DNA of 64,000 nucleotides from an uncultured Verrucomicrobiae bacterium. Its GTDB lineage: Bacteria > Verrucomicrobiota > Verrucomicrobiia > Chthoniobacterales > JAFAMB01. A program made the translations under genes and the position numbers. Of the stretch, positions 1 through 64,000 are shown one piece after another. Numbering within the stretch: the first letter of the stretch is position 1; every line of letters begins with the position of its first letter. The stretch covers positions 1,158,286 through 1,222,285 of the forward strand of contig CAVXLD010000001.1 of assembly GCA_963762565.1 (NCBI GenBank). Direction: 5' to 3'. A model generated the notes under the pieces. It had not been told where the DNA came from and ran no database searches. It saw only the letters and a list, made by a program, of their open reading frames with translations.

Positions 1-622
1 TCTGCCACGAGCGCTCGATAAATACCCATGCGCCGATAAGACGGCGCCACCCTCCTCCGAAAAGCAGGCCAAAAGAACTCGGTAACCCAATTTCCAGGCG
101 GGCCGAAGCGGCGATCTCGGCAGAAACATAAGCAACGTAGAGCGCCAGGTCCGGATCGCTGAGCCGATCCGAATAGGCTGTACGCTGCCAAGTGTCCAGT
201 CCGCCGAACGCTTGCTCCGATGCCTTCAAAAAGTCTTCAAGTTGTTCCTCTGTCGTGACCCTGCGGATATCGACATTGCCCGCGGTCGACGCCTGCACCT
301 CATTCGCCAAATCAAAGATCATCAATGTTCCCGCAGCGTCCGGCTCGAATCCTTCCTCGGCGAGGCAACCGGAAATCTCGGCTGGAGAATCATGCTCGTA
401 GACTCTCCACATTAACTTCTCACCTCGTGATCTAAAGTGGGCAGCCTGGCTAGCCACGGCTTGGCGCACCGTACTTGGAGTTAGCTCCCAACAAGAAATG
501 AAGTTGAAATAACCCGTTAAACAGACAACGCCGTCCGCTCGCTCAACCACCAGCCCCGGTGGCGCTTTGGGGTTGGCGCGCACTTCCGCGTCATATTGGG
601 CCAGCACACGCGCGAGATCCAC
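1..622 (-). CDS. GNAT family N-acetyltransferase (partial, 3' end off window)
   Basis: Own minus-strand translation; absent from the ORF track because there is no stop in the window. Reads ...VERADGVVCLTGYFNF...MWRVYEHDSPAEISGCLAEEGFEPD...GGGVAPSYRRMGIYRALV, a GNAT acetyl-CoA motif region. Candidate GTG start at 622. Confidence 0.55.
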   Translation of the reverse strand, partial: MDLARVLAQYDAEVRANPKAPPGLVVERADGVVCLTGYFNFISCWELTPSTVRQAVASQAAHFRSRGEKLMWRVYEHDSPAEISGCLAEEGFEPDAAGTLMIFDLANEVQASTAGNVDIRRVTTEEQLEDFLKASEQAFGGLDTWQRTAYSDRLSDPDLALYVAYVSAEIAASARLEIGLPSSFGLLFGGGWRRLIGAWVFIERSWQ

Positions 623-771
623 AGTATCAGTTTACCCGACGTCAAGCTCTAGAGGAAGGGGCGCTTCACCGGGGTCGCGTCTATACCAAACCTGACTGGC
701 TTCGCTTGTCAGGGCCAGCTTGCGGCGCCCCTGTTGCTCGTTCCCATAAGGGACCGTTCACTCGTAGACCA

Positions 772-937
772 CGGTCGTGAATTGGGGACAGGTCAACGGT
801 CGTGAATTGGGGACAGGTCAATAGTCTGCAAGGACAGAGATCTGAGTAGGGACAGGTCAACTGTGTTGGTTGCCGCGTAAGCCATTACGCGTGAGCACGT
901 GCCGTCAATTGGTTCGCAAAATGGCTGACCCGTCCCC
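772..937. repeat. REP cluster: 25-bp unit CGGTCGTGAATTGGGGACAGGTCAA x2 (772-796, 797-821), REP at 849-860, degenerate inverted REP at 925-937
   Basis: Direct reading. GGGACAGGTCAA core at 784-796, 809-821 and 849-860. CTGACCCGTCCCC at 925-937 is in the opposite orientation. Confidence 0.8.
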
Positions 938-1053
938 TTTCTTCTCTGCAAAACACATTTAAACAATACGCGCTCTCACTCGAGTCCGGACGTCCGTAAA
1001 ATCCGTTCGCTAATTAATTACCGGCCACGCCGGGCGCCGGCCTAATGACTCAC

Positions 1054-1182
1054 CTATCGCCGGCGCTTCCGAGATCCGCGAGAGCCTTTTGCGATGGCCC
1101 GAAATGCCAAGATTGACGCAAGTAACGCCACCACGATCAGGGCACACAACAAGAGTGCCGATGACGCTTGGTCTCCGAGCAT
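1054..1182 (-). CDS. Possible 42-aa small membrane peptide (hydrophobic helix plus Arg-rich tail)
   Basis: Own translation: MLGDQASSALLLCALIVVALLASILAFRAIAKGSRGSRKRRR. Too short for the ORF track. Lies between REP clusters. No RBS verified. Confidence 0.2.
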   Translation of the reverse strand: MLGDQASSALLLCALIVVALLASILAFRAIAKGSRGSRKRRR

Positions 1183-1246
1183 CTGCGCGAAGTTTGATTC
1201 CATAGAGTGACACTCAGTAAAGCGGTTTTCCAGGGACCGTAAGAAA

Positions 1247-2631
1247 GGGACAGGTCAACTGTGCCCGTTATCGTGCAGGCAAGTACAGTAGGGTGCCTGT
1301 CGCAATAGAGGCTGAATTAGGGACAGGTCAATAATCATGACTAACCGCAAAGGAAACCAAACAAGGTGCGGATCAATAGAAGATAACAGGCAGCGCTTTT
1401 GCCGGGGACCCTTCGGAAAGCTTTAAAACGGGGGAAAGCGTTCGAGGCCGTGCCCGCGGACGTGGCTCGACCTGCGCGAAGGCTAAAATGCTAGGCTAGC
1501 TGACCGGCCGGAGACGGAGATTGCGGAGCACCCAGATCTGGTCATCGGCTATGACGGGCAGCCGGTAGCCACGACCGGATTGGGTAGGAGCGACGATTTG
1601 TCTGCAACGGGCGAATTGTTCTTGCACAAATCCCCGGCTACCGAGGATTCCGCCATCGGTAAAATAGCGTATGCGGCAGCGCAGAAGGTCCGCCAGTGGG
1701 ATCTCGCCTTGCTGCTGCTGGAGTACTTTCTGGGCAAGGTCCCCTTCAATGGTCGCACCCACTTTGGAAGCAGCCGTTCCGGTTCGAAAAAGCAGCTTGC
1801 GATATTCCCGGCGCGCATCCTTCCAATTGCTCTCTGTGCCTAGGCCTAATGTCTCCTGAATCCCCAGTTTGGCGTGGGCCGAGTCCTTAGCGATCGCCTC
1901 GGCGTAGCCACAATAGCGGTAGTCTTTCGGATCTTCGCATAGCCCAGCCCTAAGCGGATTTAAATCGATATAGGCAGCTACCGCACTTAAAGCTTGGCCC
2001 TCCTCGATTAATACACTCTTAAAGCGCTCCGCCCACAGAACCCCGTATCGGTGATGGCGTCGATTGTACCACTGTGCAAAGCGGCCCTTGAGCTCCTTCA
2101 TGTAAATCGATACGTCAAAGAGCCTGCTCAAGTGATGCTCCCTGAGCTGTTGCGCCTGATCGCTCAAGCTTGCTTCTTTGGCGTAGGCGGCTAGTTGCTG
2201 AGCCACTTGAGTGCGCCGCTCTGGCCCGTAGCCAAGCTCGATACAATCCAGCAACTCCTGGTCGGAAAGTGTTCGTCGTTCCGGCACCTTGCACAAGATA
2301 TGAAAATGGTTGGCCATCAAAGCATAGGTTAGCACTTGCACGCAGCAGGCCTCCTCCAGCCGCCGCATCAGGTGAACGAAGTGCTCGGCTTCAATCGAAC
2401 CAGGGCTTTGGGTCCGAAACAGAAATCGCCCATCGACCACTCGTGACATGCAGTGGTAGAAGGTCTGTCCTTGTCCTTTGATTCGTGGCTGTCGCATTGG
2501 TGCTCAGCCCACATTCATAACACAAATCATTGCTGTATCAATATTTTCTCTTTGATAACCGAGTGGGCGACCCCCGGGGTAGCCCTCATATCCTTCGGTC
2601 CGCCCCCCGTCTTGAATAATTGACCTGTCCC
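1247..2631 (-). mobile_element. RAYT gene with flanking REPs (1247-1258 and 1320-1331 in one orientation, 2620-2631 inverted)
   Basis: GGGACAGGTCAA at 1247 and 1320. TTGACCTGTCCC at 2620. These bracket ORF 1496-2497. Confidence 0.75.
1496..2497 (-). CDS. REP-associated tyrosine transposase (RAYT), IS200/IS605 TnpA-like Y1 transposase
   Basis: 333-aa ORF. HUH-type motif in LMANHFHILCKV. C-terminal AAYIDLNPLRAGL with the catalytic-Tyr region typical of Y1 transposases. Flanked by inverted REPs. Confidence 0.8.
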   Translation of the reverse strand: MRQPRIKGQGQTFYHCMSRVVDGRFLFRTQSPGSIEAEHFVHLMRRLEEACCVQVLTYALMANHFHILCKVPERRTLSDQELLDCIELGYGPERRTQVAQQLAAYAKEASLSDQAQQLREHHLSRLFDVSIYMKELKGRFAQWYNRRHHRYGVLWAERFKSVLIEEGQALSAVAAYIDLNPLRAGLCEDPKDYRYCGYAEAIAKDSAHAKLGIQETLGLGTESNWKDARREYRKLLFRTGTAASKVGATIEGDLAQKVLQQQQGEIPLADLLRCRIRYFTDGGILGSRGFVQEQFARCRQIVAPTQSGRGYRLPVIADDQIWVLRNLRLRPVS

Positions 2632-2710
2632 TGTCTTGGTCTTGGTACTTCCGCGAGATTTAGCCGCGTAACGAGCGTGTTAGGATGCTCGGAACCGAGC
2701 ACTTTTTCTT

Positions 2711-4434
2711 CTAACTCCAACACCGATCGATACTCCGTTTCGTTTCGGCGTCCGCATATTTGCCTTGATGCAAAAGCGCGTTCCCCAGGTCGCTGCGGCT
2801 CCCTAACGTGTCCGGATTTTCCGGGCCCTTAACCTTTCCTTTCAACCTGACCACGGTGCGGTACTCCGTCTCGGCTTCGACATACTTGCCTTCACTATCG
2901 AGAGTGTCAGCCAGGCCGCTGCGCGTTGTCAGCGTGCTCGGATCCTCCGGGCCAAGCACCTTTTCTTTGAGCCGCAGCAGCTCACGATACTCGGGTTCGG
3001 CATCGGCATACTTAGCTTGGTAGTCAAGGGCAAGCGCTAGATTGTTGCGCGTCTTCAATGTGTCCGGATGTTCGGGGCCAAGGATTTTCTCTCTGAGCTG
3101 AAGCACCGCCCGATACTCCGTCTCGGCTTGGTCATACTTCCCTTGAAAGAAAAGCGCGGCTGCCAAGTAGTGTCGCGTTGTCATGGTGTCAGGGTGCTCT
3201 GGGCCGAGGATGCGTTCCTGTTCGGCTAATACATCGCGCAAAACCCGCTCGGCGTCGTTGTACCGGCCTTGATCGTGGAGAACCCAGGCGATAGCGAACT
3301 GGACCCGCGCCCACTGGGCCGGATCCCGGGTTTGGTCGGTGAGTTTCTCAGCATCACCGAGTCGCTTCAGAGCATCGGCGTATTCGACGCGTTTCTCGGC
3401 CGACCAGGCAGCCAGCTCAAACGCTTTGACCGCCTCGACGTTCTTTGGCGGCCCGGCGCGCTGCGCTTCGTCGGCGGCAGCGAGTGCTAGGCGCTCCGCT
3501 TCATTGTAATCCTTCGCCACATAAGCCGCGTTCGCCCTCTCGTAGGCTGTGGCATTTGGAGCCTTCTTCAGTTCTTCAGCGAACCGGGGGAGCTGTTCCT
3601 TTAAGGTCGCGGCGTCAATCCCGAGGTTTTTGGCGAGTGCCGCGTAGGTGCGCTCATCAATCTCTGCCGGTTTCTGGCCCGGCCTCTCCTGGCGCACTTT
3701 GTCCTGCACCTCGGCATATGAATTGACACCCTGCAGCAGTTTTTCGACAGTTTCCTTGAGCGCTTGAAGCTGCTGATTAGTTTGGCGCTGCTGTTCGCTT
3801 GAGTGCTGCTGACCCTGCAATAGCCAAATACACAGGGTTACAGTCAAGATCATCAGCGCAGCAACCGACACGGCCCAACGCTTTACTCCTCGTCGGAGTT
3901 GGATGAGATCAGCCCGAAGCTTCAGCACGCTGGCTTCCAGCCCCTCGTTGCTGCTCAAGGGATGGTAAACGTGGCTATCCGCTTTAACGCGGGCGCGATA
4001 AGCGGCCTGAAGTTCACATTTTTCCGGGTCTTCGCCCTCGTGTGGATCAGCAGGAAAAGTCTCGTCCAGGAAGAGGTACCAGACCTTTTTCCCCTTAATC
4101 TTAGCATAGAGCGCTTCGTATTGAGTGTAACTGGCGCGGCCGAAAGTCTCATCCGGTGCGGGCGGTTCTGCTCCGTAGCAGTTACCGACCAGTTGCACCC
4201 TCCATTGCTGGCCTCGACCCTTCGTCGCAGCATCGCGCGAAGGTCCCCTTCTTCGATGCCGAAGATATCCTGCCAATCCGGCTCGTACCCAAGGAATATC
4301 AGTGTGTTGGCTACGAGCTGGCGCGCGCTCTTGAGTTCGCGGCTGACAGCCGAGATGAAGATGGCGGGACGCGGAGACATCAGAGTTTCAATGGGGGATG
4401 GCAAGGCTAACACCGAGGCCGGGTGAGGCGCCAT
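2711..4434 (-). pseudogene. TIR-like (DUF4062-type) N-domain + coiled coil + 1 TM + KLC-type TPR repeats; disrupted in this assembly
   Basis: The N-terminal frame (3955-4434) reads AIFISAVSRELKSARQLVANTLIFLGYEPDWQDIF...LRAMLRRRVEAS. It continues in the 2711-4276 frame as VQLVGNCYGAEPP...YTQYEALYAKIKGKKVWYLFLDE. The frame change is at the C-run 4198-4200. TM segment WAVSVAALMILTVTLCIWLL. About five repeats of GPEHPDTLxTRxNLAxAL..QGKYxxAE. Confidence 0.7.
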
Positions 4435-4495
4435 CTAATTCCCCCCAGGGGTCACGATTATAGAGCGTGTTGCCCAAATCGATTCGCACAATAAG

Positions 4496-4656
4496 GAAAG
4501 ATCACAAGACCACAAAGGTAACCCTGTCGCACCTCGCTGCGGGCAAGTTAGTAAAAGTTGTACAGTCGCTTCGAGAGTGCCTGCTACACTCGCCTCCTCT
4601 AAGTCAGTAGAACACCAACCTCTTCTGTCTTTGTGACCTTTTCGTATTGTGATTTG
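4496..4656. repeat. Word-hairpin element (arms GATCACAAGACCACAAAGG / CTTCTGTCTTTGTGACC)
   Basis: Inverted purine-rich and pyrimidine-rich arms around a spacer of about 100 bp, read directly. Confidence 0.6.
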
Positions 4657-4718
4657 AGGTTCTAAAAGCGGGAAGAGTCACGTTTCTAACAGCCACGATA
4701 GCGGCAAAACAGGTATTT

Positions 4719-4867
4719 CACAGAAGATCACAAAGAACAGATACTTTGAACAGGAGGTAAGGGAGGAAACAGAGATAGAAGGTCGAGCTTAGCGCCAAGT
4801 AACCCTCCGTTGCCTCTGTTATCTCCTGTTTAAAATCCGTCTTTGTGGCCTTCGTGACCTTCTGTGG
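4719..4867. repeat. About 150-bp word-hairpin element, same family as 20250-20409
   Basis: Left arm CACAGAAGATCACAAAGAACAG..TTGAACAGGAGG..AACAGAG. Right arm CTCTGTTATCTCCTGTTTAAA..GTCTTTGTGGCCTTCGTGACCTTCTGTGG. The loop contains AACCCTCCGTT in both family members. Confidence 0.8.
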
Positions 4868-4984
4868 ATGATTTCTTTTTTGCGGTCGTTGGTCACTCTT
4901 CTCATTCTCTGTCTTACCCTTGCGACTCTGCGAGATTTTTTTCTTCTTGGTTGCAGCTTACCCATACTAGGATCCGCCGCGGCT

Positions 4985-5476
4985 ATGAAGACATTGTTCA
5001 GGATTGCTTTGTTGGTTCAACTGGTCAGCGGTGTCGGCACCACGTGCAAAGCGGCGGATAACGCCGACGCTGAATTGATGCGGGCTGCAACCGAATTGGC
5101 TCGACAATATGACGCTCGTTACGCTGCCCGGGATTCCGCCGGCATGGCGGCACTTTACGCCGCGGACGGGAGGTTAGTGTCACCTGAGGGTCCGACCCTG
5201 CACGGCCGAGTAGCGCTCACCGCTTACTAGAGCAAACGTTTCGCTACCGGATTCAGAGGCTACGTCACCAAAGTCGTGGAAGTCCATGCGCAAGGAAACA
5301 GCGGCTACGGCATCTCCGAATTCGCTGTCAGCACTCCCATTGTAAATCGCCAAACGCACCAACTGCATGGAACCATGGTCTCGGTCTACCAACATGATGC
5401 CGACGGTTGGCACTTTAGCTTGGTGGTTCACAGCGTCCCGGGAAGTAGGAGGGGAGACTTGGTCGGTCAAATGTGA
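4985..5476 (+). pseudogene. Secreted DUF4440/SnoaL-like (NTF2 fold) protein with in-frame TAG at 5228-5230
   Basis: ORFs 4868-5230 and 5276-5476 share one frame, with no other stop between them. Signal peptide MKTLFRIALLVQLVSGVGTTCKA starts at 4985. The C-terminal half TMVSVYQHDADGWHFSLVVHS is typical of DUF4440. Confidence 0.55.
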
Positions 5477-5512
5477 AGGCGAAAAGGGGTGAACCCCCTC
5501 GCCTTAGGCTCG

Positions 5513-5615
5513 GAATGACAAATCACAAATGACAAATGACAAACGAAGGCACTCCGCGGATGACGCCCGTCGTGAATTTCGTGAATCTGTCATCTCGTTC
5601 GTCCATCTGCGGTTG
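5513..5615. repeat. Word-hairpin (heptamers GACAAAT/CACAAAT vs GTGAATTTCGTGAATCTGTCATC...CATCTGCGGTTG)
   Basis: Direct reading. Confidence 0.6.
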
Positions 5616-5739
5616 GGTTTTGCGCCTTTAGTACGTAATTCTACGCATTGTCCCGAACCCGTTCTGTGCCAGGTTGGCTGAAAACAAGCTTCGGAAACCT
5701 CGCTTCCGTTGTAACCAGTAATTCAAGCCATATATATGC

Positions 5740-6240
5740 CTGCTACAATTAGCCCTTGGTTCAACAGGGGACGATGTTAAGCGTCTCCAGCGGGTTCTCG
5801 CGCGACATTTGCTCTGGAATCCATTCGGTCCTATAACGGGAGTGTTCGATGCGAGCCTCGAGACCTCTGTAAAGTCTTTTCAACAGGCAAATGGATTGGT
5901 AGCCGATGGGGTTGTTGGTCCGACAACCTGGGCGAAATTGCCCAGCTATCGCGAAGCATCACCAGAGTTGAAAGAAGGATGGAAGGGACCGGCTGTAGCT
6001 TGGCTGCAAAAGGTGTTGGCCGGGCAGGATTTTGTGATCAATTTTACCCCGTATAACGGTGCCATCGACGGCATCTTCGGTCCGAAAACTGACGCCGCCG
6101 TACGCGCATTACAAACCTGGGCCGGCCTGCCTCCAAACGGCGTTTTGGACGACAACACCTGGTTCACCTGGATGGAACCCGGCTCCGCTTCGCAATTAAC
6201 CCTCGAAGCAGCCTCCAATCTCACCGATGGCTTGTTGTAA
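5740..6240 (+). CDS. Protein with two peptidoglycan-binding (PG_binding_1-like) domains
   Basis: GDDVKRLQRVL...LVADGVVGPTTWAKL and GPAVAWLQKVL...IDGIFGPKTDAAVRALQ. The first domain begins upstream of the track's TTG at 5809. That frame is open from 5722 with no ATG/GTG, so the start is uncertain (CTG at 5740?). Confidence 0.65.
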   Translation: MLQLALGSTGDDVKRLQRVLARHLLWNPFGPITGVFDASLETSVKSFQQANGLVADGVVGPTTWAKLPSYREASPELKEGWKGPAVAWLQKVLAGQDFVINFTPYNGAIDGIFGPKTDAAVRALQTWAGLPPNGVLDDNTWFTWMEPGSASQLTLEAASNLTDGLL

Positions 6241-6380
6241 TCCCAACCCGCTGGTTACAACTCTCGGTTTGGGAATCTAAAATAGGAACAGGTCACAGCT
6301 CCTGCATCGCGGTGGCCGGTGCACGCGGAAAGATTTGCAAAAATCAGAAGTCTTTTGCGTCAGGTTGATAGAGACGCCAG

Positions 6381-6698
6381 ATGATCTTCTACCATAGGAC
6401 GAACGCTGCAAAAACCATCTTGCGCTACGGATTTAGAGACGCAGAACGATTTCGCGGTTTCGAAAGCCCAGTTCTCCGGGGAGTCTTCATTTCTGACGTT
6501 CCGCTCGCGTGCATGGAAGAAGAAAAAGGGAGCCAAGTTCTGAAAATCACGCTCCCTGACGATTTTGACATCTCCGATTACGAATTGATCGAGAAGAGCA
6601 AACATTACCGAGAGTGGTGCATACCGTCGGAACTGATTAACCTACTCGGCCAGGTCGAACTCCCGGAAGGAGAAGCTGAATTGGGGACAGGTCAATAA
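6381..6698 (+). CDS. Orphan 105-aa protein inside a REP-bounded insertion; weak ART-like motif order
   Basis: ORF MIFYHRTNAAKTILRYGFRD...RGVFISDVP...DYELIE. The last 8 codons and the stop are supplied by the REP at 6683-6695. Confidence 0.4.
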   Translation: MIFYHRTNAAKTILRYGFRDAERFRGFESPVLRGVFISDVPLACMEEEKGSQVLKITLPDDFDISDYELIEKSKHYREWCIPSELINLLGQVELPEGEAELGTGQ

Positions 6699-6791
6699 TC
6701 GCCAACTGTCTGGCTACCGGTCGTATTTCCAATGAAACAATTGACCTGTCCCTCGCCCTGGATTCAATTGACCTGTCCCTCGCCCTGGATT
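6683..6791. repeat. REP doublet/triplet: REP(+) at 6683-6695, then the 27-bp unit CAATTGACCTGTCCCTCGCCCTGGATT x2 (6738-6764, 6765-6791) carrying inverted REPs
   Basis: Direct reading. The opposite orientations could form a REPIN-like hairpin. Confidence 0.8.
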
Positions 6792-6793
6792 CA

Positions 6794-6920
6794 GACCTGG
6801 ACCGGCCTGCCTCCAAACGGCGTTTTGGACGACAACACCTGGTTCACCTGGATGGAACCCGGCTCCGCTTCGCAATTGACCCTCGAAGCGGCATCCAATC
6901 TCACCGATGGCTTGTTGTAA
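6794..6920 (+). repeat. Duplicate of the last 127 bp (including the stop) of the PG-binding gene (6114-6240)
   Basis: Offset is 680 bp, with 4 mismatches by eye. Both encode LPPNGVLDDNTWFTWMEPGSASQLTLEAASNLTDGLL*. Confidence 0.85.
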
Positions 6921-6924
6921 GCTC

Positions 6925-7152
6925 AATCCGTTCGGCGTTCGGCGTTTGGCGTTTGGCGTTGGTCGGCGGTCGGCGGTCGGCGGTCGTTGCTTAGGACCGT
7001 CAGTTAGGGATAGGTGGACTGGGGCTTTTAATCGTGCTCGTGCTCGGGATTTGGAAGGCGAGGCGTGGGCGTATGGGCGTATGGGCGTATGGGCGATGCG
7101 GCGAATTGCTCAGCGTTTCGCCAATTTGCTATCTGCTATTTGCTATTTGTAG
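6925..7152. repeat. Short tandem repeat arrays (TTCGGCG/TTTGGCG/GTCGGCG 7-mers; GCGTATGG 8-mers; CTATTTG 7-mers)
   Basis: Direct reading of 6930-6988, 7063-7095 and 7121-7152. Confidence 0.8.
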
Positions 7153-7229
7153 TCGCGAACGAGCCTCGGGCGAGTTCGTGCTACCGGCCTCACTTGCGCC
7201 TTCAAGAGAACCCGTTTAGGAAGGGAGCC

Positions 7230-8219
7230 ATGGATACCAGAACTGGCGTGACTCGGCGAGAGTTCCTGCGGAGTTCTTTGATCACTGCGGCGGGTCTGGC
7301 GACGGGCGTCTCCGGCGCTACCCTCTCTTCACCGCCGACTTTATCGGAATCACTGCGCCTCGTCTTCGCTACTGATACCCATCTGATGCAGAACAATGGC
7401 TTACGTTCGGCAGAAGGACTGGCTGCAGCGGTAGAGGCAATCAAAGAGTTGCGACCACGACCAGATCTGATCGTTTGCGGCGGCGATCTCACTCATCCCT
7501 GGCCAAACCTCGATTATCCCGCCGCGAACAAACTGCTGGATCGTTTCCTTGGCATTTGGGCACCGCTGCATTCGATCGAGACCCATTACGTTTTCGGAAA
7601 TCACGACTTCGTTGGCACGCTGAACCCGCGTGTTTCTCGACACGATCCGCGCTTCGGTAAGGGGCTGTTTGAGAAGCGCCTCGATCTCCCCAGGCTGTAT
7701 TACTCATTCGAAAAACGAGGCTGGCGTTTCATAATCCTCGACGATGTCTGGCCGAATCTGGACGGCAGCTACTACGGACAGTACAAGGCGGACCAGCTCG
7801 ACTTCGTCCAAAGCGAATTAAAAGCCCACAAGGAAAAACCAACCGTCATCGCCAGCCATATCCCAGCGGTTTCCAATTTCGGGACATTGCTCGGATTCGC
7901 CAGATCTATTCAGACCAATTTCAAGCATCGGCCTTCGCTGATTTCGAGAAACGGCAAGACGCTAGTCAATATCATTCGCCAGTCCGGAGCTAACGTAAAG
8001 CTGGTGCTTGCCGGGCATCTTCACCATCAAGAGAGGATGGAGGCCGATGGCGTTAGCTACCTCAACGGGGGCGCGATTTGTGGTAACTGGTGGAAAGGAT
8101 CGATGATGGGCTGTCCGGAAGGATTCAATGTGATCGATCTGCACCCAGATGGTTCATTCGCGATCGCTTATAAGACGTTTGGTTGGGCTTGGGACAGGTC
8201 AACTGTTTCGGTTCACTGA
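7230..8219 (+). CDS. Tat-signal metallophosphoesterase (calcineurin-like)
   Basis: ATG at 7230 preceded by AGGAAGGGAG. Twin-arginine motif TRREFLRSSLITAAGLATG. Motifs FATDTHL, GGDLTH, GNHDF, GHLHH. The last 9 codons overlap the REP at 8191-8202. Confidence 0.8.
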   Translation: MDTRTGVTRREFLRSSLITAAGLATGVSGATLSSPPTLSESLRLVFATDTHLMQNNGLRSAEGLAAAVEAIKELRPRPDLIVCGGDLTHPWPNLDYPAANKLLDRFLGIWAPLHSIETHYVFGNHDFVGTLNPRVSRHDPRFGKGLFEKRLDLPRLYYSFEKRGWRFIILDDVWPNLDGSYYGQYKADQLDFVQSELKAHKEKPTVIASHIPAVSNFGTLLGFARSIQTNFKHRPSLISRNGKTLVNIIRQSGANVKLVLAGHLHHQERMEADGVSYLNGGAICGNWWKGSMMGCPEGFNVIDLHPDGSFAIAYKTFGWAWDRSTVSVH

Positions 8220-8239
8220 TTAGCAGCCGATCCTCAGCG

Positions 8240-9142
8240 ATGGATTCTCGACCACCAATTCTATTGGCCGTTTTCGGAGCCCTGCTTCTGACTCAGATAG
8301 CGGCCTCTGCATCTGATCTGGCTTTTCTGGGTCCAAAAGGAAGTTATAGCGATGAAGCGGCAACTATATGGGCGTCTCGTGACCATATCACTGGCACTCT
8401 CCCTTTAAGCACGATCAGCTCGATCGCAGAATCTGCCCGGGACGGACGGGTAGAATTTGGTTTGCTGCCATTCGAGAATAGTATCGGCGGATTCGTCGGG
8501 GAAACGCAGAAGCTCCTGCTGGCGGCGGACCTCGGATGGCGCATCATCGGAGACATTACTATTCCGATCAGTAACAATCTTTTGGTAAAGCCCGGGGCGA
8601 AGGCATCGGATCTGAAGAAAGTAATATCGCATCCGGAGGCTCTTAAAGAATGCGCGAAATGGCTAAAGACGAACTTCCCTGAACTGGCTCAAGAGGAAGT
8701 CAGCTCCACCGCGGCGGCTGCAGAAGCAGTTTCCAAAGGGGATGGGACTATCGCAGCGATCGCCTCGCCGGCGGCTGCGAGTGTTTATCAGCTGCAGATA
8801 TTGTTCTCAAATATTGAGGACGATCGATCTAATGCCACGAACTTCGTGGTAATCGAAGGCGCCGGAGGCAATTTCTCAGAGCAAAATCCGACTCGCCTGG
8901 TTGTCCGAATCGAGGCAGCAAGCGGGACGGACATTTTTGCCCGGTTGCTAGACGCTCTGAATCGTCTTTCATTTAGTTTGACCAGCGCAGCCAGCGTAGC
9001 CACGGGCAGTCTAGGTTCACATCGATTCGCTCTCATATTGGACTCAAAAAAGGGAACAGATCTCGGCCAAATTCAAGATCTGCTTCGGCCTACCGGTGCT
9101 GTACTAGTCGGAGCGTACCGTCCCTCCGGCCTCGGACAGTAA
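8240..9142 (+). CDS. Prephenate dehydratase-like (PDT + ACT) protein with N-terminal signal/anchor
   Basis: FLGPKGSYSDEAA, LPFENSIGGFV and ISHPEALKECAKWL match PDT motifs. N-terminus is MDSRPPILLAVFGALLLTQIAASA. Confidence 0.65.
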   Translation: MDSRPPILLAVFGALLLTQIAASASDLAFLGPKGSYSDEAATIWASRDHITGTLPLSTISSIAESARDGRVEFGLLPFENSIGGFVGETQKLLLAADLGWRIIGDITIPISNNLLVKPGAKASDLKKVISHPEALKECAKWLKTNFPELAQEEVSSTAAAAEAVSKGDGTIAAIASPAAASVYQLQILFSNIEDDRSNATNFVVIEGAGGNFSEQNPTRLVVRIEAASGTDIFARLLDALNRLSFSLTSAASVATGSLGSHRFALILDSKKGTDLGQIQDLLRPTGAVLVGAYRPSGLGQ

Positions 9143-9463
9143 AAGATCGCAACGCGGCCGATCCTTCTAAAACCTTGAAACCGGACGCCTCGGTTTGCGG
9201 TAGAAAGCTAATACCTATGGATTTTTTGTTTTTGGCCGCGGCGCACCAGCTATCAGCCAGCATGCCTCAAGCGTATCCGACATGGACGACTAGTAGCGGG
9301 GTCGAGATTATGGCGGACATAATTAGTGGCTTCCTCACGCTTGGTTTCGGCATCTTTATTTACCGGCTGCCCCCGGAAAAGTGAAACCAAGACCTTTCGT
9401 TTTCGCCCGTGAGAAATCCTCGCGTCCTTGTCCTTTGTGGCCTTCTGTGCTGATGGTGACTCC

Positions 9464-10299
9464 ATGATCTTCAAAGGTCTGTTCGGGCCAATGGCTGCTC
9501 TGATTGGCCTGGGGTTCTCTTTCCCGGCGGTCGCTGAAGCCGGTGGACCGGTTCGGCTTTACAGTGCGGACCGTACCCATAACGATTTTTGGGAAAACAG
9601 GGGAAGTCATCGCGATCGAACAGGAGAACGGAGCGATGGGCCTCCAGGTTAAGGAATCGGACGGATTCAATGTCGAGGTGGTTAATCAGTTGAAGGAACC
9701 AACCAGTATCCATTGGCACGGCTTGATCCTACCCGCGTTGATGGACGGAGTTCCGTTTGTGAGCCAGGATCCAATTCCTCCCGGTGAGACTTATCATTAT
9801 CAGTTTGCGTTGAAGCAAAGTGGAACTTACTGGCTCCATTCTCACTATGGTCTACAGGAACAATTGTTAGCCGCCGCGCCGTTAATCCTGGAAAGCGAAG
9901 CGCAAAACGCCAAGGCCGATGAACAATACACAGTGCTCTTGAGCGATTACTCGTTTACGTCGTCTGCAAAAATCCTCGAACGATTGAAGGGCGGTATGCC
10001 GGTTCAGCGGCAACCAACTTCTTCGTGAACACCGGAGCGTTGACCAGCCAGTTAACGGCGGTTGATGGAAAAGATATCGAGCCGGTATCGGGAAATTATT
10101 TTCAGTTAGGGATCGCGCAACGGATCGATCTGCTGATGAAAATCCCGGATAAAGGGGACGCTTTTCCTATTCTGGCCCAGCGTGCCACATCCTCTATCAC
10201 GCGGCGGTGGGCATGTTCACGGTTCTCAAATACGACGGCGCCGATACCAAGTTTTGGCAACCCGAGAAAACGCTGACCGAGCTTAGGGGAGAGCGTTGA
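9464..10299 (+). pseudogene. Multicopper oxidase (CopA-like) relic with frameshifts and large internal deletions
   Basis: Three frames. Frame 1 has the signal MIFKGLFGPMAALIGLGFSFPAVAEA. Frame 2 has domain 1, TSIHWHGLILP...GTYWLHSHYG. Frame 3 has a domain-2 fragment, TAVDGKDIEPV...RIDLLM, and the C-terminal CHILYHAAVGMFTVLKYDG (HCHxxxHxxxGM) directly after AFPILAQ. The whole is only about 280 codons against 500-600 expected. Confidence 0.75.
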
Positions 10300-10305
10300 G
10301 TTTCC

Positions 10306-10908
10306 TCAATCGATTAACCGATCATCTGCGTGCGCTCTGAGTCGCTCCGAAAGAGCATCCGTGATATGTCGCATTAGATCAGGAGTCTCACGAGAAAACC
10401 CATATACCCATTCTGGAAAGTTGAGAGGCTTCTGTACTGCCCAGATCTCGTCGTGGCGATCGGGAGGCAGAATTTGAGCCGGATCGCCGACTGCGATCCA
10501 TCCGATGGGAACAAACACTTCGGGCGGAATGACCGTGCGCAAATGCACCGTCGCATGAGGTCGTACTTCCGCGCCCCGTCCTAATTTCGCTCCGTGAAAG
10601 ATCGCCGCTGATGTTGCCACGAACACTTCATGCTCAAGAGAGGCACCGACGACATGAGCGTTGGGCCCAACGAGGCAGTGATCCCCAATGGTACACGCAT
10701 GTTTTGCAGTCGCTCGAATGACAGCGTTTTCCATCACGATGCATTCGCGTCCGATCTGGATGAGGCCACCAGACTCACCCACTATTCGCGCACCGTAGAG
10801 AACGCGGGAGCCCGGACCGACGTACACGTTGCCGCATATCGTCGCATCGGGTGCAATCCAAGCGGTCGAATCAATTTGCGGCCGATGCCCTGCGTGTTCA
10901 AATAACAT
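10306..10908 (-). CDS. Left-handed beta-helix protein, gamma-carbonic-anhydrase/PaaY-like family
   Basis: Hexapeptide-repeat pattern (IAPDATICGNVYVGPGSRVLYGARIVG..IQIGRECIVMENAVI). Confidence 0.6.
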   Translation of the reverse strand: MLFEHAGHRPQIDSTAWIAPDATICGNVYVGPGSRVLYGARIVGESGGLIQIGRECIVMENAVIRATAKHACTIGDHCLVGPNAHVVGASLEHEVFVATSAAIFHGAKLGRGAEVRPHATVHLRTVIPPEVFVPIGWIAVGDPAQILPPDRHDEIWAVQKPLNFPEWVYGFSRETPDLMRHITDALSERLRAHADDRLID

Positions 10909-11015
10909 AGGTAGATCCTCCGATTTCAGCGGTCTCCTCGGATGGGATTGAGTTTACCATAAGCAACCGGTCACCGTTAAACCATTGTTACACTTCGAGT
11001 CGCCGTTCTTGCACG

Positions 11016-11130
11016 CCCGCAGATTAACGCAGAGCCTCGCGCAGAGGACGCAAAGGACGGAGAGGTCCAATCGTCTTCTTGTTTGCGTCCGCTGCGAACT
11101 TTGCGCGAGGTTCTGCGTTAAGCGATGCGG
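11016..11130. repeat. Word-hairpin (CGCAGA words)
   Basis: CCCGCAGATTAACGCAGAGCCTCGCGCAGAGGACGCAAAGG versus CTTGTTTGCGTCCGCTGCGAACTTTGCGCGAGGTTCTGCGTTAAGCG. Confidence 0.6.
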
Positions 11131-11195
11131 CCGGCTTTTCGCGGCTATTCTATTTTGTTCCCCTGAAATCGGGCCCGATTAGGCATCGGCCTCGA

Positions 11196-12717
11196 CTACT
11201 GTGACGCCGCATCGGCGGCGGTACGGAAACCGATTTCAGACGACCGGTCCAGGGTGGGCGCCATGAGCAGATACTTGTTGTGATGATTCAGTTGGTACGC
11301 AGTCGGCGTCGAAGGAAAGTAGAAGTTGATAGGAAAGTTTGACTGCGGTTGGTACGCTGAACCGCCCCGAACTACGGCGGCGATCGTGTGTTCATCCGTA
11401 AACGTGTTTGTCCATTGCCACACGTTACCGACCATATCGAGGACACCGAAAGGACTGGCGCCGCTCGGATGCGCGGTGACATCATCCGGAGGAGTCGTGT
11501 CGCGGCCGGTATTTACCGTGGGAACGTTCGTTGCCGAGAAGGTACTACCCCAAGGATACAATCGGCCGTCAGTCCCTTGAGCTGCATACTGCCATTCCCA
11601 TTCGTTTGGCAGGCGGCGTCCAGCCCATCGGACGTACGCTGCCGCGTCTTGCCAGGATACCCAAGTCACAGGTTTGTTGTCCCATCCCGCCTGGTAATGA
11701 GGATGAGCTGGGTTTGACCAGTCCCAATCGAGCAGGAAGTTATGAGTGTCCGCCGGACGATAGTTGGTCGCGTCCATGAAACCTTGATACTGCAGGTTCG
11801 TCACCTCGGTCTTATCCAGGTAGAACGTATTGATCGTCATTTGATGACTGTGAGTGTAACTGGGTTGCGATTCCCACGGATATTGAACATCGGCGCCAGG
11901 TTCACCGTCTCCTTCGATCTCCGTGCCTTCCACGGTGAATTCGTAGGTACCTCCTGAAATGGTGACCATTCCGTTAGGTGGTTCCGAATACGGCTTGGTT
12001 GTCTCGGTTGGATTAATGGCCTGGGTCAGTACGGTGTTAGCGGCGGAATAAGAGCTGAGCGGTTTAGCAGTCAATTGGCGCATCGTGGCCAGGAATTCCT
12101 TCAGCTTAGCTGGCAGATCGGCGGGCTTGGCGCCAAGGATTGCTCCGTAACCGCTGTCTTCAATAGAGAAAGCCAGGACGGCCGTCCCATTGCTAACAAC
12201 CGGTTTCAGCTCAACCCCATGCCAGAGATCGTAGTACACCTGCTTGGGGAAATCCGGGCATATCACGGATCAGTTGGTCCTGGTTTCGGCTATCGACGCC
12301 CATGTTGGGGTAGGTCGGCCAAAGCAAAACTGAATCGATCCCGCCGTACCGTTTATCCAAATCAGAGAGGTAGGTAGAGACAATATACTTACCGCTACTC
12401 ACATCGTAAAAGTACCGATCATGGGTCATCTCTTGGGGCTGAATCGGGTTGTGTTGGGTCCAGTTTAGCGGGGCGAATTGATAGATAGAATCATCGTAGT
12501 TAATGCTGGCCCGTTGCTGAGCCCGCCAGCTTTGCATAGCGGCTAACCAGGCGGCGGTATCACCAGGAGTATCAGGGCCGTTAATTTGAATATAATCAGG
12601 AAACACCAGCGTATAACCGGCGGCATCGGCGTGTCCGGGGAGGGAAACGCCGATCAAGGCGAGAGCCAAACAGGGAAGAATATTGAATTTCATATTCAGG
12701 AGGAAACGGGGGAACAT
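11196..12717 (-). CDS. Secreted protein with C-terminal formylglycine-generating-enzyme (FGE/SUMF1) domain; one frameshift in this assembly
   Basis: C-terminal motifs VTNLQYQGFMDATNYRP, VSWQDAAAYVRWAGRRLPNEWEWQYAA, MVGNVWQWT, RGGSAY. N-terminal signal MKFNILPCLALALIGVSLPGHA. The two frames join at the G-run 12246-12249 (DMPGFP|KQVYYDLWHG). Confidence 0.7.
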
Positions 12718-12755
12718 CGATTAGACGGCTAGCGCTTAAACAGCGACGTTGCGGC

Positions 12756-12773
12756 TGAGCAAACGATTGCGCA
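12756..12773. promoter_or_regulatory. LacI-type operator TGAGCAAACGATTGCGCA
   Basis: Imperfect palindrome centred on CG. Exact reverse complement of 16996-17013. Confidence 0.65.
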
Positions 12774-12858
12774 ATCGATTAGCCGAACTTTTAGGCCCAC
12801 TTTTTCAGGTTGTCAAGAATGACCATTGACACTCGCCCAAAAAGGCCTAAAGCTGGCC

Positions 12859-12884
12859 GCAATCGATTGCGCAACTGTTTGCGC
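12859..12884. promoter_or_regulatory. Second LacI-type operator region (GCAATCGATTGC perfect palindrome + TGCGCAACTGTTTGCGC)
   Basis: Direct reading, about 60 bp upstream of the binding-protein gene. Confidence 0.55.
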
Positions 12885-12940
12885 TGTCCCTTGTGTAACC
12901 TGATTAACCCCCAAACTGTTTAGCCCACCCCATCTCTTAT

Positions 12941-13894
12941 ATGCGTCTTACCCCCCATCAGAACCGGCCAGTTATCAGCACCTTGCTGACTCTGGCGCTT
13001 TGCGGTGTTACTCTAGCGGCTCAAGCCGCCGATAAACCCAGAGTCGCTCTGGTTATGAAATCGTTGGCCAATGAGTTTTTCCAGACCATGGAAAAAGGGG
13101 CCCGCGATTATCAAGCCCAACACTCCAGCGAATTCGATCTGATCTCGAATGGGATCAAAAATGAAACCGATGTCGGCGCCCAAATCAATCTGGTGAACCA
13201 GATGATCGCCCAACGGGTGGACGCCATTGTCCTAGCGCCGGCTGATTCGAAAGCGTTGATCGCTGTCGCCAAAAAAGCGCAGAAGGCCGGTATTCTGGTC
13301 ATCAATATTGATAACAAATTCGACGCCCCCACCCTGGCCCAGGAGAATGTTAAAATTCCATTCGTCGGACCGGATAATCGGAAGGGAGCGAAAAAGGTCG
13401 GAGACTATTTGGCGAAACAACTTTCACCGGGGAGCAAGGTGGCGGTCTTGGAAGGAGTTCCCGGTGCTTTCAACGGGATCCAACGAAGACTCGGCTTCGA
13501 CGACGCTATGAAAGACGCCAAGATCGATGTGGTGAGCTCCCAAGCTGCAGACTGGGAAACCGCCAAAGCGAACCAGGTAGCATCGGCGATCATCACGCAA
13601 TACCCGAATCTCAACGCAATTCTCGCGTGCAACGATAGCATGGCTTTGGGAGCAGTCGCTGCGCTTAAGGCCGCCGGCAAAGAGGACAGTGTCAAAGTGG
13701 TCGGCTTCGACAATATCACGGCCGTCCAACAGTTGATCAAAGACGGCAAAATGCTGGCCACCGCCGACCAACACGGCGACCAGCTCGCGGTCTACGGGAT
13801 TCAATACGCTTTGGAATCGCTGGCTAACAAGGGAGCATCGCTGCCAGATCGTGAAACTAAGGTGGATTTGATCACCAAGGACGACTTGAAATAG
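12941..13894 (+). CDS. Sugar (ribose-type) ABC transporter periplasmic binding protein
   Basis: Signal peptide, then RbsB-like KPRVALVMKSLANEFFQTMEKGA...ILACNDSMALGA. Confidence 0.8.
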   Translation: MRLTPHQNRPVISTLLTLALCGVTLAAQAADKPRVALVMKSLANEFFQTMEKGARDYQAQHSSEFDLISNGIKNETDVGAQINLVNQMIAQRVDAIVLAPADSKALIAVAKKAQKAGILVINIDNKFDAPTLAQENVKIPFVGPDNRKGAKKVGDYLAKQLSPGSKVAVLEGVPGAFNGIQRRLGFDDAMKDAKIDVVSSQAADWETAKANQVASAIITQYPNLNAILACNDSMALGAVAALKAAGKEDSVKVVGFDNITAVQQLIKDGKMLATADQHGDQLAVYGIQYALESLANKGASLPDRETKVDLITKDDLK

Positions 13895-13976
13895 CGACGA
13901 CCTGCGGCCAAAACGAACCCGTGAAAGGTGAAAGGTGAGAAAGCCTCGAGTGTTGACAAGACTTTCACCCGTAGCA

Positions 13977-14058
13977 GGACGAAGATAACGAAGGGTGCTT
14001 TAGCCCGGATTGTTATATAGAATCGTTGCCCTTCGTTTGCTTCGTTAGCTTCTGTAAG
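13977..14058. repeat. Word-hairpin (GGACGAAGATAACGAAGGG / GCCCTTCGTTTGCTTCGTTAGCTTCTGTAAG)
   Basis: Direct reading. It explains the spurious N-terminal extension of ORF 14026. Confidence 0.7.
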
Positions 14059-14103
14059 ATCTCTTCACTAGCTACTGTAAGATTTCAGCCTCCCGCCCAT
14101 CGG

Positions 14104-15612
14104 ATGACCGCACTTCTCCAAACTAGGGGACTCAGTAAGGCGTATGCCAGCCCGGTCCTGCAGGATGTTAATTTCGATCTGCGGGCCGGAGAGATCCACG
14201 CGTTGGTTGGAGAGAACGGAGCAGGCAAAAGTACTCTTTGCCACATTATTGCTGGATTGCGTGAAGCGGATTCAGGCGAAATGTTCCTGGAAGAGAGCCC
14301 CTATCGGCCAACCAGCAAAAGGGTCGCTGAACATAAAGGGGTACGAATCGTTCTCCAGGAGCTTAGTCTAATCGACAATTTGTCTGTGGGGGAAAATCTA
14401 TTTCTCCCCCGCTTACCGAATCGAATGGGCTGGATCCGGGACAGCCGACTGGCACAAGCCGCTCGGACTGCCTTGGACCGGGTCGGCTTGATCGACCTGG
14501 AACCGAGTGTTCCGGTCCGTCAGCTTGGGATCGGACAGAAGCAATTAATCGAGATTGCCGCCGGAATTTCGCAAGAGTGTAAGGTCCTGATTCTTGATGA
14601 ACCCACGGCCGCGCTGACTAGCGCCGACGCCGAGCGGTTGTTCGCGCAGGTTAGAAACCTGCGGGAAGCAGGCGTCGGTATCATTTTCATTTCCCATCAC
14701 CTCGAAGAGGTTCAGGAAATCGCGGATCGTGTGTCGGTCCTACGCGATGGCAGTCTAGTTACGGTTAAGGACCGGGGATCCTATTCAATTGATGAAATCA
14801 TCCGTTCGATGGTGGGTCGGGACCTTGGCGAATCGGGGGAACGAACTGCTAGAACGGGTTCGGGCGACGTGTTGCTTCGCGTCGAGAATTTGAAAGCGCC
14901 TCCCGTTGTGCGGGACGTCAGCTTTGAAGCTCAAGCAGGTGAGATTTTAGGGATCGCTGGTCTCATGGGTTCTGGTCGGACCGAAACCATGCGTGCACTC
15001 TTCGGAGCCGATCCCCGAACTGCCGGCAGAATTTTTGTTAAAGGTAAAGAGGTTCAAATCCGCCGGCCAGCAGACGCAGTAAAATTGGGAATCGGGTTCT
15101 TAACTGAAGATCGTAAAGGCCAAGGGCTGCTTTTGCCTAAACCAATCAGGATAAATATCAGCCTGGCCCGAATGCTCGGCGAAATTGCCCGTTTCGGTTG
15201 GATCGACCGAGCGCGAGAAAATCGGGTTGCCGATAGCTGGGTCCATCGGTTGAGTGTGCGTTGTTCTTCCACGGAACAGGCGGTAGTTAACCTTAGCGGT
15301 GGTAATCAACAGAAGGTTTTACTTGCGCGCTGGCTCTACCGAAACTGCGATATCCTGATTTGTGATGAACCTACCCGAGGTATCGACGTGGGTGCAAAGT
15401 TTGAGATCTATCAGCTGCTCGGTGAACTAGCCGCCGGAGGAAAAGCGATTGTAGTGATTTCTTCGGATCTCAAAGAGCTGCTGACGCTCTGCGACCGGAT
15501 TGCCGTGATGTCGGCCGGCAAATTGGTCACAGAATTCCGGCGAGGCGAATGGACTGAGGATGGAATCATGGCGGCGGCGTTTATTGAGCTGACCCGGCCG
15601 ACGCCTAACTAG
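14104..15612 (+). CDS. Sugar ABC transporter ATP-binding protein (two ABC domains, RbsA-like)
   Basis: Walker A GENGAGKST. Signature LSGGNQQK. Duplicated ATPase domains. ATG at 14104. Confidence 0.85.
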   Translation: MTALLQTRGLSKAYASPVLQDVNFDLRAGEIHALVGENGAGKSTLCHIIAGLREADSGEMFLEESPYRPTSKRVAEHKGVRIVLQELSLIDNLSVGENLFLPRLPNRMGWIRDSRLAQAARTALDRVGLIDLEPSVPVRQLGIGQKQLIEIAAGISQECKVLILDEPTAALTSADAERLFAQVRNLREAGVGIIFISHHLEEVQEIADRVSVLRDGSLVTVKDRGSYSIDEIIRSMVGRDLGESGERTARTGSGDVLLRVENLKAPPVVRDVSFEAQAGEILGIAGLMGSGRTETMRALFGADPRTAGRIFVKGKEVQIRRPADAVKLGIGFLTEDRKGQGLLLPKPIRINISLARMLGEIARFGWIDRARENRVADSWVHRLSVRCSSTEQAVVNLSGGNQQKVLLARWLYRNCDILICDEPTRGIDVGAKFEIYQLLGELAAGGKAIVVISSDLKELLTLCDRIAVMSAGKLVTEFRRGEWTEDGIMAAAFIELTRPTPN

Positions 15613-15682
15613 TCGATTTCAGCGTTGGAAGAAAAAGAGCTACGAGAAACAACCCCGAAACGGCGAATCGGCGAATGGGCGA

Positions 15683-16783
15683 ATGGGCGACACCGCCAGC
15701 GCCACCGGCGAACGAACCGAGCAATTAACTGATCCAGTTTTTATGAGACCGAACCCTTATCCCACTTCGACTGATGCATCGCCCGGGGCCGGCATCAAGT
15801 CGAACCTCGGGGGGCCGAGCCGGCGAGCCGGTCAGCTCCGCGAAATCATCGAGAACAGTTTGGGATTGGTGGTCGTTCTGGTCTTGCTGATCGTCCTATT
15901 TAGTTTTCAAACCGCCCATTTCTTCTCGGCAACGACCTTCGAAGCGATCGCCAACGAGATTCCGACGGCCATTTTCATCGCCATTGGTATGACCTTTGTT
16001 TTGATCATCGGCGGGATAGACCTGTCGGTTGGATCAGTCCTGGCATTGGGGTCCGGCTTGTTAGGTGTTGCTATTGTGCACTGGCATTGGCCGCTCTGGG
16101 CCGCGATTGGGTTGTGCGTATTGTCCGGTGCTCTTTGCGGACTGCTGAATGGGTTTCTAACCATCCGCTTTCGCCTACCTTCCTTTATCGTAACGCTCGG
16201 CCTGATGGAAGCGGCTCGGGGAGCGACCTATCTGGTCACAAATTCCCAGACCATGTATATCGGTTCCACGATTGAAGCGGTGGACAACGCAACTTTATTT
16301 GGGCTTTCGTTGCCCTTCTTGGTTGCGATCGGTTTTGCCATCATCGCTCAATTTATTCTCACTGGAACCGTCTTCGGTCGCTATGCCATCGCTCTCGGAA
16401 CCAGCGAAGAAGCGGTCCGCCTTTCCGGAATTGACACTCGACCAATAAAACTAGCGGTATTTACCTTAAGCGGTGCTTTAGCCGCTGTGGCCGGAATTTC
16501 TTATTGTGCGCAACTTTCCGCGGCCGATCCCAACGCGGGCAATGGGTTTGAGCTCGCGGCTATCGCGGCGGTGGTGATCGGTGGGACCAGTCTGATGGGA
16601 GGCCGTGGTTCGGTCATTAATTCATTGTTTGGAGTTCTGGTAATTGCGGTACTGGAAACCGGGCTAGCTCAAATCGGAGCCCAAGAATCGGTGAAACGGA
16701 TGGTAACCGGAGCCGTGATCATCATCGCCGTTATCGTCGATTTTTATCGGACGCGCCGGGCGGAAGCGAAGGCGAGGAAGTAA
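15683..16783 (+). CDS. Sugar ABC transporter permease (RbsC-like)
   Basis: Multi-TM protein. IGGIDLSVGS and GGTSLMGGRGS motifs. Start uncertain (alternative ATG at 15743). Confidence 0.8.
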   Translation: MGDTASATGERTEQLTDPVFMRPNPYPTSTDASPGAGIKSNLGGPSRRAGQLREIIENSLGLVVVLVLLIVLFSFQTAHFFSATTFEAIANEIPTAIFIAIGMTFVLIIGGIDLSVGSVLALGSGLLGVAIVHWHWPLWAAIGLCVLSGALCGLLNGFLTIRFRLPSFIVTLGLMEAARGATYLVTNSQTMYIGSTIEAVDNATLFGLSLPFLVAIGFAIIAQFILTGTVFGRYAIALGTSEEAVRLSGIDTRPIKLAVFTLSGALAAVAGISYCAQLSAADPNAGNGFELAAIAAVVIGGTSLMGGRGSVINSLFGVLVIAVLETGLAQIGAQESVKRMVTGAVIIIAVIVDFYRTRRAEAKARK

Positions 16784-16903
16784 GCAGTAAGCAGTAAGCG
16801 GTAAGCGGTAAGCACTAAGCAGTTCAGGAGCCAGGAGCGAGAATCCAGGTCAGGAGATCTGGCTCCTAATACTGATTACTGATTACTGATTACTGATTAC
16901 TTC
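16779..16903. repeat. Heptamer-array hairpin: (CAGTAAG/CGGTAAG)x6 ... CAGGAGCC words ... (TACTGAT)x4
   Basis: Direct reading. Both arrays have a 7-nt period and are partly complementary. Confidence 0.8.
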
Positions 16904-16995
16904 TCCCAGGCGTCAAGGTGCGCACGGACAGTTAGTCTGCCAAATGCAAAGAATGATTGACCTAATTAACTCCACGCGTTATCCAAGAGAACGCT

Positions 16996-17013
16996 TGCGC
17001 AATCGTTTGCTCA
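16996..17013. promoter_or_regulatory. LacI-type operator TGCGCAATCGTTTGCTCA upstream of the LacI gene
   Basis: Exact reverse complement of 12756-12773. Confidence 0.65.
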
Positions 17014-17077
17014 GGCTTTTTCGCTGATTATAAGCTAAGTGCCACCTACCCGTATTAAGTCCTCCGGAGCGCCGACC

Positions 17078-18103
17078 ATGAAAGATGTTGCTGAGTTGGC
17101 CGGCGTGTCGGTAACCACCGTTTCCCATGTGCTGAACAAGACCCGGTATGTAGACCGGAGTTTGGTTCGGCGAGTTGAGGCCGCGGTTAAGACCCTTGGG
17201 TACCAGCCGAATGCGTTAGCGCGAGGATTGCGCCGAAAAGAAACCCGAATGCTTGGCGTGGTGGTACCGGATAATTCCAATCCATACTTTGCTGAGCTCG
17301 CTCGGAGCATCGAAGATGCGTGTTTCGAAAGCGACTATAACGTCATCCTCTGCAATTCCGACGAAGACCCGACTAAAGAACGCGCTTACTTATCTCTGTT
17401 AGCGGAGAAGCGCGTCGATGGAATTGTTTTTGTCGCTTCAGGCGATGATCGCGCCGGAGTACAGGCCGTTCTGCAACAGAAAATTCCACTGGTGCTTTTG
17501 GATAGAGAGCTCAAAGGCACCAAGTGCGATGCGATTCTAGTAGACAATCGTTCTGGCGCGCGTCGGGCGACCCAACATTTGATCCAGGGAAACCACCAGC
17601 GGATTGGTTGCGTCTGTGGTCCCAAGAATCTGGCTTCAGCTAAAGAACGGCTTCAAGGTTACCAAGACGCTTTCACGGAGGCGCGCCTGCGCATGGATCC
17701 CAAATTGATTCAGCCCGGAGACTTTCACATCGAAGGCGGATTTACCGCCATACAATCGCTGCTGGATCTGCCAACTCGAATCACTGCGGTCTTCGTAGCA
17801 AACGATTTGATGGCGATAGGCGTCTTAAGAGGAATCGCAGCCCGCGGTCTACGCGTGCCAGAAGACATCGCAGTCGTGGGATTCGACGGCATTTCCCTGG
17901 GAAGATACACGCAACCGCCACTAACAACGGTGGCGCAACCAATTCGTAAAATTGGAAAGTTGGCGACCGAGCTAGTGTTATCGCGAGTAAACGGCGAGCG
18001 AGAGGAACCGCGAATTCATCGCTTAGAGACGAACCTGGTTGTTCGCGGGTCTTGCGGGATTACACAGAAGGGCACGAAGACAAATCTTTTGAACAAGAGC
18101 TAA
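17078..18103 (+). CDS. LacI family transcriptional regulator
   Basis: MKDVAELAGVSVTTVSHVLN HTH followed by a periplasmic-binding-fold domain. Confidence 0.85.
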   Translation: MKDVAELAGVSVTTVSHVLNKTRYVDRSLVRRVEAAVKTLGYQPNALARGLRRKETRMLGVVVPDNSNPYFAELARSIEDACFESDYNVILCNSDEDPTKERAYLSLLAEKRVDGIVFVASGDDRAGVQAVLQQKIPLVLLDRELKGTKCDAILVDNRSGARRATQHLIQGNHQRIGCVCGPKNLASAKERLQGYQDAFTEARLRMDPKLIQPGDFHIEGGFTAIQSLLDLPTRITAVFVANDLMAIGVLRGIAARGLRVPEDIAVVGFDGISLGRYTQPPLTTVAQPIRKIGKLATELVLSRVNGEREEPRIHRLETNLVVRGSCGITQKGTKTNLLNKS

Positions 18104-18339
18104 CAGCCAGCCTGAGAACAGCTTCGTGGGTTTGCAACCACCTCTTGGTGTCGATCCAAATCAGACGTTGTGTTAGTGCCGGTAAAAATGCTTTAGGCAG
18201 GAATAGAGCATCTGAACTCGACCATCTGCTCTATTACATCTAGCTTACATTCGCATTACAAATACATAATAATATCATGTTGCTTTTGCCATTGATATCG
18301 GATCGATGTTTGTTAAGTTTGCAGGGTAATGAGCAGAGA

Positions 18340-18555
18340 ATGAAGAAGCGGCCCAGCAAATCTGAAGTCAAGATTATCGCTATAATCGGTTTATCTGAGA
18401 ATCTTCTAATTCAAGCGGACCTGGTCGAAATCGCGGAAGAGTTGCGCAAAAGCCGGTCAAAATGGATCAAGGAAGATATGGCGGATTGGGTGCTCGAGGT
18501 TAAGGAGAGGGTGAAAAATCTCCACTGGCAAGAGCCGAAACATCCGTGGAACTAA
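18340..18555 (+). CDS. Hypothetical small protein in an AT-rich patch
   Basis: ORF only. No recognisable motifs. Confidence 0.25.
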   Translation: MKKRPSKSEVKIIAIIGLSENLLIQADLVEIAEELRKSRSKWIKEDMADWVLEVKERVKNLHWQEPKHPWN

Positions 18556-18650
18556 AGCTTGCACAAGCGCCTGACGAAGCCTCGCACAGAGGGCGGAAGG
18601 GACACAACGATTGTTTCTCCGTAAAGAAACGCATCGGGAACCGGTGGTTG

Positions 18651-19235
18651 CTACGACTGAGCCCGCCAGTCGGCCTTTCTCATACGGTATAAGACATGCC
18701 GCCGAAGGAGGTGGTCCTCGGGCACGATTGGGTGGTTAAAATCTTCAGCAGGGCAATATTGCATACCGAGTTTCTCCATCACGCGCCGGGATTTTACGTT
18801 GGTCAAGGTCGTGAAAGCGACGATCTCCTGAAGTCCGGCCCGTTCGAACCCGTCTCGCAGCGCTTCGTTGGCAGCTTCGGGCGCATATCCCTTACCCCAT
18901 TCCTCCGCACAGATCCGCCAGGCAACTTCAGCGCAGGGGCTGAACGGTAAAGTGTATGGTGGAATGCTAATGCCCACGAAACCAATGAATTTCTCTGAAT
19001 CAGCAATCTCAACCGCCCAGCGTCCGAATCCGTGAGCGTCGAAATGTTTCTTGATGCTCTTGACGCTCTGACGTGTCTCCTCTTCCGTCATTTTCCCTAA
19101 CATGAATTCCATGACTCGCTGATCGGCATTCATGCTTGCGAAAGGTAAGAGATCGGATTCCTTCCAGCGGCGCAAAATCAGACGCCGGGTTCGAAGGATA
19201 GTCGGACAGTCGCCGCTCGCCGATGCGTTTTCCAT
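18651..19235 (-). CDS. GNAT N-acetyltransferase (RimJ/RimL-like)
   Basis: LRTRRLILRRW...GFGRWAVE...GKGYAPEAA pattern. ATG at 19235. Confidence 0.75.
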   Translation of the reverse strand: MENASASGDCPTILRTRRLILRRWKESDLLPFASMNADQRVMEFMLGKMTEEETRQSVKSIKKHFDAHGFGRWAVEIADSEKFIGFVGISIPPYTLPFSPCAEVAWRICAEEWGKGYAPEAANEALRDGFERAGLQEIVAFTTLTNVKSRRVMEKLGMQYCPAEDFNHPIVPEDHLLRRHVLYRMRKADWRAQS

Positions 19236-19306
19236 TCTGTAACTCCTAATGATGATCGCGATCTTATGCGTCAGGTTCCACAGCCTTTTTTTGGTAGCGT
19301 TGGCAT

Positions 19307-20161
19307 TCATTCGTCTCCCCCTATACGAACAACCAATAGAGTTTCTGCCCAGTTCTGCACGCGCGACAATACAGAACCCGCAATCGGTGCAACATGACCG
19401 GCGTGTGCCACGGAAATAACTTGTTTCTGCCCAGCGTAGGCTTGAGTCACAAGTTTCTGATACTTCGGCAAGACGAGCTTATCGCGTTCATCTACGATAA
19501 AAATCGCGGGTACATGAGCGGCTTTCGCGTTAGCGATACTATCTAGAGCGGCCGGCACTTTTAGGGCAAGGGGACCCGCCAACAGCCAAAGATTCCACCA
19601 GCCATACTCGCCAACGATCATCTGGCGCAGAGCCGGTGGATCCTGGAGAATCACACCGACGACCGGGCGATGCGCGGCCACATAAAGCGCGGCGGCTGTG
19701 CCTAGGCTATAACCCACCAGCAGGATCGGCCGGTCTCCCGCGATTCGCGTTAACGCGTCAAAAGCCGCGAGGGCGGCTGGCCCAACCTTGGCCAGGCGCG
19801 CGGGGCCGGTGCTGCCGCCGTATCCCGGATAGTTAACACCCCAGACCTCCAATGACTTATTAGGAAATAGATCGATTTGAATACCGTTTTCCGCACGAGT
19901 CCCATTGCCATAGAAACAAAGGAGATATAAATCGGGCCGGCTGGAAGCGACGGCTTCGGTTGACCGCATCCATATCTCTAAGTCGCCTTTTTCGAATGCA
20001 ATCGTTCGGCGGACCGCCTTCCCCACGGATAACGGCTCAGTTGTCGGATAGAGCACGAAGGAATCCAGCACCGGAATGACAGTTACCAGACCGACGTATA
20101 AGAGCAATGCACCAATAACGATAGACCGGAGGTAGTGCATACGTCGCGAGACAGTGATCAT
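19307..20161 (-). CDS. Membrane-anchored alpha/beta hydrolase
   Basis: N-terminal TM. Nucleophile elbow GYSLGT. C-terminal AHAGH. Confidence 0.7.
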   Translation of the reverse strand: MITVSRRMHYLRSIVIGALLLYVGLVTVIPVLDSFVLYPTTEPLSVGKAVRRTIAFEKGDLEIWMRSTEAVASSRPDLYLLCFYGNGTRAENGIQIDLFPNKSLEVWGVNYPGYGGSTGPARLAKVGPAALAAFDALTRIAGDRPILLVGYSLGTAAALYVAAHRPVVGVILQDPPALRQMIVGEYGWWNLWLLAGPLALKVPAALDSIANAKAAHVPAIFIVDERDKLVLPKYQKLVTQAYAGQKQVISVAHAGHVAPIAGSVLSRVQNWAETLLVVRIGGDE

Positions 20162-20249
20162 TTATTATCCCACCGAACTCTCGTTGCGCCTATCTCTGCG
20201 CAACAATCGAAAAAAGTTAAATCCAAGAAAGAAAAAGCGATCGATCCTT

Positions 20250-20409
20250 CCACAGAAGATCACGAAGGACCCAAAGACAGACGGCTTGAACAGGAGGAAG
20301 CAGGGGCAACAGAGGTAAAAGACCGGCCCCCGAAAGAACCTTGTGGGGGAACCCTCCGTTTCCTCTGTTAGCTCCTGTTCAAAAGATTTGTCTTTGTGGT
20401 CTTCTGTGG
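20250..20409. repeat. About 160-bp word-hairpin element, same family as 4719-4867
   Basis: CCACAGAAGATCACGAAGG..TTGAACAGGAGG..AACAGAGG / CCTCTGTTAGCTCCTGTTCAAAA..GTCTTTGTGGTCTTCTGTGG. Confidence 0.8.
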
Positions 20410-20495
20410 ACCCGCCTGCGGATTAAGCGATCGGACCGCTCCGAGCGCATTTTAGGTGACTAAGCCTTTATCTGTAAATCTGTGTCCATCTGTGG

Positions 20496-21026
20496 TTAAA
20501 TTCTTTTCCAACTTCGAAAGAAAATGACCGTAGGTTGTCCCTTGTAAACGCTCCTGACTGCTTCCCGGTATCCCATCTTCGCAGCCAGGCGAAGAGACGG
20601 TTGGTTTCCGGAATCGATCAGGCACGAGGAATTAGGCGTTTGAAAATGGTTCGCTCCCCAAATGTGAATCGCCTGCACGGCTTCTACGGCAAACCCCTTA
20701 CCGTGTGCCGAGCTGGCAAAGACCCATCCGGCTTCGGGAGAGTTCCCAAGTGGCGGCTCGATGGCGCGTTTCAAGTCGGCAAATCCCACTTCGCCGAGGA
20801 AGTTTCCAGTCACTTTTTCTTCGACGACCCAATATCCGAATCCAAGTAGCAACCAATGGCCGGCATATTGGAGCAAGCGTTTCCAAACATCTTCTGGCGT
20901 TAATGGAATGCCGCCGATATAGCGAATGACAACGGGGTCAGACCAGAGTGCGGCACAGTGAGGGAAATCTTCGACACGATGGGCGCGAAGTACCAGTCGC
21001 TCAGTCTCCAATCTAGGAACCTTCAT
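20496..21026 (-). CDS. GNAT N-acetyltransferase (RimJ/RimL-like)
   Basis: LETERLVLRAH...GYWVVEEK...GKGFAVEAV pattern. Confidence 0.75.
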   Translation of the reverse strand: MKVPRLETERLVLRAHRVEDFPHCAALWSDPVVIRYIGGIPLTPEDVWKRLLQYAGHWLLLGFGYWVVEEKVTGNFLGEVGFADLKRAIEPPLGNSPEAGWVFASSAHGKGFAVEAVQAIHIWGANHFQTPNSSCLIDSGNQPSLRLAAKMGYREAVRSVYKGQPTVIFFRSWKRI

Positions 21027-21029
21027 AGG

Positions 21030-21103
21030 AAAATGACAGATGACAAATACACGGTTTCCGGGAGGGCCGGCGCCCGCTAATCTGTCATCTAGTCATTTGT
21101 CAT
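21030..21103. repeat. Word-hairpin (AAAATGACAGATGACAAATAC / TAATCTGTCATCTAGTCATTTGTCAT)
   Basis: Direct reading. Confidence 0.7.
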
Positions 21104-22336
21104 GCAGGATCTAGTATTGCCTCTCCAAAGTTGGAGACCTGGTTTTTCGATTAGCTGGCTACAGCTTCATCAGTCAAACCTCGACGCCGCCGGAGTGACG
21201 GATCTGCGGCCGGATGCCTTCATTCCGCGCTTGGTGTTTGGCGACTATATCCAGGACTTGCTGCGCGAAGCATGTGAGACGTCAAAGTGTCTAGACCTTA
21301 TCCATGACGAAATTGTCGACATAACCCGCCTGAACGACGAAACATTCCAGCTATTCGACCCGAGGAAGGCAAAAGTCTGAGAGGAGCGCAAGTCGTCCTT
21401 GCGCTTGGCAATTTTCCGCCCGGCAGACACCTCGGTGCGGACAAAGCCCCGGAGCAGTATTGGTTCAGCAACAATCCTTACTCAGCCGGGACTCGCGCCG
21501 AGCTAGCTGAACCGGGCGATATACTCATTATCGGGACCGGATTGACTAGCCTTGATGTGTTGCTGACGCTGGCTCCAACAAAGCAGGAGGGCAAGATTCA
21601 CATACTATCCCGGCGAGGTCTTTTTCCTCAGGCGCATGGCAACGTCGCGAAGTATTCTCCGTTTTTCGATTCTGATCATTTGCCGAAGACCGCCTGCGAG
21701 CTCTTGCGCCAGGTGCGCCGTCAGGTTCGAATTGCACTTGCTGAGGGAATCGACTGGCGACCAGTGGTAGACTCGATTCGCCCGTTTAACCAGGCCATCT
21801 GGCAGAATCTCAATTATGTCGAGCAGAAACGATTTTTGAGACACCTGCGCGGCTTCTGGGACATCCATCGTCACCGCTGTGCTCCGCAAGTAATGGCCGT
21901 AAAAGAGCAGCTTGAAGTTGAGAAACGACTGATTTCTCACCGTGGACATATTCTGGATCTCCGTCCGGTAGAAAACCACGTCGAGGTCACCTACCGGCCC
22001 CGAGGAACCCAAGTAAAAAGGACCATTGTAGTTAGGCGAGTTCTCAGCTGCACCGGCCCTCAGTCAGACTATCGTAAGCTGGACGATCCTTTGGTCCGCC
22101 GGCTGTTGGAACGCGACCTTCTCGCACCTGATCCCCTGCGAATCGGCGCTTATACCGACCAAGACGGACGAGTACTCAATCAAGCTGGTGAGCCGATCCA
22201 TCGCCTCTACACGCTAGGTAGCCCGCGAATGGGATTTCTTTACGAATCGATTGCCGTGCCGGAACTGCGCGTTCAAGCAAACGACTTAGCCAAGCGCATT
22301 CTAGCATCTCATCGTGGCGCGCCAAACCGGCGCTGA
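21102..22336 (+). pseudogene. FAD/NAD(P)-binding oxidoreductase (FAD-NAD(P)-binding domain family), N-terminally truncated plus one frameshift
   Basis: No GxGxxG N-terminus; the sequence upstream is a repeat element. The frame change at the A-run 21371-21374 joins ...FQLFDPRKAK to SLRGAQVVLALGNFPP...GDILIIGTGLTSLDVLLTL. Confidence 0.65.
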
Positions 22337-22485
22337 ACTTCCATAGAAGAGTAGCCTTTATTTTTGGCGATCGAGGTTACGGCTTGGTTCCGCGTTCGGA
22401 ATAATGTTTGTTTAAGTAGATCCGCAGAATTGCATTGCAACGTATGCAGAATTGGATCGATGAAGAATCGTCGTACATTCGACTC

Positions 22486-22949
22486 ATGACCACAGCCGAT
22501 ATCAAGACGCCACGTCCGTATCCCGGGATCAGGCAGGCCAAGATATCGGTGGCAAAGACGGAAACCCCACGAGAAAGCCTTCTGCCGATATCGCTTCTAT
22601 CCGCAAAGGGATTCCGCCAAAGGATTTCGTACTGCTAGCCAGGCATATCGGTTTACCGCAGGCAGAACTAGCCAGGAAATTGGGGCTCTCCCCGAGAACG
22701 ATAGCAGTGCGTATTGCCGGGGGCCAAAAGAAACTCAATCCTGAAGAAAGCGAAAAGGTCCTCCGGATCCAGCACATCTTTGAACAGGCCATTCGCGTTT
22801 TTGGCTCGTTAAAGGAGGCGCGAGAATGGCTGTTAAGTCCGGCAATTGGACTCGAAGGTCAAGGACCCATTGATCTGCTCGATACTGAGCCGGGCGGTGC
22901 TCAAGTCCGTGATTACCTTGGCGCGATCGAATACGGAAACTACTGGTGA
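22486..22949 (+). CDS. Xre/DUF2384-type antitoxin (ParS/MbcA-like); one frameshift in this assembly
   Basis: C-terminal part LARKLGLSPRTIAVR...EESEKVLRIQHIFEQAIRVFGS...AREWLLSPAIGLEGQGPIDLLDTEPG. That frame is open back to 22464 without a start. The ATG at 22486 is in the +1 frame. One extra C in the run 22565-22568 would fuse the two frames. Confidence 0.7.
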
Positions 22950-23416
22950 AGCTCTACCGGTTCGGTTCCGGGTCCGCGCGGCCTGCAGCCGAAGAGTTTA
23001 ACGGACAAGGTGGCGTTCTAGCTGCTGGCAGGTGGCACATTAAAGGTACACCGGTCGTTTATACGTCTACCTCAGAGCCCCTCGCACTTTTGGAAAAGCT
23101 GGTGCACCGACGATCAGCTACGGTCGTCTATCCGCTTTATATCGCCGATGTGCCCGATCATTTAATTGAAGAGCTTCCCGCCACTAGTCTGCCGGCAGAT
23201 TGGAGATCCATTTTCCCAAGTCGTTCCACTCAACGATTGGGTAACAATTGGCTTATAGGTAGATCCGGAGTGGGACTTCTAGTGCCGAGTATTCTCCTCA
23301 CTGGCGCCGCTCCGGAGGTTAAAAACTGTCTAGTGAACCCTGAACATCCGGAATTCAAAAAAGTCGCGCTGAGCGGACCAATACTGCTAGCGTTGGACAG
23401 CAGGTTCAATCAGTAG
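22946..23416 (+). CDS. RES domain toxin (NAD+ phosphorylase/ART-like, ParT/MbcT family)
   Basis: GRWHIKGTPVVYTSTSEPLALLEKLVH. The GTG start overlaps the antitoxin stop by 4 nt. Confidence 0.8.
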   Translation: MKLYRFGSGSARPAAEEFNGQGGVLAAGRWHIKGTPVVYTSTSEPLALLEKLVHRRSATVVYPLYIADVPDHLIEELPATSLPADWRSIFPSRSTQRLGNNWLIGRSGVGLLVPSILLTGAAPEVKNCLVNPEHPEFKKVALSGPILLALDSRFNQ

Positions 23417-23444
23417 GGTTCAAAGTTATACCCGAATCCTTTCG

Positions 23445-23530
23445 CACAGAAAACGAAGGCAACGAAGGATATTATTGATTGTCCTAGCGGCGTTTCGGAG
23501 CCGACGGCCCTTCGTTAGCTTCGTTAACGT
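23445..23530. repeat. Word-hairpin (CACAGAAAACGAAGGCAACGAAGG / CCCTTCGTTAGCTTCGTTAACG)
   Basis: Direct reading. Confidence 0.7.
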
Positions 23531-23573
23531 TCAGCTGAGCTCACGTCGAAGCCTTCTGTAAAATTGGCTTTGC

Positions 23574-24359
23574 TCAACGCTTCGCGTACTCGTCGTGCCG
23601 GCGCCACCACATGCCCTCGGTCTCGTAGAGGTCATCCTCGTTCCGACCTTTCGGGGCGCGGTCGAGCCATTGGTACATCCCCCAGAGGCCATCCAGCCCA
23701 CGGGCATAAGTGGAATAGGTGTGATAGATGTGCCCGTCCTGGAGCACGAATGCGCTCATGCCTGGCCGGTCGCGCGTGTAGGTGAGCGCGTCCGTTCCGC
23801 ACATGGCCGCATTTTCTATCACGATATCCGGGAGCTGGGTTGTCTCGTCCATGGCATGGCCTCCGCACTTATAGTTATACTCGATGCTTCCCTCGCGCTG
23901 TTGCTGCTCGGAGAACGAAACGTTGAAGTCGGCGTTAAAGTCGTTGTTGAACGAGGACGCCCAGGGAAACGTCCACCCCATTCGCCCCCTATAGGCCTTT
24001 ATCTTTGCCAGTGGCGCGCGTGACACTACCGATAGCGTTACATCGTGGTTCGCCAGGTGGACAACGAAGCCGTTGAACCCGTCCGCGATGGTAGAGCAGG
24101 TCGCACACCCCGCCGAGTAGTCGGGACCGAACATGTAATGGTAGATAAGGAGCTGCGACCGGCCCCTGAATAGGTCTGCCAGCGATGCACTCCCTTCATC
24201 GGTGTCGAATCGGTATTCTTTTTCGACCCGAACCCAAGGCAGTTCCTGGCGTTGGCGCGCCAACTCGTCGCTGTGCCGGGTTAGCTCCTTCTCTGCCTCA
24301 AGCAGCTTGAGCCGCGCTTTCAACCATTCTTCACGTGTTCCGGTTAGGTGCGTTGCCAT
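23574..24359 (-). CDS. DUF899 thioredoxin-like protein
   Basis: REEWLKARLKLLEAEKELTRHSDELARQRQELPW...LLIYHYMFGPDY..GCATCS is characteristic of DUF899. Confidence 0.75.
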   Translation of the reverse strand: MATHLTGTREEWLKARLKLLEAEKELTRHSDELARQRQELPWVRVEKEYRFDTDEGSASLADLFRGRSQLLIYHYMFGPDYSAGCATCSTIADGFNGFVVHLANHDVTLSVVSRAPLAKIKAYRGRMGWTFPWASSFNNDFNADFNVSFSEQQQREGSIEYNYKCGGHAMDETTQLPDIVIENAAMCGTDALTYTRDRPGMSAFVLQDGHIYHTYSTYARGLDGLWGMYQWLDRAPKGRNEDDLYETEGMWWRRHDEYAKR

Positions 24360-24740
24360 ATCGATGTGTTCTCTTTCTTGGGGTTCTGTTTGTTCTCGCG
24401 GTACAATTCGGTAGTCGTTTGTCGTGCGATAAACTTAGCGTCGGATTCCGAACCCATGGAGTTACAAATGTGTCGGGATTCCGAAAACCTAACCGCAGCC
24501 CCGAAATTCTCCGGGGTAAAATGGACGCAGATTTACGCAGATTTCGGTCTGGGCTTCGACTATGCCACCGACTATACGGCGATTAGATTGGCTTGGAACA
24601 AGGCTTTAAGATCACTCAGCTTTGCGTTCGTTGTGCTCTTTTGCGGCTATTCTCAATCTTCAGATAGGGAGAGGTCAACTGTACCGGCAGTCGAAGACGC
24701 GGAGTAACTTGACTTTGCCTAGCGATTTCGGTGTCCTCTA

Positions 24741-25172
24741 GTGATCGCCCTTATGCGTAGCCTGTTCCTATTCTTGATTTTATTGCCTCAGCTAGCAGCA
24801 GCAGATCCATTTCAAAAATTACGTCAGGAATGGACTCGAGATCTTCACGAAAAACGGGTTGCGGCATCAACTGCTCTCTACTCTCCGGATGGGGTGTTTA
24901 TTCAGCCTGATGGCACAAGAGTGAAAGGCTCGACCGCAATCTACAACCTTTACCAAAAAATAACGTCGACCTTCGATAGCGATCTGAATTTCTCATCTGA
25001 GCGGGTCGAGACATCCAAGGACCTTGCGTACGATTCCGGTACCTACACCGAGACACTAGTGACGCGGGCAACAGGCAAGTCGATGCTGACGAAGGGTAGT
25101 CACCTAACCGTTTACCGAAGGGGTAAAAACGGAAACTGGAAAATCGTTGAGCAAGCTTGGACCGGGCACTAG
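24741..25172 (+). CDS. Secreted DUF4440/SnoaL-like protein
   Basis: Signal peptide plus the NTF2-like pattern ...LTVYRRGKNGNWKIVEQAW. Confidence 0.65.
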   Translation: MIALMRSLFLFLILLPQLAAADPFQKLRQEWTRDLHEKRVAASTALYSPDGVFIQPDGTRVKGSTAIYNLYQKITSTFDSDLNFSSERVETSKDLAYDSGTYTETLVTRATGKSMLTKGSHLTVYRRGKNGNWKIVEQAWTGH

Positions 25173-25211
25173 CCAAACGCCGGCCAGGTCAGCATGGCAA
25201 ACTATCTTTTA

Positions 25212-25630
25212 CACAGAAGATCACAAAGGACACGAAGAGGTGACCGATCTTTTACAGAAGCAAACGACGGTTTTCATGGGCCTGCAAATATCTAGCCGAG
25301 GGTTTGCCAAGTCGAACGAGGGTCGAACGCCAGGGACAATTCCTCATACCGTACCCTACGGGACGGTTTCGCTTTTCTGCATATCCCAGGCATTTCATGC
25401 CAGGTCGCCTTCGCAGACTATGGCGCACCCTAAGTCTACCTTTTTGCACAACCAACCGCTACGATCGCGACGTAGGCCTTGCGGAGTCGGGCTACTATCA
25501 TCTAGTCCCTCCGGGACACAGCATTGGCCAGCTCAATCGTTTTTCAACAACCTGGACCCCTTCGTTACCTTCGTTGCCTTCTGTAAAATTCCGATTCCTT
25601 CTGACTTTGTGTCCTTTGTGACCTTCTGTG
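25212..25630. repeat. Composite 419-bp element: word arms flanking a hairpin-rich core of about 285 bp
   Basis: Left arm CACAGAAGATCACAAAGGACACGAAG..TTTTACAGAAGCAAACGACGG. Right arm CCTTCGTTACCTTCGTTGCCTTCTGTAAAA..CTTTGTGTCCTTTGTGACCTTCTGTG. Confidence 0.7.
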
Positions 25631-26480
25631 AGAGTTGATTCGGTCGTAAGCCCTTACGACGGGGCTTGAGCAGTCCTCGAAACCGCTCCACATCCTTCGG
25701 TGTCGCCGGATTGCAAATGACTAAGGTTAGGTCGGGGCGGCCATCGATAGAAAAGGACGAGAACTCCAGCCCGAGCACTCCTGCAACCGGGTGTCGCAAA
25801 TGTTTTATACCTTCACCTTCGTGAGCGCGGATATCGTTGGCCCGCCATATCACCTCAAATTCCGGGCTTAACCGGCAGAGTTCGTTGACCAATGCTTCGA
25901 CATCTGCAGCAGCGCCGGCTCGGGTTGTGTCTGCTCGAAACGCGGCCACGGCAAACCGCGCGACGCCTTGCCAGTCGAGCTGCGCAGCACGGGCCTGGGG
26001 GTCAAGGAAGATCCGGCGCAGCATATTACGCTGTTCAGGAATAAGTTCATCATAGCCAAAGAGAGCAGATGCCGCGCGGTTCCACGCGACGAGATCCCAA
26101 GTGACGGTTTTTACAAAGGCCGGGGTGAACTCCATAGCATCGAGGACGCGCTGGATCCGCGGCGAGATCCCTTCCTTTGCTTGATAGCGGACCACTGGAG
26201 GATGCCCCAAGGCAATTAAGAAAAGATGTTCGCGCTCAAAATCCGTCAACATGAGCGCGCGAGCAATACGCTCCAGCACCTCGACCGAGGGTGAACCGCC
26301 GCGTCCCTGTTCAAGCCATGTGTACCAGGTAGGGCTGACATTGGCGCGCTGGGCCACTTCTTCTCGCCGCAGGCCGGGCGTTCGCCGGCGGGTCATCGGA
26401 AGACCAAGAGCGGCCGGGTCAAGTTTGGCCCGACGGTCTTTCAGATAGGTTCCAAGCTGATTACCATTTGTTTCCGGCAT
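25533..26480 (-). CDS. MmyB-like HTH (XRE family) transcriptional regulator
   Basis: LGTYLKDRRAKLDP...RRTPGLRREEVAQRANVSPTWYTWLEQGRG. The last 30 or so codons read into the repeat 25555-25630. Confidence 0.75.
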   Translation of the reverse strand: MPETNGNQLGTYLKDRRAKLDPAALGLPMTRRRTPGLRREEVAQRANVSPTWYTWLEQGRGGSPSVEVLERIARALMLTDFEREHLFLIALGHPPVVRYQAKEGISPRIQRVLDAMEFTPAFVKTVTWDLVAWNRAASALFGYDELIPEQRNMLRRIFLDPQARAAQLDWQGVARFAVAAFRADTTRAGAAADVEALVNELCRLSPEFEVIWRANDIRAHEGEGIKHLRHPVAGVLGLEFSSFSIDGRPDLTLVICNPATPKDVERFRGLLKPRRKGLRPNQLSQKVTKDTKSEGIGILQKATKVTKGSRLLKND

Positions 26481-26518
26481 ATTACCCCGTTATTATTATA
26501 TACCCCGTTAGTTATTAT
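26481..26518. promoter_or_regulatory. Direct repeats ATTACCCCGTTATTATTAT / ATACCCCGTTAGTTATTAT in the divergent promoter region
   Basis: Direct reading, between the MmyB-like regulator and the SDR gene. Confidence 0.45.
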
Positions 26519-26599
26519 ACCAGTATAACAACACTACTTTACTAGAATAACATTCAAGCCAGAATAGCGCATCTCAAACATCAAAATGGAGGTTATTTA

Positions 26600-27496
26600 A
26601 TGCGTATTTTTGTTACTGGCGCCACTGGCTTCATCGGTTCTGTTCTAGTTAAGGAATTGCTCAGCGCGGGACATCAAGTGCTCGGCTTGTCCCGCTCCGA
26701 TGCCGGCGCCAAGTCGCTGGCCGCAGCGGGCGCCGAGGTACATCGCGGTTCGATTGAAGATCTGGAAAGTCTGCGCACCGGGGCAGCAGCTTCGGACGGG
26801 GTTATTCACCTCGCGTTCAACCATGACTTCTCGAAATTCGTCGAGAACTGTGAGGCAGACCGGAAAGTCATTGAGGCCATCGGATCCGTCCTGGCCGGTT
26901 CCGATCGGCCGTTCATCATCACCTCAGGAACCGGGATGGCGAATACCGTGCCTGGTCAGCCTGCGTTCGAAGATAATCCAATCATCGACTCATCGGTGAT
27001 TCCACGAGCAGCTTCGGAAGAAGCCGCCGCGGCGTTGGCAGCGCGAGGCGTCAACATCTCGGTGGTGCGCCTTCCGCAGGTCCACGATCCAGTCAAACAG
27101 GGCCTCATTTCTTGGCTCATCCCAATTGCGCGGGAAAAGGGCGTCTCGGCGTTTGTGGGCGATGGACGCAACCGGTGGCCCGCCGCGCACGTTCGGGATA
27201 CGGCCCATCTCTATCGGTTGGCGCTGGAGAAGCAGGAGCCAGGAGCCAAATACCACGCGGTGGCTGAAGAAGGTGTGCCGCTCCGCGATATCGCCGAAGT
27301 CATTGGCCGGGGCCTAAAAATCCCTGTCGTCTCGCTGTCTCAGGAGGAAGCTGCGTCCCACTTCGGATGGCTGGCAATGTTTGCCGGTCGCGACGTTCCG
27401 GCCTCAAGCGCGCTAACGCGGAAACGGCTCGGCTGGAGTCCAACCGGGCCTGGATTGATTTCCGATCTCGAGCGGATGGATTATTCCGGAAGCTGA
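26600..27496 (+). CDS. Atypical SDR / NmrA-like NAD(P)-binding oxidoreductase
   Basis: MRIFVTGATGFIGSVLVKELL Rossmann motif. RBS GGAGG 7 nt upstream. Confidence 0.8.
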   Translation: MRIFVTGATGFIGSVLVKELLSAGHQVLGLSRSDAGAKSLAAAGAEVHRGSIEDLESLRTGAAASDGVIHLAFNHDFSKFVENCEADRKVIEAIGSVLAGSDRPFIITSGTGMANTVPGQPAFEDNPIIDSSVIPRAASEEAAAALAARGVNISVVRLPQVHDPVKQGLISWLIPIAREKGVSAFVGDGRNRWPAAHVRDTAHLYRLALEKQEPGAKYHAVAEEGVPLRDIAEVIGRGLKIPVVSLSQEEAASHFGWLAMFAGRDVPASSALTRKRLGWSPTGPGLISDLERMDYSGS

Positions 27497-27505
27497 GGCG
27501 CATCG

Positions 27506-27635
27506 CCCGGGAGGGATCGCGTCCTCTTCCGGCCGCCGCCGGATTATTACCGAAGCGGAGGACGTGCTGCGAGCGCGCGGACGAAGATACGCCGTTAGGT
27601 TGTGGCACATCCTCGCGGCGCGCGGGGATCCGACG
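27506..27635. repeat. GC-rich MITE-like element (family of 38859-38984 and 55027-55160), reverse orientation
   Basis: CCCGGGAGGGATCGCGTCCTC..CGCCGGATTATTACCG ... CCTCGCGGCGCGCGGGGATCC. Confidence 0.65.
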
Positions 27636-27750
27636 TCGCCAGCGGTCAGAAGAAAAAGGCCCACGATGGAAGGCTATGTCGGACAGGCTGCGCGCCCTCC
27701 CCAAATTCACCCCGCGGATGCAGGACGGGGATGCTCGATAGGCCAACCCG

Positions 27751-29565
27751 TTAACTCTTGCGGGTGAACCCGTCGGCGCTCCACTCTTCGCTCCCGACGC
27801 CATGATGGACAAAGAATAGGCCGGTTGGATCGTATTTGTTTTTGATGGCGCGTAGACGCGAATAATTCGGGCCCCAGAACGATTCCTGCCACGAATTCTC
27901 GAAGTAATTGGTCTCTGAAACGTAAGAGGCTGGTTGGGGAACGATTTTTCTGAGCTCGTTCATGGCCTGGGCGATTTTGATCGCGTTTTGACGAGCGGCC
28001 GACACATCGGGTTCATGGCCGGCGATACCGGGATAAACCGGGTCTCCGCCACCTGCGATAATAACAAGAGCAAATGCATTTAGTACTGCTGGATTCGTGG
28101 CGGTATCGCGGGCGGCGGCAATTTCTTCTGGTGGTGCACCGGCTAACCCTTTGTTGAAGTGCAGTCCGACTCGCCAGTGGCGGGTCGCGGAAAAAAGAGC
28201 ATCGACCAGCCGCTCTGTGCTGTCCTTCGCTAGAAGAGTGTCCGGTAGCCAAATGGATTCATAGCCGTGCCAATACATTCCTACTTGGTTGTTGTCACCT
28301 GCCCACCAATAATGTTTATCGGATACACCTTCCCTGGAATCTGCTAACACCACTTCTGGTGCATTCTTTTTCCAAAAATCGAGATCCCAGTGGTGTCGGG
28401 CAGGGATGGCCGGAATAATTGGGCCCAACCGTATACTATAATCCGCCGGCGATTGGTTGATCCGATCGAAGAACGGTTTCCAGATACTCTCTGCTTCGGA
28501 TTTAGTGAGACCTTGGAACAGGAGCGTGATGGAGAGTTGATTGTTGCCGCCTAAGGACACGGTCTCACCCCAGTGGGGGTTAAACAACTGATCTCGATAG
28601 AATTCAATAAACCAGCCGATCAATTCCCGGAAAGCGGTATCCGAGTGTGCCTCGATCGTGGCGATCACTGTGCCGAACAATTCGGGAAGATCGCGGGTTC
28701 TTAAGGTTAGTTTTGTTAGTACGCCAAAACTGCCGCCGCCACCGCCTTTGATTGCCCAGAATAAATCGGAGTTAGTGCAGGCGTTAGCAACACGGACGGC
28801 GCCGTCTGCGGTCACAATTTCGGCCTCCAAAAGACCGGCCGCTGCCGTGCCGAATCGTTTTGAGTAGCTGCCAAATCCGCCCCCGTGAACCAGGCCGGCG
28901 ACACCGACGGTAGTACAACCGCCACCTTGGACATAGCGGCCGGCCTCGACAGTAACGGCGCGATAAACATCTATCCACATCGCACCGGATTCGACCGTGA
29001 CCGCGGCTTGCGGTGATTGGTGTTGGGCACATCCCTGGCCAACAAATGCGTCGTGTAAAACGATCTTGTTCATCGCCCGGGTCCAAATCAGGAGCGAGTC
29101 GGGCGCGTTTGATCCGCCGAGGTAACTGTGGCCGCCACCTTTCACGACCAACCGGAGATGGTTGGCCTGAGCAAAATTAACTCCGGCAACGACGTCATCG
29201 GTGGTCTGCGCAGCAATCGCATAAGCACTTGGACTGGAGATCCAGGCGTCGACCCAGCCCGTGCTTTGGGTAGCACCCGGTTGATCACCGACATAGAACG
29301 GGTTTTGCAGGTCTTTAATTATTTTGTCGCGAGCCGCAGCGGTCGTGTTTCCCGCAAGAACCGGTTCAACCTTAATCAGCCGGCCGTTTACCGTTTGATT
29401 TAGTTTTTCCCAACTCGCAGCATCGGGCCAATTTTTGTCGGAAGTGCGTACTCGCGAGGCAGGCGGGGTCGGTGAAGCGCCGCTGGCCGGTACCGAGAAA
29501 TAGCGCCAGAGTACGGACACAATCGGAAGTGTCGCCAAGCGTCTAAGGAAGCTTTTTCGGGTCAT
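27751..29565 (-). CDS. Secreted FAD-linked oxidase with berberine-bridge-enzyme (BBE) C-terminal domain
   Basis: VVKGGGHSYLGGS FAD_binding_4 motif. C-terminal YDPTGLFFVHHGVGSE. N-terminal signal-like RKSFLRRLATLPIV. Confidence 0.75.
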   Translation of the reverse strand: MTRKSFLRRLATLPIVSVLWRYFSVPASGASPTPPASRVRTSDKNWPDAASWEKLNQTVNGRLIKVEPVLAGNTTAAARDKIIKDLQNPFYVGDQPGATQSTGWVDAWISSPSAYAIAAQTTDDVVAGVNFAQANHLRLVVKGGGHSYLGGSNAPDSLLIWTRAMNKIVLHDAFVGQGCAQHQSPQAAVTVESGAMWIDVYRAVTVEAGRYVQGGGCTTVGVAGLVHGGGFGSYSKRFGTAAAGLLEAEIVTADGAVRVANACTNSDLFWAIKGGGGGSFGVLTKLTLRTRDLPELFGTVIATIEAHSDTAFRELIGWFIEFYRDQLFNPHWGETVSLGGNNQLSITLLFQGLTKSEAESIWKPFFDRINQSPADYSIRLGPIIPAIPARHHWDLDFWKKNAPEVVLADSREGVSDKHYWWAGDNNQVGMYWHGYESIWLPDTLLAKDSTERLVDALFSATRHWRVGLHFNKGLAGAPPEEIAAARDTATNPAVLNAFALVIIAGGGDPVYPGIAGHEPDVSAARQNAIKIAQAMNELRKIVPQPASYVSETNYFENSWQESFWGPNYSRLRAIKNKYDPTGLFFVHHGVGSEEWSADGFTRKS

Positions 29566-29603
29566 ACGTCGGAAATTCTCGAGTTAGCTAACTAGGGCGG
29601 AGC

Positions 29604-29646
29604 GAATGACAGATGACAAATTACAAATGACAGATGACAGATGCGG
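29604..29646. repeat. Heptamer array GACAGAT/GACAAAT/TACAAAT x5 (half element)
   Basis: Direct reading. Confidence 0.75.
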
Positions 29647-29652
29647 GGCCAG

Positions 29653-30429
29653 TCATCGGATCAGACCAGCTTGGAGACTCGCGAGCACGTCCTGATTGGT
29701 GCGCTCGAATTGCAGGGGAGTGACCGAGACCCGACCGTGTCCAATGGCGAAAGTCTCCGATCCAGGCGTGTCCCCTCGGGCTGAGCGTCGAAGGTGAAGC
29801 CAATGATATTCGAGGCTGCGGGGATCAATACCGGAGACGACGTCGACGTCCTCCATCAAGCCGGTTCCTTGAATGGTCAATTCGATCGGCCCCGCCTTAT
29901 CGGCAGGGACATCCGGAAAATTGATATTCAAAATTGAGCCTTGGCTCCAACCGCCTTTCGCGAACTGCCTGATCACCTTGGGAGCAAGCGCGCGAGCCGT
30001 GTCCCAACGCACCGCATTGCGATCGCTGAAGGCTTGGCTGAGAGCCATCGACGGGATCCCGAGTAACATACCGGTCATGGCCGCACCCACCGTTCCGGAA
30101 AAGACGGTTTCGATCCCGAGATTCGCGCCGCGGTTAATGCCCGACAGAATCAGGTCTGGTCTTCCCGACACCATCAGATGACGGACTGCCATGACCACAC
30201 AGTCGCCCGGCGTTCCGGAGACTGAGAATCGACGCTCCTCCTTCTGCGAGACCCGCAAAGGACTGTGCAGGCTCAAAGAATGCGACGTCCCGCTTTGGTC
30301 GTAGTTCGGGGCAACGATCCAAACCTCTTCAGCCAGTTCCTCTGCCACCTCAGTCAAAATCCGAAGGCCAGGAGCATCGAATCCGTCGTCGTTCGTGAGT
30401 AGTACTCTTGAGATGAGATGAGATGTCAT
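29653..30429 (-). CDS. surE: 5'/3'-nucleotidase SurE
   Basis: VLLTNDDGFDAPGLRIL N-terminus and GINRGANLG are characteristic SurE motifs. Confidence 0.85.
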   Translation of the reverse strand: MTSHLISRVLLTNDDGFDAPGLRILTEVAEELAEEVWIVAPNYDQSGTSHSLSLHSPLRVSQKEERRFSVSGTPGDCVVMAVRHLMVSGRPDLILSGINRGANLGIETVFSGTVGAAMTGMLLGIPSMALSQAFSDRNAVRWDTARALAPKVIRQFAKGGWSQGSILNINFPDVPADKAGPIELTIQGTGLMEDVDVVSGIDPRSLEYHWLHLRRSARGDTPGSETFAIGHGRVSVTPLQFERTNQDVLASLQAGLIR

Positions 30430-30485
30430 GCAAAAGAATTTAAAGTCTCACGCAAAGACGAAAAGGCGCAAAGGTTAAAACGGAG

Positions 30486-31961
30486 TCACTTCACCAATTT
30501 CTGATTCCGATACAACGCCCGCCATTCGATCACCTCGGTAAGCAGTGTCTTTTCTACCCGCGCAACTACGCGCAGGACGCTGGTCCAACTCTTGGTTTGT
30601 TCCAGTTGTTTCCGATAATCGAGGATAAGTCGACGCATTTCGAGGAAACGCCGCCGGCGGCGTCCGTAATCATTTACGACGATCATGGCGCCGGTAACTG
30701 CCGCCAGTTGGTAAGCCAAGACCACTGCCAAACCTAGCCACGACATCCAACCGTTTGAAGGCAGTAAATGGAAGACTTGAGCCGTCATGACGAAGAAAAG
30801 GTTCCCGGCAATCGCCAAAACGACAGACCAGCGAATGATAACCTGAGCCCATGACATGACTCGATCGGCCCGGCGCGTCTGCCGGGAAAAATAGCTGCTC
30901 TGCTGGACGATCCGCTCCTCATGGTAGGATTCTTTAAACGAGGCAAAATCCGTTTTCTGATTCTTGAACCCGGCCAACATCTTGAGATGATTCAGAGCCT
31001 CCAGCATTCCGTGCAGCTCGGGAATCACCGCTTTATCAATCACATCGTAGCGGACCGGAGCATCCCACAGAGCAACGAATGAGCGCGAAACTTCCGCGGC
31101 GGCCCGAACCCTGGCCCAGCTTTCCTGTGTTTCTTTAGCTTTCAGAAACTTCGGGGCCAGCGCGGCGATTAAGCCAAGAAGGGCGCTGGTTCCAAATAAA
31201 AGGCTGGCCTGTTGCCGAAAAATGTAGGCTGCAACCGTGAGCACAGCGGCAGTGCCAGCACACAAGATGGGTGTCGCAGCAATCTTGCGAAACTGTGGAG
31301 CCACTCGATTTGCATTCTCATCGAGTTTTTGGAACCAAGCGATTGCCTGGTCCCGATAGGTACCTCCCGGCTTAACTTTTCGGTCGGGTAAGTTGTTGAG
31401 GAAAGTTAGCTCGGGATCATGCCAAGATCGGTCGCTTTCGTTCCAACGCGTTATTTCACCGGTTTCACTGTGAATCCAAATAACCGGTGTACCGAGATTT
31501 TTACAGCATTCCGCCATTTCCCCGGTGCCGCCGATTCCTTGGGCCGGGAGTCCATTCCATAACACAATCAATAGGCCGCTCTGCAAAATCGTTTCCAACC
31601 CACACTCATAGTAACAATGTGGGCGGCTGAGTCCCCCACCTACGACCTCGAAAGAGACCGCTCGCTCGAGCGCGTTTTCAGCGCGTTTCCAAGTCGCGGC
31701 TTCGAAATCTTCGCTGAACTGAGCCGGCGGCATCGGCAAAAGGACGCGCAACGGTATACCGAGCTCAAAACATGCTTCAGCAAAGAGTAGGTCGCCACCC
31801 GCTGCCAGGGACGAGAGACCGGAAACTCCGCCCGGCAGCTTCGAATTCCATTCACTTAGCACTTTCAAAATCATGTCCCGACACCCCGATTCGTCGGCCA
31901 GTTTCATATGTCCCGAAAAACCGATTTGCAGAGCGGGGGTTAATTTAACTTGGGACTTCAT
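30486..31961 (-). CDS. SLOG (LOG/YpsA-like Rossmannoid) domain fused to a SLATT-type transmembrane effector region (4 TM)
   Basis: N-domain SSLAAGGDLLFAEACFELGIPLRVLLP and GIGGTGEMAE resemble LOG-family GGGxG / PGGxGTxxE. The C-terminal half has two helix pairs: IAATPILCAGTAAVLTVAAYIF / LLFGTSALLGLIAALAP and WAQVIIRWSVVLAIAGNLFFVM / WMSWLGLAVVLAYQLAAVTGAMIVV. Confidence 0.6.
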   Translation of the reverse strand: MKSQVKLTPALQIGFSGHMKLADESGCRDMILKVLSEWNSKLPGGVSGLSSLAAGGDLLFAEACFELGIPLRVLLPMPPAQFSEDFEAATWKRAENALERAVSFEVVGGGLSRPHCYYECGLETILQSGLLIVLWNGLPAQGIGGTGEMAECCKNLGTPVIWIHSETGEITRWNESDRSWHDPELTFLNNLPDRKVKPGGTYRDQAIAWFQKLDENANRVAPQFRKIAATPILCAGTAAVLTVAAYIFRQQASLLFGTSALLGLIAALAPKFLKAKETQESWARVRAAAEVSRSFVALWDAPVRYDVIDKAVIPELHGMLEALNHLKMLAGFKNQKTDFASFKESYHEERIVQQSSYFSRQTRRADRVMSWAQVIIRWSVVLAIAGNLFFVMTAQVFHLLPSNGWMSWLGLAVVLAYQLAAVTGAMIVVNDYGRRRRRFLEMRRLILDYRKQLEQTKSWTSVLRVVARVEKTLLTEVIEWRALYRNQKLVK

Positions 31962-32152
31962 GGGGAGGACTAAGCGGAATCGTCAGCAGACGGGCCTAGT
32001 GTAGGACGCAGCTCAGCGATCTTTCGATGAAAAAGCGCCAAAACACATCCAGCCAGATTGCCTGCAGCGCCGAATCCGTGAGCGCTAGGAGTCGCCCTTC
32101 CGCCGGCACGCCTCCTGGCTCCTGGGTTCTGGCTCCTCTTCGTCAACTCCCA

Positions 32153-32920
32153 TCAGCCTTTTTTTGCGCTCCGCTTTTGATCGTGTTCAGAGATCCATTT
32201 CAATCCTTCCAGCCAGTGTTCATGGCTGAGGTGGGTAAACTCCGGGTAACTGGCTCTCTCCCAGCGCGACGCCATACCGGTAGCCACCTCTTCGAAAGTT
32301 ACCAGGCACTTTCGAGGCCCCATGGGTTTAATGAGCCAGTTGTGGTAGGAATCAACCAGTGGACCATGAATGGTCCAAGCTCGCCCGTAACTGCGCCAAC
32401 CGAGACGGTTCGGAGGATCGCATTCAATAACCAGGCCGTCGACTTTGTCAGGGGGGACTTGACCCAAGATTGGTAGCAGTTGAGGCACGTCGGAACTCAA
32501 CCAGGAAAACTTCGTATTCTTTTGCAATACCCGTGATCCACCCCAAATCTTGACCTTCCCCGCGTAAGGGCACCACTTAGGCCATAGCTCCGCGTGAACC
32601 AGGTGATCCCATACCGTTTCACAAGAAGCGTTTATCTCGATCTGGTTATGCGCAAAGACTTCTGCAGATCGATTAAACATGGCGGTGGGCCAATGCATCT
32701 CGGGTGACCGCTGGATCCAATCCCTGTTTATGGCATCACCGACAGGAGTGGGGGTCGGGGTGGCCTTCCCCGTCACTGTGATAGCCGGCAACGGGGTATC
32801 TCCTTGGGCGGCCGTCGCCACGATTAAGAGCAGCCCGCAAACCGCGAGCGGTAAGACGTAGTGATCACTAACAGTCAATTTGCGCGGATACACGCACCGG
32901 GGGTTTACTCGCCTATCCAT
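32153..32920 (-). CDS. SRPBCC (START/cyclase-dehydrase fold) protein with N-terminal anchor
   Basis: ELWPKWCPYAGKVKIWGG-type motif. TM/signal LPLAVCGLLLIVATAAQG. Confidence 0.5.
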   Translation of the reverse strand: MDRRVNPRCVYPRKLTVSDHYVLPLAVCGLLLIVATAAQGDTPLPAITVTGKATPTPTPVGDAINRDWIQRSPEMHWPTAMFNRSAEVFAHNQIEINASCETVWDHLVHAELWPKWCPYAGKVKIWGGSRVLQKNTKFSWLSSDVPQLLPILGQVPPDKVDGLVIECDPPNRLGWRSYGRAWTIHGPLVDSYHNWLIKPMGPRKCLVTFEEVATGMASRWERASYPEFTHLSHEHWLEGLKWISEHDQKRSAKKG

Positions 32921-33462
32921 AAGCCTGATTGCATTCACGTCCTGGGTGAGAGTAACGACCACAACGATACCGAAAACCGGGGTTCGGCCAAGAATTAGGA
33001 AATCGACCGGAAACTAAGACTTACGGCAAGACTCTATGAATCTGATTCGCTCTTGAGCAGTTCGCGGAAGGACCGCAGAATTTCAAGGTAGCTAAATCCA
33101 GGAATAAATCGGCCTCTGCCCGAGTCTTATTCTATGAGAGGACGAGATCGCGTTTTTGCTGTCGGTCTGTCACAAACCAAAGCTTGGATTCATAAAGAGA
33201 CGTTCCGCTATGCCCAGTCCCGAAACATCTAAGGAACAAAACGAGTCACTGCATGGTTCGCGCTGGGTAGTTCCCGGGAGCCGCCTGCTGCCCACTCCTG
33301 GAGCTGCCGGATTGCAAAGCGGCTCCCCTCCAGACGTTGGGCCGCGCTCAGGCTCCGGTGACGATCAACCGTTTCGGGGCGATGATGAGGCGGCTAGACC
33401 GAGCCTGATTGATAACTGGATCGATGCTTGATCCCCAGGGATCAGCGGAGCAAGGCCAGGGC

Positions 33463-33699
33463 AGCCATGAAATGGCGTAACAGAGCAGCCCAGGGCTTCA
33501 GCCCTGGGTATATTTGTCGTAACATCCGCCCTGAAAGGGCGGCCGAAATGCGCGACTTTGGACCCACATCCGTGGCGATCCACGCTCGTCCGATACTGCG
33601 CTACGTCCAAGGGATTCGGTGGCCCTTTCAGGGCCAATTCTATGGGACGCTTTCCCAGGCCTGAAGGCCTGGGCTGTTCTATTACGCCATTTCATGGCT
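33463..33699. mobile_element. 237-bp MITE-like element with 46-bp terminal inverted repeats
   Basis: Left end AGCCATGAAATGGCGTAACAGAGCAGCCCAGGGCTTCAGCCCTGGG. Right end CCCAGGCCTGAAGGCCTGGGCTGTTCTATTACGCCATTTCATGGCT (about 41/46 complementary). Internal hairpins CCGCCCTGAAAGGGCGG and GGCCCTTTCAGGGCC. Confidence 0.7.
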
Positions 33700-33707
33700 A
33701 CTACCAC

Positions 33708-34607
33708 CTACCTGCGCCTCAGCTCCTCTAATTCTTCCAAGGTACGCGGCCACTCAGATCCTAGCAGGCGGGACAAGCTGCGGTCGGCAAGGACTACTCC
33801 GCCGGTCTGACAGCGAGCACAATAATTGGTCTCGTTGTCGGCATAACGAATCCGCTGAACTTTTTCGCCACATCGCGGGCAGGGCTGGTTATAGCGGCCA
33901 TGTACTGCCATTTCTTTGCGAAAGGCAGTGACGTTTTCTGGAAAATCAGAGCCAGCTTCATTTTGCAGGCGATCAATCCAGAGCTCCAGCGTCTGTCGCG
34001 CCGCCATCAACAATCGCTCCCACTCTTCCAGCTTGAGTTTGCGAGTCATTGCTATCGGCGACAACTGCGCGGCATGTAAGATCTCATCTGAATAAGCGTT
34101 GCCAATACCATCTACTAACCGGGGATCAGTCAGAGCCCGTTTCAGCGTACGGTTTTCCGCGGTAAGCGCAGTGCGAAATGATTCTAGATCACTTTCGAAG
34201 ATATCGATCCCGCCCGGATCGGTTGAGCGGAGGCCGGCTTCGCCACCAAAAACGTGTAGCGACGCACGGCGCTTAGTGCCGGCCTCAGTTAATACCAGGG
34301 AACCGTTGGGGAAATCGAATGCCGCCAGGGTGTTGCGTCCCGCGATCGAAGCCGGCGGCAGTCGCCAATGAAGCCGGCCGGCAATCATGAGATGCAGCAC
34401 CAGCCATAGATCATTTTCTACTCCGATGGCAATTCGTTTGCCAATTCGCCTCAGGTCACGTACAACGCGGCCTTCTACCTCGCGAATCGGTGGTTCGGCG
34501 GTACGAAGTAGAAATGTGCTCGCGATTCGGACCCGCATAAGTCGCTCACCCAGTACCCTCGGCTTGAGCGCATTGATGTAGGTAACAATGTCCGGTAGCT
34601 CCGGCAT
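33708..34607 (-). CDS. Fpg/Nei family DNA glycosylase/AP lyase
   Basis: MPELPDI N-terminus. H2TH region. C-terminal zinc finger CPRCGEKV...YCARCQ. Confidence 0.85.
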   Translation of the reverse strand: MPELPDIVTYINALKPRVLGERLMRVRIASTFLLRTAEPPIREVEGRVVRDLRRIGKRIAIGVENDLWLVLHLMIAGRLHWRLPPASIAGRNTLAAFDFPNGSLVLTEAGTKRRASLHVFGGEAGLRSTDPGGIDIFESDLESFRTALTAENRTLKRALTDPRLVDGIGNAYSDEILHAAQLSPIAMTRKLKLEEWERLLMAARQTLELWIDRLQNEAGSDFPENVTAFRKEMAVHGRYNQPCPRCGEKVQRIRYADNETNYCARCQTGGVVLADRSLSRLLGSEWPRTLEELEELRRR

Positions 34608-34646
34608 GACTTAGAATCTGGCACAGGGAACGAGCGGGTACAGAGC

Positions 34647-34751
34647 TCAACCGCAGATGGACGCAGATTTACGCAGATAAAATGAAAAAGAACCAGGGGC
34701 CGCGACTCGCATGGTCTTTATCTGCGTAAATCTGCGTGCATCTGCGGTTGA
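34647..34751. repeat. Near-perfect 35-bp-arm hairpin of CGCAGAT words
   Basis: TCAACCGCAGATGGACGCAGATTTACGCAGATAAA ... TTTATCTGCGTAAATCTGCGTGCATCTGCGGTTGA. One mismatch. Confidence 0.85.
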
Positions 34752-34781
34752 ACTCCGTTTCCCCTCGTCCTCATTCGCTAT

Positions 34782-36617
34782 ATGGCTATGGTGAACGACC
34801 TCGCGATGGAAATCCTCCCCAGATTTTGGTGCGCTGCCGGCGCAATGATATTCTTTACGATGTCGAATGCCCTTGGATGGGCGCCGGCAGGCGGTCATAT
34901 GATGTCGAAATATGCAGCGGACGTGAACCCAAACTCGGTTTGGCCGGAATATCCACGCCCACAATTGATGAGGCCGAATTGGATTAACCTGAATGGGCTG
35001 TGGGATTACGCAGGTACTAACGACCAAGCCAACCCGCCGAATAAATGGGCCGGGCAAATTCTGGTGCCTTTCCCGATCGAATCGGCTTTGAGCGGAGTTT
35101 GCCAAGTGCTCAAACCGACTCAAACCTTATGGTATAAGCGCCAATTGGTTCTTTCTCCGCCAGGCAACGGACAACGCATTCTATTACATTTCGAAGCCGT
35201 AAACTACATCGCCGCGGTGATAGTGAACGGTAAACTCGTTGGTGAACATCAAGGCGGTTATGATCCGTTTACGTTCGACATCACGGACGCATTGGCTGCC
35301 TCAGGAACTCAGGATCTTGTGGTCAAGGTAATCAATCCAACGGGCGAAGGGAAGTATCCCTATCAGCCCCGAGGCAAGTTAAGTTTAACCCCTGGCGGGA
35401 TCTTCTATACCGATGCTAGTGGCATCTGGCAGACGGTATGGATTGAAATCGTCCCGGCGACTTATATCGCGGATTTATTGATCGTGCCGGACATCGACAA
35501 CCAGAAGGCCCTGGTGACGGTTCAAGCGGGCGGCACTCGGCCGACTCAGCAACCGGACCAGGTAACCATTGAACTGACAGATAGCGAGGGAAAGAAGATC
35601 TCCACCGGTACCGGACTGGGTAACACGCCGATCGCATTGAACGTGGCTGATGCCCATCTTTGGTCTCCGGATGATCCCTATCTTTACAGGCTAAAGGTCA
35701 CCTACGGTTCCGACGTGGTGACGAGCTACTTGGGGATGCGCAAAGTCGAAATCAGCCAGGATGCAGATGGGATCCAGCGCATCTTTGTTAACCATAAGCC
35801 GCTATTCCTGTTTGGCCCCTTAGATCAAGGCTTTTGGCCGGATGGGATTTATCTCGCCCCCACGGATGCAGCCCTGCGGTCCGATCTCGAGTACGAAAAA
35901 ATGCTCGGCTGTAATATGGTTCGTAAACACGTTAAGGTAGAACCTCGGCGTTGGTATTACTGGGCGGACAAACTTGGGCTGCTGGTCTGGCAAGATTTTC
36001 CTTCTCCGCAGGATTTTGCTCAAAAACAAGGTACGGCGGATCGTACGCGGCCCGCGGATCAAGCCGCGCAGATTGAGAAAGAGATGAAGGCCATGGTCGA
36101 CACTCATCGGAACCATCCTTGCATCATGATGTGGGTCGTATTCAACGAAGGCTGGGGTCAGTACGATACGGTGCGGATCGCTAATCTGTTCAAGACTTGG
36201 GACTCGACCCGCCTGGTCGATGACTCCAGCGGCTGGAACGATTTCGGCGCCGGCGATGTCCTTGACGACCACACTTATCCCTGGCCAAAGCCGGTTGCAC
36301 ACCAGCGCAATCGCGCCAGTGTGTTAGGTGAATTTGGCGGCGCTGGTTTCCCCATCCCGGGTCACCTATGGAATCCGAACAGCCAGTTCTCGGATGAACA
36401 CGACCTGCCGAACGCGTCCGCTCAGCAACCTTTTATTATCGGCCGCTTGGAAACCGTAAAAGATCTGGCAACCAAAGGTCTTTCGGCGGCCGTGTACACT
36501 CAACTGAGCGACGTGGAAAACGAGGTCAACGGATTCTTAACTTATGACCGGACAACCGTGCAAAAAGCAAATCCGGATGCCGTTCGGCCTGCAGTGCGCA
36601 AGCTGTACGCGCCGTGA
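34782..36617 (+). CDS. Glycoside hydrolase family 2 protein
   Basis: WPEYPRPQLMRPNWINLNGLWDY, FEAVNYIAAVIVNG, MVRKHVKVE, MMWVVFNEGWGQ (the NE acid/base region). Start uncertain (34782-34899). Confidence 0.75.
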   Translation: MAMVNDLAMEILPRFWCAAGAMIFFTMSNALGWAPAGGHMMSKYAADVNPNSVWPEYPRPQLMRPNWINLNGLWDYAGTNDQANPPNKWAGQILVPFPIESALSGVCQVLKPTQTLWYKRQLVLSPPGNGQRILLHFEAVNYIAAVIVNGKLVGEHQGGYDPFTFDITDALAASGTQDLVVKVINPTGEGKYPYQPRGKLSLTPGGIFYTDASGIWQTVWIEIVPATYIADLLIVPDIDNQKALVTVQAGGTRPTQQPDQVTIELTDSEGKKISTGTGLGNTPIALNVADAHLWSPDDPYLYRLKVTYGSDVVTSYLGMRKVEISQDADGIQRIFVNHKPLFLFGPLDQGFWPDGIYLAPTDAALRSDLEYEKMLGCNMVRKHVKVEPRRWYYWADKLGLLVWQDFPSPQDFAQKQGTADRTRPADQAAQIEKEMKAMVDTHRNHPCIMMWVVFNEGWGQYDTVRIANLFKTWDSTRLVDDSSGWNDFGAGDVLDDHTYPWPKPVAHQRNRASVLGEFGGAGFPIPGHLWNPNSQFSDEHDLPNASAQQPFIIGRLETVKDLATKGLSAAVYTQLSDVENEVNGFLTYDRTTVQKANPDAVRPAVRKLYAP

Positions 36618-36629
36618 TGGTTAGGGATT

Positions 36630-36844
36630 CGTGGAGCGCTGCCTCGCTTGCGAGGCCGTGGTGACCGGAGCGATTTAGTCAGACATGCGCCGGCGTTGGC
36701 TTAAACTCTGTATCGTCCTCGGTTGAGTCGAAGATTTGGACTTCCACAGAAACCTACAAGCAATAGAGCACTGAACGGAAAGGGTAGTAATTGACCGCCC
36801 CTTCCTTGTTCACCACGGCCTCGCAAGCGAGGCAGCGCTCCACG
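36630..36844. mobile_element. 215-bp MITE-like element with perfect 34-bp terminal inverted repeats
   Basis: CGTGGAGCGCTGCCTCGCTTGCGAGGCCGTGGTG (36630-36663) is the exact reverse complement of 36811-36844. Confidence 0.8.
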
Positions 36845-36869
36845 GTTCCGACCGACGAGAACGAGGGGG

Positions 36870-37235
36870 TTAGCTCGATGACAGACAGAAGGTGTTTCCG
36901 TCAGGGTCCTTGAATAGCACATAGGTGCCCCAGGGTTGCTTTTCTGGTTCACCTAGGAACTCGACTCCGCGGGCCTTCAACTCGGCGTACGTCTTGTCGA
37001 TGTCGTCGCAGGTAAACACCACGTTTGAAAACGTCCCCACCCGATCCTCATGTCCCTCCGGAGTAAATAACACGACCCTGGTTTCAGCCTTCGGGGGTTT
37101 TAGCTCGATCCAACGCTGTTTGTCGTTGAATGGTTGATCTGTGAGGATTGAGAAGCCTAGCTTCTCGGTAAAAAAGTCGAGCGCACGATCCTGATCGCGA
37201 ACTGGCAGATTGACTAATTTGACGTGAGTTATCAT
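36870..37235 (-). CDS. VOC (glyoxalase/bleomycin-resistance fold) protein
   Basis: MITHVKLVNLPVRDQDRALDFFTEKLGF ... GTYVLFKDPDGNTFCL. Confidence 0.75.
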   Translation of the reverse strand: MITHVKLVNLPVRDQDRALDFFTEKLGFSILTDQPFNDKQRWIELKPPKAETRVVLFTPEGHEDRVGTFSNVVFTCDDIDKTYAELKARGVEFLGEPEKQPWGTYVLFKDPDGNTFCLSSS

Positions 37236-37345
37236 AAAACGGAGATGGGCTAACTGCAGACTGCTTAAAGCAGCCGCCATCTGAGCTCAAAGCCAAAAAG
37301 CGTTGCCTTGACCGAAAGTGGTGTACCGATTAACGGTACACGAGT

Positions 37346-37457
37346 AACGCCGTGATCGCCGGGATCGCCGGGAACGCCGCCGGGATCGCCGGCAACGCCG
37401 GGAACGGTGAGAAAAGACAGCCGAAACGGCGTATGGGCGAGTGGGCGAAACGGCGAC
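37346..37457. repeat. Short tandem repeats (GATCGCCGG/GAACGCCGG 9-mers; ATGGGCG words)
   Basis: Direct reading. It produces the artefactual Arg/Ser-rich ORF 37287-37574. Confidence 0.75.
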
Positions 37458-37572
37458 TCCTCCGGGCAGGTCGCGCAACCGTATGACGACTTCTTTAAGA
37501 TCCAATAATACCGGATTCAGCTCGATACGAACGTCGGTTTTTACATTGGAACGGTACGTTACCGAGGTACTC

Positions 37573-37896
37573 ATGCGAGACCTGATCGCTCACGATCATT
37601 TGCCGTCCGCTTTTCTCGTCTACCTTTTTCTTCGGGGTCGTGCGACCGTCCCAAAGACGAATCAGCAAATGCATCGTCGAAGGATGCGTCCGGTAACCAT
37701 CAGCGTGCGCGAACTAGCGACGCAGACAGGCTTGGCTAAGAGTGTTGTCCAGACCGCGTTGATCGCGCTCCGCAGACGACAATTGATTCGATTGATTGCT
37801 CCGGACAAAACCGAGCGGCGAACGATCGCTGCTTCTTATGAGGTGTTACGTCCCTGGCGAAGAACAAATCGACGATCCCAGGCGATTTCAAACTAG
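37573..37896 (+). CDS. Small winged-helix/HTH-like protein
   Basis: ISVRELATQTGLAKSVVQTALIALRRRQLI resembles a wHTH recognition region. Confidence 0.4.
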   Translation: MRDLIAHDHLPSAFLVYLFLRGRATVPKTNQQMHRRRMRPVTISVRELATQTGLAKSVVQTALIALRRRQLIRLIAPDKTERRTIAASYEVLRPWRRTNRRSQAISN

Positions 37897-37942
37897 CTAG
37901 AATCTAAATTCGTAACCACGTTTAACTGGAAAAAACCTTACC

Positions 37943-38806
37943 ATGCCCAAGCTGCCATCCCCTCTGATTGACATCCTTTCGGCGGAATCGTTCGCGGCCG
38001 AACATCTTCCGGGTAGCGTCAACATCTGTGTCTATGAGACTGCGTTCATCGATAAGATTCGCGCAGCGTTTCCGGATACCAGCAGTGAGCTCACTGTGTA
38101 CGGCTTAAATGATTCTACGTTGGAAGCCAGGGTCGCGTTAACAAAACTCGCAGATGCTGGGTACAGCCGAGTTCAGGCATTACCGGGTGGCTTGGAAGGC
38201 TGGAAGGCAAGCGGCGGAGACATCGTGCGAGGCGTAGCGACGGCGTTACCATCGGGCCGCTTCGAGGTCGATCAAATAGCCAGCCTGGTCGAATGGATGG
38301 GGCGAAATCTTTTTAACCGGCACCTCGGCACCGCAGAACTCGGCCCCGGATACGTGCTGATCCAGAACGGTAGGCTGGCCGGCGGGCACCTTACTATTGA
38401 CATGACGAGCCTCAGTTGCACGGACATGCCAGACCCCGGGCTTTGCGAACGGTTGATCGCGCATCTGGAGAGTGACGACTTCTTTGCCGTCGGAGAATAT
38501 CCGCAAGCTGAGTTCGAGATCAGAGAGGCCGACTATCGATCGGGCGCCAGACCCGATGAACCGAACTATCAGATCAAAGGAGATTTTACCTTACGGGGAG
38601 TAACCCGACCGATCGAATTCGCAGCGGTGGTCGCGAGAAAAGCCGATGGTTCGTTCACCGCGCAAGCGTTACTGGACTTGGATCGAACCTTGTGGGGCGC
38701 TGACTACGGTTCGGCCAAGTTTTTTGGAGGGCTAGGCATGCACGTCGTTAACGATGACTTCCATCTCCAGTTGAAGGTCGTTACGAAAGATAAGGCGACG
38801 GAATGA
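37943..38806 (+). CDS. Rhodanese-like domain fused to YceI-like domain
   Basis: N-terminus EHLPGSVNI..LPGGLEGWKASG (rhodanese-like). C-terminus LESDDFFAVGEYPQAEFE...IKGDFTLRGVTRPIEF (YceI). Confidence 0.65.
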   Translation: MPKLPSPLIDILSAESFAAEHLPGSVNICVYETAFIDKIRAAFPDTSSELTVYGLNDSTLEARVALTKLADAGYSRVQALPGGLEGWKASGGDIVRGVATALPSGRFEVDQIASLVEWMGRNLFNRHLGTAELGPGYVLIQNGRLAGGHLTIDMTSLSCTDMPDPGLCERLIAHLESDDFFAVGEYPQAEFEIREADYRSGARPDEPNYQIKGDFTLRGVTRPIEFAAVVARKADGSFTAQALLDLDRTLWGADYGSAKFFGGLGMHVVNDDFHLQLKVVTKDKATE

Positions 38807-38858
38807 GTTTCCGTGCGGCCTACGAGAAGTTTCGTTTTCGGATCGAGTTTGGGCCCAT

Positions 38859-38984
38859 CGCCGGGAGGGTGTGCGTCCCCGCGCGCCGCGAGAACCTGCT
38901 ACAACCCAAAGTGTATTTTCGTCGGGGTCACAACCCACCCTCGACTTCGGTAACAGCGGATCGCGAGGACGCGATCCCTCCCGC
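38859..38984. repeat. GC-rich MITE-like element filling a convergent intergenic spacer
   Basis: CGCCGGGAGGGTGTGCGTCCCCGCGCGCCGCGAG ... CGGTAACAGCGGATCGCGAGGACGCGATCCCTCCCGC. Same family as 55027-55160. Confidence 0.7.
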
Positions 38985-38985
38985 A

Positions 38986-39606
38986 TCAAACCAACGTCTT
39001 CAAAAACTCGCTGACTTTCTGCTTCGCACCACTCAAGACTGATTCACCATCGCAGAACAATAGGACATCGAAATCATAGTCGAGGATTTTTGGTAGCGAC
39101 GATTTGAGCATTTTGGAATCATCCAGTTTCTCTTCTGGAATCAGTCCCAAAGCTCCCGGCGGGTTACCGATGATGGCATCTCCTAGGATCAGGATACCGG
39201 CTTTGTCTCGGGCCGCAGCGTGATAAGCCGGACCGAGATACAGCCCAATCTCGCCGGGTGATTTACCCGGCAAATGGATAACGCGCAGCGCCTCACGGAT
39301 CAGATCTCCTTCCTGAACGGCTTCATCAATCGGGAGCGAAACAAATTGAGGCAGCTCCTCCTTTCCGGCGATGATGCGAGCTCCGTAGCGGGTCCGGAAC
39401 AGCGGCGCGTCGCGGACATGATCGCGGTTGGTGAGAACAACCGTCGAAATCGGTGTCGGTAGGTTCTGCCAGCCGGCATCCTCCGGAGCTGGAGGATCAA
39501 TCAGGACGACGCCTCCCGGCAGAACGATCGCATAACCGTTCAGATCCCATGGTCTGTCGGCATAAGTCGAACCCCAGGTGAAAATGCCGGGAAGAATCTC
39601 GCGCAT
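38986..39606 (-). CDS. MBL-fold hydrolase-like protein (degenerate metal motif)
   Basis: MBL-like layout, but it has LTNRDH where HxHxDH is expected. ATG at 39606. Confidence 0.5.
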   Translation of the reverse strand: MREILPGIFTWGSTYADRPWDLNGYAIVLPGGVVLIDPPAPEDAGWQNLPTPISTVVLTNRDHVRDAPLFRTRYGARIIAGKEELPQFVSLPIDEAVQEGDLIREALRVIHLPGKSPGEIGLYLGPAYHAAARDKAGILILGDAIIGNPPGALGLIPEEKLDDSKMLKSSLPKILDYDFDVLLFCDGESVLSGAKQKVSEFLKTLV

Positions 39607-39675
39607 GTTCGAGAATGCATGATGATGAGCGACGAAGCCAGCCGGAAGGCAGCGCTCCACGGCTAGCAGACAATT

Positions 39676-39990
39676 TTAGGCCTCCGCAGCGCCGAGTTTG
39701 GTAGCCTCAGGAACCTCGATCAGTTTCCCTGTCCTTACATCATAAACGAACCCGTAGATCGGGATTCGGCCAGGAACCAGAGGATGATTCCGAATACGGC
39801 GAACATCGGTTATGACTGCCGAAGCCGGATCCTTAAAAGTCAACCAATCGAAAAATTCGCCATCCTCGGATCCAGGTCCGGCCCCAACATCACGCCACCC
39901 GTTTTGATCCACAACTGCGGTCTCCAGACTGTTAGCCAGGAGGTCTCGGATTATGGCATCGGTAAAGAGCCCCATTCCGCAGGTTCGCTT
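39676..39990 (-). pseudogene. Beta-class carbonic anhydrase, C-terminal half only (5' end truncated)
   Basis: [15 protein letters not shown]...[35 protein letters not shown] matches the C-terminal half of Rv1284-type beta-CAs. Homology stops at the duplication boundary, 39991. Confidence 0.65.
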
Positions 39991-40026
39991 GCTACTCAAT
40001 TTTACCCCTTTTATCCCTGATCCGCT

Positions 40027-40522
40027 ATGTCCGCTCCTTCTCCCCGCTGGCATCTAGCTCAAATTAATATCGGCCGAATCCGCCCCCATGACCGATTCGC
40101 TTATGTCGGGGTTTGTGGCCGAGCTTGACCCCGTCAATGCTTTGGCCGATACCAGCCCCGGTTTCGTCTGGCGACTTCAGACCGACGCCGGAGATGCTAC
40201 CGGCATTCGCCCGTACGATGACGAAACCATCCTCATCAATATGTCGGTGTGGGAAAGCGTCGAAGCTCTCAAAGCCTTTGTTTATCGGACACATCACGCC
40301 GATGTCATGCGCCAACGAGAGAAATGGTTCGAACACCTCGACACCTATTTCATCGCCCTCTGGTGGATACCGGCGGGGACTATTCCGACGGTTTTAGAAG
40401 CCAAGGTCCGGCTCGATCATCTCCGCGAAAACGGCGAATCTCCCTACGCTTTCTCTTTCAAGAGAGTCTATCCGCCGTCGTCACCTGTCACGGTTTTAGA
40501 CAATGCGGCTGATTCTGTATAA
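40027..40522 (+). CDS. DUF3291 protein (copy 1); N-terminal 20 codons in another frame
   Basis: [27 protein letters not shown]...[15 protein letters not shown]. The family N-terminus [12 protein letters not shown] is encoded from ATG 40027 but is out of frame at the C-run 40083-40087. Confidence 0.7.
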
Positions 40523-40563
40523 ACCGTTGGCGCACTTCGCCTTTCTCTCTACAGATAAGCATT

Positions 40564-41505
40564 ATGCCATTGCCAACCGATGAGAAACTGCTGGCTCTAA
40601 GCCAGGATCTGCTCAAGCAATTCGATACCATCTTCGGTTTACATCCAGGTTTTCGCGCGGCGCACGCTCGCGGGACCATGCTCACCGGTACTTTTACGCC
40701 TGCTCCTGACGCTGCATCCCTTACCAGAGCTCCCCATATCACCCGCGAATCGACTCCGGTTACCGCACGATTCTCTAGCTCAACCGGCATTCCGCTGTTG
40801 CCGGACAACGATCCGAATGCCAACCCGCGGGGGTTAGCCATTCGGTTTCATCTCGGCGAGCATGTGCACACGGACATTGTGAGCCATTCGATCGATGCCT
40901 TCCCCGCGAGGAACGCGCAGGAATTTCTAGAATTCTTGCGGGCGGTTGCAGCCAGCGGACCCGACGTTCCGTCACCGAAACCGGTTGAGATATTCTTGGG
41001 TTCACATCCGGCAGCGCTCGCTTTTGTACAAGCTCCGAAGCCGAGTCCGGCCAGTTTCGCCAAAGAAAACTTCTACGGAGTGACGGCGATGCGCTTCATC
41101 AACAAAGAGGGCGCCAGCCGTTACGGTCGATACCGGATTCTACCTGACGCCGGCGTCGAACATCTCGATCCGGAAATTACAAAGGACAAAGGGCCAGATT
41201 TCCTTTTCGATGAGTTAAGCGAACGGATCGCCGCGGCGCCGATTAGTTTTCAAATCTTTGCTCAGCTCGCGAACGAAGGTGACGAGGTCAACGACGTCGC
41301 CGTGCATTGGCCCGAAGATCGACCTTTAGCGCGGCTCGGCCAGATCGTTTTAACTGCACCGGCCGAAAATGACGCCCAAGAGCAGAAGAAAATTATCTTC
41401 GATCCAATCCCGCGAGTCGACGGGATCGAGCCATCGGATGATCCACTGTTGGAGGTACGTGCCGCGGTTTATCTGCTGAGCGGACGGCGACGACGCCAAG
41501 CGTAA
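40564..41505 (+). CDS. Small catalase-related (catalase family) haem peroxidase (copy 1)
   Basis: FRAAHARGTMLTGTFTP...TPVTARFSSSTGIP...DPNANPRGLAIRF core motifs in a protein of about 313 aa. Confidence 0.75.
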   Translation: MPLPTDEKLLALSQDLLKQFDTIFGLHPGFRAAHARGTMLTGTFTPAPDAASLTRAPHITRESTPVTARFSSSTGIPLLPDNDPNANPRGLAIRFHLGEHVHTDIVSHSIDAFPARNAQEFLEFLRAVAASGPDVPSPKPVEIFLGSHPAALAFVQAPKPSPASFAKENFYGVTAMRFINKEGASRYGRYRILPDAGVEHLDPEITKDKGPDFLFDELSERIAAAPISFQIFAQLANEGDEVNDVAVHWPEDRPLARLGQIVLTAPAENDAQEQKKIIFDPIPRVDGIEPSDDPLLEVRAAVYLLSGRRRRQA

Positions 41506-41513
41506 AAAGGATT

Positions 41514-41755
41514 CACCACAAAGACACGAAGAACACAAAGACAATCCCAACCGCAGATGAACGCAGATTTGGAAGGGCCGTGCCACGCGCTCAGCGAAAG
41601 ATGGCGCCACGATGCACACGAAGCATTCGACGCAGCTTTGGCCGGTCTTTAGGTGGTTTGACCAATTCGTGTGCACAACGTGGCTTTTTTATCTGCGTTA
41701 ATCCGTGTTCATCTGCGGTTGGCCTTTCGTTCGTGTTCTTTGCTCCTTTGTGGTG
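41514..41755. repeat. 242-bp nested word-hairpin (copy 1)
   Basis: Outer arms CACCACAAAGACACGAAGAACACAAAG..AACCGCAGATGAACGCAGATTT / TTATCTGCGTTAATCCGTGTTCATCTGCGGTT..CGTTCGTGTTCTTTGCTCCTTTGTGGTG. Inner perfect 10-bp stem TGCACACGAA/TTCGTGTGCA. Confidence 0.8.
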
Positions 41756-41768
41756 AGTGCACTGCGGA

Positions 41769-42500
41769 TTACTCCCGGCGGGCCTCGAAGTAGGTGTTAC
41801 AGATTTCGAGGATGATGGTATTGGGTCCTTCGACCAAAACGGTTTCACCCGGCACCGCCTCACTGCCGTTCAGGGATAGTTCGGCGATCTTCACATTCGG
41901 GTGATTAATGGTGATCTGCTTAACTGCAGATGCCGCGATCCCGAGCTGGTTAAAGTCCACGTGCGATCTGCTACCGGAATCGCCCTGAGCAAACTCTTGT
42001 GCGCCGAGCATGTTCGTTGAGCTCCCCGAGCTTGGTACATTGGTCGTTTTCCAACGGAAACTGTCGGCGCGATATTCTATCTCGGTGCCTACCAGGGTTT
42101 GCGCCTGTTTGCTGTCCAGGCACGTGACCGTATCGGCAGGCAATACTTTATGGACGATCCATTTCCCAAGCAGCTCCGGAGGGATTTTACCGACGGGCGT
42201 GGTATTCGATCCTGCTTGGGCAACTAACTGTTCAAGAAAATCGGCTCGCGCTTTTGTGGCCTGAGCTAAACAGGCAGCATCTTTGCCACATTTTTGATCT
42301 CGTTGCTTGAGCCAGTCCAATTCCTGCCTGCGCAACTCCGCCAGTTTAGCTGGGTTACCACGGAGTTGTGCCACTCGCTGTTGGTAGGCCTGATTAAGGC
42401 GGGCGTCTTCCTGACTAAGCCCGGCTTCTTGCGCGGCCGAGATAGTGGCGCAGGCGCCGGCTGCCAATAGGATGATGCCCTTATGTAACCTGCATTTCAT
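41769..42500 (-). CDS. Secreted protein with N-terminal DUF1311 (LprI-like) domain (copy 1)
   Basis: Signal MKCRLHKGIILLAAGACATISA, then LNQAYQQRVAQL...ELRRQELDWLKQRDQKCG. ATG at 42500. Confidence 0.65.
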   Translation of the reverse strand: MKCRLHKGIILLAAGACATISAAQEAGLSQEDARLNQAYQQRVAQLRGNPAKLAELRRQELDWLKQRDQKCGKDAACLAQATKARADFLEQLVAQAGSNTTPVGKIPPELLGKWIVHKVLPADTVTCLDSKQAQTLVGTEIEYRADSFRWKTTNVPSSGSSTNMLGAQEFAQGDSGSRSHVDFNQLGIAASAVKQITINHPNVKIAELSLNGSEAVPGETVLVEGPNTIILEICNTYFEARRE

Positions 42501-42503
42501 TTT

Positions 42504-42551
42504 CCACGGTTCCGACCGAGTCGGCCTCGCAAGCGAGGCAGCGCTCCACGG
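42504..42551. repeat. Solo copy of the GGCCTCGCAAGCGAGGC hairpin motif in the 57-bp spacer between two co-oriented genes
   Basis: CCACGGTTCCGACCGAGTCGGCCTCGCAAGCGAGGCAGCGCTCCACGG. Repeated at 45776-45823. Confidence 0.75.
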
Positions 42552-42556
42552 TTTTG

Positions 42557-43216
42557 CTAGCTGGGGAGAGCGAAACAAACGATCTCGTTTACCGCTCGAT
42601 GGTTTGACCAAAAGTTCGATCCGTCAAAAGCCAATGAACGGCATGGGAACGGCACCTTGGCTAAGTCCTCGATGCGGGATGAGCCGGAGGATTGTAAATT
42701 CAAACGGGCGATGCTCCAATCTTCGTTCCCCTGCTCCGTTCCACGCAGAACGTAAATCGCTCCCCCGAAATAGGTGTGCCCGCAAATCTCAGCGCCAATG
42801 TCGTACGTCTCCAGGATACTTCCGCTAGGATCGAGTTTCAGAATACGATGCTTATACCATTGGCTAAGATAGACGTGGCTGCCGTCGTAGCTCAGGTAGG
42901 ATCCGGTAAACTCCGGACAAGCAACCCGATCGGTTTCGGAGAATCCACTATCGGAAGAATAACGTCGCAGATACCGATCGTCCGCGGCTCCTTCTCCGAT
43001 ATTGAAACAGAGCGCTTCACCGGTTGAGACAGCCGCCGATGGTATTCCTGGCGCTTCGGTTTCTTTGAATACGCGCAGACTTTCCGGCTCAATCCCGTAA
43101 ATACGCCGTAAGTCACGCGAGCCCATCCATAAGGCATCGTTGTGCCAAGCTAACGCTTGAGGTGTCACGGCAGGGGAAGCGACGCGCCTGCGTTCTTTAA
43201 TTGCTGGTAGCGACAT
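42557..43216 (-). CDS. Hypothetical beta-propeller-like protein, glutamine-cyclotransferase-like pattern (copy 1)
   Basis: LAWHNDALWMGS, SYLSYDGSHVYLSQWYKHRILKLDPSG, GAIYVLRG. Weak motif-level call. Confidence 0.4.
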   Translation of the reverse strand: MSLPAIKERRRVASPAVTPQALAWHNDALWMGSRDLRRIYGIEPESLRVFKETEAPGIPSAAVSTGEALCFNIGEGAADDRYLRRYSSDSGFSETDRVACPEFTGSYLSYDGSHVYLSQWYKHRILKLDPSGSILETYDIGAEICGHTYFGGAIYVLRGTEQGNEDWSIARLNLQSSGSSRIEDLAKVPFPCRSLAFDGSNFWSNHRAVNEIVCFALPS

Positions 43217-43296
43217 GGGGGGTTCGGGTTGCGGGTTAGGAGTCACAGGTTTCGACTTACGCTACTCAATTTTACCCCTTTTATCCCTGATCCGCT

Positions 43297-43783
43297 ATGT
43301 CCGCTCCTTCTCCCCGCTGGCATCTAGCTCAAATTAATATCGGCCGAATCCGCCCCCATGACCGATTCGCTTATGTCGGGCTTTGTGGCCGAGCTTGATC
43401 CCGTCAATGCTTTGGCCGATACCAGCCCCGGTTTCGTTTGGCGACTTCAGACCGACGCCGGAGATGCTACCGGCATTCGCCCGTACGATGACGAAACCAT
43501 CCTCATCAATATGTCGGTGTGGGAAAGCGTCGAAGCTCTCAAAGCCTTTGTTTATCGGACACATCACGCCGATGTCATGCGCCAACGAGAGAAATGGTTC
43601 GAACACCTCGACACCTATTTCATCGCCCTCTGGTGGATACCGGCGGGGACTATTCCGACGGTTTTAGAAGCCAAGGTCCGGCTCGATCATCTCCGCGAAA
43701 ACGGCGAATCTCCCTACGCTTTCTCTTTCAAGAGAGTCTATCCGCCTTCGTCACCTATCACGGTTTTAGACAATCGCGGCTGA
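43297..43783 (+). CDS. DUF3291 protein (copy 2); same N-terminal frame break, different C-terminus
   Basis: Same as copy 1, except a 1-bp insertion (CAATCGCGG vs CAATGCGG) gives ...VLDNRG* instead of ...VLDNAADSV*. Confidence 0.7.
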
Positions 43784-43834
43784 TTCTGTATAAACCGTTG
43801 GCGCACTTCGCCTTTCTCTCTACAGATAAGCATT

Positions 43835-44749
43835 ATGCCATTGCCAACCGATGAGAAACTGCTGGCTCTAAGCCAGGATCTGCTCAAGCAATTCGATACC
43901 ATCTTCGGTTTACATCCAGGTTTTCGCGCGGCGCACGCTCGCGGGACCATGCTCACCGGTACTTTTACGCCTGCTCCTGACGCTGCATCCCTGACCAGAG
44001 CTCCCCATATCACCCGCGAATCGACTCCGGTTACCGCACGATTCTCTAGCTCAACCGGCATTCCGCTGTTGCCGGACAACGATCCGAATGCCAACCCGCG
44101 GGGGTTAGCCATCCGGTTTCATCTCGGCGAGCATGTGCACACGGACATTGTGAGCCATTCGATCGATGCCTTCCCTGCGAGGAACGCGCAGGAATTTCTA
44201 GAATTTTTGCGGGCGGTTGCAGCCAGCGGACCCGACGTTCCGTCACCGAAACCGGTTGAGATATTCTTGGGTTCACATCCGGCAGCGCTCGCTTTTGTAC
44301 AAGCTCCGAAGCCGAGTCCGGCCAGTTTCGCCAAAGAAAACTTCTACGGAGTGACGGCGATGCGCTTCATCAACAAAGAGGGCGCCAGCCGTTACGGTCG
44401 ATACCGGATTCTACCTGACGCCGGCGTCGAACATCTCGATCCGGAGATTACAAAGGACAAAGGGCCAGATTTCCTTTTCGATGAGTTAAGCGAACGGATC
44501 GCCGCGGGGCCGATTAGTTTTCAAATCTTTGCTCAGCTCGCGAACGAAGGTGACGAGGTCAACGACGTCACCGTGCATTGGCCCGAAGATCGACCTTTAG
44601 CGCGGCTCGGCCAGATCGTTTTAACTGCACCGGCCGAAAATGACGCCCAAGAGCAGAAGAAAATTATCTTCGATCCAATCCCGCGAGTCGACGGGATCGA
44701 GCCATCGGATGATCCATGTTGGAGGTACGTGCCGCGGTTTATCTGCTGA
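43835..44749 (+). CDS. Catalase-related peroxidase (copy 2), C-terminal frameshift
   Basis: A 1-bp deletion at 44716/44717 (GATCCATGTT vs GATCCACTGTT) changes the last 22 aa to 13 unrelated aa. Also A->G and A->T substitutions. Confidence 0.7.
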   Translation: MPLPTDEKLLALSQDLLKQFDTIFGLHPGFRAAHARGTMLTGTFTPAPDAASLTRAPHITRESTPVTARFSSSTGIPLLPDNDPNANPRGLAIRFHLGEHVHTDIVSHSIDAFPARNAQEFLEFLRAVAASGPDVPSPKPVEIFLGSHPAALAFVQAPKPSPASFAKENFYGVTAMRFINKEGASRYGRYRILPDAGVEHLDPEITKDKGPDFLFDELSERIAAGPISFQIFAQLANEGDEVNDVTVHWPEDRPLARLGQIVLTAPAENDAQEQKKIIFDPIPRVDGIEPSDDPCWRYVPRFIC

Positions 44750-44783
44750 GCGGACGGCGACGACGCCAAGCGTAAAAAGGATT

Positions 44784-45027
44784 CACCACAAAGACACGAA
44801 GAACACAAAGACAATCCCAACCGCAGATGAACGCAGATTTAGAAGGGACCGTGCCACGCGCTCAGCGAAAGATGGCGCCACGAATGCACACGAAGCATTC
44901 GACGCAGCTTTGGCCGGTCTTTAGGTGGTTTGACCAATTCGTGTGCACAACGTGGCTTTTTTATCTGCGTTAATCCGTGTTCATCTGCGGTTGGCCTTTC
45001 GTTCGTGTTCTTTGCGCCTTTGTGGTG
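44784..45027. repeat. Nested word-hairpin (copy 2)
   Basis: As 41514-41755, with 4 small differences. Confidence 0.8.
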
Positions 45028-45040
45028 AGTGCACTGCGGA

Positions 45041-45772
45041 TTACTCCCGGCGGGCCTCGAAGTAGGTGTTACAGATTTCGAGGATGATGGTATTGGGTCC
45101 TTCGACCAAAACGGTTTCACCCGGCACCGCCTCACTGCCGTTCAGGGATAGTTCGGCGATCTTCACATTCGGGTGATTAATGGTGATCTGCTTAACTGCA
45201 GATGCCGCGATCCCGAGCTGGTTAAAGTCCACGTGCGATCTGCTACCGGAATCGCCCTGAGCAAACTCTTGTGCGCCGAGCATGTTCGTTGAGCTCCCCG
45301 AGCTTGGTACATTGGTCGTTTTCCAACGGAAACTGTCGGCGCGATATTCTATCTCGGTGCCTACCAGGGTTTGCGCCTGTTTGCTGTCCAGGCACGTGAC
45401 CGTATCGGCAGGCAATACTTTATGGACGATCCATTTCCCAAGCAGCTCCGGAGGGATTTTACCGACGGGCGTGGTATTCGATCCTGCTTGGGCAACTAAC
45501 TGTTCAAGAAAATCGGCTCGCGCTTTTGTGGCCTGAGCTAAACAGGCAGCATCTTTGCCACATTTTTGATCTCGTTGCTTGAGCCAGTCCAATTCCTGCC
45601 TGCGCAACTCCGCCAGTTTAGCTGGGTTACCACGGAGTTGTGCCACTCGCTGTTGGTAGGCCTGATTAAGGCGGGCGTCTTCCTGACTAAGCCCGGCTTC
45701 TTGCGCGGCCGAGATAGTGGCGCAGGCGCCGGCTGCCAATAGGATGATGCCCTTATGTAACCTGCATTTCAT
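45041..45772 (-). CDS. Secreted DUF1311-domain protein (copy 2)
   Basis: 280-aa ORF identical to copy 1. Confidence 0.65.
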   Translation of the reverse strand: MKCRLHKGIILLAAGACATISAAQEAGLSQEDARLNQAYQQRVAQLRGNPAKLAELRRQELDWLKQRDQKCGKDAACLAQATKARADFLEQLVAQAGSNTTPVGKIPPELLGKWIVHKVLPADTVTCLDSKQAQTLVGTEIEYRADSFRWKTTNVPSSGSSTNMLGAQEFAQGDSGSRSHVDFNQLGIAASAVKQITINHPNVKIAELSLNGSEAVPGETVLVEGPNTIILEICNTYFEARRE

Positions 45773-45828
45773 TTTCCACGGTTCCGACCGAGTCGGCCTC
45801 GCAAGCGAGGCAGCGCTCCACGGTTTTG

Positions 45829-46488
45829 CTAGCTGGGGAGAGCGAAACAAACGATCTCGTTTACCGCTCGATGGTTTGACCAAAAGTTCGATCCGTCAAA
45901 AGCCAATGAACGGCATGGGAACGGCACCTTGGCTAAGTCCTCGATGCGGGATGAGCCGGAGGATTGTAAATTCAAACGGGCGATGCTCCAATCTTCGTTC
46001 CCCTGCTCCGTTCCACGCAGAACGTAAATCGCTCCCCCGAAATAGGTGTGCCCGCAAATCTCAGCGCCAATGTCGTACGTCTCCAGGATACTTCCGCTAG
46101 GATCGAGTTTCAGAATACGATGCTTATACCATTGGCTAAGATAGACGTGGCTGCCGTCGTAGCTCAGGTAGGATCCGGTAAACTCCGGACAAGCAACCCG
46201 ATCGGTTTCGGAGAATCCACTATCGGAAGAATAACGTCGCAGATACCGATCGTCCGCGGCTCCTTCTCCGATATTGAAACAGAGCGCTTCACCGGTTGAG
46301 ACAGCCGCCCATGGTATTCCTGGCGCTTCGGTTTCTTTGAATACGCGCAGACTTTCCGGCTCAATCCCGTAAATACGCCGTAAGTCACGCGAGCCCATCC
46401 ATAAGGCATCGTTGTGCCAAGCTAACGCTTGAGGTGTCACGGCAGGGGAAGCGACGCGCCTGCGTTCTTTAATTGCTGGTAGCGACAT
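45829..46488 (-). CDS. Beta-propeller-like hypothetical protein (copy 2)
   Basis: Identical to copy 1 except S->W (46310 vs 43038). Confidence 0.4.
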   Translation of the reverse strand: MSLPAIKERRRVASPAVTPQALAWHNDALWMGSRDLRRIYGIEPESLRVFKETEAPGIPWAAVSTGEALCFNIGEGAADDRYLRRYSSDSGFSETDRVACPEFTGSYLSYDGSHVYLSQWYKHRILKLDPSGSILETYDIGAEICGHTYFGGAIYVLRGTEQGNEDWSIARLNLQSSGSSRIEDLAKVPFPCRSLAFDGSNFWSNHRAVNEIVCFALPS

Positions 46489-46493
46489 GGGGG

Positions 46494-46640
46494 GTTCGGG
46501 TTGCGGGTTAGGAGTCACGGGTTTCGAGTTACGAGTTATGCGTTGTGGGTTGGAACTTGCAGGTCGGCGAGCGCACCGAATGTCTCGGCTTCGACAACGC
46601 CAACCCGTAACCCGCAACCCGTAACTCGCAACTCCTAACC
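46494..46640. repeat. Word-hairpin of GGGTTAC/GAGTTAC-type heptamers
   Basis: GGTTCGGGTTGCGGGTTAGGAGTCACGGGTTTCGAGTTACGAGTTATGCG.. versus CCAACCCGTAACCCGCAACCCGTAACTCGCAACTCCTAACC. Its left arm is the 3' edge of the duplicated unit. Confidence 0.75.
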
Positions 46641-46641
46641 T

Positions 46642-47736
46642 CTACCTGGCTCCGGATGACTCGCGTATCACCAGTTTGCTGTCTAACAAAATGTCGCGTA
46701 CGGGCATATCCGGCCTGGCAATCCGCTCCAGCATAGCACCAACCGCAGCCGTGCCGATCTCCCGGCAGGGTTGATGGACAGTGGTCAATGGTACCGGCAA
46801 GAGCTTGGCATATTCGACATCATCAATTCCCACAATTCGGACATCCGACGGGATGCGATAATTTAGATGCATCAAGGTATGCATTAGACGCCCAGCCGTC
46901 CGATCATTTGCGCCGACAACTCCGTCCGGCTCTAGCAGCTCCATTAAATGGCGAACCTCATCCTCGTCACCGGTCTCCAAGCTTTGAACCAGCGCTGGGT
47001 CGATCGGAGCACCAAACACAAACAGAGCTTCTCTATAGCCAGCAATCCGCGCTGCCACCGTCGAAGCGGAATTCGAATAGGCCAGAAAAGCGATTCGCCG
47101 GCAGCCCAACTTGAGCAGATGCTCGGTGATCATGTAGCCGGCCCGGCGGTGATCGATTCCAACTAGATCGTGCCTGCTCCGTTCCGGATAGGGCAAGAAA
47201 CAGCGATCAATCAATACGACCGGTATACGTGCCCGTTCGAGAGCAAAGATGATACGCTGATTGGTTTCGTCGCTCTCAGCGCCTCGCTCAAGTGGGGCAA
47301 AGAAAACGCCGCCCACTTTCTTGCGAATATATTGTTGGCAGAGATCCCAGGTTTGATTGGATTTGGTCGCAGGATCCGGCGTCAAATTGCCCCAGAGCAA
47401 AGCATGCTTAGACGCTTGCGGCGCCTCAGACATCCCCTGCCGGATCGGACCAAAGATTTCCGTGTCGGCAACGTTCGGAAACAATAATCCGAACAGCAAG
47501 CCAGCCTCATCCACCGGTCCACTTCCAACATAGGTGCCAGACCCCGGTCGCCGCTCAATCAGGCCGGCCTGTTGCAACTCCCGCAGGGCTCTACCGACTG
47601 TAATTCTGGAAGTCTCAAATCGTTTGATGAGAGCCGCTTCACTGGGAAGCTTTTGACCGGGTTGATACCGCCCCGAGACGATATCCGTTTTTATCGTCTC
47701 GAGCACCTGACGGTATTTGGGTATGCTGGCGCTCAC
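46642..47736 (-). CDS. GntR-family HTH regulator fused to a LacI/PBP1-type sugar-binding domain
   Basis: LPSEAALIKRFETSRITVGRALRELQQAGLIERRPGSGTYV plus a periplasmic-binding-fold C-terminus. Confidence 0.8.
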   Translation of the reverse strand: MSASIPKYRQVLETIKTDIVSGRYQPGQKLPSEAALIKRFETSRITVGRALRELQQAGLIERRPGSGTYVGSGPVDEAGLLFGLLFPNVADTEIFGPIRQGMSEAPQASKHALLWGNLTPDPATKSNQTWDLCQQYIRKKVGGVFFAPLERGAESDETNQRIIFALERARIPVVLIDRCFLPYPERSRHDLVGIDHRRAGYMITEHLLKLGCRRIAFLAYSNSASTVAARIAGYREALFVFGAPIDPALVQSLETGDEDEVRHLMELLEPDGVVGANDRTAGRLMHTLMHLNYRIPSDVRIVGIDDVEYAKLLPVPLTTVHQPCREIGTAAVGAMLERIARPDMPVRDILLDSKLVIRESSGAR

Positions 47737-47800
47737 ATTTTATATACGTAATATCGAAACCTGATATTACAACTTAAGATGTTGATAATGAGCAATTAAC

Positions 47801-47818
47801 ATTGGGTTTTAACCCAAT
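47801..47818. promoter_or_regulatory. Palindrome ATTGGGTT-TT-AACCCAAT in AT-rich leader of the GntR-type regulator
   Basis: Direct reading. Candidate operator only. Confidence 0.25.
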
Positions 47819-48587
47819 CCACACTGATTTAATCTAATGTGCCCTGGAATCACTTCCAGTACTGCTATATGTGATCCTTAGCTCCAATTGAGAGCAACAA
47901 GGTTCTTTAAACAAAATCGCAAGACTGTGGCTCAGAGGGCTCCTTTTGGCAGAATTTCTGGGCATTCCGGAAAGCGTTTCGTTATACGGACGCCCAATCC
48001 AGGATGCTGAGAAAAACTAAGAAAGGTCAAATATGGAAGGAATAGTATTCGCGTTTTTTGTTCTGAAGAATGGATATGAGCGGCCGGCCAGGAACATTCC
48101 TGAGCCTCAGTTTCAACCGTTCAATCTTGCGGCGCTTAGATTGCCGAAAGACACGGATGAGACAACCCGCGGTGCCAAGGCAAATCGGCAACCAGCGTTA
48201 GCAGTTTCAGCGGCGTGCTGAGCGCCTCTGTTGTTGAGTAACAATGATCGTCGGGGTTGCACTCAAGGTTAGTCTCCTGTCCGTCCGGGCAGGTTCGTCT
48301 AGTCCTAGTGCAATTCCGATTTGATCGGTCGTCCCGTAAGGACTGAACGATCGTAGCGGCTCGACTGAGCTCGCCGAAGTCCTGGCAATTTCTTGCCAGG
48401 GAAGTGTGTGAAAAGGCACCGTCCCAGCGGGACGGTATGAGATACGGTTAGCGATGTACTTAGATTTCGAGCTATGCCGATCCGCAGCTTCAGACCCGAT
48501 CCAGCGTCGGACTATGCCCAAATTAAAGACCTGTTCGCGGCGCGCGGGGACGCGCGCCCTCCCCCACCTCGTGCTCTGACTGTTCCG

Positions 48588-49895
48588 CTATCGCCCAGAG
48601 CGGAAACGTTCTTTAAGAGTCGGAAAGGTATTCATCAGGAGGAACACAGATTTCGCGAAAAGTTTCTGCAGACCTTCCGAATGGAGTCGTTCCATATTGT
48701 GTAGCGACAAGCGAACCGCGTGGAAGCCGTGTTCAATCATCTCTCGTTCGTAGGCGGCTAGCGCATCCAGAAGGAGAACCTCTCCCCTGGCAGCTTTGAC
48801 CAACGCACGCTTTAAGGCGGCCGCATCTCGCAAAGCCATGTTAGCGCCCATGCCGCGATATGGCGTCATATTGTGCAAGGCATCTCCTAGCAAGGTGACA
48901 TTTCTGGTCTGCCAGGGAGGAACAGGAACCGATGTTTTGATCGGAAACATACTAAGATCGGACGTTCTGTTAACGATCTCCCGAAGAGCAGGATCCCAAC
49001 CCTTCATCAGCGTTAGCGCCGCTCTCTTGAGGTCTTCAGGTATGGGAGCTTGTTGATTACCGGTCGAGCCGAATTTCTCCCGGCGAGCAGAAAAACCCCA
49101 CATCAGGTATTCCTCGCGGTTTGTAAATGGTGAACTCGTTTCGGCCGAATCTATCCTGTCTTGGAGGGTTGGGTCAGTGAGATTCGAGTCTCCGTATTCG
49201 ACGGCATTGGTGAAGAGAAAACAACCTTTTCGTCCCAGGACTAGAGTAGGTCCAAGGAATACTGCCGGTGGCGCCATCTTACGGACCGCGTCATTCAAGC
49301 CAAGTTTACCAGCCACTGACAGGAGCCCGGTCTCGACGCGTTGCGCGTGCGGGAGTAACTGTGTCCTAACCCGGGAGCTGGCTCCGTCGGCGCCTATTAA
49401 AACATCCCCGGTAGCGCTCGAACCATCTTCGAAGAGGACCTTCACGGCTCCTTCCGGCGTGTCTTCAAAGCTGACGAATTTCTTGCCAAACTGCACAACC
49501 CCATCGAGCCCTTCCAGCAGGACGCGACGGAGTGCGATACGGGTGATGGGCCGCTCACAGTCCGGGGAATATGGATCGGTCTCCAAGATCTTGATACCCA
49601 GCAGCAGCTTTAATCGTTCATCTAGAAACGAAACCGCCCGGCTCGGCTTCAGTGAGTTTTTGACCAGGGTCGCAAAAACCGAATCTGGCAAACAGTCTTT
49701 CAGCGCCCGGTTACCCGTCGGATTGATACTGAGACGGTAACCGCCCTGCCGATCGAAAGGGACCGGGTCACGCTCAAAGACCTGAACTGAAATTTTTTCC
49801 GATCTCAAACCTTGGGCGAGACAAAGGCCTCCGGTACCGGCTCCGATGACGAGGACTTTCAGCGGGTGCTTAGCTTCCTGAAGAGTCTGACTCAT
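48588..49895 (-). CDS. FAD-dependent aromatic-ring monooxygenase (PHBH/salicylate-hydroxylase class)
   Basis: LKVLVIGAGTGGLCLAQGL dinucleotide motif. GADGASSRVR. LLGDALHNMTPYRGMGANMALRDA. ATG at 49895. Confidence 0.8.
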   Translation of the reverse strand: MSQTLQEAKHPLKVLVIGAGTGGLCLAQGLRSEKISVQVFERDPVPFDRQGGYRLSINPTGNRALKDCLPDSVFATLVKNSLKPSRAVSFLDERLKLLLGIKILETDPYSPDCERPITRIALRRVLLEGLDGVVQFGKKFVSFEDTPEGAVKVLFEDGSSATGDVLIGADGASSRVRTQLLPHAQRVETGLLSVAGKLGLNDAVRKMAPPAVFLGPTLVLGRKGCFLFTNAVEYGDSNLTDPTLQDRIDSAETSSPFTNREEYLMWGFSARREKFGSTGNQQAPIPEDLKRAALTLMKGWDPALREIVNRTSDLSMFPIKTSVPVPPWQTRNVTLLGDALHNMTPYRGMGANMALRDAAALKRALVKAARGEVLLLDALAAYEREMIEHGFHAVRLSLHNMERLHSEGLQKLFAKSVFLLMNTFPTLKERFRSGR

Positions 49896-49897
49896 AA

Positions 49898-49955
49898 TTT
49901 CAACCATTTGGTTGAAAATTGATCCGCTCAACCAGTTTGTCAACCAACTGGTTGA
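49898..49955. promoter_or_regulatory. TetR-type operators: TTTCAACCATTTGGTTGAAA and TCAACCAG..TCAACCAACTGGTTGA
   Basis: Palindromes built on TCAACCA/TGGTTGA half-sites, between the divergent monooxygenase and TetR genes. Confidence 0.65.
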
Positions 49956-49993
49956 AATCCTACGCGGCCTGATCCAATATTGATCTTAATAAC

Positions 49994-50626
49994 GTGCCTC
50001 ACTCTAAACCGGACCCGGCCAAGACCGCAGGCAAAGCGCTAAAGTCTAAAGAATCAGCCAAAAGCAATGAAAGGCGTCGCGAGATCGTCCACGCCGCCTA
50101 TCAGACTCTGGCCGAAAAAGGATTTGAGGGACTTCGGATGCGGGAGATCGCTAAACGAGCCGGTATTGATCATTCAACATTGCACTACTATTTCTCGGGA
50201 AAGGAGTCGCTGATCGATGGAGTCGTTGACTACATCATTCAGGACCTGGCGATTGGGCGGCCGGATATGGAGAGGGAATTAAGTCCGCGCGAGCTGCTCG
50301 CAGGCCATTTTAATGCGCTCGTCCGCCAAATGGAACAAACACCAGAGATGTTTGTCGTGCTGGTGGAGCTACAAGCCCGAGCCCTGCGCGAACCCGCGCT
50401 GCGAGCGATTTTCGCAAAAAACGACCGTGGTTGGAAAGGCTTTCTACTAGAAATACTCCGAGCGGGGATTCAGAAAAAAGAGTTCCCCGCGACGCTACAG
50501 CCGGAGGTAACAGCCGACGTCATCATTGCCATGGTTAGAGGCCTAAGCACAACTTTTTCGGGCCGGCCCGAACTGATGAAACGTCCTCTTCAACAACTGC
50601 TCCGGTGGGTTGAAGGCAACGACTAA
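49994..50626 (+). CDS. TetR family transcriptional regulator
   Basis: RRREIVHAAYQTLAEKGFEGLRMREIAKRAGIDHSTLHYYF. Confidence 0.85.
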   Translation: MPHSKPDPAKTAGKALKSKESAKSNERRREIVHAAYQTLAEKGFEGLRMREIAKRAGIDHSTLHYYFSGKESLIDGVVDYIIQDLAIGRPDMERELSPRELLAGHFNALVRQMEQTPEMFVVLVELQARALREPALRAIFAKNDRGWKGFLLEILRAGIQKKEFPATLQPEVTADVIIAMVRGLSTTFSGRPELMKRPLQQLLRWVEGND

Positions 50627-50662
50627 GCAGGTGCGTTTCTAGTTTGGTGCGACAATGCAGAC

Positions 50663-51775
50663 CTATTCGCGGCGCGCGAGGACGCGCGCCCTCCCTGCTG
50701 ACGGATCCTTTACCAACACCATCTTTGCCAGAGGCATCGAGGTCCTCTCTGGCGCAGCGGCCAACCGCGCGGCCATGCGCTCCTCCAAACGCTCAATGAA
50801 CTGAGCTGCACGAGCAACACGGTTATCCAAGCCGGCAGCCAGGGTAGGTCCAACCGAGGCTCGGGAAAAAGCGGCCCAACGTGCGCCAAAAGCCCGGGCA
50901 TCACCATCCTCTTCGAATTCGCTCCACACATGGTCTTCGCCGTAGAAAATCTCGAGCTCTTCGACTGAGAGCCCTGCGAAACTTCCTGTCTCCGCAAAGG
51001 GCGCAATAAATTCCTTACGGCTTCGGCCATAAGTCGGGATCACCATGCGACGCATCTCCGATGCGTTGATAAATCTCTCTTCAACTAAGTCCGTTAGGCT
51101 ACCATAAATGGCTTCGACAGAGGCCCGGTAACCGAAATCACCTTGATCATCAACCGCCATGCTCAATAGCACGAGCCGGGCTCCAGGTCGCAATTCAGCG
51201 CCCCGATGGGCGAGAAAATTCCGCCAATCTTGCGCAGCCTGAACAGAAAAAACTGCTCTCGCCGCAGGATCGCGACTATACGCAACTTGTACTTGGTCAG
51301 GGATAGATGCTGGGGCTCGGCTGAGCCATTGTACCGCCCAGGAACTCCATCCTAAGGTCACACTCGACTCAGGCAAAATCTGCTCGTAAAACGATCTACC
51401 AACTGCATAGGGAAACACGGCAGTATTCTCCCACAGGTAACTGGCAGGATCCGAGGCTAGCATCTGGAACAGCGCGCCGAAATCGTTACCTGGTAGGTCG
51501 GTGTGTACCACCGAGATAGCCCGTTTCTTGCCGATGCGCTGGCGAAGGACTTCAATCGCCACGCGCAGAGGAACAAGAGAGTTGCGGCCCTCCGACGAGC
51601 CATAATCTGCAATCACGATCGGTTCGGGGACGGGTGGTAATAAAACTTCCTGCGCTGCTTTCTCAAGCAACGGTACCGCCGGCGATGAACCGGCAGCCTG
51701 CACTCGGGAGCTCCGATTGTAGGCTCCACGCCCCTCCATGGGCGACGGCCCGTTTAGTTCAGAGCATTCGGCCAT
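50663..51775 (-). CDS. SAM-dependent carboxyl methyltransferase, SABATH/Methyltransf_7-like
   Basis: MEGRGAYNRSSRVQ..., IADYGSSEGRNS, VVHTDLPGNDF and SSWAVQWLS match the SABATH motif order. The last 12 or so codons lie in a GC-rich repeat arm. Confidence 0.65.
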   Translation of the reverse strand: MAECSELNGPSPMEGRGAYNRSSRVQAAGSSPAVPLLEKAAQEVLLPPVPEPIVIADYGSSEGRNSLVPLRVAIEVLRQRIGKKRAISVVHTDLPGNDFGALFQMLASDPASYLWENTAVFPYAVGRSFYEQILPESSVTLGWSSWAVQWLSRAPASIPDQVQVAYSRDPAARAVFSVQAAQDWRNFLAHRGAELRPGARLVLLSMAVDDQGDFGYRASVEAIYGSLTDLVEERFINASEMRRMVIPTYGRSRKEFIAPFAETGSFAGLSVEELEIFYGEDHVWSEFEEDGDARAFGARWAAFSRASVGPTLAAGLDNRVARAAQFIERLEERMAARLAAAPERTSMPLAKMVLVKDPSAGRARVLARRE

Positions 51776-51793
51776 TTCGATTACCCAGTCTAG

Positions 51794-52738
51794 TTATAAG
51801 CCTGCGCGGCTAGGTTTGAGTAACATGACCACGAGAACACCTACAAGAATGAAAAGCGCCCCGATCAAATGGTAAGAGAGCAGGTGTTCGCCAAGAAGAA
51901 AATAAGCCAGGATCGCGACAAAGACAGTTTGTAGGTAGAGAAAAACACCGGCTCGGGAGGCGCCTAACGCTTGCACACTCAAATTGAACAAATAGTACAT
52001 CAGAGCGCCGCCGGGCCCAGCGGTGTAAATCAACGCCCAAAAACCTTTCGTGCTCAGAGCGGTTCGCTCGTCGTGCATTAGTTCCCAAGTGTAGAAAGGA
52101 GTGGCTGCTACCACTCCTGCTCCCAGGAGCACGACCAAGAGCGGCAAACCCGGCAGTTCATACTTCGCCTTCCGCAGCAATACGGTATACAGGGCAAAGG
52201 CCATCGCCGCGCCAACCACAAAGAGGTCTCCAACATTTAGATCGAGACGGAGCAATGCCCACAAATCTCCGCGGGTCACAATGATAGCCATCCCGACGAA
52301 AGCGATGATTGAACCAATAAACTGCCAGGTACCGACCGGCTCGTTCAATAGGAAGCGCGCCAGAACCATCGTCATCACCGGCATCAAAGCAATAATCAAT
52401 CCGGCATTAATCGCGGTAGTATAGTTCAGGCCCATATAAATGAGGCCTTGAGTGATTGATAAACCCAGGCCGCCGATTATCAGGAGTGAGAGCCATCTTT
52501 GTCGAATTAGGCCGATCATCGCAGACCAATGCCGATGAGTAACGGGAAGTAGGATGAGACAGGCAATAAAGACTCGCCAGAAACAGAGTGCCCAAGGGGG
52601 CATTTCGCTAATCACTGCCTTAGCAGCAATATAAACGCCGGCTGATAACAGCCAGCAAAGGACAGCTAGGCCAGCCGCAATATGTGTATTTGCGTTAGAA
52701 GCTACATCAACCGCGGTTTGTTTTGGTGCAGCCGGCAT
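51794..52738 (-). CDS. DMT superfamily (EamA-type) transporter
   Basis: Ten-TM pattern with two EamA halves. 18-bp gap to the methyltransferase gene. Start uncertain (52738-52852). Confidence 0.75.
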   Translation of the reverse strand: MPAAPKQTAVDVASNANTHIAAGLAVLCWLLSAGVYIAAKAVISEMPPWALCFWRVFIACLILLPVTHRHWSAMIGLIRQRWLSLLIIGGLGLSITQGLIYMGLNYTTAINAGLIIALMPVMTMVLARFLLNEPVGTWQFIGSIIAFVGMAIIVTRGDLWALLRLDLNVGDLFVVGAAMAFALYTVLLRKAKYELPGLPLLVVLLGAGVVAATPFYTWELMHDERTALSTKGFWALIYTAGPGGALMYYLFNLSVQALGASRAGVFLYLQTVFVAILAYFLLGEHLLSYHLIGALFILVGVLVVMLLKPSRAGL

Positions 52739-52902
52739 AGTGGGTCGAAAGGTTGTCGCTCTATCAGTAGGGGATTTCGACACCAGAGCATCGCGGACCA
52801 TTAAATGCCCTACCCACAGATGTATCCATATGCTCTGTGGATAAACAGCCAAAACGCAGTCTCCTTGAAAAACTTTCCGGCTTCAGTCACGTTGCGACAA
52901 CT

Positions 52903-53062
52903 GACAGAAGATCGCGAAGACTAAATAATGCACAAGAAGATCACAAAGGCCACAAAGACAGAAATTCTTCATAGAAGGTAACGAAGCAAACGAAGGCTAA
53001 GGCGACAGGCTCCAGGCCATTTGCTGACCTTTTCTTTCGATACCTTCGTGCCTTCTGTAAAA
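52903..53062. repeat. Word-hairpin (GACAGAAGATCGCGAAG..ATCACAAAGGCCACAAAGACAG..AACGAAGCAAACGAAGG / ..TACCTTCGTGCCTTCTGTAAAA)
   Basis: Direct reading. Confidence 0.7.
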
Positions 53063-53095
53063 ATTGGGGTCTTTTTTCACCCCCCACTGACCAAT

Positions 53096-54616
53096 ATGTT
53101 GAATTCGCTTTTAGAGGATGCCAGCACAAAGTTTCCCCTCAACGTTGCCCTAATTTTCGAAGATAAGAGCTATAAGTACGCGGAGCTCTGCTGCCTGACG
53201 GAAAGCTTGTCGGCGGCTCTTATCGAACAGGGAGTTCGACCCGGAGACCGGGTGGCATTCCTGCTGCCGAACTGCCTGGAGATCGTCCTTTGCTACTATG
53301 CTTGTTTCAAGATCGGCGCTGTCGCCGTGCCGCTTAACATTCGCTTCACAGCAGAGCTGCTTGAATATGCGATCAATCATAGTGGCGCCCGTGTTCTCAT
53401 CAGCGAACCAAACCTGTTTTCCCAAATCGAAAGAATCCGGTCGTCGCTGCGGGAAGTTAAACAATACTATCTGACATCACATGATTCGGAATTCGAGGGA
53501 GCCAGGCCTTTCGCCGACCTGCTGGCCACGACGTCTGATTTGAAACTCGAGACGTCTTCCGGGAACGGTCCGGCCGCTATCTACTACACTTCGGGCACGA
53601 CAGGAGTGCCAAAAGCAGTAATCCATTCTCATGCCAGCCTGACGCAAGCAACCCAATACCAAATCGATCAGATCGCTATCACCTCAGCAGACACCACGCT
53701 GATCCTGTTCCCGATCTGCTATCTGATCGGTTTTGGTTCTCAAATTCTGCCATTCCATCGGTGCGGAGCTACCTGTGTCTTGCTAGCTCAATTCGAACCT
53801 CGAGCTGCACTGGCCGCCATGGAAAGCCACAAGCCAACCAAAACCTACGGCTTCCCTAAGTTGTATCATGATTTGATCAACTGCCCGGATGCCGGCTCCT
53901 ATAACGTCAAGTCCCTCAATTTTTGTTTTTCTGCGGGTGAAGCGATCGCAGTCGCTATCCAGGAACGATTTAAGCACGTCTTCGGAGTCGAGATCACAGA
54001 GGGCTGCGGGATGACTGAGCTGCAGATTTACTGCATGAATCCTCCGTACGGCGACAAAAAGATTGGCTCAATCGGAAAACCAATCCGCGGTATGGAGCTT
54101 TCCCTGATTGATGATTCGGGTCACTCGATTTCCACCGCGCGTCGGGTAGGAGAAATGATCGTGCGAGGGGGGAGTATGACCTCCGGCTATTGGCGCGATA
54201 TCGAGCTAACTAACAAGAGCATTCGAGACGGATGGTTTCACACCGATGATCTTGCGTATCGGGATGAACAGGGCTTTTACTGGTTCGTCAGCCGCAAATC
54301 CGAAATTATTAGGAACGAGGCCGGGCTAATCTCTCCCATCGAAGTGGAAGGCGCCTTATACGCACATCCGGCCGTGCTCGAGGCCGGCGTTATCGGTGTA
54401 CCTGACCCATTCGAAGGTGAAGTCCCTCAAGCCTACGTTGTCGTCCGGCAGGAAAACCCTCCGGTGACGGAGTCACAACTAATCGATTTGGTGAGGAGTC
54501 GGCTCCCAGGCTACAAGGCGCCGACTCGGATCATTTTCACTGAGAGCTTACCTCACGGGCCTACAGGCAAAATCGATCGTAAAACTTTGCGAGCAAAGGC
54601 GCTAGCTTCCCATTAG
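53096..54616 (+). CDS. AMP-dependent acyl-CoA synthetase/ligase
   Basis: IYYTSGTTGVPKAV AMP-binding motif. GYWRD, WFHTDDLAY, PTGKIDRK. Confidence 0.85.
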   Translation: MLNSLLEDASTKFPLNVALIFEDKSYKYAELCCLTESLSAALIEQGVRPGDRVAFLLPNCLEIVLCYYACFKIGAVAVPLNIRFTAELLEYAINHSGARVLISEPNLFSQIERIRSSLREVKQYYLTSHDSEFEGARPFADLLATTSDLKLETSSGNGPAAIYYTSGTTGVPKAVIHSHASLTQATQYQIDQIAITSADTTLILFPICYLIGFGSQILPFHRCGATCVLLAQFEPRAALAAMESHKPTKTYGFPKLYHDLINCPDAGSYNVKSLNFCFSAGEAIAVAIQERFKHVFGVEITEGCGMTELQIYCMNPPYGDKKIGSIGKPIRGMELSLIDDSGHSISTARRVGEMIVRGGSMTSGYWRDIELTNKSIRDGWFHTDDLAYRDEQGFYWFVSRKSEIIRNEAGLISPIEVEGALYAHPAVLEAGVIGVPDPFEGEVPQAYVVVRQENPPVTESQLIDLVRSRLPGYKAPTRIIFTESLPHGPTGKIDRKTLRAKALASH

Positions 54617-54955
54617 CTTCTCTCGCCGCTCCGCCTGCATCGCTTCTAATTTTTTTGATTGCTCGGGAGTCAATACTTTGCCGGCCTGTTCTTTAAAATT
54701 CGTTTGAATAGCCTGGACCTTACGCAGTTTCTGCAACTTGCCCAGGGAGGAGTTGGCCATCAGCGCTTTAATCGCTTGGTCTCGTTGCGCTACTATCGGA
54801 GTCATCGCCTTCTGTTGTTGTTCGTTCAGCTGAAGCTTTTCCGTAAGCTCCTTCATTTGGATCCCTTCCATGGCTTGACCGATGGCAAGACTCGTGAAGC
54901 AGAAAACGGCTGCTACGAGCACGACTAGTTGGGGGAATAATTTGACTGATTTCAT
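54602..54955 (-). CDS. Periplasmic LTXXQ-motif (Spy/CpxP-like) protein
   Basis: Signal peptide, then LNEQQQKAM and LTPEQSKKL repeats. Confidence 0.55.
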   Translation of the reverse strand: MKSVKLFPQLVVLVAAVFCFTSLAIGQAMEGIQMKELTEKLQLNEQQQKAMTPIVAQRDQAIKALMANSSLGKLQKLRKVQAIQTNFKEQAGKVLTPEQSKKLEAMQAERREKLMGS

Positions 54956-55026
54956 TCGAATTAACTGGGGTTGTTGGTTTGTGGTTATTTGTTGGGGAGT
55001 AAAGTCGGATTCGGGAGGCATGCATC

Positions 55027-55160
55027 GGGGAGGGCGCGCGTCCCCGCGCGCCGCGACGACGTGACAGAACCAAAGATGTATATTTGTCCCTGATCACAGC
55101 ATGTCCTCGGCTCCGGTAACAATCCGGCGGCTGCCGGACGAGGACGCGATCCCTCCCGGG
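55027..55160. repeat. GC-rich MITE-like element
   Basis: GGGGAGGGCGCGCGTCCCCGCGCGCCGCGA...CCAAAGATGTATATTT...CGGTAACAATCCGGCGGCTGCCGGACGAGGACGCGATCCCTCCCGGG. Confidence 0.7.
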
Positions 55161-55222
55161 CGATGGGCGTTCAGACACCTCTATCCCAGGGAAAAAAAAC
55201 CGGGCTGTTTTCTTAAACCATT

Positions 55223-58200
55223 TCATGGTTTAAATCGACTTGGCCGGGCTTTAACTTTCCGCCTTGTAACTAACTTTTCAATCAGGCAGAAGCTGGCCGG
55301 GATCAGGAAAATCGCGATGGCACATGCCGCGAACATTCCGCCGATCACGGTCGTGCCCATTACTTGCCGGGCAACCGCACCGGAGCCGGAGGCCATCCAA
55401 AGGGGTACGCATCCGAGGATGAAGGCGAAAGAGGTCATCAAAATTGGCCGGAGCCGCAAGCGGGCAGCGGCCAGGGCTGCGTCTACTAACGGAGTGCCCC
55501 GTTCATACTCAACCTTGGCAAACTCAACTATCAAAATGGCGTTCTTAGCAACCAGTCCAATGATCATAACCAGCCCAATTTGGGCAAAGACGTTATTTTC
55601 GATTTGGACGAGATAGGAAGGCAGAAACAGCCCGTTGATTAACCGCCGCAAATAGAGCATCCCAAATGCCCCGAAAACAGCGATCGGTGTGCTTAATAGC
55701 ACGCTGAATGGAAGCGACCAACTTTCGTACAACGCGGCTAAGATCAAAAACACAAATAAAAGCGAAAACCCAAAGATGGCCGCCGCCGGCACACCTTGTT
55801 GGGTTTGTTTCTCCTGGAACGACATGCCCAGATAGTCATATCCCATCTCAGGGGGCATTGTTTGGGCAAAGACCTCTTCCAGCGCCTTCATCGCCTGATC
55901 GGAGGTGTACCCAGGAGCGATCGCGGCATTGATTTGGGCGGAGCCATATAGATTGTAGCGCATGGTAAACTCCGGCCCAGAGCGTCTCTCGATTCGGGTG
56001 ACGGTACTTAACGGAACCATCTTGTTCTGGCTATTACGGACATAAAACTCTCCCAGGTTCTGCGCGTCTGTCCGATACTTGCCTTCCGCTTGGACGTAAA
56101 CCTGCCACTGACGTCCAAACCGGTTGAAATAGTTAATAAATGTTCCTCCCATTAAGGCCTGGACCGCCTGATAGACGTCGCTAATCGCAATCCCTTGGTT
56201 CAGGGTTTTGTCTAGATCCACGTCGACATAGGTCTGCGGGACGTTAGGCTGGAAAGTTGTGCTGATCTGGGCTAGCTCGGGTCGTTTCCGAGCCGCGCAA
56301 AGGAAGGTGTCAACGTTCCTTGAGAGAAGCCCGGCATCTCCGCCTGACCGGTCTTCAAGCACGAAGCTAATATCACCAGACGCACCGGCACCCGGAATTG
56401 CCGGAGGAGAAAAAGCGAAGGCGATCGCCTCCGGCAGCTGAGACAGTTCCCGGTTAACTTGAGCTTTGATCCCTTGATAGGTTTCGTGACGTTGTTCGCG
56501 CTCTTTCCATGGGGTCAACGACACGAACAAAAACGCGCTATAGGTACTTTGGACGCCGCTCAGTAAGCTCGAGCCGATGGTAGTGGTGACGTAACCAACT
56601 CCGGGCGTCCGCGACACTAAGTTTTCGATCTTGCGGCAAACCTCGTCCGTGCGCTGCAACGATGCCGCATTCGGAAGTTGCAAATTGATGTAGAAATATC
56701 CCTGATCTTCGTCCGGCAGGAAACTTGTTGGGATTTTCCTGCCAAACAGGAAAGCTGCGCCTCCAAAAACCACGATCAAGGCGATGGCTAACCCAGTCCG
56801 CCGGATGAAGAGAGCCGAAATCCGGACATATCCTTCGGTGGCGCGTCCAAATATCTGATTGAACCAGCGAAAGAAAGCTCCCAGGGGTCCGGTACCTTTC
56901 CGCCGCGGCCGGAGCAAGAGCGCACATAACGCCGGACTAAGGGTCAGGGCGTTAAAGGCTGAGATTAAGACTGAGATAGCGATGGTGACGGCAAACTGCT
57001 GGTAGAGTCTCCCGGTGATCCCCGGAATAAAAGCGGTGGGCACAAAGACCGATGCTAAGACCAGAGCGACACCGATGACCGGACCGGTAATCTCTTTCAT
57101 GGCCTTGAGCGTAGCTTCCCTGGCCGAGAGTCCAGCCTCGATGTGGTGTTCCACCGCTTCGACTACCACAATGGCGTCGTCAACTACCAGGCCGATTGCC
57201 AAGACCAGGCCAAATAGCGAAAGTGTGTTGATCGAAAAACCTAGCAGCGGAAAAAATATAAAAGTGCCGATCAAAGAAACCGGCACGGCTAACAGCGGAA
57301 TGAGGGTTGCTCGCCAGCTCTGCAGAAAGAGGTAGACGACCAGGATCACTAGAACGAGCGCCTCGACTAACGTCTTGATCATTTCCTCGATGCCGGCTGT
57401 AACGGGCTTGGTTGTGTCCAACGAGACCACATAGTCCACGCCTTGAGGAAATCGTTCCTTGAGCTGGGTCATTAGTGTCTTGACGCCATTCGCCGAAGCC
57501 AACGCATTGGTACCAGGAAGTTGATAGACAGAGACCACCGCGGCGGGTTTACCATTAAATCGACCTCTGGTGTTGTACGCTTGCGCGCCAAATTCCACCC
57601 GTCCGACATCTTTAAGTCGCACGGAGCCACCGCCCGTCTCCTGTCGCAGCAGGATATTGCCGAATTCTTCGGGGCTCATTAGGCGTCCTTGGGCTCGGGC
57701 CGTGTAGGTAAATTCCTGTCCACTGGGCGCGGGTTCACTGCCAATCTGGCCTGCCGAATTAACCGTGTTCTGCGCTTGAACCGCGTTCACAATATCCGAA
57801 ACAGTCATATTTAACCGGGCTAGCTCGTCCGGTTTCAGCCACAAACGCATCGCGTACTGTCCGGCGCCCGAGATTTGGACATTGGAGATGCCGCGCACCC
57901 GGGTAAGCGCATCATTCAGATTGATATAGGCATAGTTCGACAGGAAGAGGGCGTCCCGGCTTCCATCCGGCGAATAGAGAGCAATCACCATGAGCGGCGC
58001 TGCTAACGATTTTTGGACGGTCACGCCGAGGTTGTTGACAGCGCTCGGCAACTGAGACGCTGCTTGCGTTTCCCGCATTTGCGCTAGGATCTGATCCGTA
58101 TTGGGATCAGACGCCAGGTCGAAATCGACAGTCAACACCATTTGGCCGCTGTTAGCGTTGACCGAATACATGTAGTTCATGTTGTCGACGCCGCTCATCT

Positions 58201-58402
58201 GTTGCTCAATCGGCGTAGCCACAGCCTGTTCTACGGTGCGCGCATCCGCTCCCGTATAGTTAGCGGTGATCACAGTCTGAGGAGTGACGATTTCCGGAAA
58301 CAAGGAGACCGGTAGAACATTGGTCGAGATTCCGCCAACGATGACCGTTAGAACGGAAATAACGATCGCCACGATCGGCCGGTTAATAAAGAACTTAGAC
58401 AT
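55223..58402 (-). CDS. RND efflux permease (HAE1 family), paralog 1
   Basis: 1059 aa. AcrB-like N-terminus MSKFFINRPIVAIVISV. 12-TM layout. Confidence 0.9.
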   Translation of the reverse strand: MSKFFINRPIVAIVISVLTVIVGGISTNVLPVSLFPEIVTPQTVITANYTGADARTVEQAVATPIEQQMSGVDNMNYMYSVNANSGQMVLTVDFDLASDPNTDQILAQMRETQAASQLPSAVNNLGVTVQKSLAAPLMVIALYSPDGSRDALFLSNYAYINLNDALTRVRGISNVQISGAGQYAMRLWLKPDELARLNMTVSDIVNAVQAQNTVNSAGQIGSEPAPSGQEFTYTARAQGRLMSPEEFGNILLRQETGGGSVRLKDVGRVEFGAQAYNTRGRFNGKPAAVVSVYQLPGTNALASANGVKTLMTQLKERFPQGVDYVVSLDTTKPVTAGIEEMIKTLVEALVLVILVVYLFLQSWRATLIPLLAVPVSLIGTFIFFPLLGFSINTLSLFGLVLAIGLVVDDAIVVVEAVEHHIEAGLSAREATLKAMKEITGPVIGVALVLASVFVPTAFIPGITGRLYQQFAVTIAISVLISAFNALTLSPALCALLLRPRRKGTGPLGAFFRWFNQIFGRATEGYVRISALFIRRTGLAIALIVVFGGAAFLFGRKIPTSFLPDEDQGYFYINLQLPNAASLQRTDEVCRKIENLVSRTPGVGYVTTTIGSSLLSGVQSTYSAFLFVSLTPWKEREQRHETYQGIKAQVNRELSQLPEAIAFAFSPPAIPGAGASGDISFVLEDRSGGDAGLLSRNVDTFLCAARKRPELAQISTTFQPNVPQTYVDVDLDKTLNQGIAISDVYQAVQALMGGTFINYFNRFGRQWQVYVQAEGKYRTDAQNLGEFYVRNSQNKMVPLSTVTRIERRSGPEFTMRYNLYGSAQINAAIAPGYTSDQAMKALEEVFAQTMPPEMGYDYLGMSFQEKQTQQGVPAAAIFGFSLLFVFLILAALYESWSLPFSVLLSTPIAVFGAFGMLYLRRLINGLFLPSYLVQIENNVFAQIGLVMIIGLVAKNAILIVEFAKVEYERGTPLVDAALAAARLRLRPILMTSFAFILGCVPLWMASGSGAVARQVMGTTVIGGMFAACAIAIFLIPASFCLIEKLVTRRKVKARPSRFKP

Positions 58403-58494
58403 CGAGGGTGCGGCGGTTTTTGGAGTTGCGGGTCACGGGTGTGGTAGGGCGTCAGGGGTGTGTACACGGATAGGACCTATGGGACCTATAGGAC

Positions 58495-61400
58495 TCATAA
58501 GTCGGCTAGCGGCTGCTGCCGCCCGCGGTGTTTACGGCCTACAAAGGCAGCTACGGTTTCGACCATACAGAAGCCGGCCGGGATTAAGAAGATGGCCAGC
58601 AAACTGGCTGCGAGCATTCCGCCGATGACCCCGGTACCTAGTACTTGCCGGGCGACTGCACCCGACCCTGAAGCTAGTGCGAGTGGAATACAGCCAACGA
58701 TAAAGGCGAATGAGGTCATCACAATCGGGCGCAGGCGCAAACGCGCGCCGGCCAGCGCGGCATCGACCAGGTTGGCGCCCCGCTCATATTCGGTTTTGGC
58801 GAATTCAACGATCAATATGGCGTTCTTAGCAACCAGACCGATGATCATGACTAATCCAATCTGCGCATAAACGTTGTTCTCGATCTGCACCAGTATGGGC
58901 GGCAGAAATGCCGCGGTGACCATTCGGCGGAGATATAGCGCGCCTAACGAACCAAAGACGGCGACCGGTGTGCTTAGCAGCACACTGACTGGGAGCCACC
59001 AACTTTCATAGAGAGCGGCGAGAATCAAAAATACGAATAACAACGAAAAACCGAAAATGAGGGCCGGAGGCGCTCCCTGTTGAGCCTTCTTCTCTTGGAA
59101 TGACATGCCCAAGTAGTCATATCCCATCTCTGCCGGCATCGTCTGGGCAAAGACCCTTTCCAGCGCACTCATAGCCTGGGCGGAACTGTAGCCTGCTGCC
59201 GGGATCGCTTGAATTTGAGCCGAGCGAAACAGATTGTAGCGCATGGTAAATTCAGGACCGAATTCTCTACGAACACGCACTACTGAAGAAAGAGGCACTG
59301 CGTTGTTGTTTTGGTTCCTGACATAGAACTGGCCAACCTGATCGGCTCTGGTCCGAGATTCTCCGCCGGCCTGCACGTACACTTGCCACTGACGGCCGAA
59401 GCGGTTGAAGTAGTTGACGAAAGAACCACCCAGAAAACTTTGGAGGGTGTTGTAAATATCGGTCAGCGCCACTCCCTGGCTAAGGGCTTTCGCCCGATCG
59501 ACGTCAAAATAAACCTGGGGTACGCTGGGGAGCAGTGTCGTAATCACTCGGCCGAGCTCAGGTTGCTGGCGGGCAGCATCCAGGAAAACATCGACGTTGC
59601 GCGCCAGAAACTCCGCGCCTTTGTCGATGCGGTTCTCTAGCACGAAGGACACGCCTCCAGCCACACCGGCTCCGGGAATCGCCGGCGGAGAAAATCCGAA
59701 TACAGTCCCTTCCGGAAATTGGAGGAGTTTCAGATTAAGCAGCCCCTTAAGAGCTTGATATTGTTCGGTTATCTTTTTCCGTTCCCCCCAAGGATCCAAA
59801 GTTACAAAAAAGAAACCGCTATAGGTAGTTTGCACGTTGCTTAGCAAACTGAACCCTGCGATCGCTGTCGTATATCGCACCCCTGGAGTTTGAGCGAGCA
59901 ATGCTTCGATTTTTCGGCAGGCCTCATCGGTGCGTTGGAGAGAGGCGGCTTGGGGAAGTTGGAGATTGATGTAGAAATAGCCCTGATCTTCGTCCGGTAG
60001 AAAGCTGATGGGCAGCTGTTGACCGAAAAAGATTGCGACCGCGCCAAACGCGAATAGCAAAATCAGGGTTAGACCTGTTCTACGGATCAGCAAACCCGAG
60101 GTGCGCACATATCCGTCTGTAACCCGACTAAAGAGCCGGTTAAACCAACTAAAGAATCTTTGTAATAGCCCAGTTCGCTCCTGCCGGGGTCGCAACAGCA
60201 TCGCACACAGGGCTGGGCTAAGCGTCAGGGCATTGATTGCGGAAAGGAGAACCGAGACCGCGATGGTAACTGCGAACTGTTGATACAGGCGGCCGGTGAT
60301 ACCCGGGATGAAAGCCGTGGGTACAAAAACCGAGCCGAGTACTAGGGCAACCCCAATAACCGGCGCAGTGATTTCTTTCATCGCTGCGAGCGTCGCCTCT
60401 TTGGGAGCTAACCCTTCGTGGATGTGTCGCTCCACGGCTTCGACGACGACGATGGCGTCATCCACTACCAACCCGATCGCTAAAACCAATCCAAACAGCG
60501 AAAGCGTGTTGATCGAAAAACCGAGCAGAGGGAAGAAAATAAAAGTGCCGATCAATGACACCGGGACCGCCAGCAGCGGAATGAGCGTTGCCCTCCAGCT
60601 CTGGAGAAAGAGATAAACGACGATCACCACTAACCCGAGCGCCTCTAATAAGGTCTTAACCATTTCCTCAATGCCTGCGGTTACCGGCAAGGTGGTATCT
60701 AGCGCGATCACATAGTCCATTCCGCGTGGAAATCGCGCCTTCAGCTCGGCCATCCGTTTTTTGACGCCTTCCGCAGCTGTCAATCCATTGATGCCCGGAA
60801 GTTGATAGATCGCGAGCACGGCGCTGGGCTGACCATTCAATCGGGCGTATGTACTGTAGACTTGTGAGCCGAGCTCAACACTGGCCACATCGCTAATGCG
60901 GACAACCGCACCGTTCGTCGATTGACGCACGATGATACTGCCGAATTGCTCCGGGGTCGTCAGCTGTCCCCGCGCCACCGCCATATAAGTGAATTCCTGA
61001 CCGTTGGGCACTGGCTCGCCGCCGGCAAAACCAACCGGATTCACCGCGTTCTGCTGTTGAACGGCGTTAGTAACGTCCGAAACCGTCACATTCAATCGGG
61101 CTAGCTGTTCGGGCTTTAGCCAAATGCGGATCGCGTACTGGCCGGATCCAAAGACCTGCACGTTAGAGATACCGGGGACTCGGGTTAACTGATCGTTGAG
61201 ATTGATGTAGGCGTAGTTCGCCAAAAATTGAGAACTATAGCGGCCGTCAGGGGAACGCAAAGCAATCAACATCAGCGGCGCAGCAAACGATTTCTGGACA
61301 CTGATTCCTTGTGACACCACTTCCGGCGGCAGTTGAGCGCTGGCCTGTGATTGCCGCATCTGCGTCAAAACCTGATCGGTTTTCGGATCGCTGTTTTCGT

Positions 61401-61683
61401 CAAAATTGACCCTCAACTTCATCTGGCCGGTATTCGAGTTGAGGGAATACATGTAGTTTAACTTATCGACCCCGCTGATCTGCTGCTCGATCGGCGTGGC
61501 CACGGATTGCTCCACGGTGACGGCATCTGAACCGGGGAAGGTTGCCGAAACTACGATTTCAGGAGGAGTTATGTTCGGATAGAGCGAAACCGGCAAAAAT
61601 AATAGGCAGGTCAGACCGACTATTATTGTCAAAATCGAGAGGACAATAGCGAGGATCGGTCGCTGAATGAAAAATCCGGACAT
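58495..61683 (-). CDS. RND efflux permease (HAE1 family), paralog 2
   Basis: 1062 aa. Roughly 60-65% identical to paralog 1 by eye. MdtB/MdtC-like tandem arrangement. Confidence 0.9.
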   Translation of the reverse strand: MSGFFIQRPILAIVLSILTIIVGLTCLLFLPVSLYPNITPPEIVVSATFPGSDAVTVEQSVATPIEQQISGVDKLNYMYSLNSNTGQMKLRVNFDENSDPKTDQVLTQMRQSQASAQLPPEVVSQGISVQKSFAAPLMLIALRSPDGRYSSQFLANYAYINLNDQLTRVPGISNVQVFGSGQYAIRIWLKPEQLARLNVTVSDVTNAVQQQNAVNPVGFAGGEPVPNGQEFTYMAVARGQLTTPEQFGSIIVRQSTNGAVVRISDVASVELGSQVYSTYARLNGQPSAVLAIYQLPGINGLTAAEGVKKRMAELKARFPRGMDYVIALDTTLPVTAGIEEMVKTLLEALGLVVIVVYLFLQSWRATLIPLLAVPVSLIGTFIFFPLLGFSINTLSLFGLVLAIGLVVDDAIVVVEAVERHIHEGLAPKEATLAAMKEITAPVIGVALVLGSVFVPTAFIPGITGRLYQQFAVTIAVSVLLSAINALTLSPALCAMLLRPRQERTGLLQRFFSWFNRLFSRVTDGYVRTSGLLIRRTGLTLILLFAFGAVAIFFGQQLPISFLPDEDQGYFYINLQLPQAASLQRTDEACRKIEALLAQTPGVRYTTAIAGFSLLSNVQTTYSGFFFVTLDPWGERKKITEQYQALKGLLNLKLLQFPEGTVFGFSPPAIPGAGVAGGVSFVLENRIDKGAEFLARNVDVFLDAARQQPELGRVITTLLPSVPQVYFDVDRAKALSQGVALTDIYNTLQSFLGGSFVNYFNRFGRQWQVYVQAGGESRTRADQVGQFYVRNQNNNAVPLSSVVRVRREFGPEFTMRYNLFRSAQIQAIPAAGYSSAQAMSALERVFAQTMPAEMGYDYLGMSFQEKKAQQGAPPALIFGFSLLFVFLILAALYESWWLPVSVLLSTPVAVFGSLGALYLRRMVTAAFLPPILVQIENNVYAQIGLVMIIGLVAKNAILIVEFAKTEYERGANLVDAALAGARLRLRPIVMTSFAFIVGCIPLALASGSGAVARQVLGTGVIGGMLAASLLAIFLIPAGFCMVETVAAFVGRKHRGRQQPLADL

Positions 61684-61726
61684 AGTCAGTGCCGTACTAG
61701 GCGCTTAGAGGTCACCACGGATCTCC

Positions 61727-62904
61727 TTATTGGGATTGTACCGGACGCTCCGGCTTCCATTCAGTTGGCTTAACCAACTCGTTGTCGCGCACTTTCTGTA
61801 AGCCTTCGGCTACGACCCGCTCCCCTGGTTTCAATCCGTCTTCGACCACCCAAAGAGAGCCTACCCGTTCGCCCACCTTGACCGTCCGGATCTCCGCTTT
61901 ATTGTCGCCTCCAACGACGGCTAGCTCATAACTCGTCTGCAATTCGTTTACCGCACGTTGCGGAACAAGCAATGCCCCATGTAGTGACCTGACGGTGACT
62001 CGGACGCGAACAAATTGGCCTGGGCGTAAAATATTGTCAGGATTAGGAAATAGGGCGGCCAGCCGGATCGTACCGGTCTGGTTGTCTACCTGGCGGTCGA
62101 CGGCGGAAAATTTTCCCTGAGCGGGTACAGTGAACCGTCGGCCAGAATAATCTCTACTGGCGGCGCCGGCGCAGGTGGTACGGTTCGCTTCGATCCGCTC
62201 CTGCGCGACTTTCAGGTAGTCCTGCTCACTGATTTGAAAATAGGCCTTGATCGGATCCACGGTCGAAATCGTCGCGAGCGGATTAGCATCGCTTGGTCCC
62301 ACGAGATCGCCAATCCCCGGATTCGCGATCCCGGCAACGCCACCAATGGGTGCCGTGATTTTCGTAAATCCAAATTCAGCTCTGCCTGTCGCACGGCCGC
62401 CTCCTGAGCCTTTACTGGGCTTTCGCCGCAGTATTGGCCTGAACCGCATTATCTAGGTTTTGTGCGCTTTCGACTTTCTGTTCGAAGAGTTGGGTTTCGC
62501 GTTTTTCGGTCTGTTCGGTTTGAAGCTGGTTCGCCTGGGCTTGGCGAGGCCGCTTTTGCTTGTTCTACCGCTGCTTCGTAGAAGCTCGGATCGACCTGAA
62601 ACAGCAGATCGCCTTGCTGGACCACCGTTCCCTCTTTGTAATTTTGCGAGATCAGGTATCCGGAGACGCGTGCCCTGACATCTGCGTCTACCGATCCATC
62701 CAAGGACCCAATCCATTCCCGCACTACGGGAACATCTTGCTGAATGGCTTCCGTCACGAGGACCTCCGGAGGTCCCGAGATGATGTTATTAGTTCCGGAT
62801 TTCGAGCATCCCGCGAAAACAGCAGCGAAAAGGCCGGCTATGGGCTGTACCCCACAGAGGCCTACGAAAAGATGGAATCTCAAAATGCGGGGGAACGGCT
62901 TCAT
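61727..62904 (-). pseudogene. RND periplasmic adaptor (membrane fusion protein), at least three frame breaks in this assembly
   Basis: Lipoprotein-like N-terminus AVFAGCS. ARVSGYLISQNYKEGTVVQQGDLLFQVDP, then the coiled coil continues in another frame (QAQANQLQTEQTEKRETQLFEQKVESAQNLDNAVQANTAAKAQ). AQEAAVRQAELNLD is in a third frame, and FTKITAPIGGVAGI... is in the 61727-62449 frame. Confidence 0.75.
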
Positions 62905-63565
62905 AAAAAGAAAACGCGCAAAGAACTCCTGCGAACCTAGCCATCGCTGGATTCACAGATGAGGGCGGCATCCTGCCTTATTTCTTCGAGCGATGCCCTA
63001 GACCACGCGAACGCCTGATAAATCAAGGGAAAGCAGGAAAAGGAAGCCGGACGAAAAATTCTTCTCCGAGGTGACCGATTTGCTATCGAAAATCAGTTTT
63101 TGAGACAAGCCTTATCTACAGGCCGCCCTGTCCATATTCCGAAAAAGCGAACCCGGAAGCTCCAGTCCGCTATCACCGCCACCAGCAAAAATCCCTACGC
63201 TGCAAATGCAGCGAGTCAACCGAGAAGAGATAACAGCCGGAGATGAACGAAGATTTACGTAAAACGGCAAGAGCTGGAAGAGCGGAAAGAACGCAAAAAA
63301 AAGCGCCGGTAGGGCGAAAGGGGTGACACTGCGGCGAGGGCGGGTCCTCGGGATGTCTTATCGCCTGAACTCCGGCAACTCCTCGAACTCCTTTTCTTTG
63401 CCTTCTCTGCGCTCTTTTGTGGCTATTCGGCGGGTCTAACTGGGGCTTCCGTTCGTGGCTAGCACAATCGATAGAATTCCAAAGTGGTATCACGAACTTC
63501 GCGAGATGCGGATCTTTTAAAATACCACATCTTCCGCCATGCTCAGCTCAAATTGAGCTGACAAG

Positions 63566-64000
63566 ATGGAGATATTCGATCCCTTCCGCACGCGTGTGCT
63601 AGCTGCTTTACTAATCAGTTCTTGGGCGATACCAGGCGCTGCCCAAAGCAAATCAGACGCCGCCGGCACCCCCAGTAAAGAAACCGCTGACGCAGATGAT
63701 GGTCAGCACGATTTCGATTTCGAATTCGGAGTTGGAAAGTTCATCTTAAACGGCTGCTGCAGCCGCTAACCGGTTCCAACCAATGGGTCAACTCGATGGC
63801 ACCTCCGTCGTGAGGAAAGTCTGGGATGGACGCGCTAATCTCGGAGAGTTAGAGGTCACTAATCCTGAAAGTCATATCGAAGGTCTGAGTTTGCGCTTGT
63901 ACAACCCACAAACCCATCAGTGGAACATTTACTGGGCAAACCGAGGAGACGGCAACTTGGGCACTCCTCCGATGATCGGTCAGTTCAGGAAGGGCCGCGG
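63566..64000 (+). CDS. Secreted protein of an uncharacterised family (HDFDFxxGxW...), partial, two frame breaks
   Basis: Signal-like N-terminus. QHDFDFEFG | WKVHLKRLLQPLTGSNQWV | LDGTSVVRKVWDGRANLGELEV...YNPQTHQWNIYWANRGDG is read across three frames. Runs off the window. Confidence 0.5.

Follow-up and report, generated by a model that had tools for sequence, protein, structure and literature searches.

What are the hairpins built from short repeated words that lie between the genes of an uncultured Verrucomicrobiota lineage, and what keeps them there? In the window, a stretch of 64,000 nt, we found two-armed word hairpins in ~15 spacers, about a third of the gene spacers, of which 12-13 are statistically supported, and some word array in ~24 of the 42 tested spacers of ≥50 nt. 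The sequence-only reading had placed imperfect inverted repeats in at least 25 spacers and hairpins in most spacers; by these counts both figures were too high, although the repeats themselves are a real intergenic system, distinct from the GGGACAGGTCAA repeats. The words listed in that reading occur at 9.7 per kb in intergenic DNA vs 1.1 per kb in coding DNA, and their intergenic count (93 observed vs 13.3 ± 3.6 expected from a second-order Markov model of the spacers) is partly circular because the words were picked after the fact. Unbiased tests on the 42 spacers, with 42 coding controls, found a significant excess of inverted 6-mers in 12 spacers vs one control and of tandem 6-mers at 6-11 nt in 13 spacers vs no control, one or both being present in 20 of the 42 spacers. 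Tandem Repeats Finder (TRF) recovered arrays of period 7-10 at the places claimed, and the folds of 12 of the 15 claimed hairpins reached z ≤ -3.3 for one strand or both when compared with dinucleotide shuffles, most strongly at 34630-34768 (z -12 to -14), 11016-11130 (z -10.5) and 41513-41756 (z -8 to -10). Three gave weak or non-significant folds: 4496-4656 (z -1.4/-0.8), where few words match and only at the ends, 5513-5615 (+0.6/-0.7) and 52903-53062 (-3.3/-1.5).

In each arm a few sequence-specific words follow one another in a set order, and the partner arm carries this array on the other strand, pointing inward. The canonical element reads TT(T/G)N-ACAGAAGG-N-AACGAAGG-N-AACGAAGG, loop and mirror image, the arm of the core family running from a T-rich flank through ACAGAAGG to two further words, AACGAAGG or CACRAAG, with a pitch of 9 nt. 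Among 55 paired elements, 47 have 3 + 3 words; the median length is 90 nt, and the arms lie 6 to >400 nt apart. Arm pairs face inward in 48 cases vs outward in 11, elements are nested inside one another, and the conserved flanks are rich in T 5' of the element and in A 3' of it, with no U-tract found at the elements. By TRF the ACRAAG and CGCAGAT families have a pitch of 9-10 nt, and unrelated vocabularies with 7-, 8-, 9- and 10-nt pitches occur together in one genome. The earlier proposal, that the two arms share a vocabulary but do not align, is confirmed in numbers. Arms match through the invariant words only: at the free positions between words complementarity is no commoner than column composition predicts, with 44-64% of cells at free columns unpaired, overall pairing of 84.3% vs 82.1% after shuffling, and almost no covariation. 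Arm mismatches comprise 171 transversions vs 101 transitions and show neither an excess of wobble pairs nor strand-wise clustering (p = 0.32). Judging from the unpaired free positions and the lack of wobble excess, the words rather than the pairing appear to be recognised.

The individual elements, all recorded with the strand entry ".", illustrate this grammar. The nested word hairpin at 4713..4873 (MFE -62/-64 kcal/mol, z -6.0/-7.7; inverted repeats I11 and I12) has outer arms of CACAGAAG/CACAAAG words at 4719-4745 and 4838-4867 and an inner module, TTTGAACAGGAGG..AACAGAG, at 4745-4774 and 4805-4834. The same architecture is found at 20245..20414 (MFE -82, z -7.6), which differs from the copy in the relative L115 by 7 substitutions counted from the alignment, and at 3510-3690 of the Chthoniobacterales locus L017. 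Nesting goes further in the composite element at 25205..25636 (z -7.2/-5.7; I10, I17), in which outer arms of CACAGAAG/CACAAAG/CACGAAG words accompany an inner element TTTTACAGAAG...CCTTCGTTACCTTCGTTGCCTTCTGTAAAA around a loop of about 300 nt, and in the three-level hairpin at 41513..41756 (z -7.9/-10.2; I4), with CACAAAG/CACGAAG words outermost, CGCAGAT in the middle and GCACACGAAGC inside. A 3.29-kb tandem duplication carries a duplicate of the latter in its second copy, at 44783..45028, and 41514-41755 and 44783-45028 are therefore not independent. CGCAGAT-type words build the hairpin at 11016..11130 (CGCAGAT/CGCAGAG/CGCAAAG; MFE -73), which in L115 lacks one 9-nt word of the 5' arm, and the one at 34630..34768, where 3 + 3 words of 10-nt period, 88% complementary (I3), lie in a 174-nt divergent spacer (MFE -83/-89, z -12/-14). 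The AACGAAG-type hairpin at 13977..14058, with the 3' arm CCTTCGTTTGCTTCGTTAGCTTCTGT (z -2.8/-3.1), separates the binding-protein gene of a sugar ABC operon from the ATPase gene and is rearranged in L115, which has a full TTTTTTACAGAAGGCAACGAAGG 5' arm; the AACGAAGG-type hairpin at 23445..23560 (z -3.3/-4.9) lies in a convergent spacer, its outer word CTTCTGTAAAA displaced to 23553. Inverted and tandem excesses are both significant at these two sites.

Heptamers form a further set of hairpins. The one at 16779..16903 (z -5.3/-4.1; TRF) begins in a permease stop codon and carries (A/G)GTAAGC x6.4 in the 5' arm and TACTGAT x4.6 in the 3' arm, so paired that every unit has one mismatch; its unit variants are arm-specific and homogenised within each arm, and its changes between strains are exactly 14 nt and 7 nt. 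The GACAGAT/GACAAAT hairpin at 21030..21103 (z -4.0/-8.3) fills a 75-nt divergent spacer and has additional units on both arms in L115 and on one arm in L117. At 46488..46644 a GGGTTNCG/CGNAACCC hairpin (z -4.6/-5.6; I7, I8; TRF) has reversed polarity, with the A-poor arm first. The suggested order of a T-poor arm followed by an A-poor arm holds for the CAG-containing vocabularies but not for 46494-46640. Pairing is poorer at 5513..5615, where a GACAAAT array (5514-5543, 4.3 copies by TRF; tandem excess p=0.003; fold not significant) is accompanied by a degenerate complementary region ATCTGTCAT..., and at 52903..53065 (z -3.3, + strand only), where a long purine-word array (ACAGAAG, CACAAAG x2, AACGAAG x2) faces a short pyrimidine arm, CCTTCGTGCCTTCTGTAAAA. 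A degenerate element, ACAGAAGGGCACGAAGACAAATCTTTTGAACAAGAG...CTTCGTG, at 18061..18130 overlaps the 3' end of a LacI-family gene; it has one more 9-nt word in L117, and L115 differs in sequence at this site. Solo arms were read from the sequence at 9423..9450 (pyrimidine-type, CTTGTCCTTTGTGGCCTTCTGTG, kept in L115, where a single base of the outer word is substituted) and at 20468..20497 (CGCAGAT type, ATCTGTAAATCTGTGTCCATCTGTGG, interrupted in L115 by a 22-nt GC mini-hairpin). A solo CGCAGAT arm at 24485..24545 has the mini-hairpin CCCCGAAATTCTCCGGGG (24499-24516) inserted right behind CAG and has copies 90-95% identical at two further L115 loci. A solo GACAGAT/GACAAAT array occupies 29604..29646 (5.4 copies by TRF; tandem excess p=0.003). 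Unpaired arrays are CGTTCGG x7.9, TGGGCGTA x3.8 and ATTTGCT x3.7 at 6929..7149 (TRF and inspection), and the 9-nt array AACGCCGGG x6.4 at 37346..37406 (TRF).

Comparison with relatives shows how these elements change. Substitutions in hairpins amount to 3.66% vs L115 and 0.58% vs L117, and those in other intergenic DNA to 3.87% and 0.59%. In contrast, indel positions make up 3.0% of hairpins vs 0.13% of other intergenic DNA, about 20 times more, and the hairpin indels between strains 97-99% identical are whole-word units. One orthologous site, 25205-25636, holds different inner modules in the window and in L115. Hairpin position could be compared at two sites, and relatives at ≤91% protein identity share neither: the hairpins of the ABC-operon spacers are missing at 91%, 84% and 80% protein identity, the one at 13977-14058 from the relatives at 91% and 84% and the one at 16779-16903 from L120. 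L119 (81% protein identity) carries other hairpin repeats at equivalent operon positions, that in the binding-protein/ATPase spacer being GC-rich and unrelated. The one case of presence/absence polymorphism is a 217-nt insert with ragged ends in L115; a clean pair of empty and filled sites was not seen for any whole element.

The system had been considered lineage-specific, which does not apply to its core vocabulary. The ACAGAAGG/ACGAAGG/CACRAAG grammar is found in Akkermansiaceae, Chthoniobacterales, Opitutales, Terrimicrobiaceae and Kiritimatiellia and on one Planctomycetaceae MAG contig, although binning may misassign MAG contigs among the Planctomycetaceae and Acidobacteria examples. A 21-specified-base pattern occurs on at least 120 metagenome contigs and 32 IMG/VR contigs; since the scans were seeded on the word pattern itself and the counts are lower bounds, abundance and taxonomic breadth are only rough, and the pattern of the first genome scan was so degenerate that many of its matches are chance. 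Copies with a shared loop are present in the Akkermansiaceae loci L102 and L043. Only the heptamer vocabularies GACARAT, GCAGTAA and GGGTTNCG are restricted to close relatives of the window.

As had been stated, hairpins occur in divergent (4/10), convergent (4/9) and co-directional (8/23) spacers, and we saw no gene-orientation bias in the window or in the metagenome set, where the gene ends facing an element are 3' in 35 cases and 5' in 29 and arm orientation is 21/21/20/18 over the four contexts. Many elements, among them those at 16779, 41513, 46640 and 29646, begin 0-90 nt past a stop codon, with a median distance of 48 nt in the metagenome set, which is compatible with some role at mRNA 3' ends. 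With 17 observed vs 23 expected, canonical terminator-like sites show no enrichment in the window.

We tentatively favor, at rather less than even confidence, the view that the hairpins belong to a dispersed family of non-coding repeats, selfish or neutral, copies of which are regenerated by a sequence-specific process without target-site duplications and then remodelled; we propose to call them word-array palindromes. A process that recognises sequence would keep regenerating the family in the manner of REPINs or TIR repeats, possibly through an HUH-type enzyme that transposes the single-stranded hairpin, or by another copying route. After arrival a copy is neutral for substitutions, gains and loses whole words by replication slippage, acquires nested elements in its centre, decays to solo arms and disappears or gives way to another repeat before divergence exceeds that of a single genus, steps that are visible in the comparisons above. 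Hairpin potential would arise because the words are mirrored, and may be required for mobilisation. We infer that it is not maintained by locus-by-locus selection for RNA structure and that the elements do not act as regulatory signals tied to gene orientation. The GACARAT, GCAGTAA and GGGTTNCG arrays probably reflect the same slippage on other seed sequences. No autonomous copy or mobilising enzyme was found, the only two arm pairs at 0.6-8 kb apart enclosing apparently ordinary gene-sized ORFs and no transposase.

A reading in which the host selects co-transcribed, REP-like RNA hairpins as 3'-end stabilisers, factor-dependent terminators or RNase III sites seems rather unlikely to us. The strong predicted stems and the starts shortly behind stop codons agree with it, and it would suit a lineage seemingly without canonical intrinsic terminators; the intergenic region between malE and malF is a classic REP position, and here one element occupies the binding-protein/ATPase spacer of an ABC operon, at which L119 has its unrelated GC-rich hairpin. 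However, selected stems fit poorly with nearly absent covariation, with free stem positions unpaired in about half of cases, with wobble-compatible mismatches neither in excess nor clustered by strand, and with flanks that are T-rich 5' and A-rich 3' in place of a U-tract. Moreover, divergent spacers carry hairpins equally often, substitutions run at the rate of other intergenic DNA, the same operon positions lack hairpins in the relatives at 91% and 84% identity, and structure alone would not preserve identical words across orders. The conservation of words across orders could instead stem from binding by a host factor, and inverted arrays of double-stranded binding sites for a nucleoid-associated protein or a small cooperative binder would then be the functional unit. 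Ribbon-helix-helix proteins such as omega repressor and MetJ bind tandem heptads of 7-8 bp. Free bases between invariant words, arms that are independent samples of a vocabulary with fixed order and polarity, a pitch of 9-10 nt near one helical turn in the ACRAAG and CGCAGAT families and the occurrence of solo arms all accord with such sites. Yet we regard this as improbable, given that individual copies are not under purifying selection, that the checkable copies are not conserved in position, that the inter-arm distance of 6 to >400 nt is unlike that of operators, and that no candidate protein was identified; several unrelated vocabularies with 7-, 8-, 9- and 10-nt pitches in one genome would need several proteins.

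Classical MITEs derived from DDE-transposase insertion sequences, with word arrays as multi-site terminal inverted repeats, would explain nesting and conserved arms of ~26 bp around variable intergenic interiors of 6-400 nt, and transposon ends with multiple binding sites are familiar from Tn7, Mu and the IR/DR Tc1 elements. We consider this highly improbable, as it is largely refuted by the absence of any 2-8 nt direct repeat at offsets -2 to +9 around 55 elements and as the distant arm pairs enclose no apparent transposase; a TA duplication is excluded because the frequent CA...TG and GA...TC flanks are complementary, not direct. The arrays might also be a pure mutational by-product, with neither a specific factor nor a function involved, in which units of 7-10 nt slip in unconstrained spacers and inverted partners form by template switching or inverted duplication. 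Whole-unit indels at about 20 times the background rate between near-identical strains, units homogenised per arm at 16779-16903, the many unpaired arrays, vocabularies seen only in the lineage of the window and the heptamer arrays, including paired inverted ones, of other bacteria, reported without a known mechanism (PMC4692102), agree with this. We nevertheless regard it as improbable: it leaves unexplained both the shared-loop copy families and the identical, ordered and polar three-word arm, with ACAGAAGG outermost by the T-rich flank, across orders and metagenomes, and template switching would give exact complements, which the arms are not.

With respect to known systems, the suggestion of a REP/BIME-like system stands for the niche, in which L119 has other hairpin repeats, but fails the defining tests. 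REP/BIME was rejected because the arms are not small palindromic units, no GTAG/CGTC tag is present, and the RAYT-like gene, the only Y1 transposase gene of the window, is flanked by a different repeat; for its two homologues among the loci no link to word arms could be established. The elements had also been taken for no described repeat class, in agreement with an Rfam search without match and a searchable literature without a description. Intergenic arrays of 7-nt units, often paired in inverted orientation and variable in length between relatives, are reported from Xanthomonas and Nostoc (PMC4692102), and Beggiatoaceae, Cyanobacteria and Bacteroidetes are reported to share specific heptamers across phyla (PMC4679880). 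Closest among the described systems are REPIN/TIR repeats, the STRR and TAACTGA repeats of cyanobacteria and the paired heptamer arrays of Xanthomonas. Thus, the general kind has already been described, whereas the word-built palindrome family itself looks undescribed.

The word hairpins, intergenic repeats whose two arms are mirrored strings of 7-10 nt words such as CACAAAG and CGCAGAT, are real. The words listed in an earlier sequence-only reading of this DNA occur at 9.7 per kb in spacers versus 1.1 per kb in genes (~9-fold), ~7-fold over a second-order Markov expectation. When the claimed hairpins were folded against dinucleotide shuffles, 12 of 15 reached z ≤ -3.3 on at least one strand, and weak folds among the 15 were found at 4496-4656, 5513-5615 and 52903-53062. 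A word-independent test, comparing 42 spacers of at least 50 nt with 42 size-matched coding controls, found an excess of inverted 6-mers in 12 spacers versus one control, and an excess of 6-11 nt tandem 6-mers in 13 spacers versus none of the controls. TRF likewise placed arrays of period 7, 8, 9 and 10 where that reading had located hairpins, as well as at several further sites in the window. The reading had assigned hairpins to most spacers, at least 25 of them; their existence held up and the count came out lower, with two-armed hairpins in ~15 spacers and any word array in ~24, and the sliding 120-nt fold scan, being narrower than the long elements, undercounts these. The window has a GC content of ~54% and carries genes for a sugar ABC transporter, LacI and GntR regulators, a GH2 glycosidase, an Fpg-like glycosylase and catalase-like proteins, whose nearest public relatives lie on metagenome contigs and whose further ones carry a Verrucomicrobia label; the source is accordingly an uncultured Verrucomicrobiota lineage. 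Two of its hairpins (41513-41756 and 44783-45028) are copies of each other inside a 3.29-kb tandem direct duplication (39980-43261 and 43246-46533, 99.2% identity), each copy of which holds a DUF3291 gene, a catalase-like gene, a three-level word hairpin, an LprI-domain gene and an ORF without assignment.

Each arm strings together words of 7-10 nt that are not themselves palindromic, and a hairpin needs both arms. The canonical element reads TT(T/G)N-ACAGAAGG-N-AACGAAGG-N-AACGAAGG, followed by a loop of 6 to >400 nt and then by the mirror image; the outer word of the arm is ACAGAAG(G), with TT(T/G)N in front of it. Mirrored arms are ~26 bp long, and word positions are invariant or nearly so over 25 aligned elements. 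Among the matches listed, 47 of the 55 paired elements have three words in each arm, an architecture toward which the search pattern is biased because it demanded three words on one arm, and the median length of the paired elements is 90 nt. For the CAG-containing vocabularies, the T-poor, purine-rich array is the 5' arm on either strand without exception, and the words face inward; relative to these, the polarity of the 46494-46640 family is reversed. Many elements are also nested. At 4713-4873, 20245-20414 and 25205-25636 an outer CACAGAAG/CACRAAG arm lies around an inner element that opens with a T-run plus ACAGAAGG or AACAGGAGG, and at 41513-41756 CGCAGAT words are enclosed by CACAAAG words. 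Two further structures involve the same words. One is a GC mini-hairpin of ~22 nt (CCCCG-N7-8-CGGGG plus T(A/G)AA or TGG), whose insertion point lies precisely behind the CAG of a word, at 24499-24516 of the window, at 12384, 14843 and 20442 of L115, a contig syntenic with the window, and at 7773 of the Akkermansiaceae contig L102; at 20468-20497 it is present in the L115 copy and missing from the window copy. It looks like a tiny site-specific mobile hairpin targeting the words. The other is a ~480-nt dispersed repeat of one Verrucomicrobiae MAG (L002, L016, L019, L037, L063, L068, L082 and L091; ~90-98% identity among copies), the centre of which has the opposite arrangement, with outward-facing words (CTTTGTG..CTTCTGT, ~60 nt, ACAGAAG..CACAAAG).

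The vocabulary had been regarded as lineage-specific. We found instead that the core words recur in several orders, in Kiritimatiellia and in one Planctomycetaceae MAG contig. The pattern CACAGAAGRYCACRAAG, with which a 596-Gb genome collection was scanned, is too degenerate for a search of that size, so most matches are due to chance, and among the matches listed only those from PVC bacteria are informative. These account for 28 of the 114 loci among the matches listed and are hairpins with the same grammar as those of the window, including hairpins of Akkermansiaceae and Luteolibacter (L102, L043), Chthoniobacterales (L017, with a nested AACAGAG inner module as in the window), Opitutales (L088, L067), Terrimicrobiaceae (L098), Kiritimatiellia (L026, L057) and the Planctomycetaceae MAG contig (L004); two Acidobacteria MAG contigs (L013, L105) carry 5' arrays. 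With a stricter pattern of 21 specified bases, at least 120 metagenome contigs and 32 IMG/VR contigs were matched, and CACRAAG, CGCARAG, AACAGRAG and CGCAGAT are also present in those contigs, though the pattern did not select them. Among the matches listed, GACARAT, GCAGTAA and GGGTTNCG were found only in close relatives of the window. On three related IMG/VR contigs (L132, L133 and L149), a solo ACAGAAG/AACGAAG arm begins right at the stop codon of an ORF and is followed by a CCCTCAA heptamer array, after which comes the next start codon; such elements therefore occur in viral-classified contigs too. A search of the available literature for the words returned only primer coincidences, and the ACAGAAGG/ACGAAGG system is absent from three papers on bacterial repeats (PMC4692102, PMC4679880 and PMC3733652).

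Comparison with the two metagenome contigs syntenic with the window, L117 at 99% and L115 at 97% nucleotide identity, indicates how the elements evolve. Hairpins and other intergenic DNA accumulate substitutions at an equal rate (3.66% versus 3.87% against L115, 0.58% versus 0.59% against L117), whereas indel positions against L115 amount to 3.0% in hairpins and 0.13% in other intergenic DNA, a ~20-fold difference. The hairpin indels are whole words: 14-nt and 7-nt indels lie in the two arms of 16779-16903, 9-nt word indels in 11016-11130 and 18061-18130, and L115 carries extra heptamers on both arms of 21030-21103. Since the same arm-specific mismatch is found in every unit of 16779-16903, each arm has grown through duplication of units of its own. 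The window and L115 have the outer arm in common at one orthologous site and differ there in the nested inner element, and at 13895-14063 the order of arm and array is rearranged. As for more distant relatives, the hairpins of the binding-protein/ATPase spacer and those after the permease gene are missing at 91%, 84% and 80% protein identity, nearby spacers there holding other repeat types, and a relative at 81% has unrelated GC-rich hairpins where the window has its ABC-operon hairpins. No clean pair of an empty and a filled site for a whole element was seen in the relatives compared. The copies are without purifying selection, and their position is not conserved at comparable loci. Compared with L115, the window has also lost, at ~10002-10183, 12240 and 21115-21154 together, the greater part of a multicopper-oxidase gene, 743 nt of an FGE-sulfatase gene that is left as separate ORFs of 356 and 168 aa, and ~1.4 kb in which one gene and the 5' portion of an FAD/NAD-binding gene lay.

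Several other repeats share the spacers of the window. The sole Rfam matches in the window are two Acido-Lenti-1 motifs (RF01687) at 33463-33508 and 33654-33699, on opposite strands and with 50-51 bits against a gathering score of 37; both lie at the outer ends of an inverted repeat (33463-33547 and 33615-33699) with 85-nt arms that are 79% complementary. By eye, CCCAGGGCTTTAGCCCTGGG-like sequences are found in spacers of three more distant relatives (L119, L120 and L124), where the motif thus behaves as a dispersed paired repeat. The GC-rich family CGGGAGGG..GCGTCC..CGCGCGCCGCG forms inverted pairs in convergent spacers (27505-27730, 38862-38983 and 48540-48575; L098 at ~7440), and a 40-nt inverted repeat with 95% complementarity and 145 nt between its arms (36625-36664 / 36810-36849) is not built of words. 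Palindromes of the form TTGCGCAATCG(A/T)TT are repeated upstream of the sugar ABC operon and a LacI-family gene (12759-12780, 12861-12882 and ~16990-17010) and are kept at the equivalent sites of relatives at 91% and 84% identity (L120 and L124); they are unrelated to the word hairpins and probably operators.

What the word hairpins are can be judged against several explanations. Host RNA hairpins serving at mRNA 3' ends would agree with the folding of most claimed hairpins, and we consider them unlikely. Over 26 canonical elements, inter-arm complementarity at the free positions between words is no higher than column composition predicts; pair counting on the alignment gives 84.3% paired cells versus 82.1% after shuffling, and 44-64% of the cells in spacer columns between words are unpaired. 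Changes on both sides occur only at the level of families (A to C in CACRAAG elements; TTGA/TCAA versus TTTT/AAAA flanks), arm mismatches comprise 171 transversions versus 101 transitions, and wobble pairs among them show no strand-wise clustering. Because free positions are uncorrelated between arms, the arms match by vocabulary, just as the sequence-only reading had stated, and their pairing is a consequence of the invariant words. No hairpin gave an Rfam hit at the gathering threshold or at E ≤ 1. Intrinsic terminators were rejected, as the U-tract is missing, the flanks are rich in T 5' of the element and in A 3' of it, and a consensus scan shows no enrichment of terminator-like sites. Terminators should be enriched in convergent spacers and at 3' ends and depleted in divergent spacers; the hairpins occupy 4/10 divergent, 4/9 convergent and 8/23 co-directional spacers, which bears out the earlier remark that all three kinds are used. 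Nor was there the orientation bias that had been left to be checked: among the metagenome matches listed, 35 3' ends and 29 5' ends of genes face an element, and single arms are oriented evenly to the neighbouring genes (21/21/20/18). The MFE of the two strands is independent of neighbour gene orientation, so strand-specific RNA selection was also dropped. A Shine-Dalgarno or translational enhancer role was rejected with start codons just after the purine arm at 9% versus 17% at random positions, a crude control, and sigma-70 promoters with hexamer spacings that misfit by eye and, in a consensus scan, fewer promoter-like sites than in shuffled sequence. Copies that are neutral, unplaced at the loci compared and blind to gene orientation make a cis-regulatory function of individual loci less likely, and protein-binding arrays in double-stranded DNA, for which the near-invariant words might speak, seem improbable to us.

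Mobility and slippage have to be weighed alongside these. Classical MITEs share with the elements the terminal inverted repeats, here the mirrored ~26-bp arms, and are nevertheless a highly improbable identity for them. Among the matches listed, direct target-site duplications of 2-8 nt at offsets -2 to +9, TA included, are in no excess around the 55 elements; two arm pairs 0.6-8 kb apart enclose ORFs that look ordinary and gene-sized, with no evident transposase among them; and 1.83 Mb of retrieved DNA, a small and biased sample, yielded no autonomous parent with the same ends. Pure slippage and template switching would be plausible for the lineage-specific heptamers. Like long-unit SSRs, the spacers hold head-to-tail 6-11 nt units (by TRF, and in the 13/42 spacers versus 0/42 coding controls), and unit number differs between close relatives by 7-, 9- and 14-nt indels against L115 and L117. 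Open-ended copy number of a single unit fails for the core family, however, with its fixed 3 + 3 words and distinct outer word (47/55 among the matches listed), and as a full account we regard slippage as improbable. The label of a REP/BIME-like system proposed earlier stands in part. The elements are extragenic, present in many copies and arranged as inverted dimers without target duplication; they contain no imperfectly palindromic unit of 20-40 nt that folds into a stem-loop by itself, and neither GTAG nor CGTC occurs as a terminal tetranucleotide in the element consensus. Nor did a Y1 gene flanked by words turn up among the loci examined. At 1496-2497 (-), a 333-aa ORF with a Y1 transposase domain of the IS200 type (Pfam PF01797, E = 1.5e-07) is bordered on either side by GGGACAGGTCAA repeats rather than word arms; these repeats, some of them scattered elsewhere in the window, are at 785, 810, 849, 1247, 1320, 2621, 6285, 6684, 6742, 6769 and 8191. 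Their GGGGACAG matches the GGGGWSAS motif shared by the terminal repeats that flank TIRYT genes (PMC3733652). For two homologues of this ORF among the loci, no link to word arms was established. Resemblances to the Tn402 inverted repeat (TTTTCAGAAGAC), the 16S 3' region (GTAACAAGGTAACC), the Pho box (CTGTCAT) and the Stowaway terminal repeat were dropped as probable coincidences.

We tentatively favour, short of regarding it as probable, a dispersed selfish or neutral repeat family copied by a putative sequence-specific process without target-site duplications. After copying, the elements may undergo slippage, nesting and decay to solo arms. The copies are neutral, unplaced at the loci compared and blind to gene orientation, yet the polar three-word arm is kept across orders, which argues for continual regeneration by something that recognises the sequence. 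It is conceivable, albeit doubtful, that the TTKN-ACAGAAGG-N-AACGAAGG-N-AACGAAGG arm is the recognition site of a putative machine, PVC-superphylum-wide, that writes or copies intergenic word arrays. Such a machine might carry out a novel transposition of ~60-nt elements without target-site duplication, or alternatively, where DNA is broken, add words to the two ends from a template. The latter would directly explain the inward polarity, the arms as independent samples of a vocabulary and the solo arms, as well as the central nesting and the missing target duplications.

The usual explanations misfit a repeat whose words are kept across orders and on many metagenome contigs, yet whose copies are neutral, without target duplication or structural covariation. 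These features point to a putative copying or DNA-binding activity which, if real, should be findable by phylogenetic profiling against element presence. There are practical implications as well. Being T-poor or A-poor, the arms leave most reading frames with hardly a stop codon or none, and in genomes of Verrucomicrobiota and their relatives they yield false ORF extensions at the N or C terminus as well as small spurious ORFs; gene calling in lineages abundant in soil and freshwater would become cleaner with a model of the family. Strains at 97-99% identity differ by whole-word indels, and these loci are thereby natural high-resolution strain markers.

Repeats of comparable build are known from other bacteria. 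The heptamer repeats of cyanobacteria go by the name of STRR. Correia elements of Neisseria are intergenic sequences of ~100-150 bp with terminal inverted repeats, co-transcribed as hairpins; their insertion duplicates a TA target, and their interior is conserved. Like these and other MITEs, the word elements are short, intergenic and bounded by terminal inverted repeats; unlike Correia elements, they are without duplication and their interiors are unrelated. Elhai and colleagues are said to have described, in 2008, small dispersed repeats of Nostocaceae that insert into heptamer arrays. The CCCCG..CGGGG mini-hairpin nested in a tandem-word array is similar by description, although its sequence and phylum differ. 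Close in layout are the tandem 7-nt arrays of Xanthomonas (GGGAATC) and Nostoc (GGGGAYT), which are ~90% intergenic, form 70-75 convergent, stem-loop-capable pairs per genome in Xanthomonas, and vary widely in length among close relatives by a mechanism that is not known (Rehm et al. 2015, PMC4692102, which also cites Mrazek 2007 and mentions the Calothrix heptanucleotides and a reported surplus of heptameric SSRs across many bacteria). The word arrays are likewise intergenic, tandem, convergently paired and variable in length. However, Xanthomonas and Nostoc use one G-rich, quadruplex-capable unit per genome in open-ended copy number, whereas the window has several vocabularies, a pitch of 7-10 nt, an ordered 3 + 3 arm with an outer word, nesting, and words that recur across orders. 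The heptamer TAACTGA is common to Beggiatoaceae, Cyanobacteria and Bacteroidetes without evident means of transfer, in direct repeats with one indirect case, mostly a few nt upstream of starts, which suggests translational control (MacGregor 2015, PMC4679880). It too is a specific short word, tandem in spacers, shared by distant lineages and of a function not known, but the arrays of the window are inverted pairs without a link to start codons or gene orientation. REP, REPIN and TIR repeats of PVC bacteria have been surveyed by Di Nocera et al. (2013, PMC3733652), who cite the REPIN work of Bertels and Rainey (2011) and call Opitutus terrae and Rhodopirellula baltica repeat-rich. Like the REP/BIME, REPIN/RAYT and TIR/TIRYT systems, the word elements are extragenic and of high copy number, leave no target-site duplications, occur as inverted dimers whose arms pair into long hairpins across variable spacers, have solo remnants and coexist with other repeat families. 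In contrast to these systems, the arms are not small self-complementary units, bear no GTAG/CGTC tag, and keep one sequence in several orders where a RAYT-linked repeat would follow the RAYT of its lineage. On the reading favoured here, the nearest functional analogues of the word hairpins would be REPINs and TIR repeats, which Y1/HUH enzymes mobilise.

Follow-up and report, generated by a model that had tools for sequence, protein, structure and literature searches.

The locus on the minus strand between positions 27751 and 31961 raises the question of whether a predicted nucleotide-sensing membrane protein forms a functional unit with the nucleotidase and the oxidase encoded behind it, or is an effector in its own right. 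In the window, by which we mean the whole 64-kb stretch of DNA that was analysed, the open reading frame of a 491-aa SLOG plus tandem-SLATT protein (30486-31961) is followed on the minus strand by a 56-bp spacer (30430-30485), surE (29653-30429; 258 aa, 5'/3'-nucleotidase), an 87-bp spacer (29566-29652) and the open reading frame of a BBE-type FAD-linked oxidase of 604 aa (27751-29565). The three reading frames, their shared strand and the 56-bp spacing are as the sequence-only reading described them. Its gene assignments were also borne out. The SurE product matched Pfam SurE (E 5.5e-58) and the NCBIfam equivalog model NF001490 (297.7 bits, cut-off 233), and the oxidase matched FAD_binding_4 (E 7.8e-20) and BBE (E 1.7e-11) and carries, as read from its sequence, a twin-arginine signal-like segment at the N-terminus. 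The word repeats noted between the genes are present but small: an 8-mer occurs three times at 30451-30474 inside the 56-bp spacer, and a heptamer array (TGTCATC-like, 5.4 copies) lies at 29606-29643 in the surE-BBE spacer, at a site that is polymorphic among sister strains. A scan of the 56-bp spacer for terminator-like or promoter-like sites found none. Upstream of the SLOG-SLATT gene lies a gene for an SRPBCC (Polyketide_cyc2) protein (32153-32962, minus strand), the presence of which varies even between ~99% identical strains; it was therefore not considered a partner.

According to the AF2 model of the 491-aa protein (pLDDT 85, pTM 0.79), the N-terminal 175 residues are a SLOG Rossmannoid fold of the YpsA/DprA-like clade. 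The domain, delimited by the model, Foldseek and invariant columns, spans residues ~8-175 (31437-31940, minus strand) and alternates strand and helix from E11-17 to E170-173. Its best Foldseek match was YpsA (2nx2; E 1.8e-4, target TM-score 0.68), followed by DprA, ShosA, the SLOG domain of ThsA and LOG-like proteins, all with a probability of 1.0; the LOG enzymes were poorer fold matches than the other four. Viral DprA-like and YspA/DUF2493 SLOG proteins gave target TM-scores up to 0.87 against the N-domain. No direct match to the current Pfam SLOG models was obtained for the N-domain; standalone relatives of ~157 aa match Pfam YAcAr, DprA and YpsA, which provides a transitive sequence link. 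The fold search thus confirmed the proposed membership in the SLOG/LOG superfamily, and the quoted motifs AAGGDLLFAEA, IPLRVLLP and GIGGTGEMAE were found at residues 53-63, 69-76 and 142-151, respectively. The family-invariant positions are G14, F15, G17, H18, S51, A53, G55, D57, F82, D85, F86, W135, G142, G144 and G145, with T146 nearly invariant and an acidic residue always present at position 148 after the GGT motif. The window protein has lost one invariant Arg of the predicted ligand loop by a lineage-specific substitution (R19M) and keeps every other invariant residue; it may bind its ligand differently or no longer bind it.

A linker with the conserved columns DPEL-x-FLN-x-LPD (residues ~180-195; 31377-31424, minus strand), in which D182 is invariant and L188, N189, L191 and P192 are nearly invariant, connects the SLOG domain to the first of two membrane modules. 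Module 1 (residues ~202-330; 30972-31358, minus strand), delimited by Pfam/NCBIfam matches and hydropathy, consists of a long cytoplasmic helix, TM1 (226-249), TM2 (251-273) and a conserved helix carrying R286, A289, E290, R293 and S294. Module 2 (residues ~339-485; 30507-30947, minus strand), delimited by hhalign, hydropathy/charge and the AF2 helices, consists of a helix, TM3 (372-400), TM4 (404-431), an Arg-rich stretch (D431, R434, R435) and C-terminal helices. Both hairpins (226-273 and 372-431) have short external loops and K/R-rich, positive-inside cytoplasmic flanks, and the two modules aligned in register by hhalign (E 6e-5, probability 65%), which corresponds to an internal duplication. 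Residues 225-290 of the window protein matched Pfam DUF4231 with an E value of 1.3e-4 and 22.8 bits, below the gathering score of 24.7, and the matches to NCBIfam SLATT_1 and SLATT_3 were likewise below their cut-offs; a PADLOC scan gave no match, and none of the ThsH/CBASS effector models (PADLOC, NCBIfam) was matched above threshold. The homologues scored better than the window protein on DUF4231 (best E 4.3e-8), which was matched by 31 of 37, with SLATT_3 matched by 19 and SLATT_1 by 16 of the same set, and many homologues carry precomputed PF14015, PF18181 or PF18184 annotations. A transporter identity of the membrane region was rejected, with ABC-transporter matches showing a TM-score of 0.17 or less, which is not a meaningful similarity, and an rmsd above 29 Å. 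The C-terminal 290 residues thus comprise a tandem pair of 2-TM SLATT/DUF4231-like modules, where SLATT abbreviates 'SMODS and SLOG-associating 2TM effector'. The earlier call of a SLOG plus SLATT fusion with four TM helices in two modules, an architecture predicted computationally for conflict effectors, therefore holds.

In regards to the neighbouring genes, the sequence-only reading had suggested that a single functional module links the SLOG-SLATT protein to surE, and possibly to the oxidase, with the nucleotidase producing or removing the SLOG ligand. Members of the SurE family act on nucleotides, the genes share a strand across a spacer free of terminator-like sites, and the layout is retained in four ~99% identical strains, all of which would suit such a module. 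Against it, surE was found within 6 kb of a homologue in only 1 of 79 species-level genomes and the BBE oxidase in none of them, and no BBE homologue was detected near relatives outside the ~99% identical strains, which alone keep the layout. In an 87% identical relative, SLOG-SLATT and surE are separated by nine genes (AraC, SDRs, TetR, ADH and others; 7.4 kb), and in an 85% identical one by DoxX-like and GNAT genes. The distance at 85-87% identity is 2.3 kb or 7.4 kb, occupied by 2-9 unrelated genes; at 76%, 71%, 66%, 57% and 52% identity, different genes surround the homologue. Moreover, surE fits a housekeeping equivalog model, and the relatives keep other, well-conserved partners (TIR, patatin, STAND and cyclase). 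The lack of conservation already goes most of the way to refuting a single module, which is thus very improbable. Judged by these genome comparisons, surE and the BBE oxidase lie beside the gene by lineage-specific chance and form no functional module with it; surE is an ordinary gene outside the SLOG-SLATT system, and the oxidase is an unrelated neighbour.

More distant relatives showed a different set of neighbours. At ~45 acidobacterial/verrucomicrobial loci, a patatin (CapV-like) gene follows the SLOG-SLATT gene after a 5-bp gap, and its product resembles the CBASS cGAMP-activated phospholipase (E 2.8e-33) and the PADLOC phospholipase effector (E 6e-45). Upstream in these loci are a lipobox protein and/or an nSTAND1-WD40/TPR NTPase, and the WD40-type example that was scanned has an N-terminal TIR. 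A TIR-DUF4185 protein is encoded directly upstream of the homologue in ~20 loci, and in the 66% identical relative a RyR-TPR-S-class III cyclase gene ends 9 bp upstream. On a Caballeronia plasmid, the gene of a DUF4231 protein (RefSeq label 'DUF4231 domain-containing protein') is followed by TIR and WD40 genes. These tight operons fit a messenger-gated membrane effector with the logic of Thoeris and CBASS. A search of the 64-kb window for TIR, cyclase, patatin and STAND homologues found none. The searches found 112 full-length homologues and 755 cluster representatives at E<=1e-30, and the window protein is a solo member of a widespread, computationally predicted inner-membrane SLOG-SLATT family. 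Its gene is under strong purifying selection, with a dN/dS of 0.07-0.10 in both halves at a dS of 0.7-1.4, near the value of surE (0.08). For an abortive-infection effector, it is unusual to be inherited vertically and in synteny, strongly constrained and with no partner. A literature search found no measured ligand, oligomer, toxicity or phage phenotype for any SLOG-SLATT fusion.

Taken together, we consider it somewhat probable that the window protein acts as a solo, messenger-gated inner-membrane effector beside ordinary neighbours. The cytoplasmic SLOG domain would bind a nucleotide-derived second messenger, most probably an ADP-ribose-derived TIR product because most relatives have TIR partners, and possibly a cyclic nucleotide in loci with a cyclase as partner. 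On binding, the SLATT helices would change their conformation or oligomeric state, which would permeabilise the membrane and arrest or kill the cell. According to a preprint (bioRxiv 10.64898/2025.12.03.692087), the ThsA SLOG domain binds 3'cADPR, a TIR product, and cADPR made by TIR activates ThsH, a SLATT effector; two further papers describe SLATT as a predicted nucleotide-responsive pore-forming effector (PMC7159879, PMC9503650, citing Burroughs et al. 2015). Since no signal-producing partner lies within 64 kb, the window copy would have to respond to a signal from elsewhere in the genome or from outside the cell, or else have been repurposed. surE and the BBE oxidase would have come to lie beside it as genes were gained and lost in a variable part of the chromosome.

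One alternative is that the protein has been domesticated in this verrucomicrobial lineage: having left its role in conflict, it would be a housekeeping membrane signalling protein that senses a nucleotide of the cell's own, for example a stress alarmone or a metabolite of NAD, and then gates membrane permeability or passes on a signal. This would suit the dN/dS of about 0.08, the missing partner, R19M and the synteny of the gene, which relatives down to 85% identity keep on the chromosome with fpg/SRPBCC on one side and surE on the other. Against it, the flanks are variable and contain toxin-antitoxin pairs and an IS in sister genomes, as is typical of accessory or defence loci, a patatin or a cyclase is still the partner in the relatives at 76% and 66% identity, and the endogenous ligand is purely putative; we regard domestication as unlikely. 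Less likely still is that the SLOG domain is a SLATT-tethered enzyme (an N-glycosidase or other nucleotide-processing, LOG-like enzyme) that makes or degrades a nucleotide-derived molecule. The invariant polar residues H18, D57 and D85, the acidic residue 148, the LOG-like structures among the fold matches and the catalytic SLOG clades described in one source (PMC9503650) point to catalysis, but the best fold matches are non-LOG, the Pfam LOG match is absent, and the LOG-type PGGxGTxxE spacing is replaced by GGTx[DE]. In addition, the TIR or cyclase of the relatives already makes the signal and the patatin is an effector, and the SLOG domain therefore fits the role of a sensor. That the gene is a decaying, functionless remnant of a lost multi-gene defence system would agree with the loss of the partner genes and of the invariant Arg; all close relatives have an intact, full-length reading frame, both domains are constrained, and the remaining invariant residues are all kept, so this explanation is already disfavoured and hardly probable.

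Compared with known systems, the window protein and the oxidase are related to LOG (cytokinin riboside 5'-monophosphate phosphoribohydrolase) and cytokinin oxidase (CKX), respectively, only through superfamilies (SLOG for LOG, and VAO/FAD_binding_4 for CKX and the BBE oxidase). The LOG motif is PGGxGTxxE. LOG-like structures rank below YpsA and DprA for the N-domain, Pfam LOG (Lysine_decarbox) was matched neither by the 491-aa protein nor by the homologues scanned, and the oxidase has a BBE C-terminal domain, gave no match to the Pfam cytokinin-binding domain, and is not conserved beside the gene. The suggested cytokinin link is weak. Structurally, the N-domain is closest to YpsA (B. subtilis), DprA and YspA/DUF2493 (YAcAr), which are soluble and without SLATT helices; some proteins of this type have roles in cell division or DNA uptake. 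SLOG-SLATT/DUF4231 conflict-system proteins were reportedly predicted by Burroughs, Zhang, Schaffer, Iyer and Aravind (2015). They share the SLOG nucleotide-binding domain and the SLATT 2-TM hairpins with the window protein, which differs in its two tandem 2-TM modules, in a SLOG domain recognised by fold and in having no signal-producing gene nearby. ThsA (SIR2-SLOG, Thoeris type I) has the SLOG fold in common (Foldseek 7uxs, 6lhx, 8bto), and many SLOG-SLATT relatives adjoin TIR genes as ThsA adjoins ThsB; its effector is a SIR2 NADase whereas that of the window protein is a membrane SLATT, its SLOG domain fits the N-domain less well than those of YpsA and DprA (target TM-score 0.43 versus 0.68), and the window has no TIR gene. 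The SLATT membrane effector is shared with ThsH (Thoeris type VII) and the CBASS SLATT-type 2TM effectors. In the passages of the preprint that describe it, ThsH is thought to oligomerise on a nucleotide signal and breach the membrane (bioRxiv 10.64898/2025.12.03.692087), models place its ligand pockets between SLATT protomers, and it is annotated as SLATT only, whereas the window protein has a dedicated SLOG domain fused in front.

The SLOG-SLATT gene (window 30486–31961, minus strand; 491 aa) was followed on the same strand by surE (29653–30429, minus; 258 aa) 56 bp downstream and, after a further 87 bp past surE, by the BBE oxidase gene (27751–29565, minus; 604 aa). The gene layout and the motifs quoted in the sequence-only reading were all present as three ORFs on the minus strand. 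The product of the middle gene matched Pfam SurE (E 5.5e-58) and passed both the curated equivalog NF001490 (297.7 bits; cut-off, 233) and TIGR00087 (189; cut-off, 135). The product of the third gene contained FAD_binding_4 and BBE domains (Pfam), and its N-terminus carries what appears, by eye from the sequence, to be a twin-arginine signal-like segment. The word repeats that had been placed in the spacers exist as small tandem arrays: an 8-mer repeated 3 times (30451–30474) between the SLOG-SLATT gene and surE, and a TGTCATC-like heptamer repeated 5.4 times (29606–29643) between surE and the BBE oxidase gene. Promoter and terminator scans of the spacers performed no better than on shuffled sequence, and no riboswitch or known RNA was found in them using Rfam. 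The sole Rfam matches were two full-length Acido-Lenti-1 motifs (RF01687; 50 and 51 bits; gathering score, 37) 1.5 kb upstream, which lie in opposite orientations, at 33463–33508 (minus) and 33654–33699 (plus), both in the intergenic region that separates the SRPBCC gene from fpg.

The heptamer word also occurs at window 21033–21045 and 5529–5541 (4 matches; 0.06 expected). In three of four strains that are ~99% identical, the heptamer array is the exact insertion site of a palindromic, MITE-like element of ~235 bp (loci L089, ~12330–12580; L091, ~6890–7140; and L092); the window and the fourth strain, L090, represent the empty site, and the element was not found elsewhere in the window. In regards to the BBE oxidase, the window copy is intact, and in ~99% identical strains the gene was predicted as one shorter ORF or two split ORFs (L090, 12397–13920; L091, 7192–9005; L092, 3265–4822), which may be true pseudogenes or assembly indel errors. 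The window also contains a 3.27-kb tandem direct duplication (39991–43255 and 43261–46527; 99.4% identical) of paired ORFs of ~280 and ~230–260 aa, and a RES-Xre pair (22406–23413, plus). The RES toxin of this pair (22946–23413) is 95.5% identical to the copy of a sister strain, and alignment of the upstream Xre-type antitoxin with its sister-strain counterpart spans more than one reading frame, suggesting either a frameshift or an indel in the assembly.

We built an AlphaFold2 model of the 491-aa protein on 37 homologues (whole-protein pLDDT, 85; pTM, 0.79) to which Foldseek was applied. Strands alternate with helices in residues 11–173 of the model (pLDDT, about 90), and the top match of this N-terminal domain in the PDB was Bacillus subtilis YpsA (2nx2; E 1.8e-4; target TM-score, 0.68), followed at a probability of 1.0 by ShosA, DprA, the 3'cADPR-bound SLOG domain of BcThsA, and the LOG-like structures 1rcu, 1weh, and 2iz7. 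Among viral models, DprA-like proteins and proteins labelled "YspA cpYpsA-related SLOG"/DUF2493 matched best (target TM-score up to 0.87). The predicted domain is a three-layer alpha/beta Rossmannoid with a parallel sheet, as in YpsA, DprA, LOG, and the ThsA SLOG domain. Neither the query nor its 36 aligned homologues directly matched any SLOG model in Pfam, and neither the single sequence nor the family profile found a significant match when searched against PDB sequences. The sequence tie to curated SLOG models is transitive only: the N-domain profile reached standalone proteins of ~157 aa (E 1e-23 to 1e-32), one of which passed the YAcAr gathering score (32.0; threshold, 28.2) and others of which matched DprA and YpsA below threshold. 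The fold matches and the transitive Pfam link therefore place the predicted domain in the SLOG superfamily, on its YpsA/DprA-like side rather than in LOG proper.

The domain has a Gly-rich loop following strand 1, and a GGxGT-like Gly/Thr motif lies near the C-terminal strands. The residues G14-F15-x-G17-H18, S51-x-A53-x-G55-x-D57, F82-x-x-D85-F86, and G142-x-G144-G145 are invariant in the family, and T146 is nearly so; these residues fall at the nucleotide-contact positions of SLOG-type domains (PMC9503650). The arginine that follows the GFxGH motif (R19) was shared by all 32 of the more distant family members; codon 19 (window 31905–31907) encodes Met instead in the window protein and its two closest relatives.

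Residues 202–485 were modelled as long helices, and the hydropathy profile showed four segments of TM length that pair into two hairpins (226–249 with 251–273, and 372–400 with 404–431), in which the outer loops are short and K and R are abundant on the inner flanks. The arrangement is that of SLATT proteins, in which a 2-TM hairpin is followed by a conserved cytoplasmic helix. With hhalign, residues 196–335 could be aligned in register with residues 336–491 (E 6e-5), which indicates that the 491-aa protein contains two tandem 2-TM modules. The window protein itself scored slightly below the DUF4231 threshold (22.8 bits; threshold, 24.7) and weakly against SLATT_1 and SLATT_3 (E 5e-4 and 1.8e-3, respectively). 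Its homologues matched DUF4231 (31/37), SLATT_3 (19/37), and SLATT_1 (16/37) at E≤0.1, with best E-values of 4e-8 to 2e-6 for the SLATT/DUF4231 models, and many carry precomputed PF14015, PF18181, or PF18184 annotation. We therefore assign the C-terminal region, from family profiles, to SLATT/DUF4231. A transporter or channel identity was considered for the TM region and rejected: the ABC-transporter and TRPM matches returned by Foldseek had query TM-scores of 0.10–0.23 with an rmsd above 29 Å and were not meaningful. The SLOG plus four-TM SLATT architecture given by the sequence-only reading was borne out by Foldseek, by the SLATT/DUF4231 family matches, and by hydropathy.

The SLATT domain was named in 2015 after SLOG-SLATT fusions. 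The family comprised 755 cluster representatives at E≤1e-30, and RefSeq labels relatives as DUF4231 proteins. Our literature search found no biochemical, genetic, or other experimental study of a SLOG-SLATT fusion. The window gene is a further, solo representative of an architecture that had already been predicted.

The sequence-only reading had coupled this putative nucleotide sensor to the SurE nucleotidase and, speculatively, to cytokinins through the FAD oxidase. We surveyed the conservation of the adjacency in 79 loci encoding relatives, with one genome per species. A surE gene was found within 6 kb of the homologue at a single locus (1/79), that of an 85% identical verrucomicrobial MAG in which DoxX-like and GNAT genes separate the two, and a BBE oxidase gene was found near the homologue at none (0/79). 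In an 87% identical relative, surE lies 7.4 kb away, beyond genes for AraC, three SDRs, DUF5069, TetR, and ADH and small ORFs. In an 86% identical relative, the SLOG-SLATT gene is preceded by a RES-Xre toxin-antitoxin pair and followed by an uncharacterised gene, a 76% identical relative has a convergent patatin gene beside its SLOG-SLATT gene, and a 71% identical relative has unrelated flanking genes. The order SLOG-SLATT, surE, BBE oxidase was kept only in the four ~99% identical strains, among which the SRPBCC/AHSA1 genes upstream and the spacer between surE and the BBE oxidase gene still vary. The shifting neighbours indicate that the SLOG-SLATT gene lies in a stretch, bounded by fpg and surE, that is syntenic yet variable, and that it adjoins surE through an accident of gene content. 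The conservation check across species thus came out against the proposed sensor-nucleotidase coupling, and we rejected functional coupling to surE and to the BBE oxidase. The SRPBCC gene (32153–32962, minus) was likewise rejected as a partner because its presence varies among the ~99% identical strains.

The cytokinin link fared no better. LOG enzymes have the motif PGGxGTxxE. The motif of the window family is GxGGTx[DE], the spacing of which differs, and neither the query nor its 36 aligned homologues matched Pfam Lysine_decarbox (PF03641); the SLOG domain does not belong to the LOG family. The oxidase is of the BBE type and gave no match to a cytokinin-binding C-terminal domain at E≤1 (Pfam). 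Together with the unconserved adjacency, these results leave the link without support, and the neighbourhood of surE and the BBE oxidase gene should not be taken as a nucleotide or cytokinin pathway.

We examined the neighbours of the relatives using ORFs called in this analysis and single-linkage clustering. Distant relatives (40–47% identity; mostly Acidobacteriota, some Verrucomicrobiota) fell into two tight operon types. In type A (about 45 loci), a gene for a 362-aa patatin begins 5 bp after the SLOG-SLATT gene. The patatin is similar to the CBASS cGAMP-activated phospholipase: it matched the NCBIfam model at E 2.8e-33, short of the equivalog cut-off, and the PADLOC phospholipase effector at E 6e-45. 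Upstream in type A are genes for a ~500-aa protein and/or an nSTAND1 NTPase (~1370–1480 aa) with WD40 or TPR repeats; the WD40-form NTPase that was scanned (locus L023) has an N-terminal TIR domain. The ~500-aa protein has an LSGC lipobox and no match in Pfam, NCBIfam, PADLOC, or the PDB; the possibility that it is a divergent TIR-DUF4185 protein was rejected, as hhalign showed no relationship. The order nSTAND1 NTPase, ~500-aa lipobox protein, SLOG-SLATT, CapV-like patatin forms a four-gene operon (loci L002, L004, L013, L020, L021, L065, L078, and others, at ~200–8600) that corresponds to no one system in PADLOC and could represent a Thoeris-like, two-effector system that is so far undescribed. 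In type B (about 20 loci; L001, L003, L006, L009, and others, at ~3980–5930), the gene directly upstream of SLOG-SLATT encodes a 648-aa TIR-DUF4185 fusion, without a patatin. At a verrucomicrobial locus (L082), a gap of 9 bp separates the end of a gene for a 739-aa RyR-TPR-S-class III cyclase (5773–7992) from a 66% identical SLOG-SLATT gene downstream, which suggests that some family members answer cyclic nucleotides instead of TIR products. On a Caballeronia plasmid, a DUF4231 protein gene is followed by TIR and WD40 genes. TIR or cyclase partners with a lipase are the signature of nucleotide-second-messenger conflict systems.

In regards to the window, tblastn of the 64 kb with patatin, TIR-DUF4185, STAND, lipoprotein, cyclase, and other neighbours of the relatives gave no match, which indicates that the window copy is solo. 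This state looks derived because partners are present in relatives that share 66% identity or less. The gene is not decaying: the dN/dS values were 0.07–0.10 in both domains against three relatives, at dS 0.7–1.4, as compared with 0.08 for surE, which indicates strong purifying selection. A mobile-element origin was rejected, with no phage matches and only a partial match on two Caballeronia plasmids. The solo copy may receive signals that are produced in trans, may have been domesticated to sense an endogenous nucleotide, or may be an effector of altered specificity. Candidate sources of a trans signal would be TIR or cyclase genes elsewhere, neighbouring cells, or phage, and the replacement of R19 by Met may mean that ligand specificity has changed or been lost in the solo lineage. 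On a tentative and rather improbable reading, a verrucomicrobial lineage would have retained the effector alone on the chromosome under strong purifying selection, with no signal generator in cis and with Met in place of the Arg of the predicted ligand loop; the effector, detached from the system to which it originally belonged, would sense a trans signal or an endogenous nucleotide, the operon of its relatives being perhaps a two-effector Thoeris-like system. The solo, well-conserved copy may be an "orphan receiver" of immune or stress nucleotides.

According to a preprint (bioRxiv 10.64898/2025.12.03.692087), the SLOG domain of ThsA binds the TIR product 3'cADPR in type I Thoeris, and in type VII the proposed activator of a SLATT membrane effector is cADPR made by TIR. 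The 2015 prediction of SLATT as a nucleotide-responsive pore-former is cited in PMC7159879 and PMC9503650. The conserved TIR, cyclase, and lipase partners and these Thoeris and SLATT precedents make a messenger-gated membrane effector the best-supported mechanism. The fold, the topology, and the gene contexts were observed, and each step of the mechanism is our inference. Binding of a messenger from a TIR protein or a cyclase to the cytoplasmic SLOG domain would cause the SLATT helices to breach or gate the membrane.

No PADLOC model was matched by the SLOG-SLATT protein, and among the four minus-strand genes at 27751–32962 there was one weak match, of surE to an oligonucleotide-cyclase model (E 0.014). 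An adjacent CD-NTase (SMODS), the hallmark of CBASS, was not found among the neighbours examined, and no CD-NTase occurred among the conserved neighbour clusters of the relatives' loci; the likeness to CBASS is confined to the patatin of the relatives, which resembles the CBASS lipase. An adjacent TIR gene is typical of Thoeris. The window copy has no TIR homologue in 64 kb, whereas many of the relatives have adjacent TIR genes (TIR-DUF4185 or TIR-nSTAND1-WD40). If the sensor-pore model is right, the acidobacterial TIR-STAND, lipoprotein, and patatin operons would be good starting points for experiments, and SLOG-SLATT proteins would be single-chain counterparts of Thoeris or CBASS effectors.
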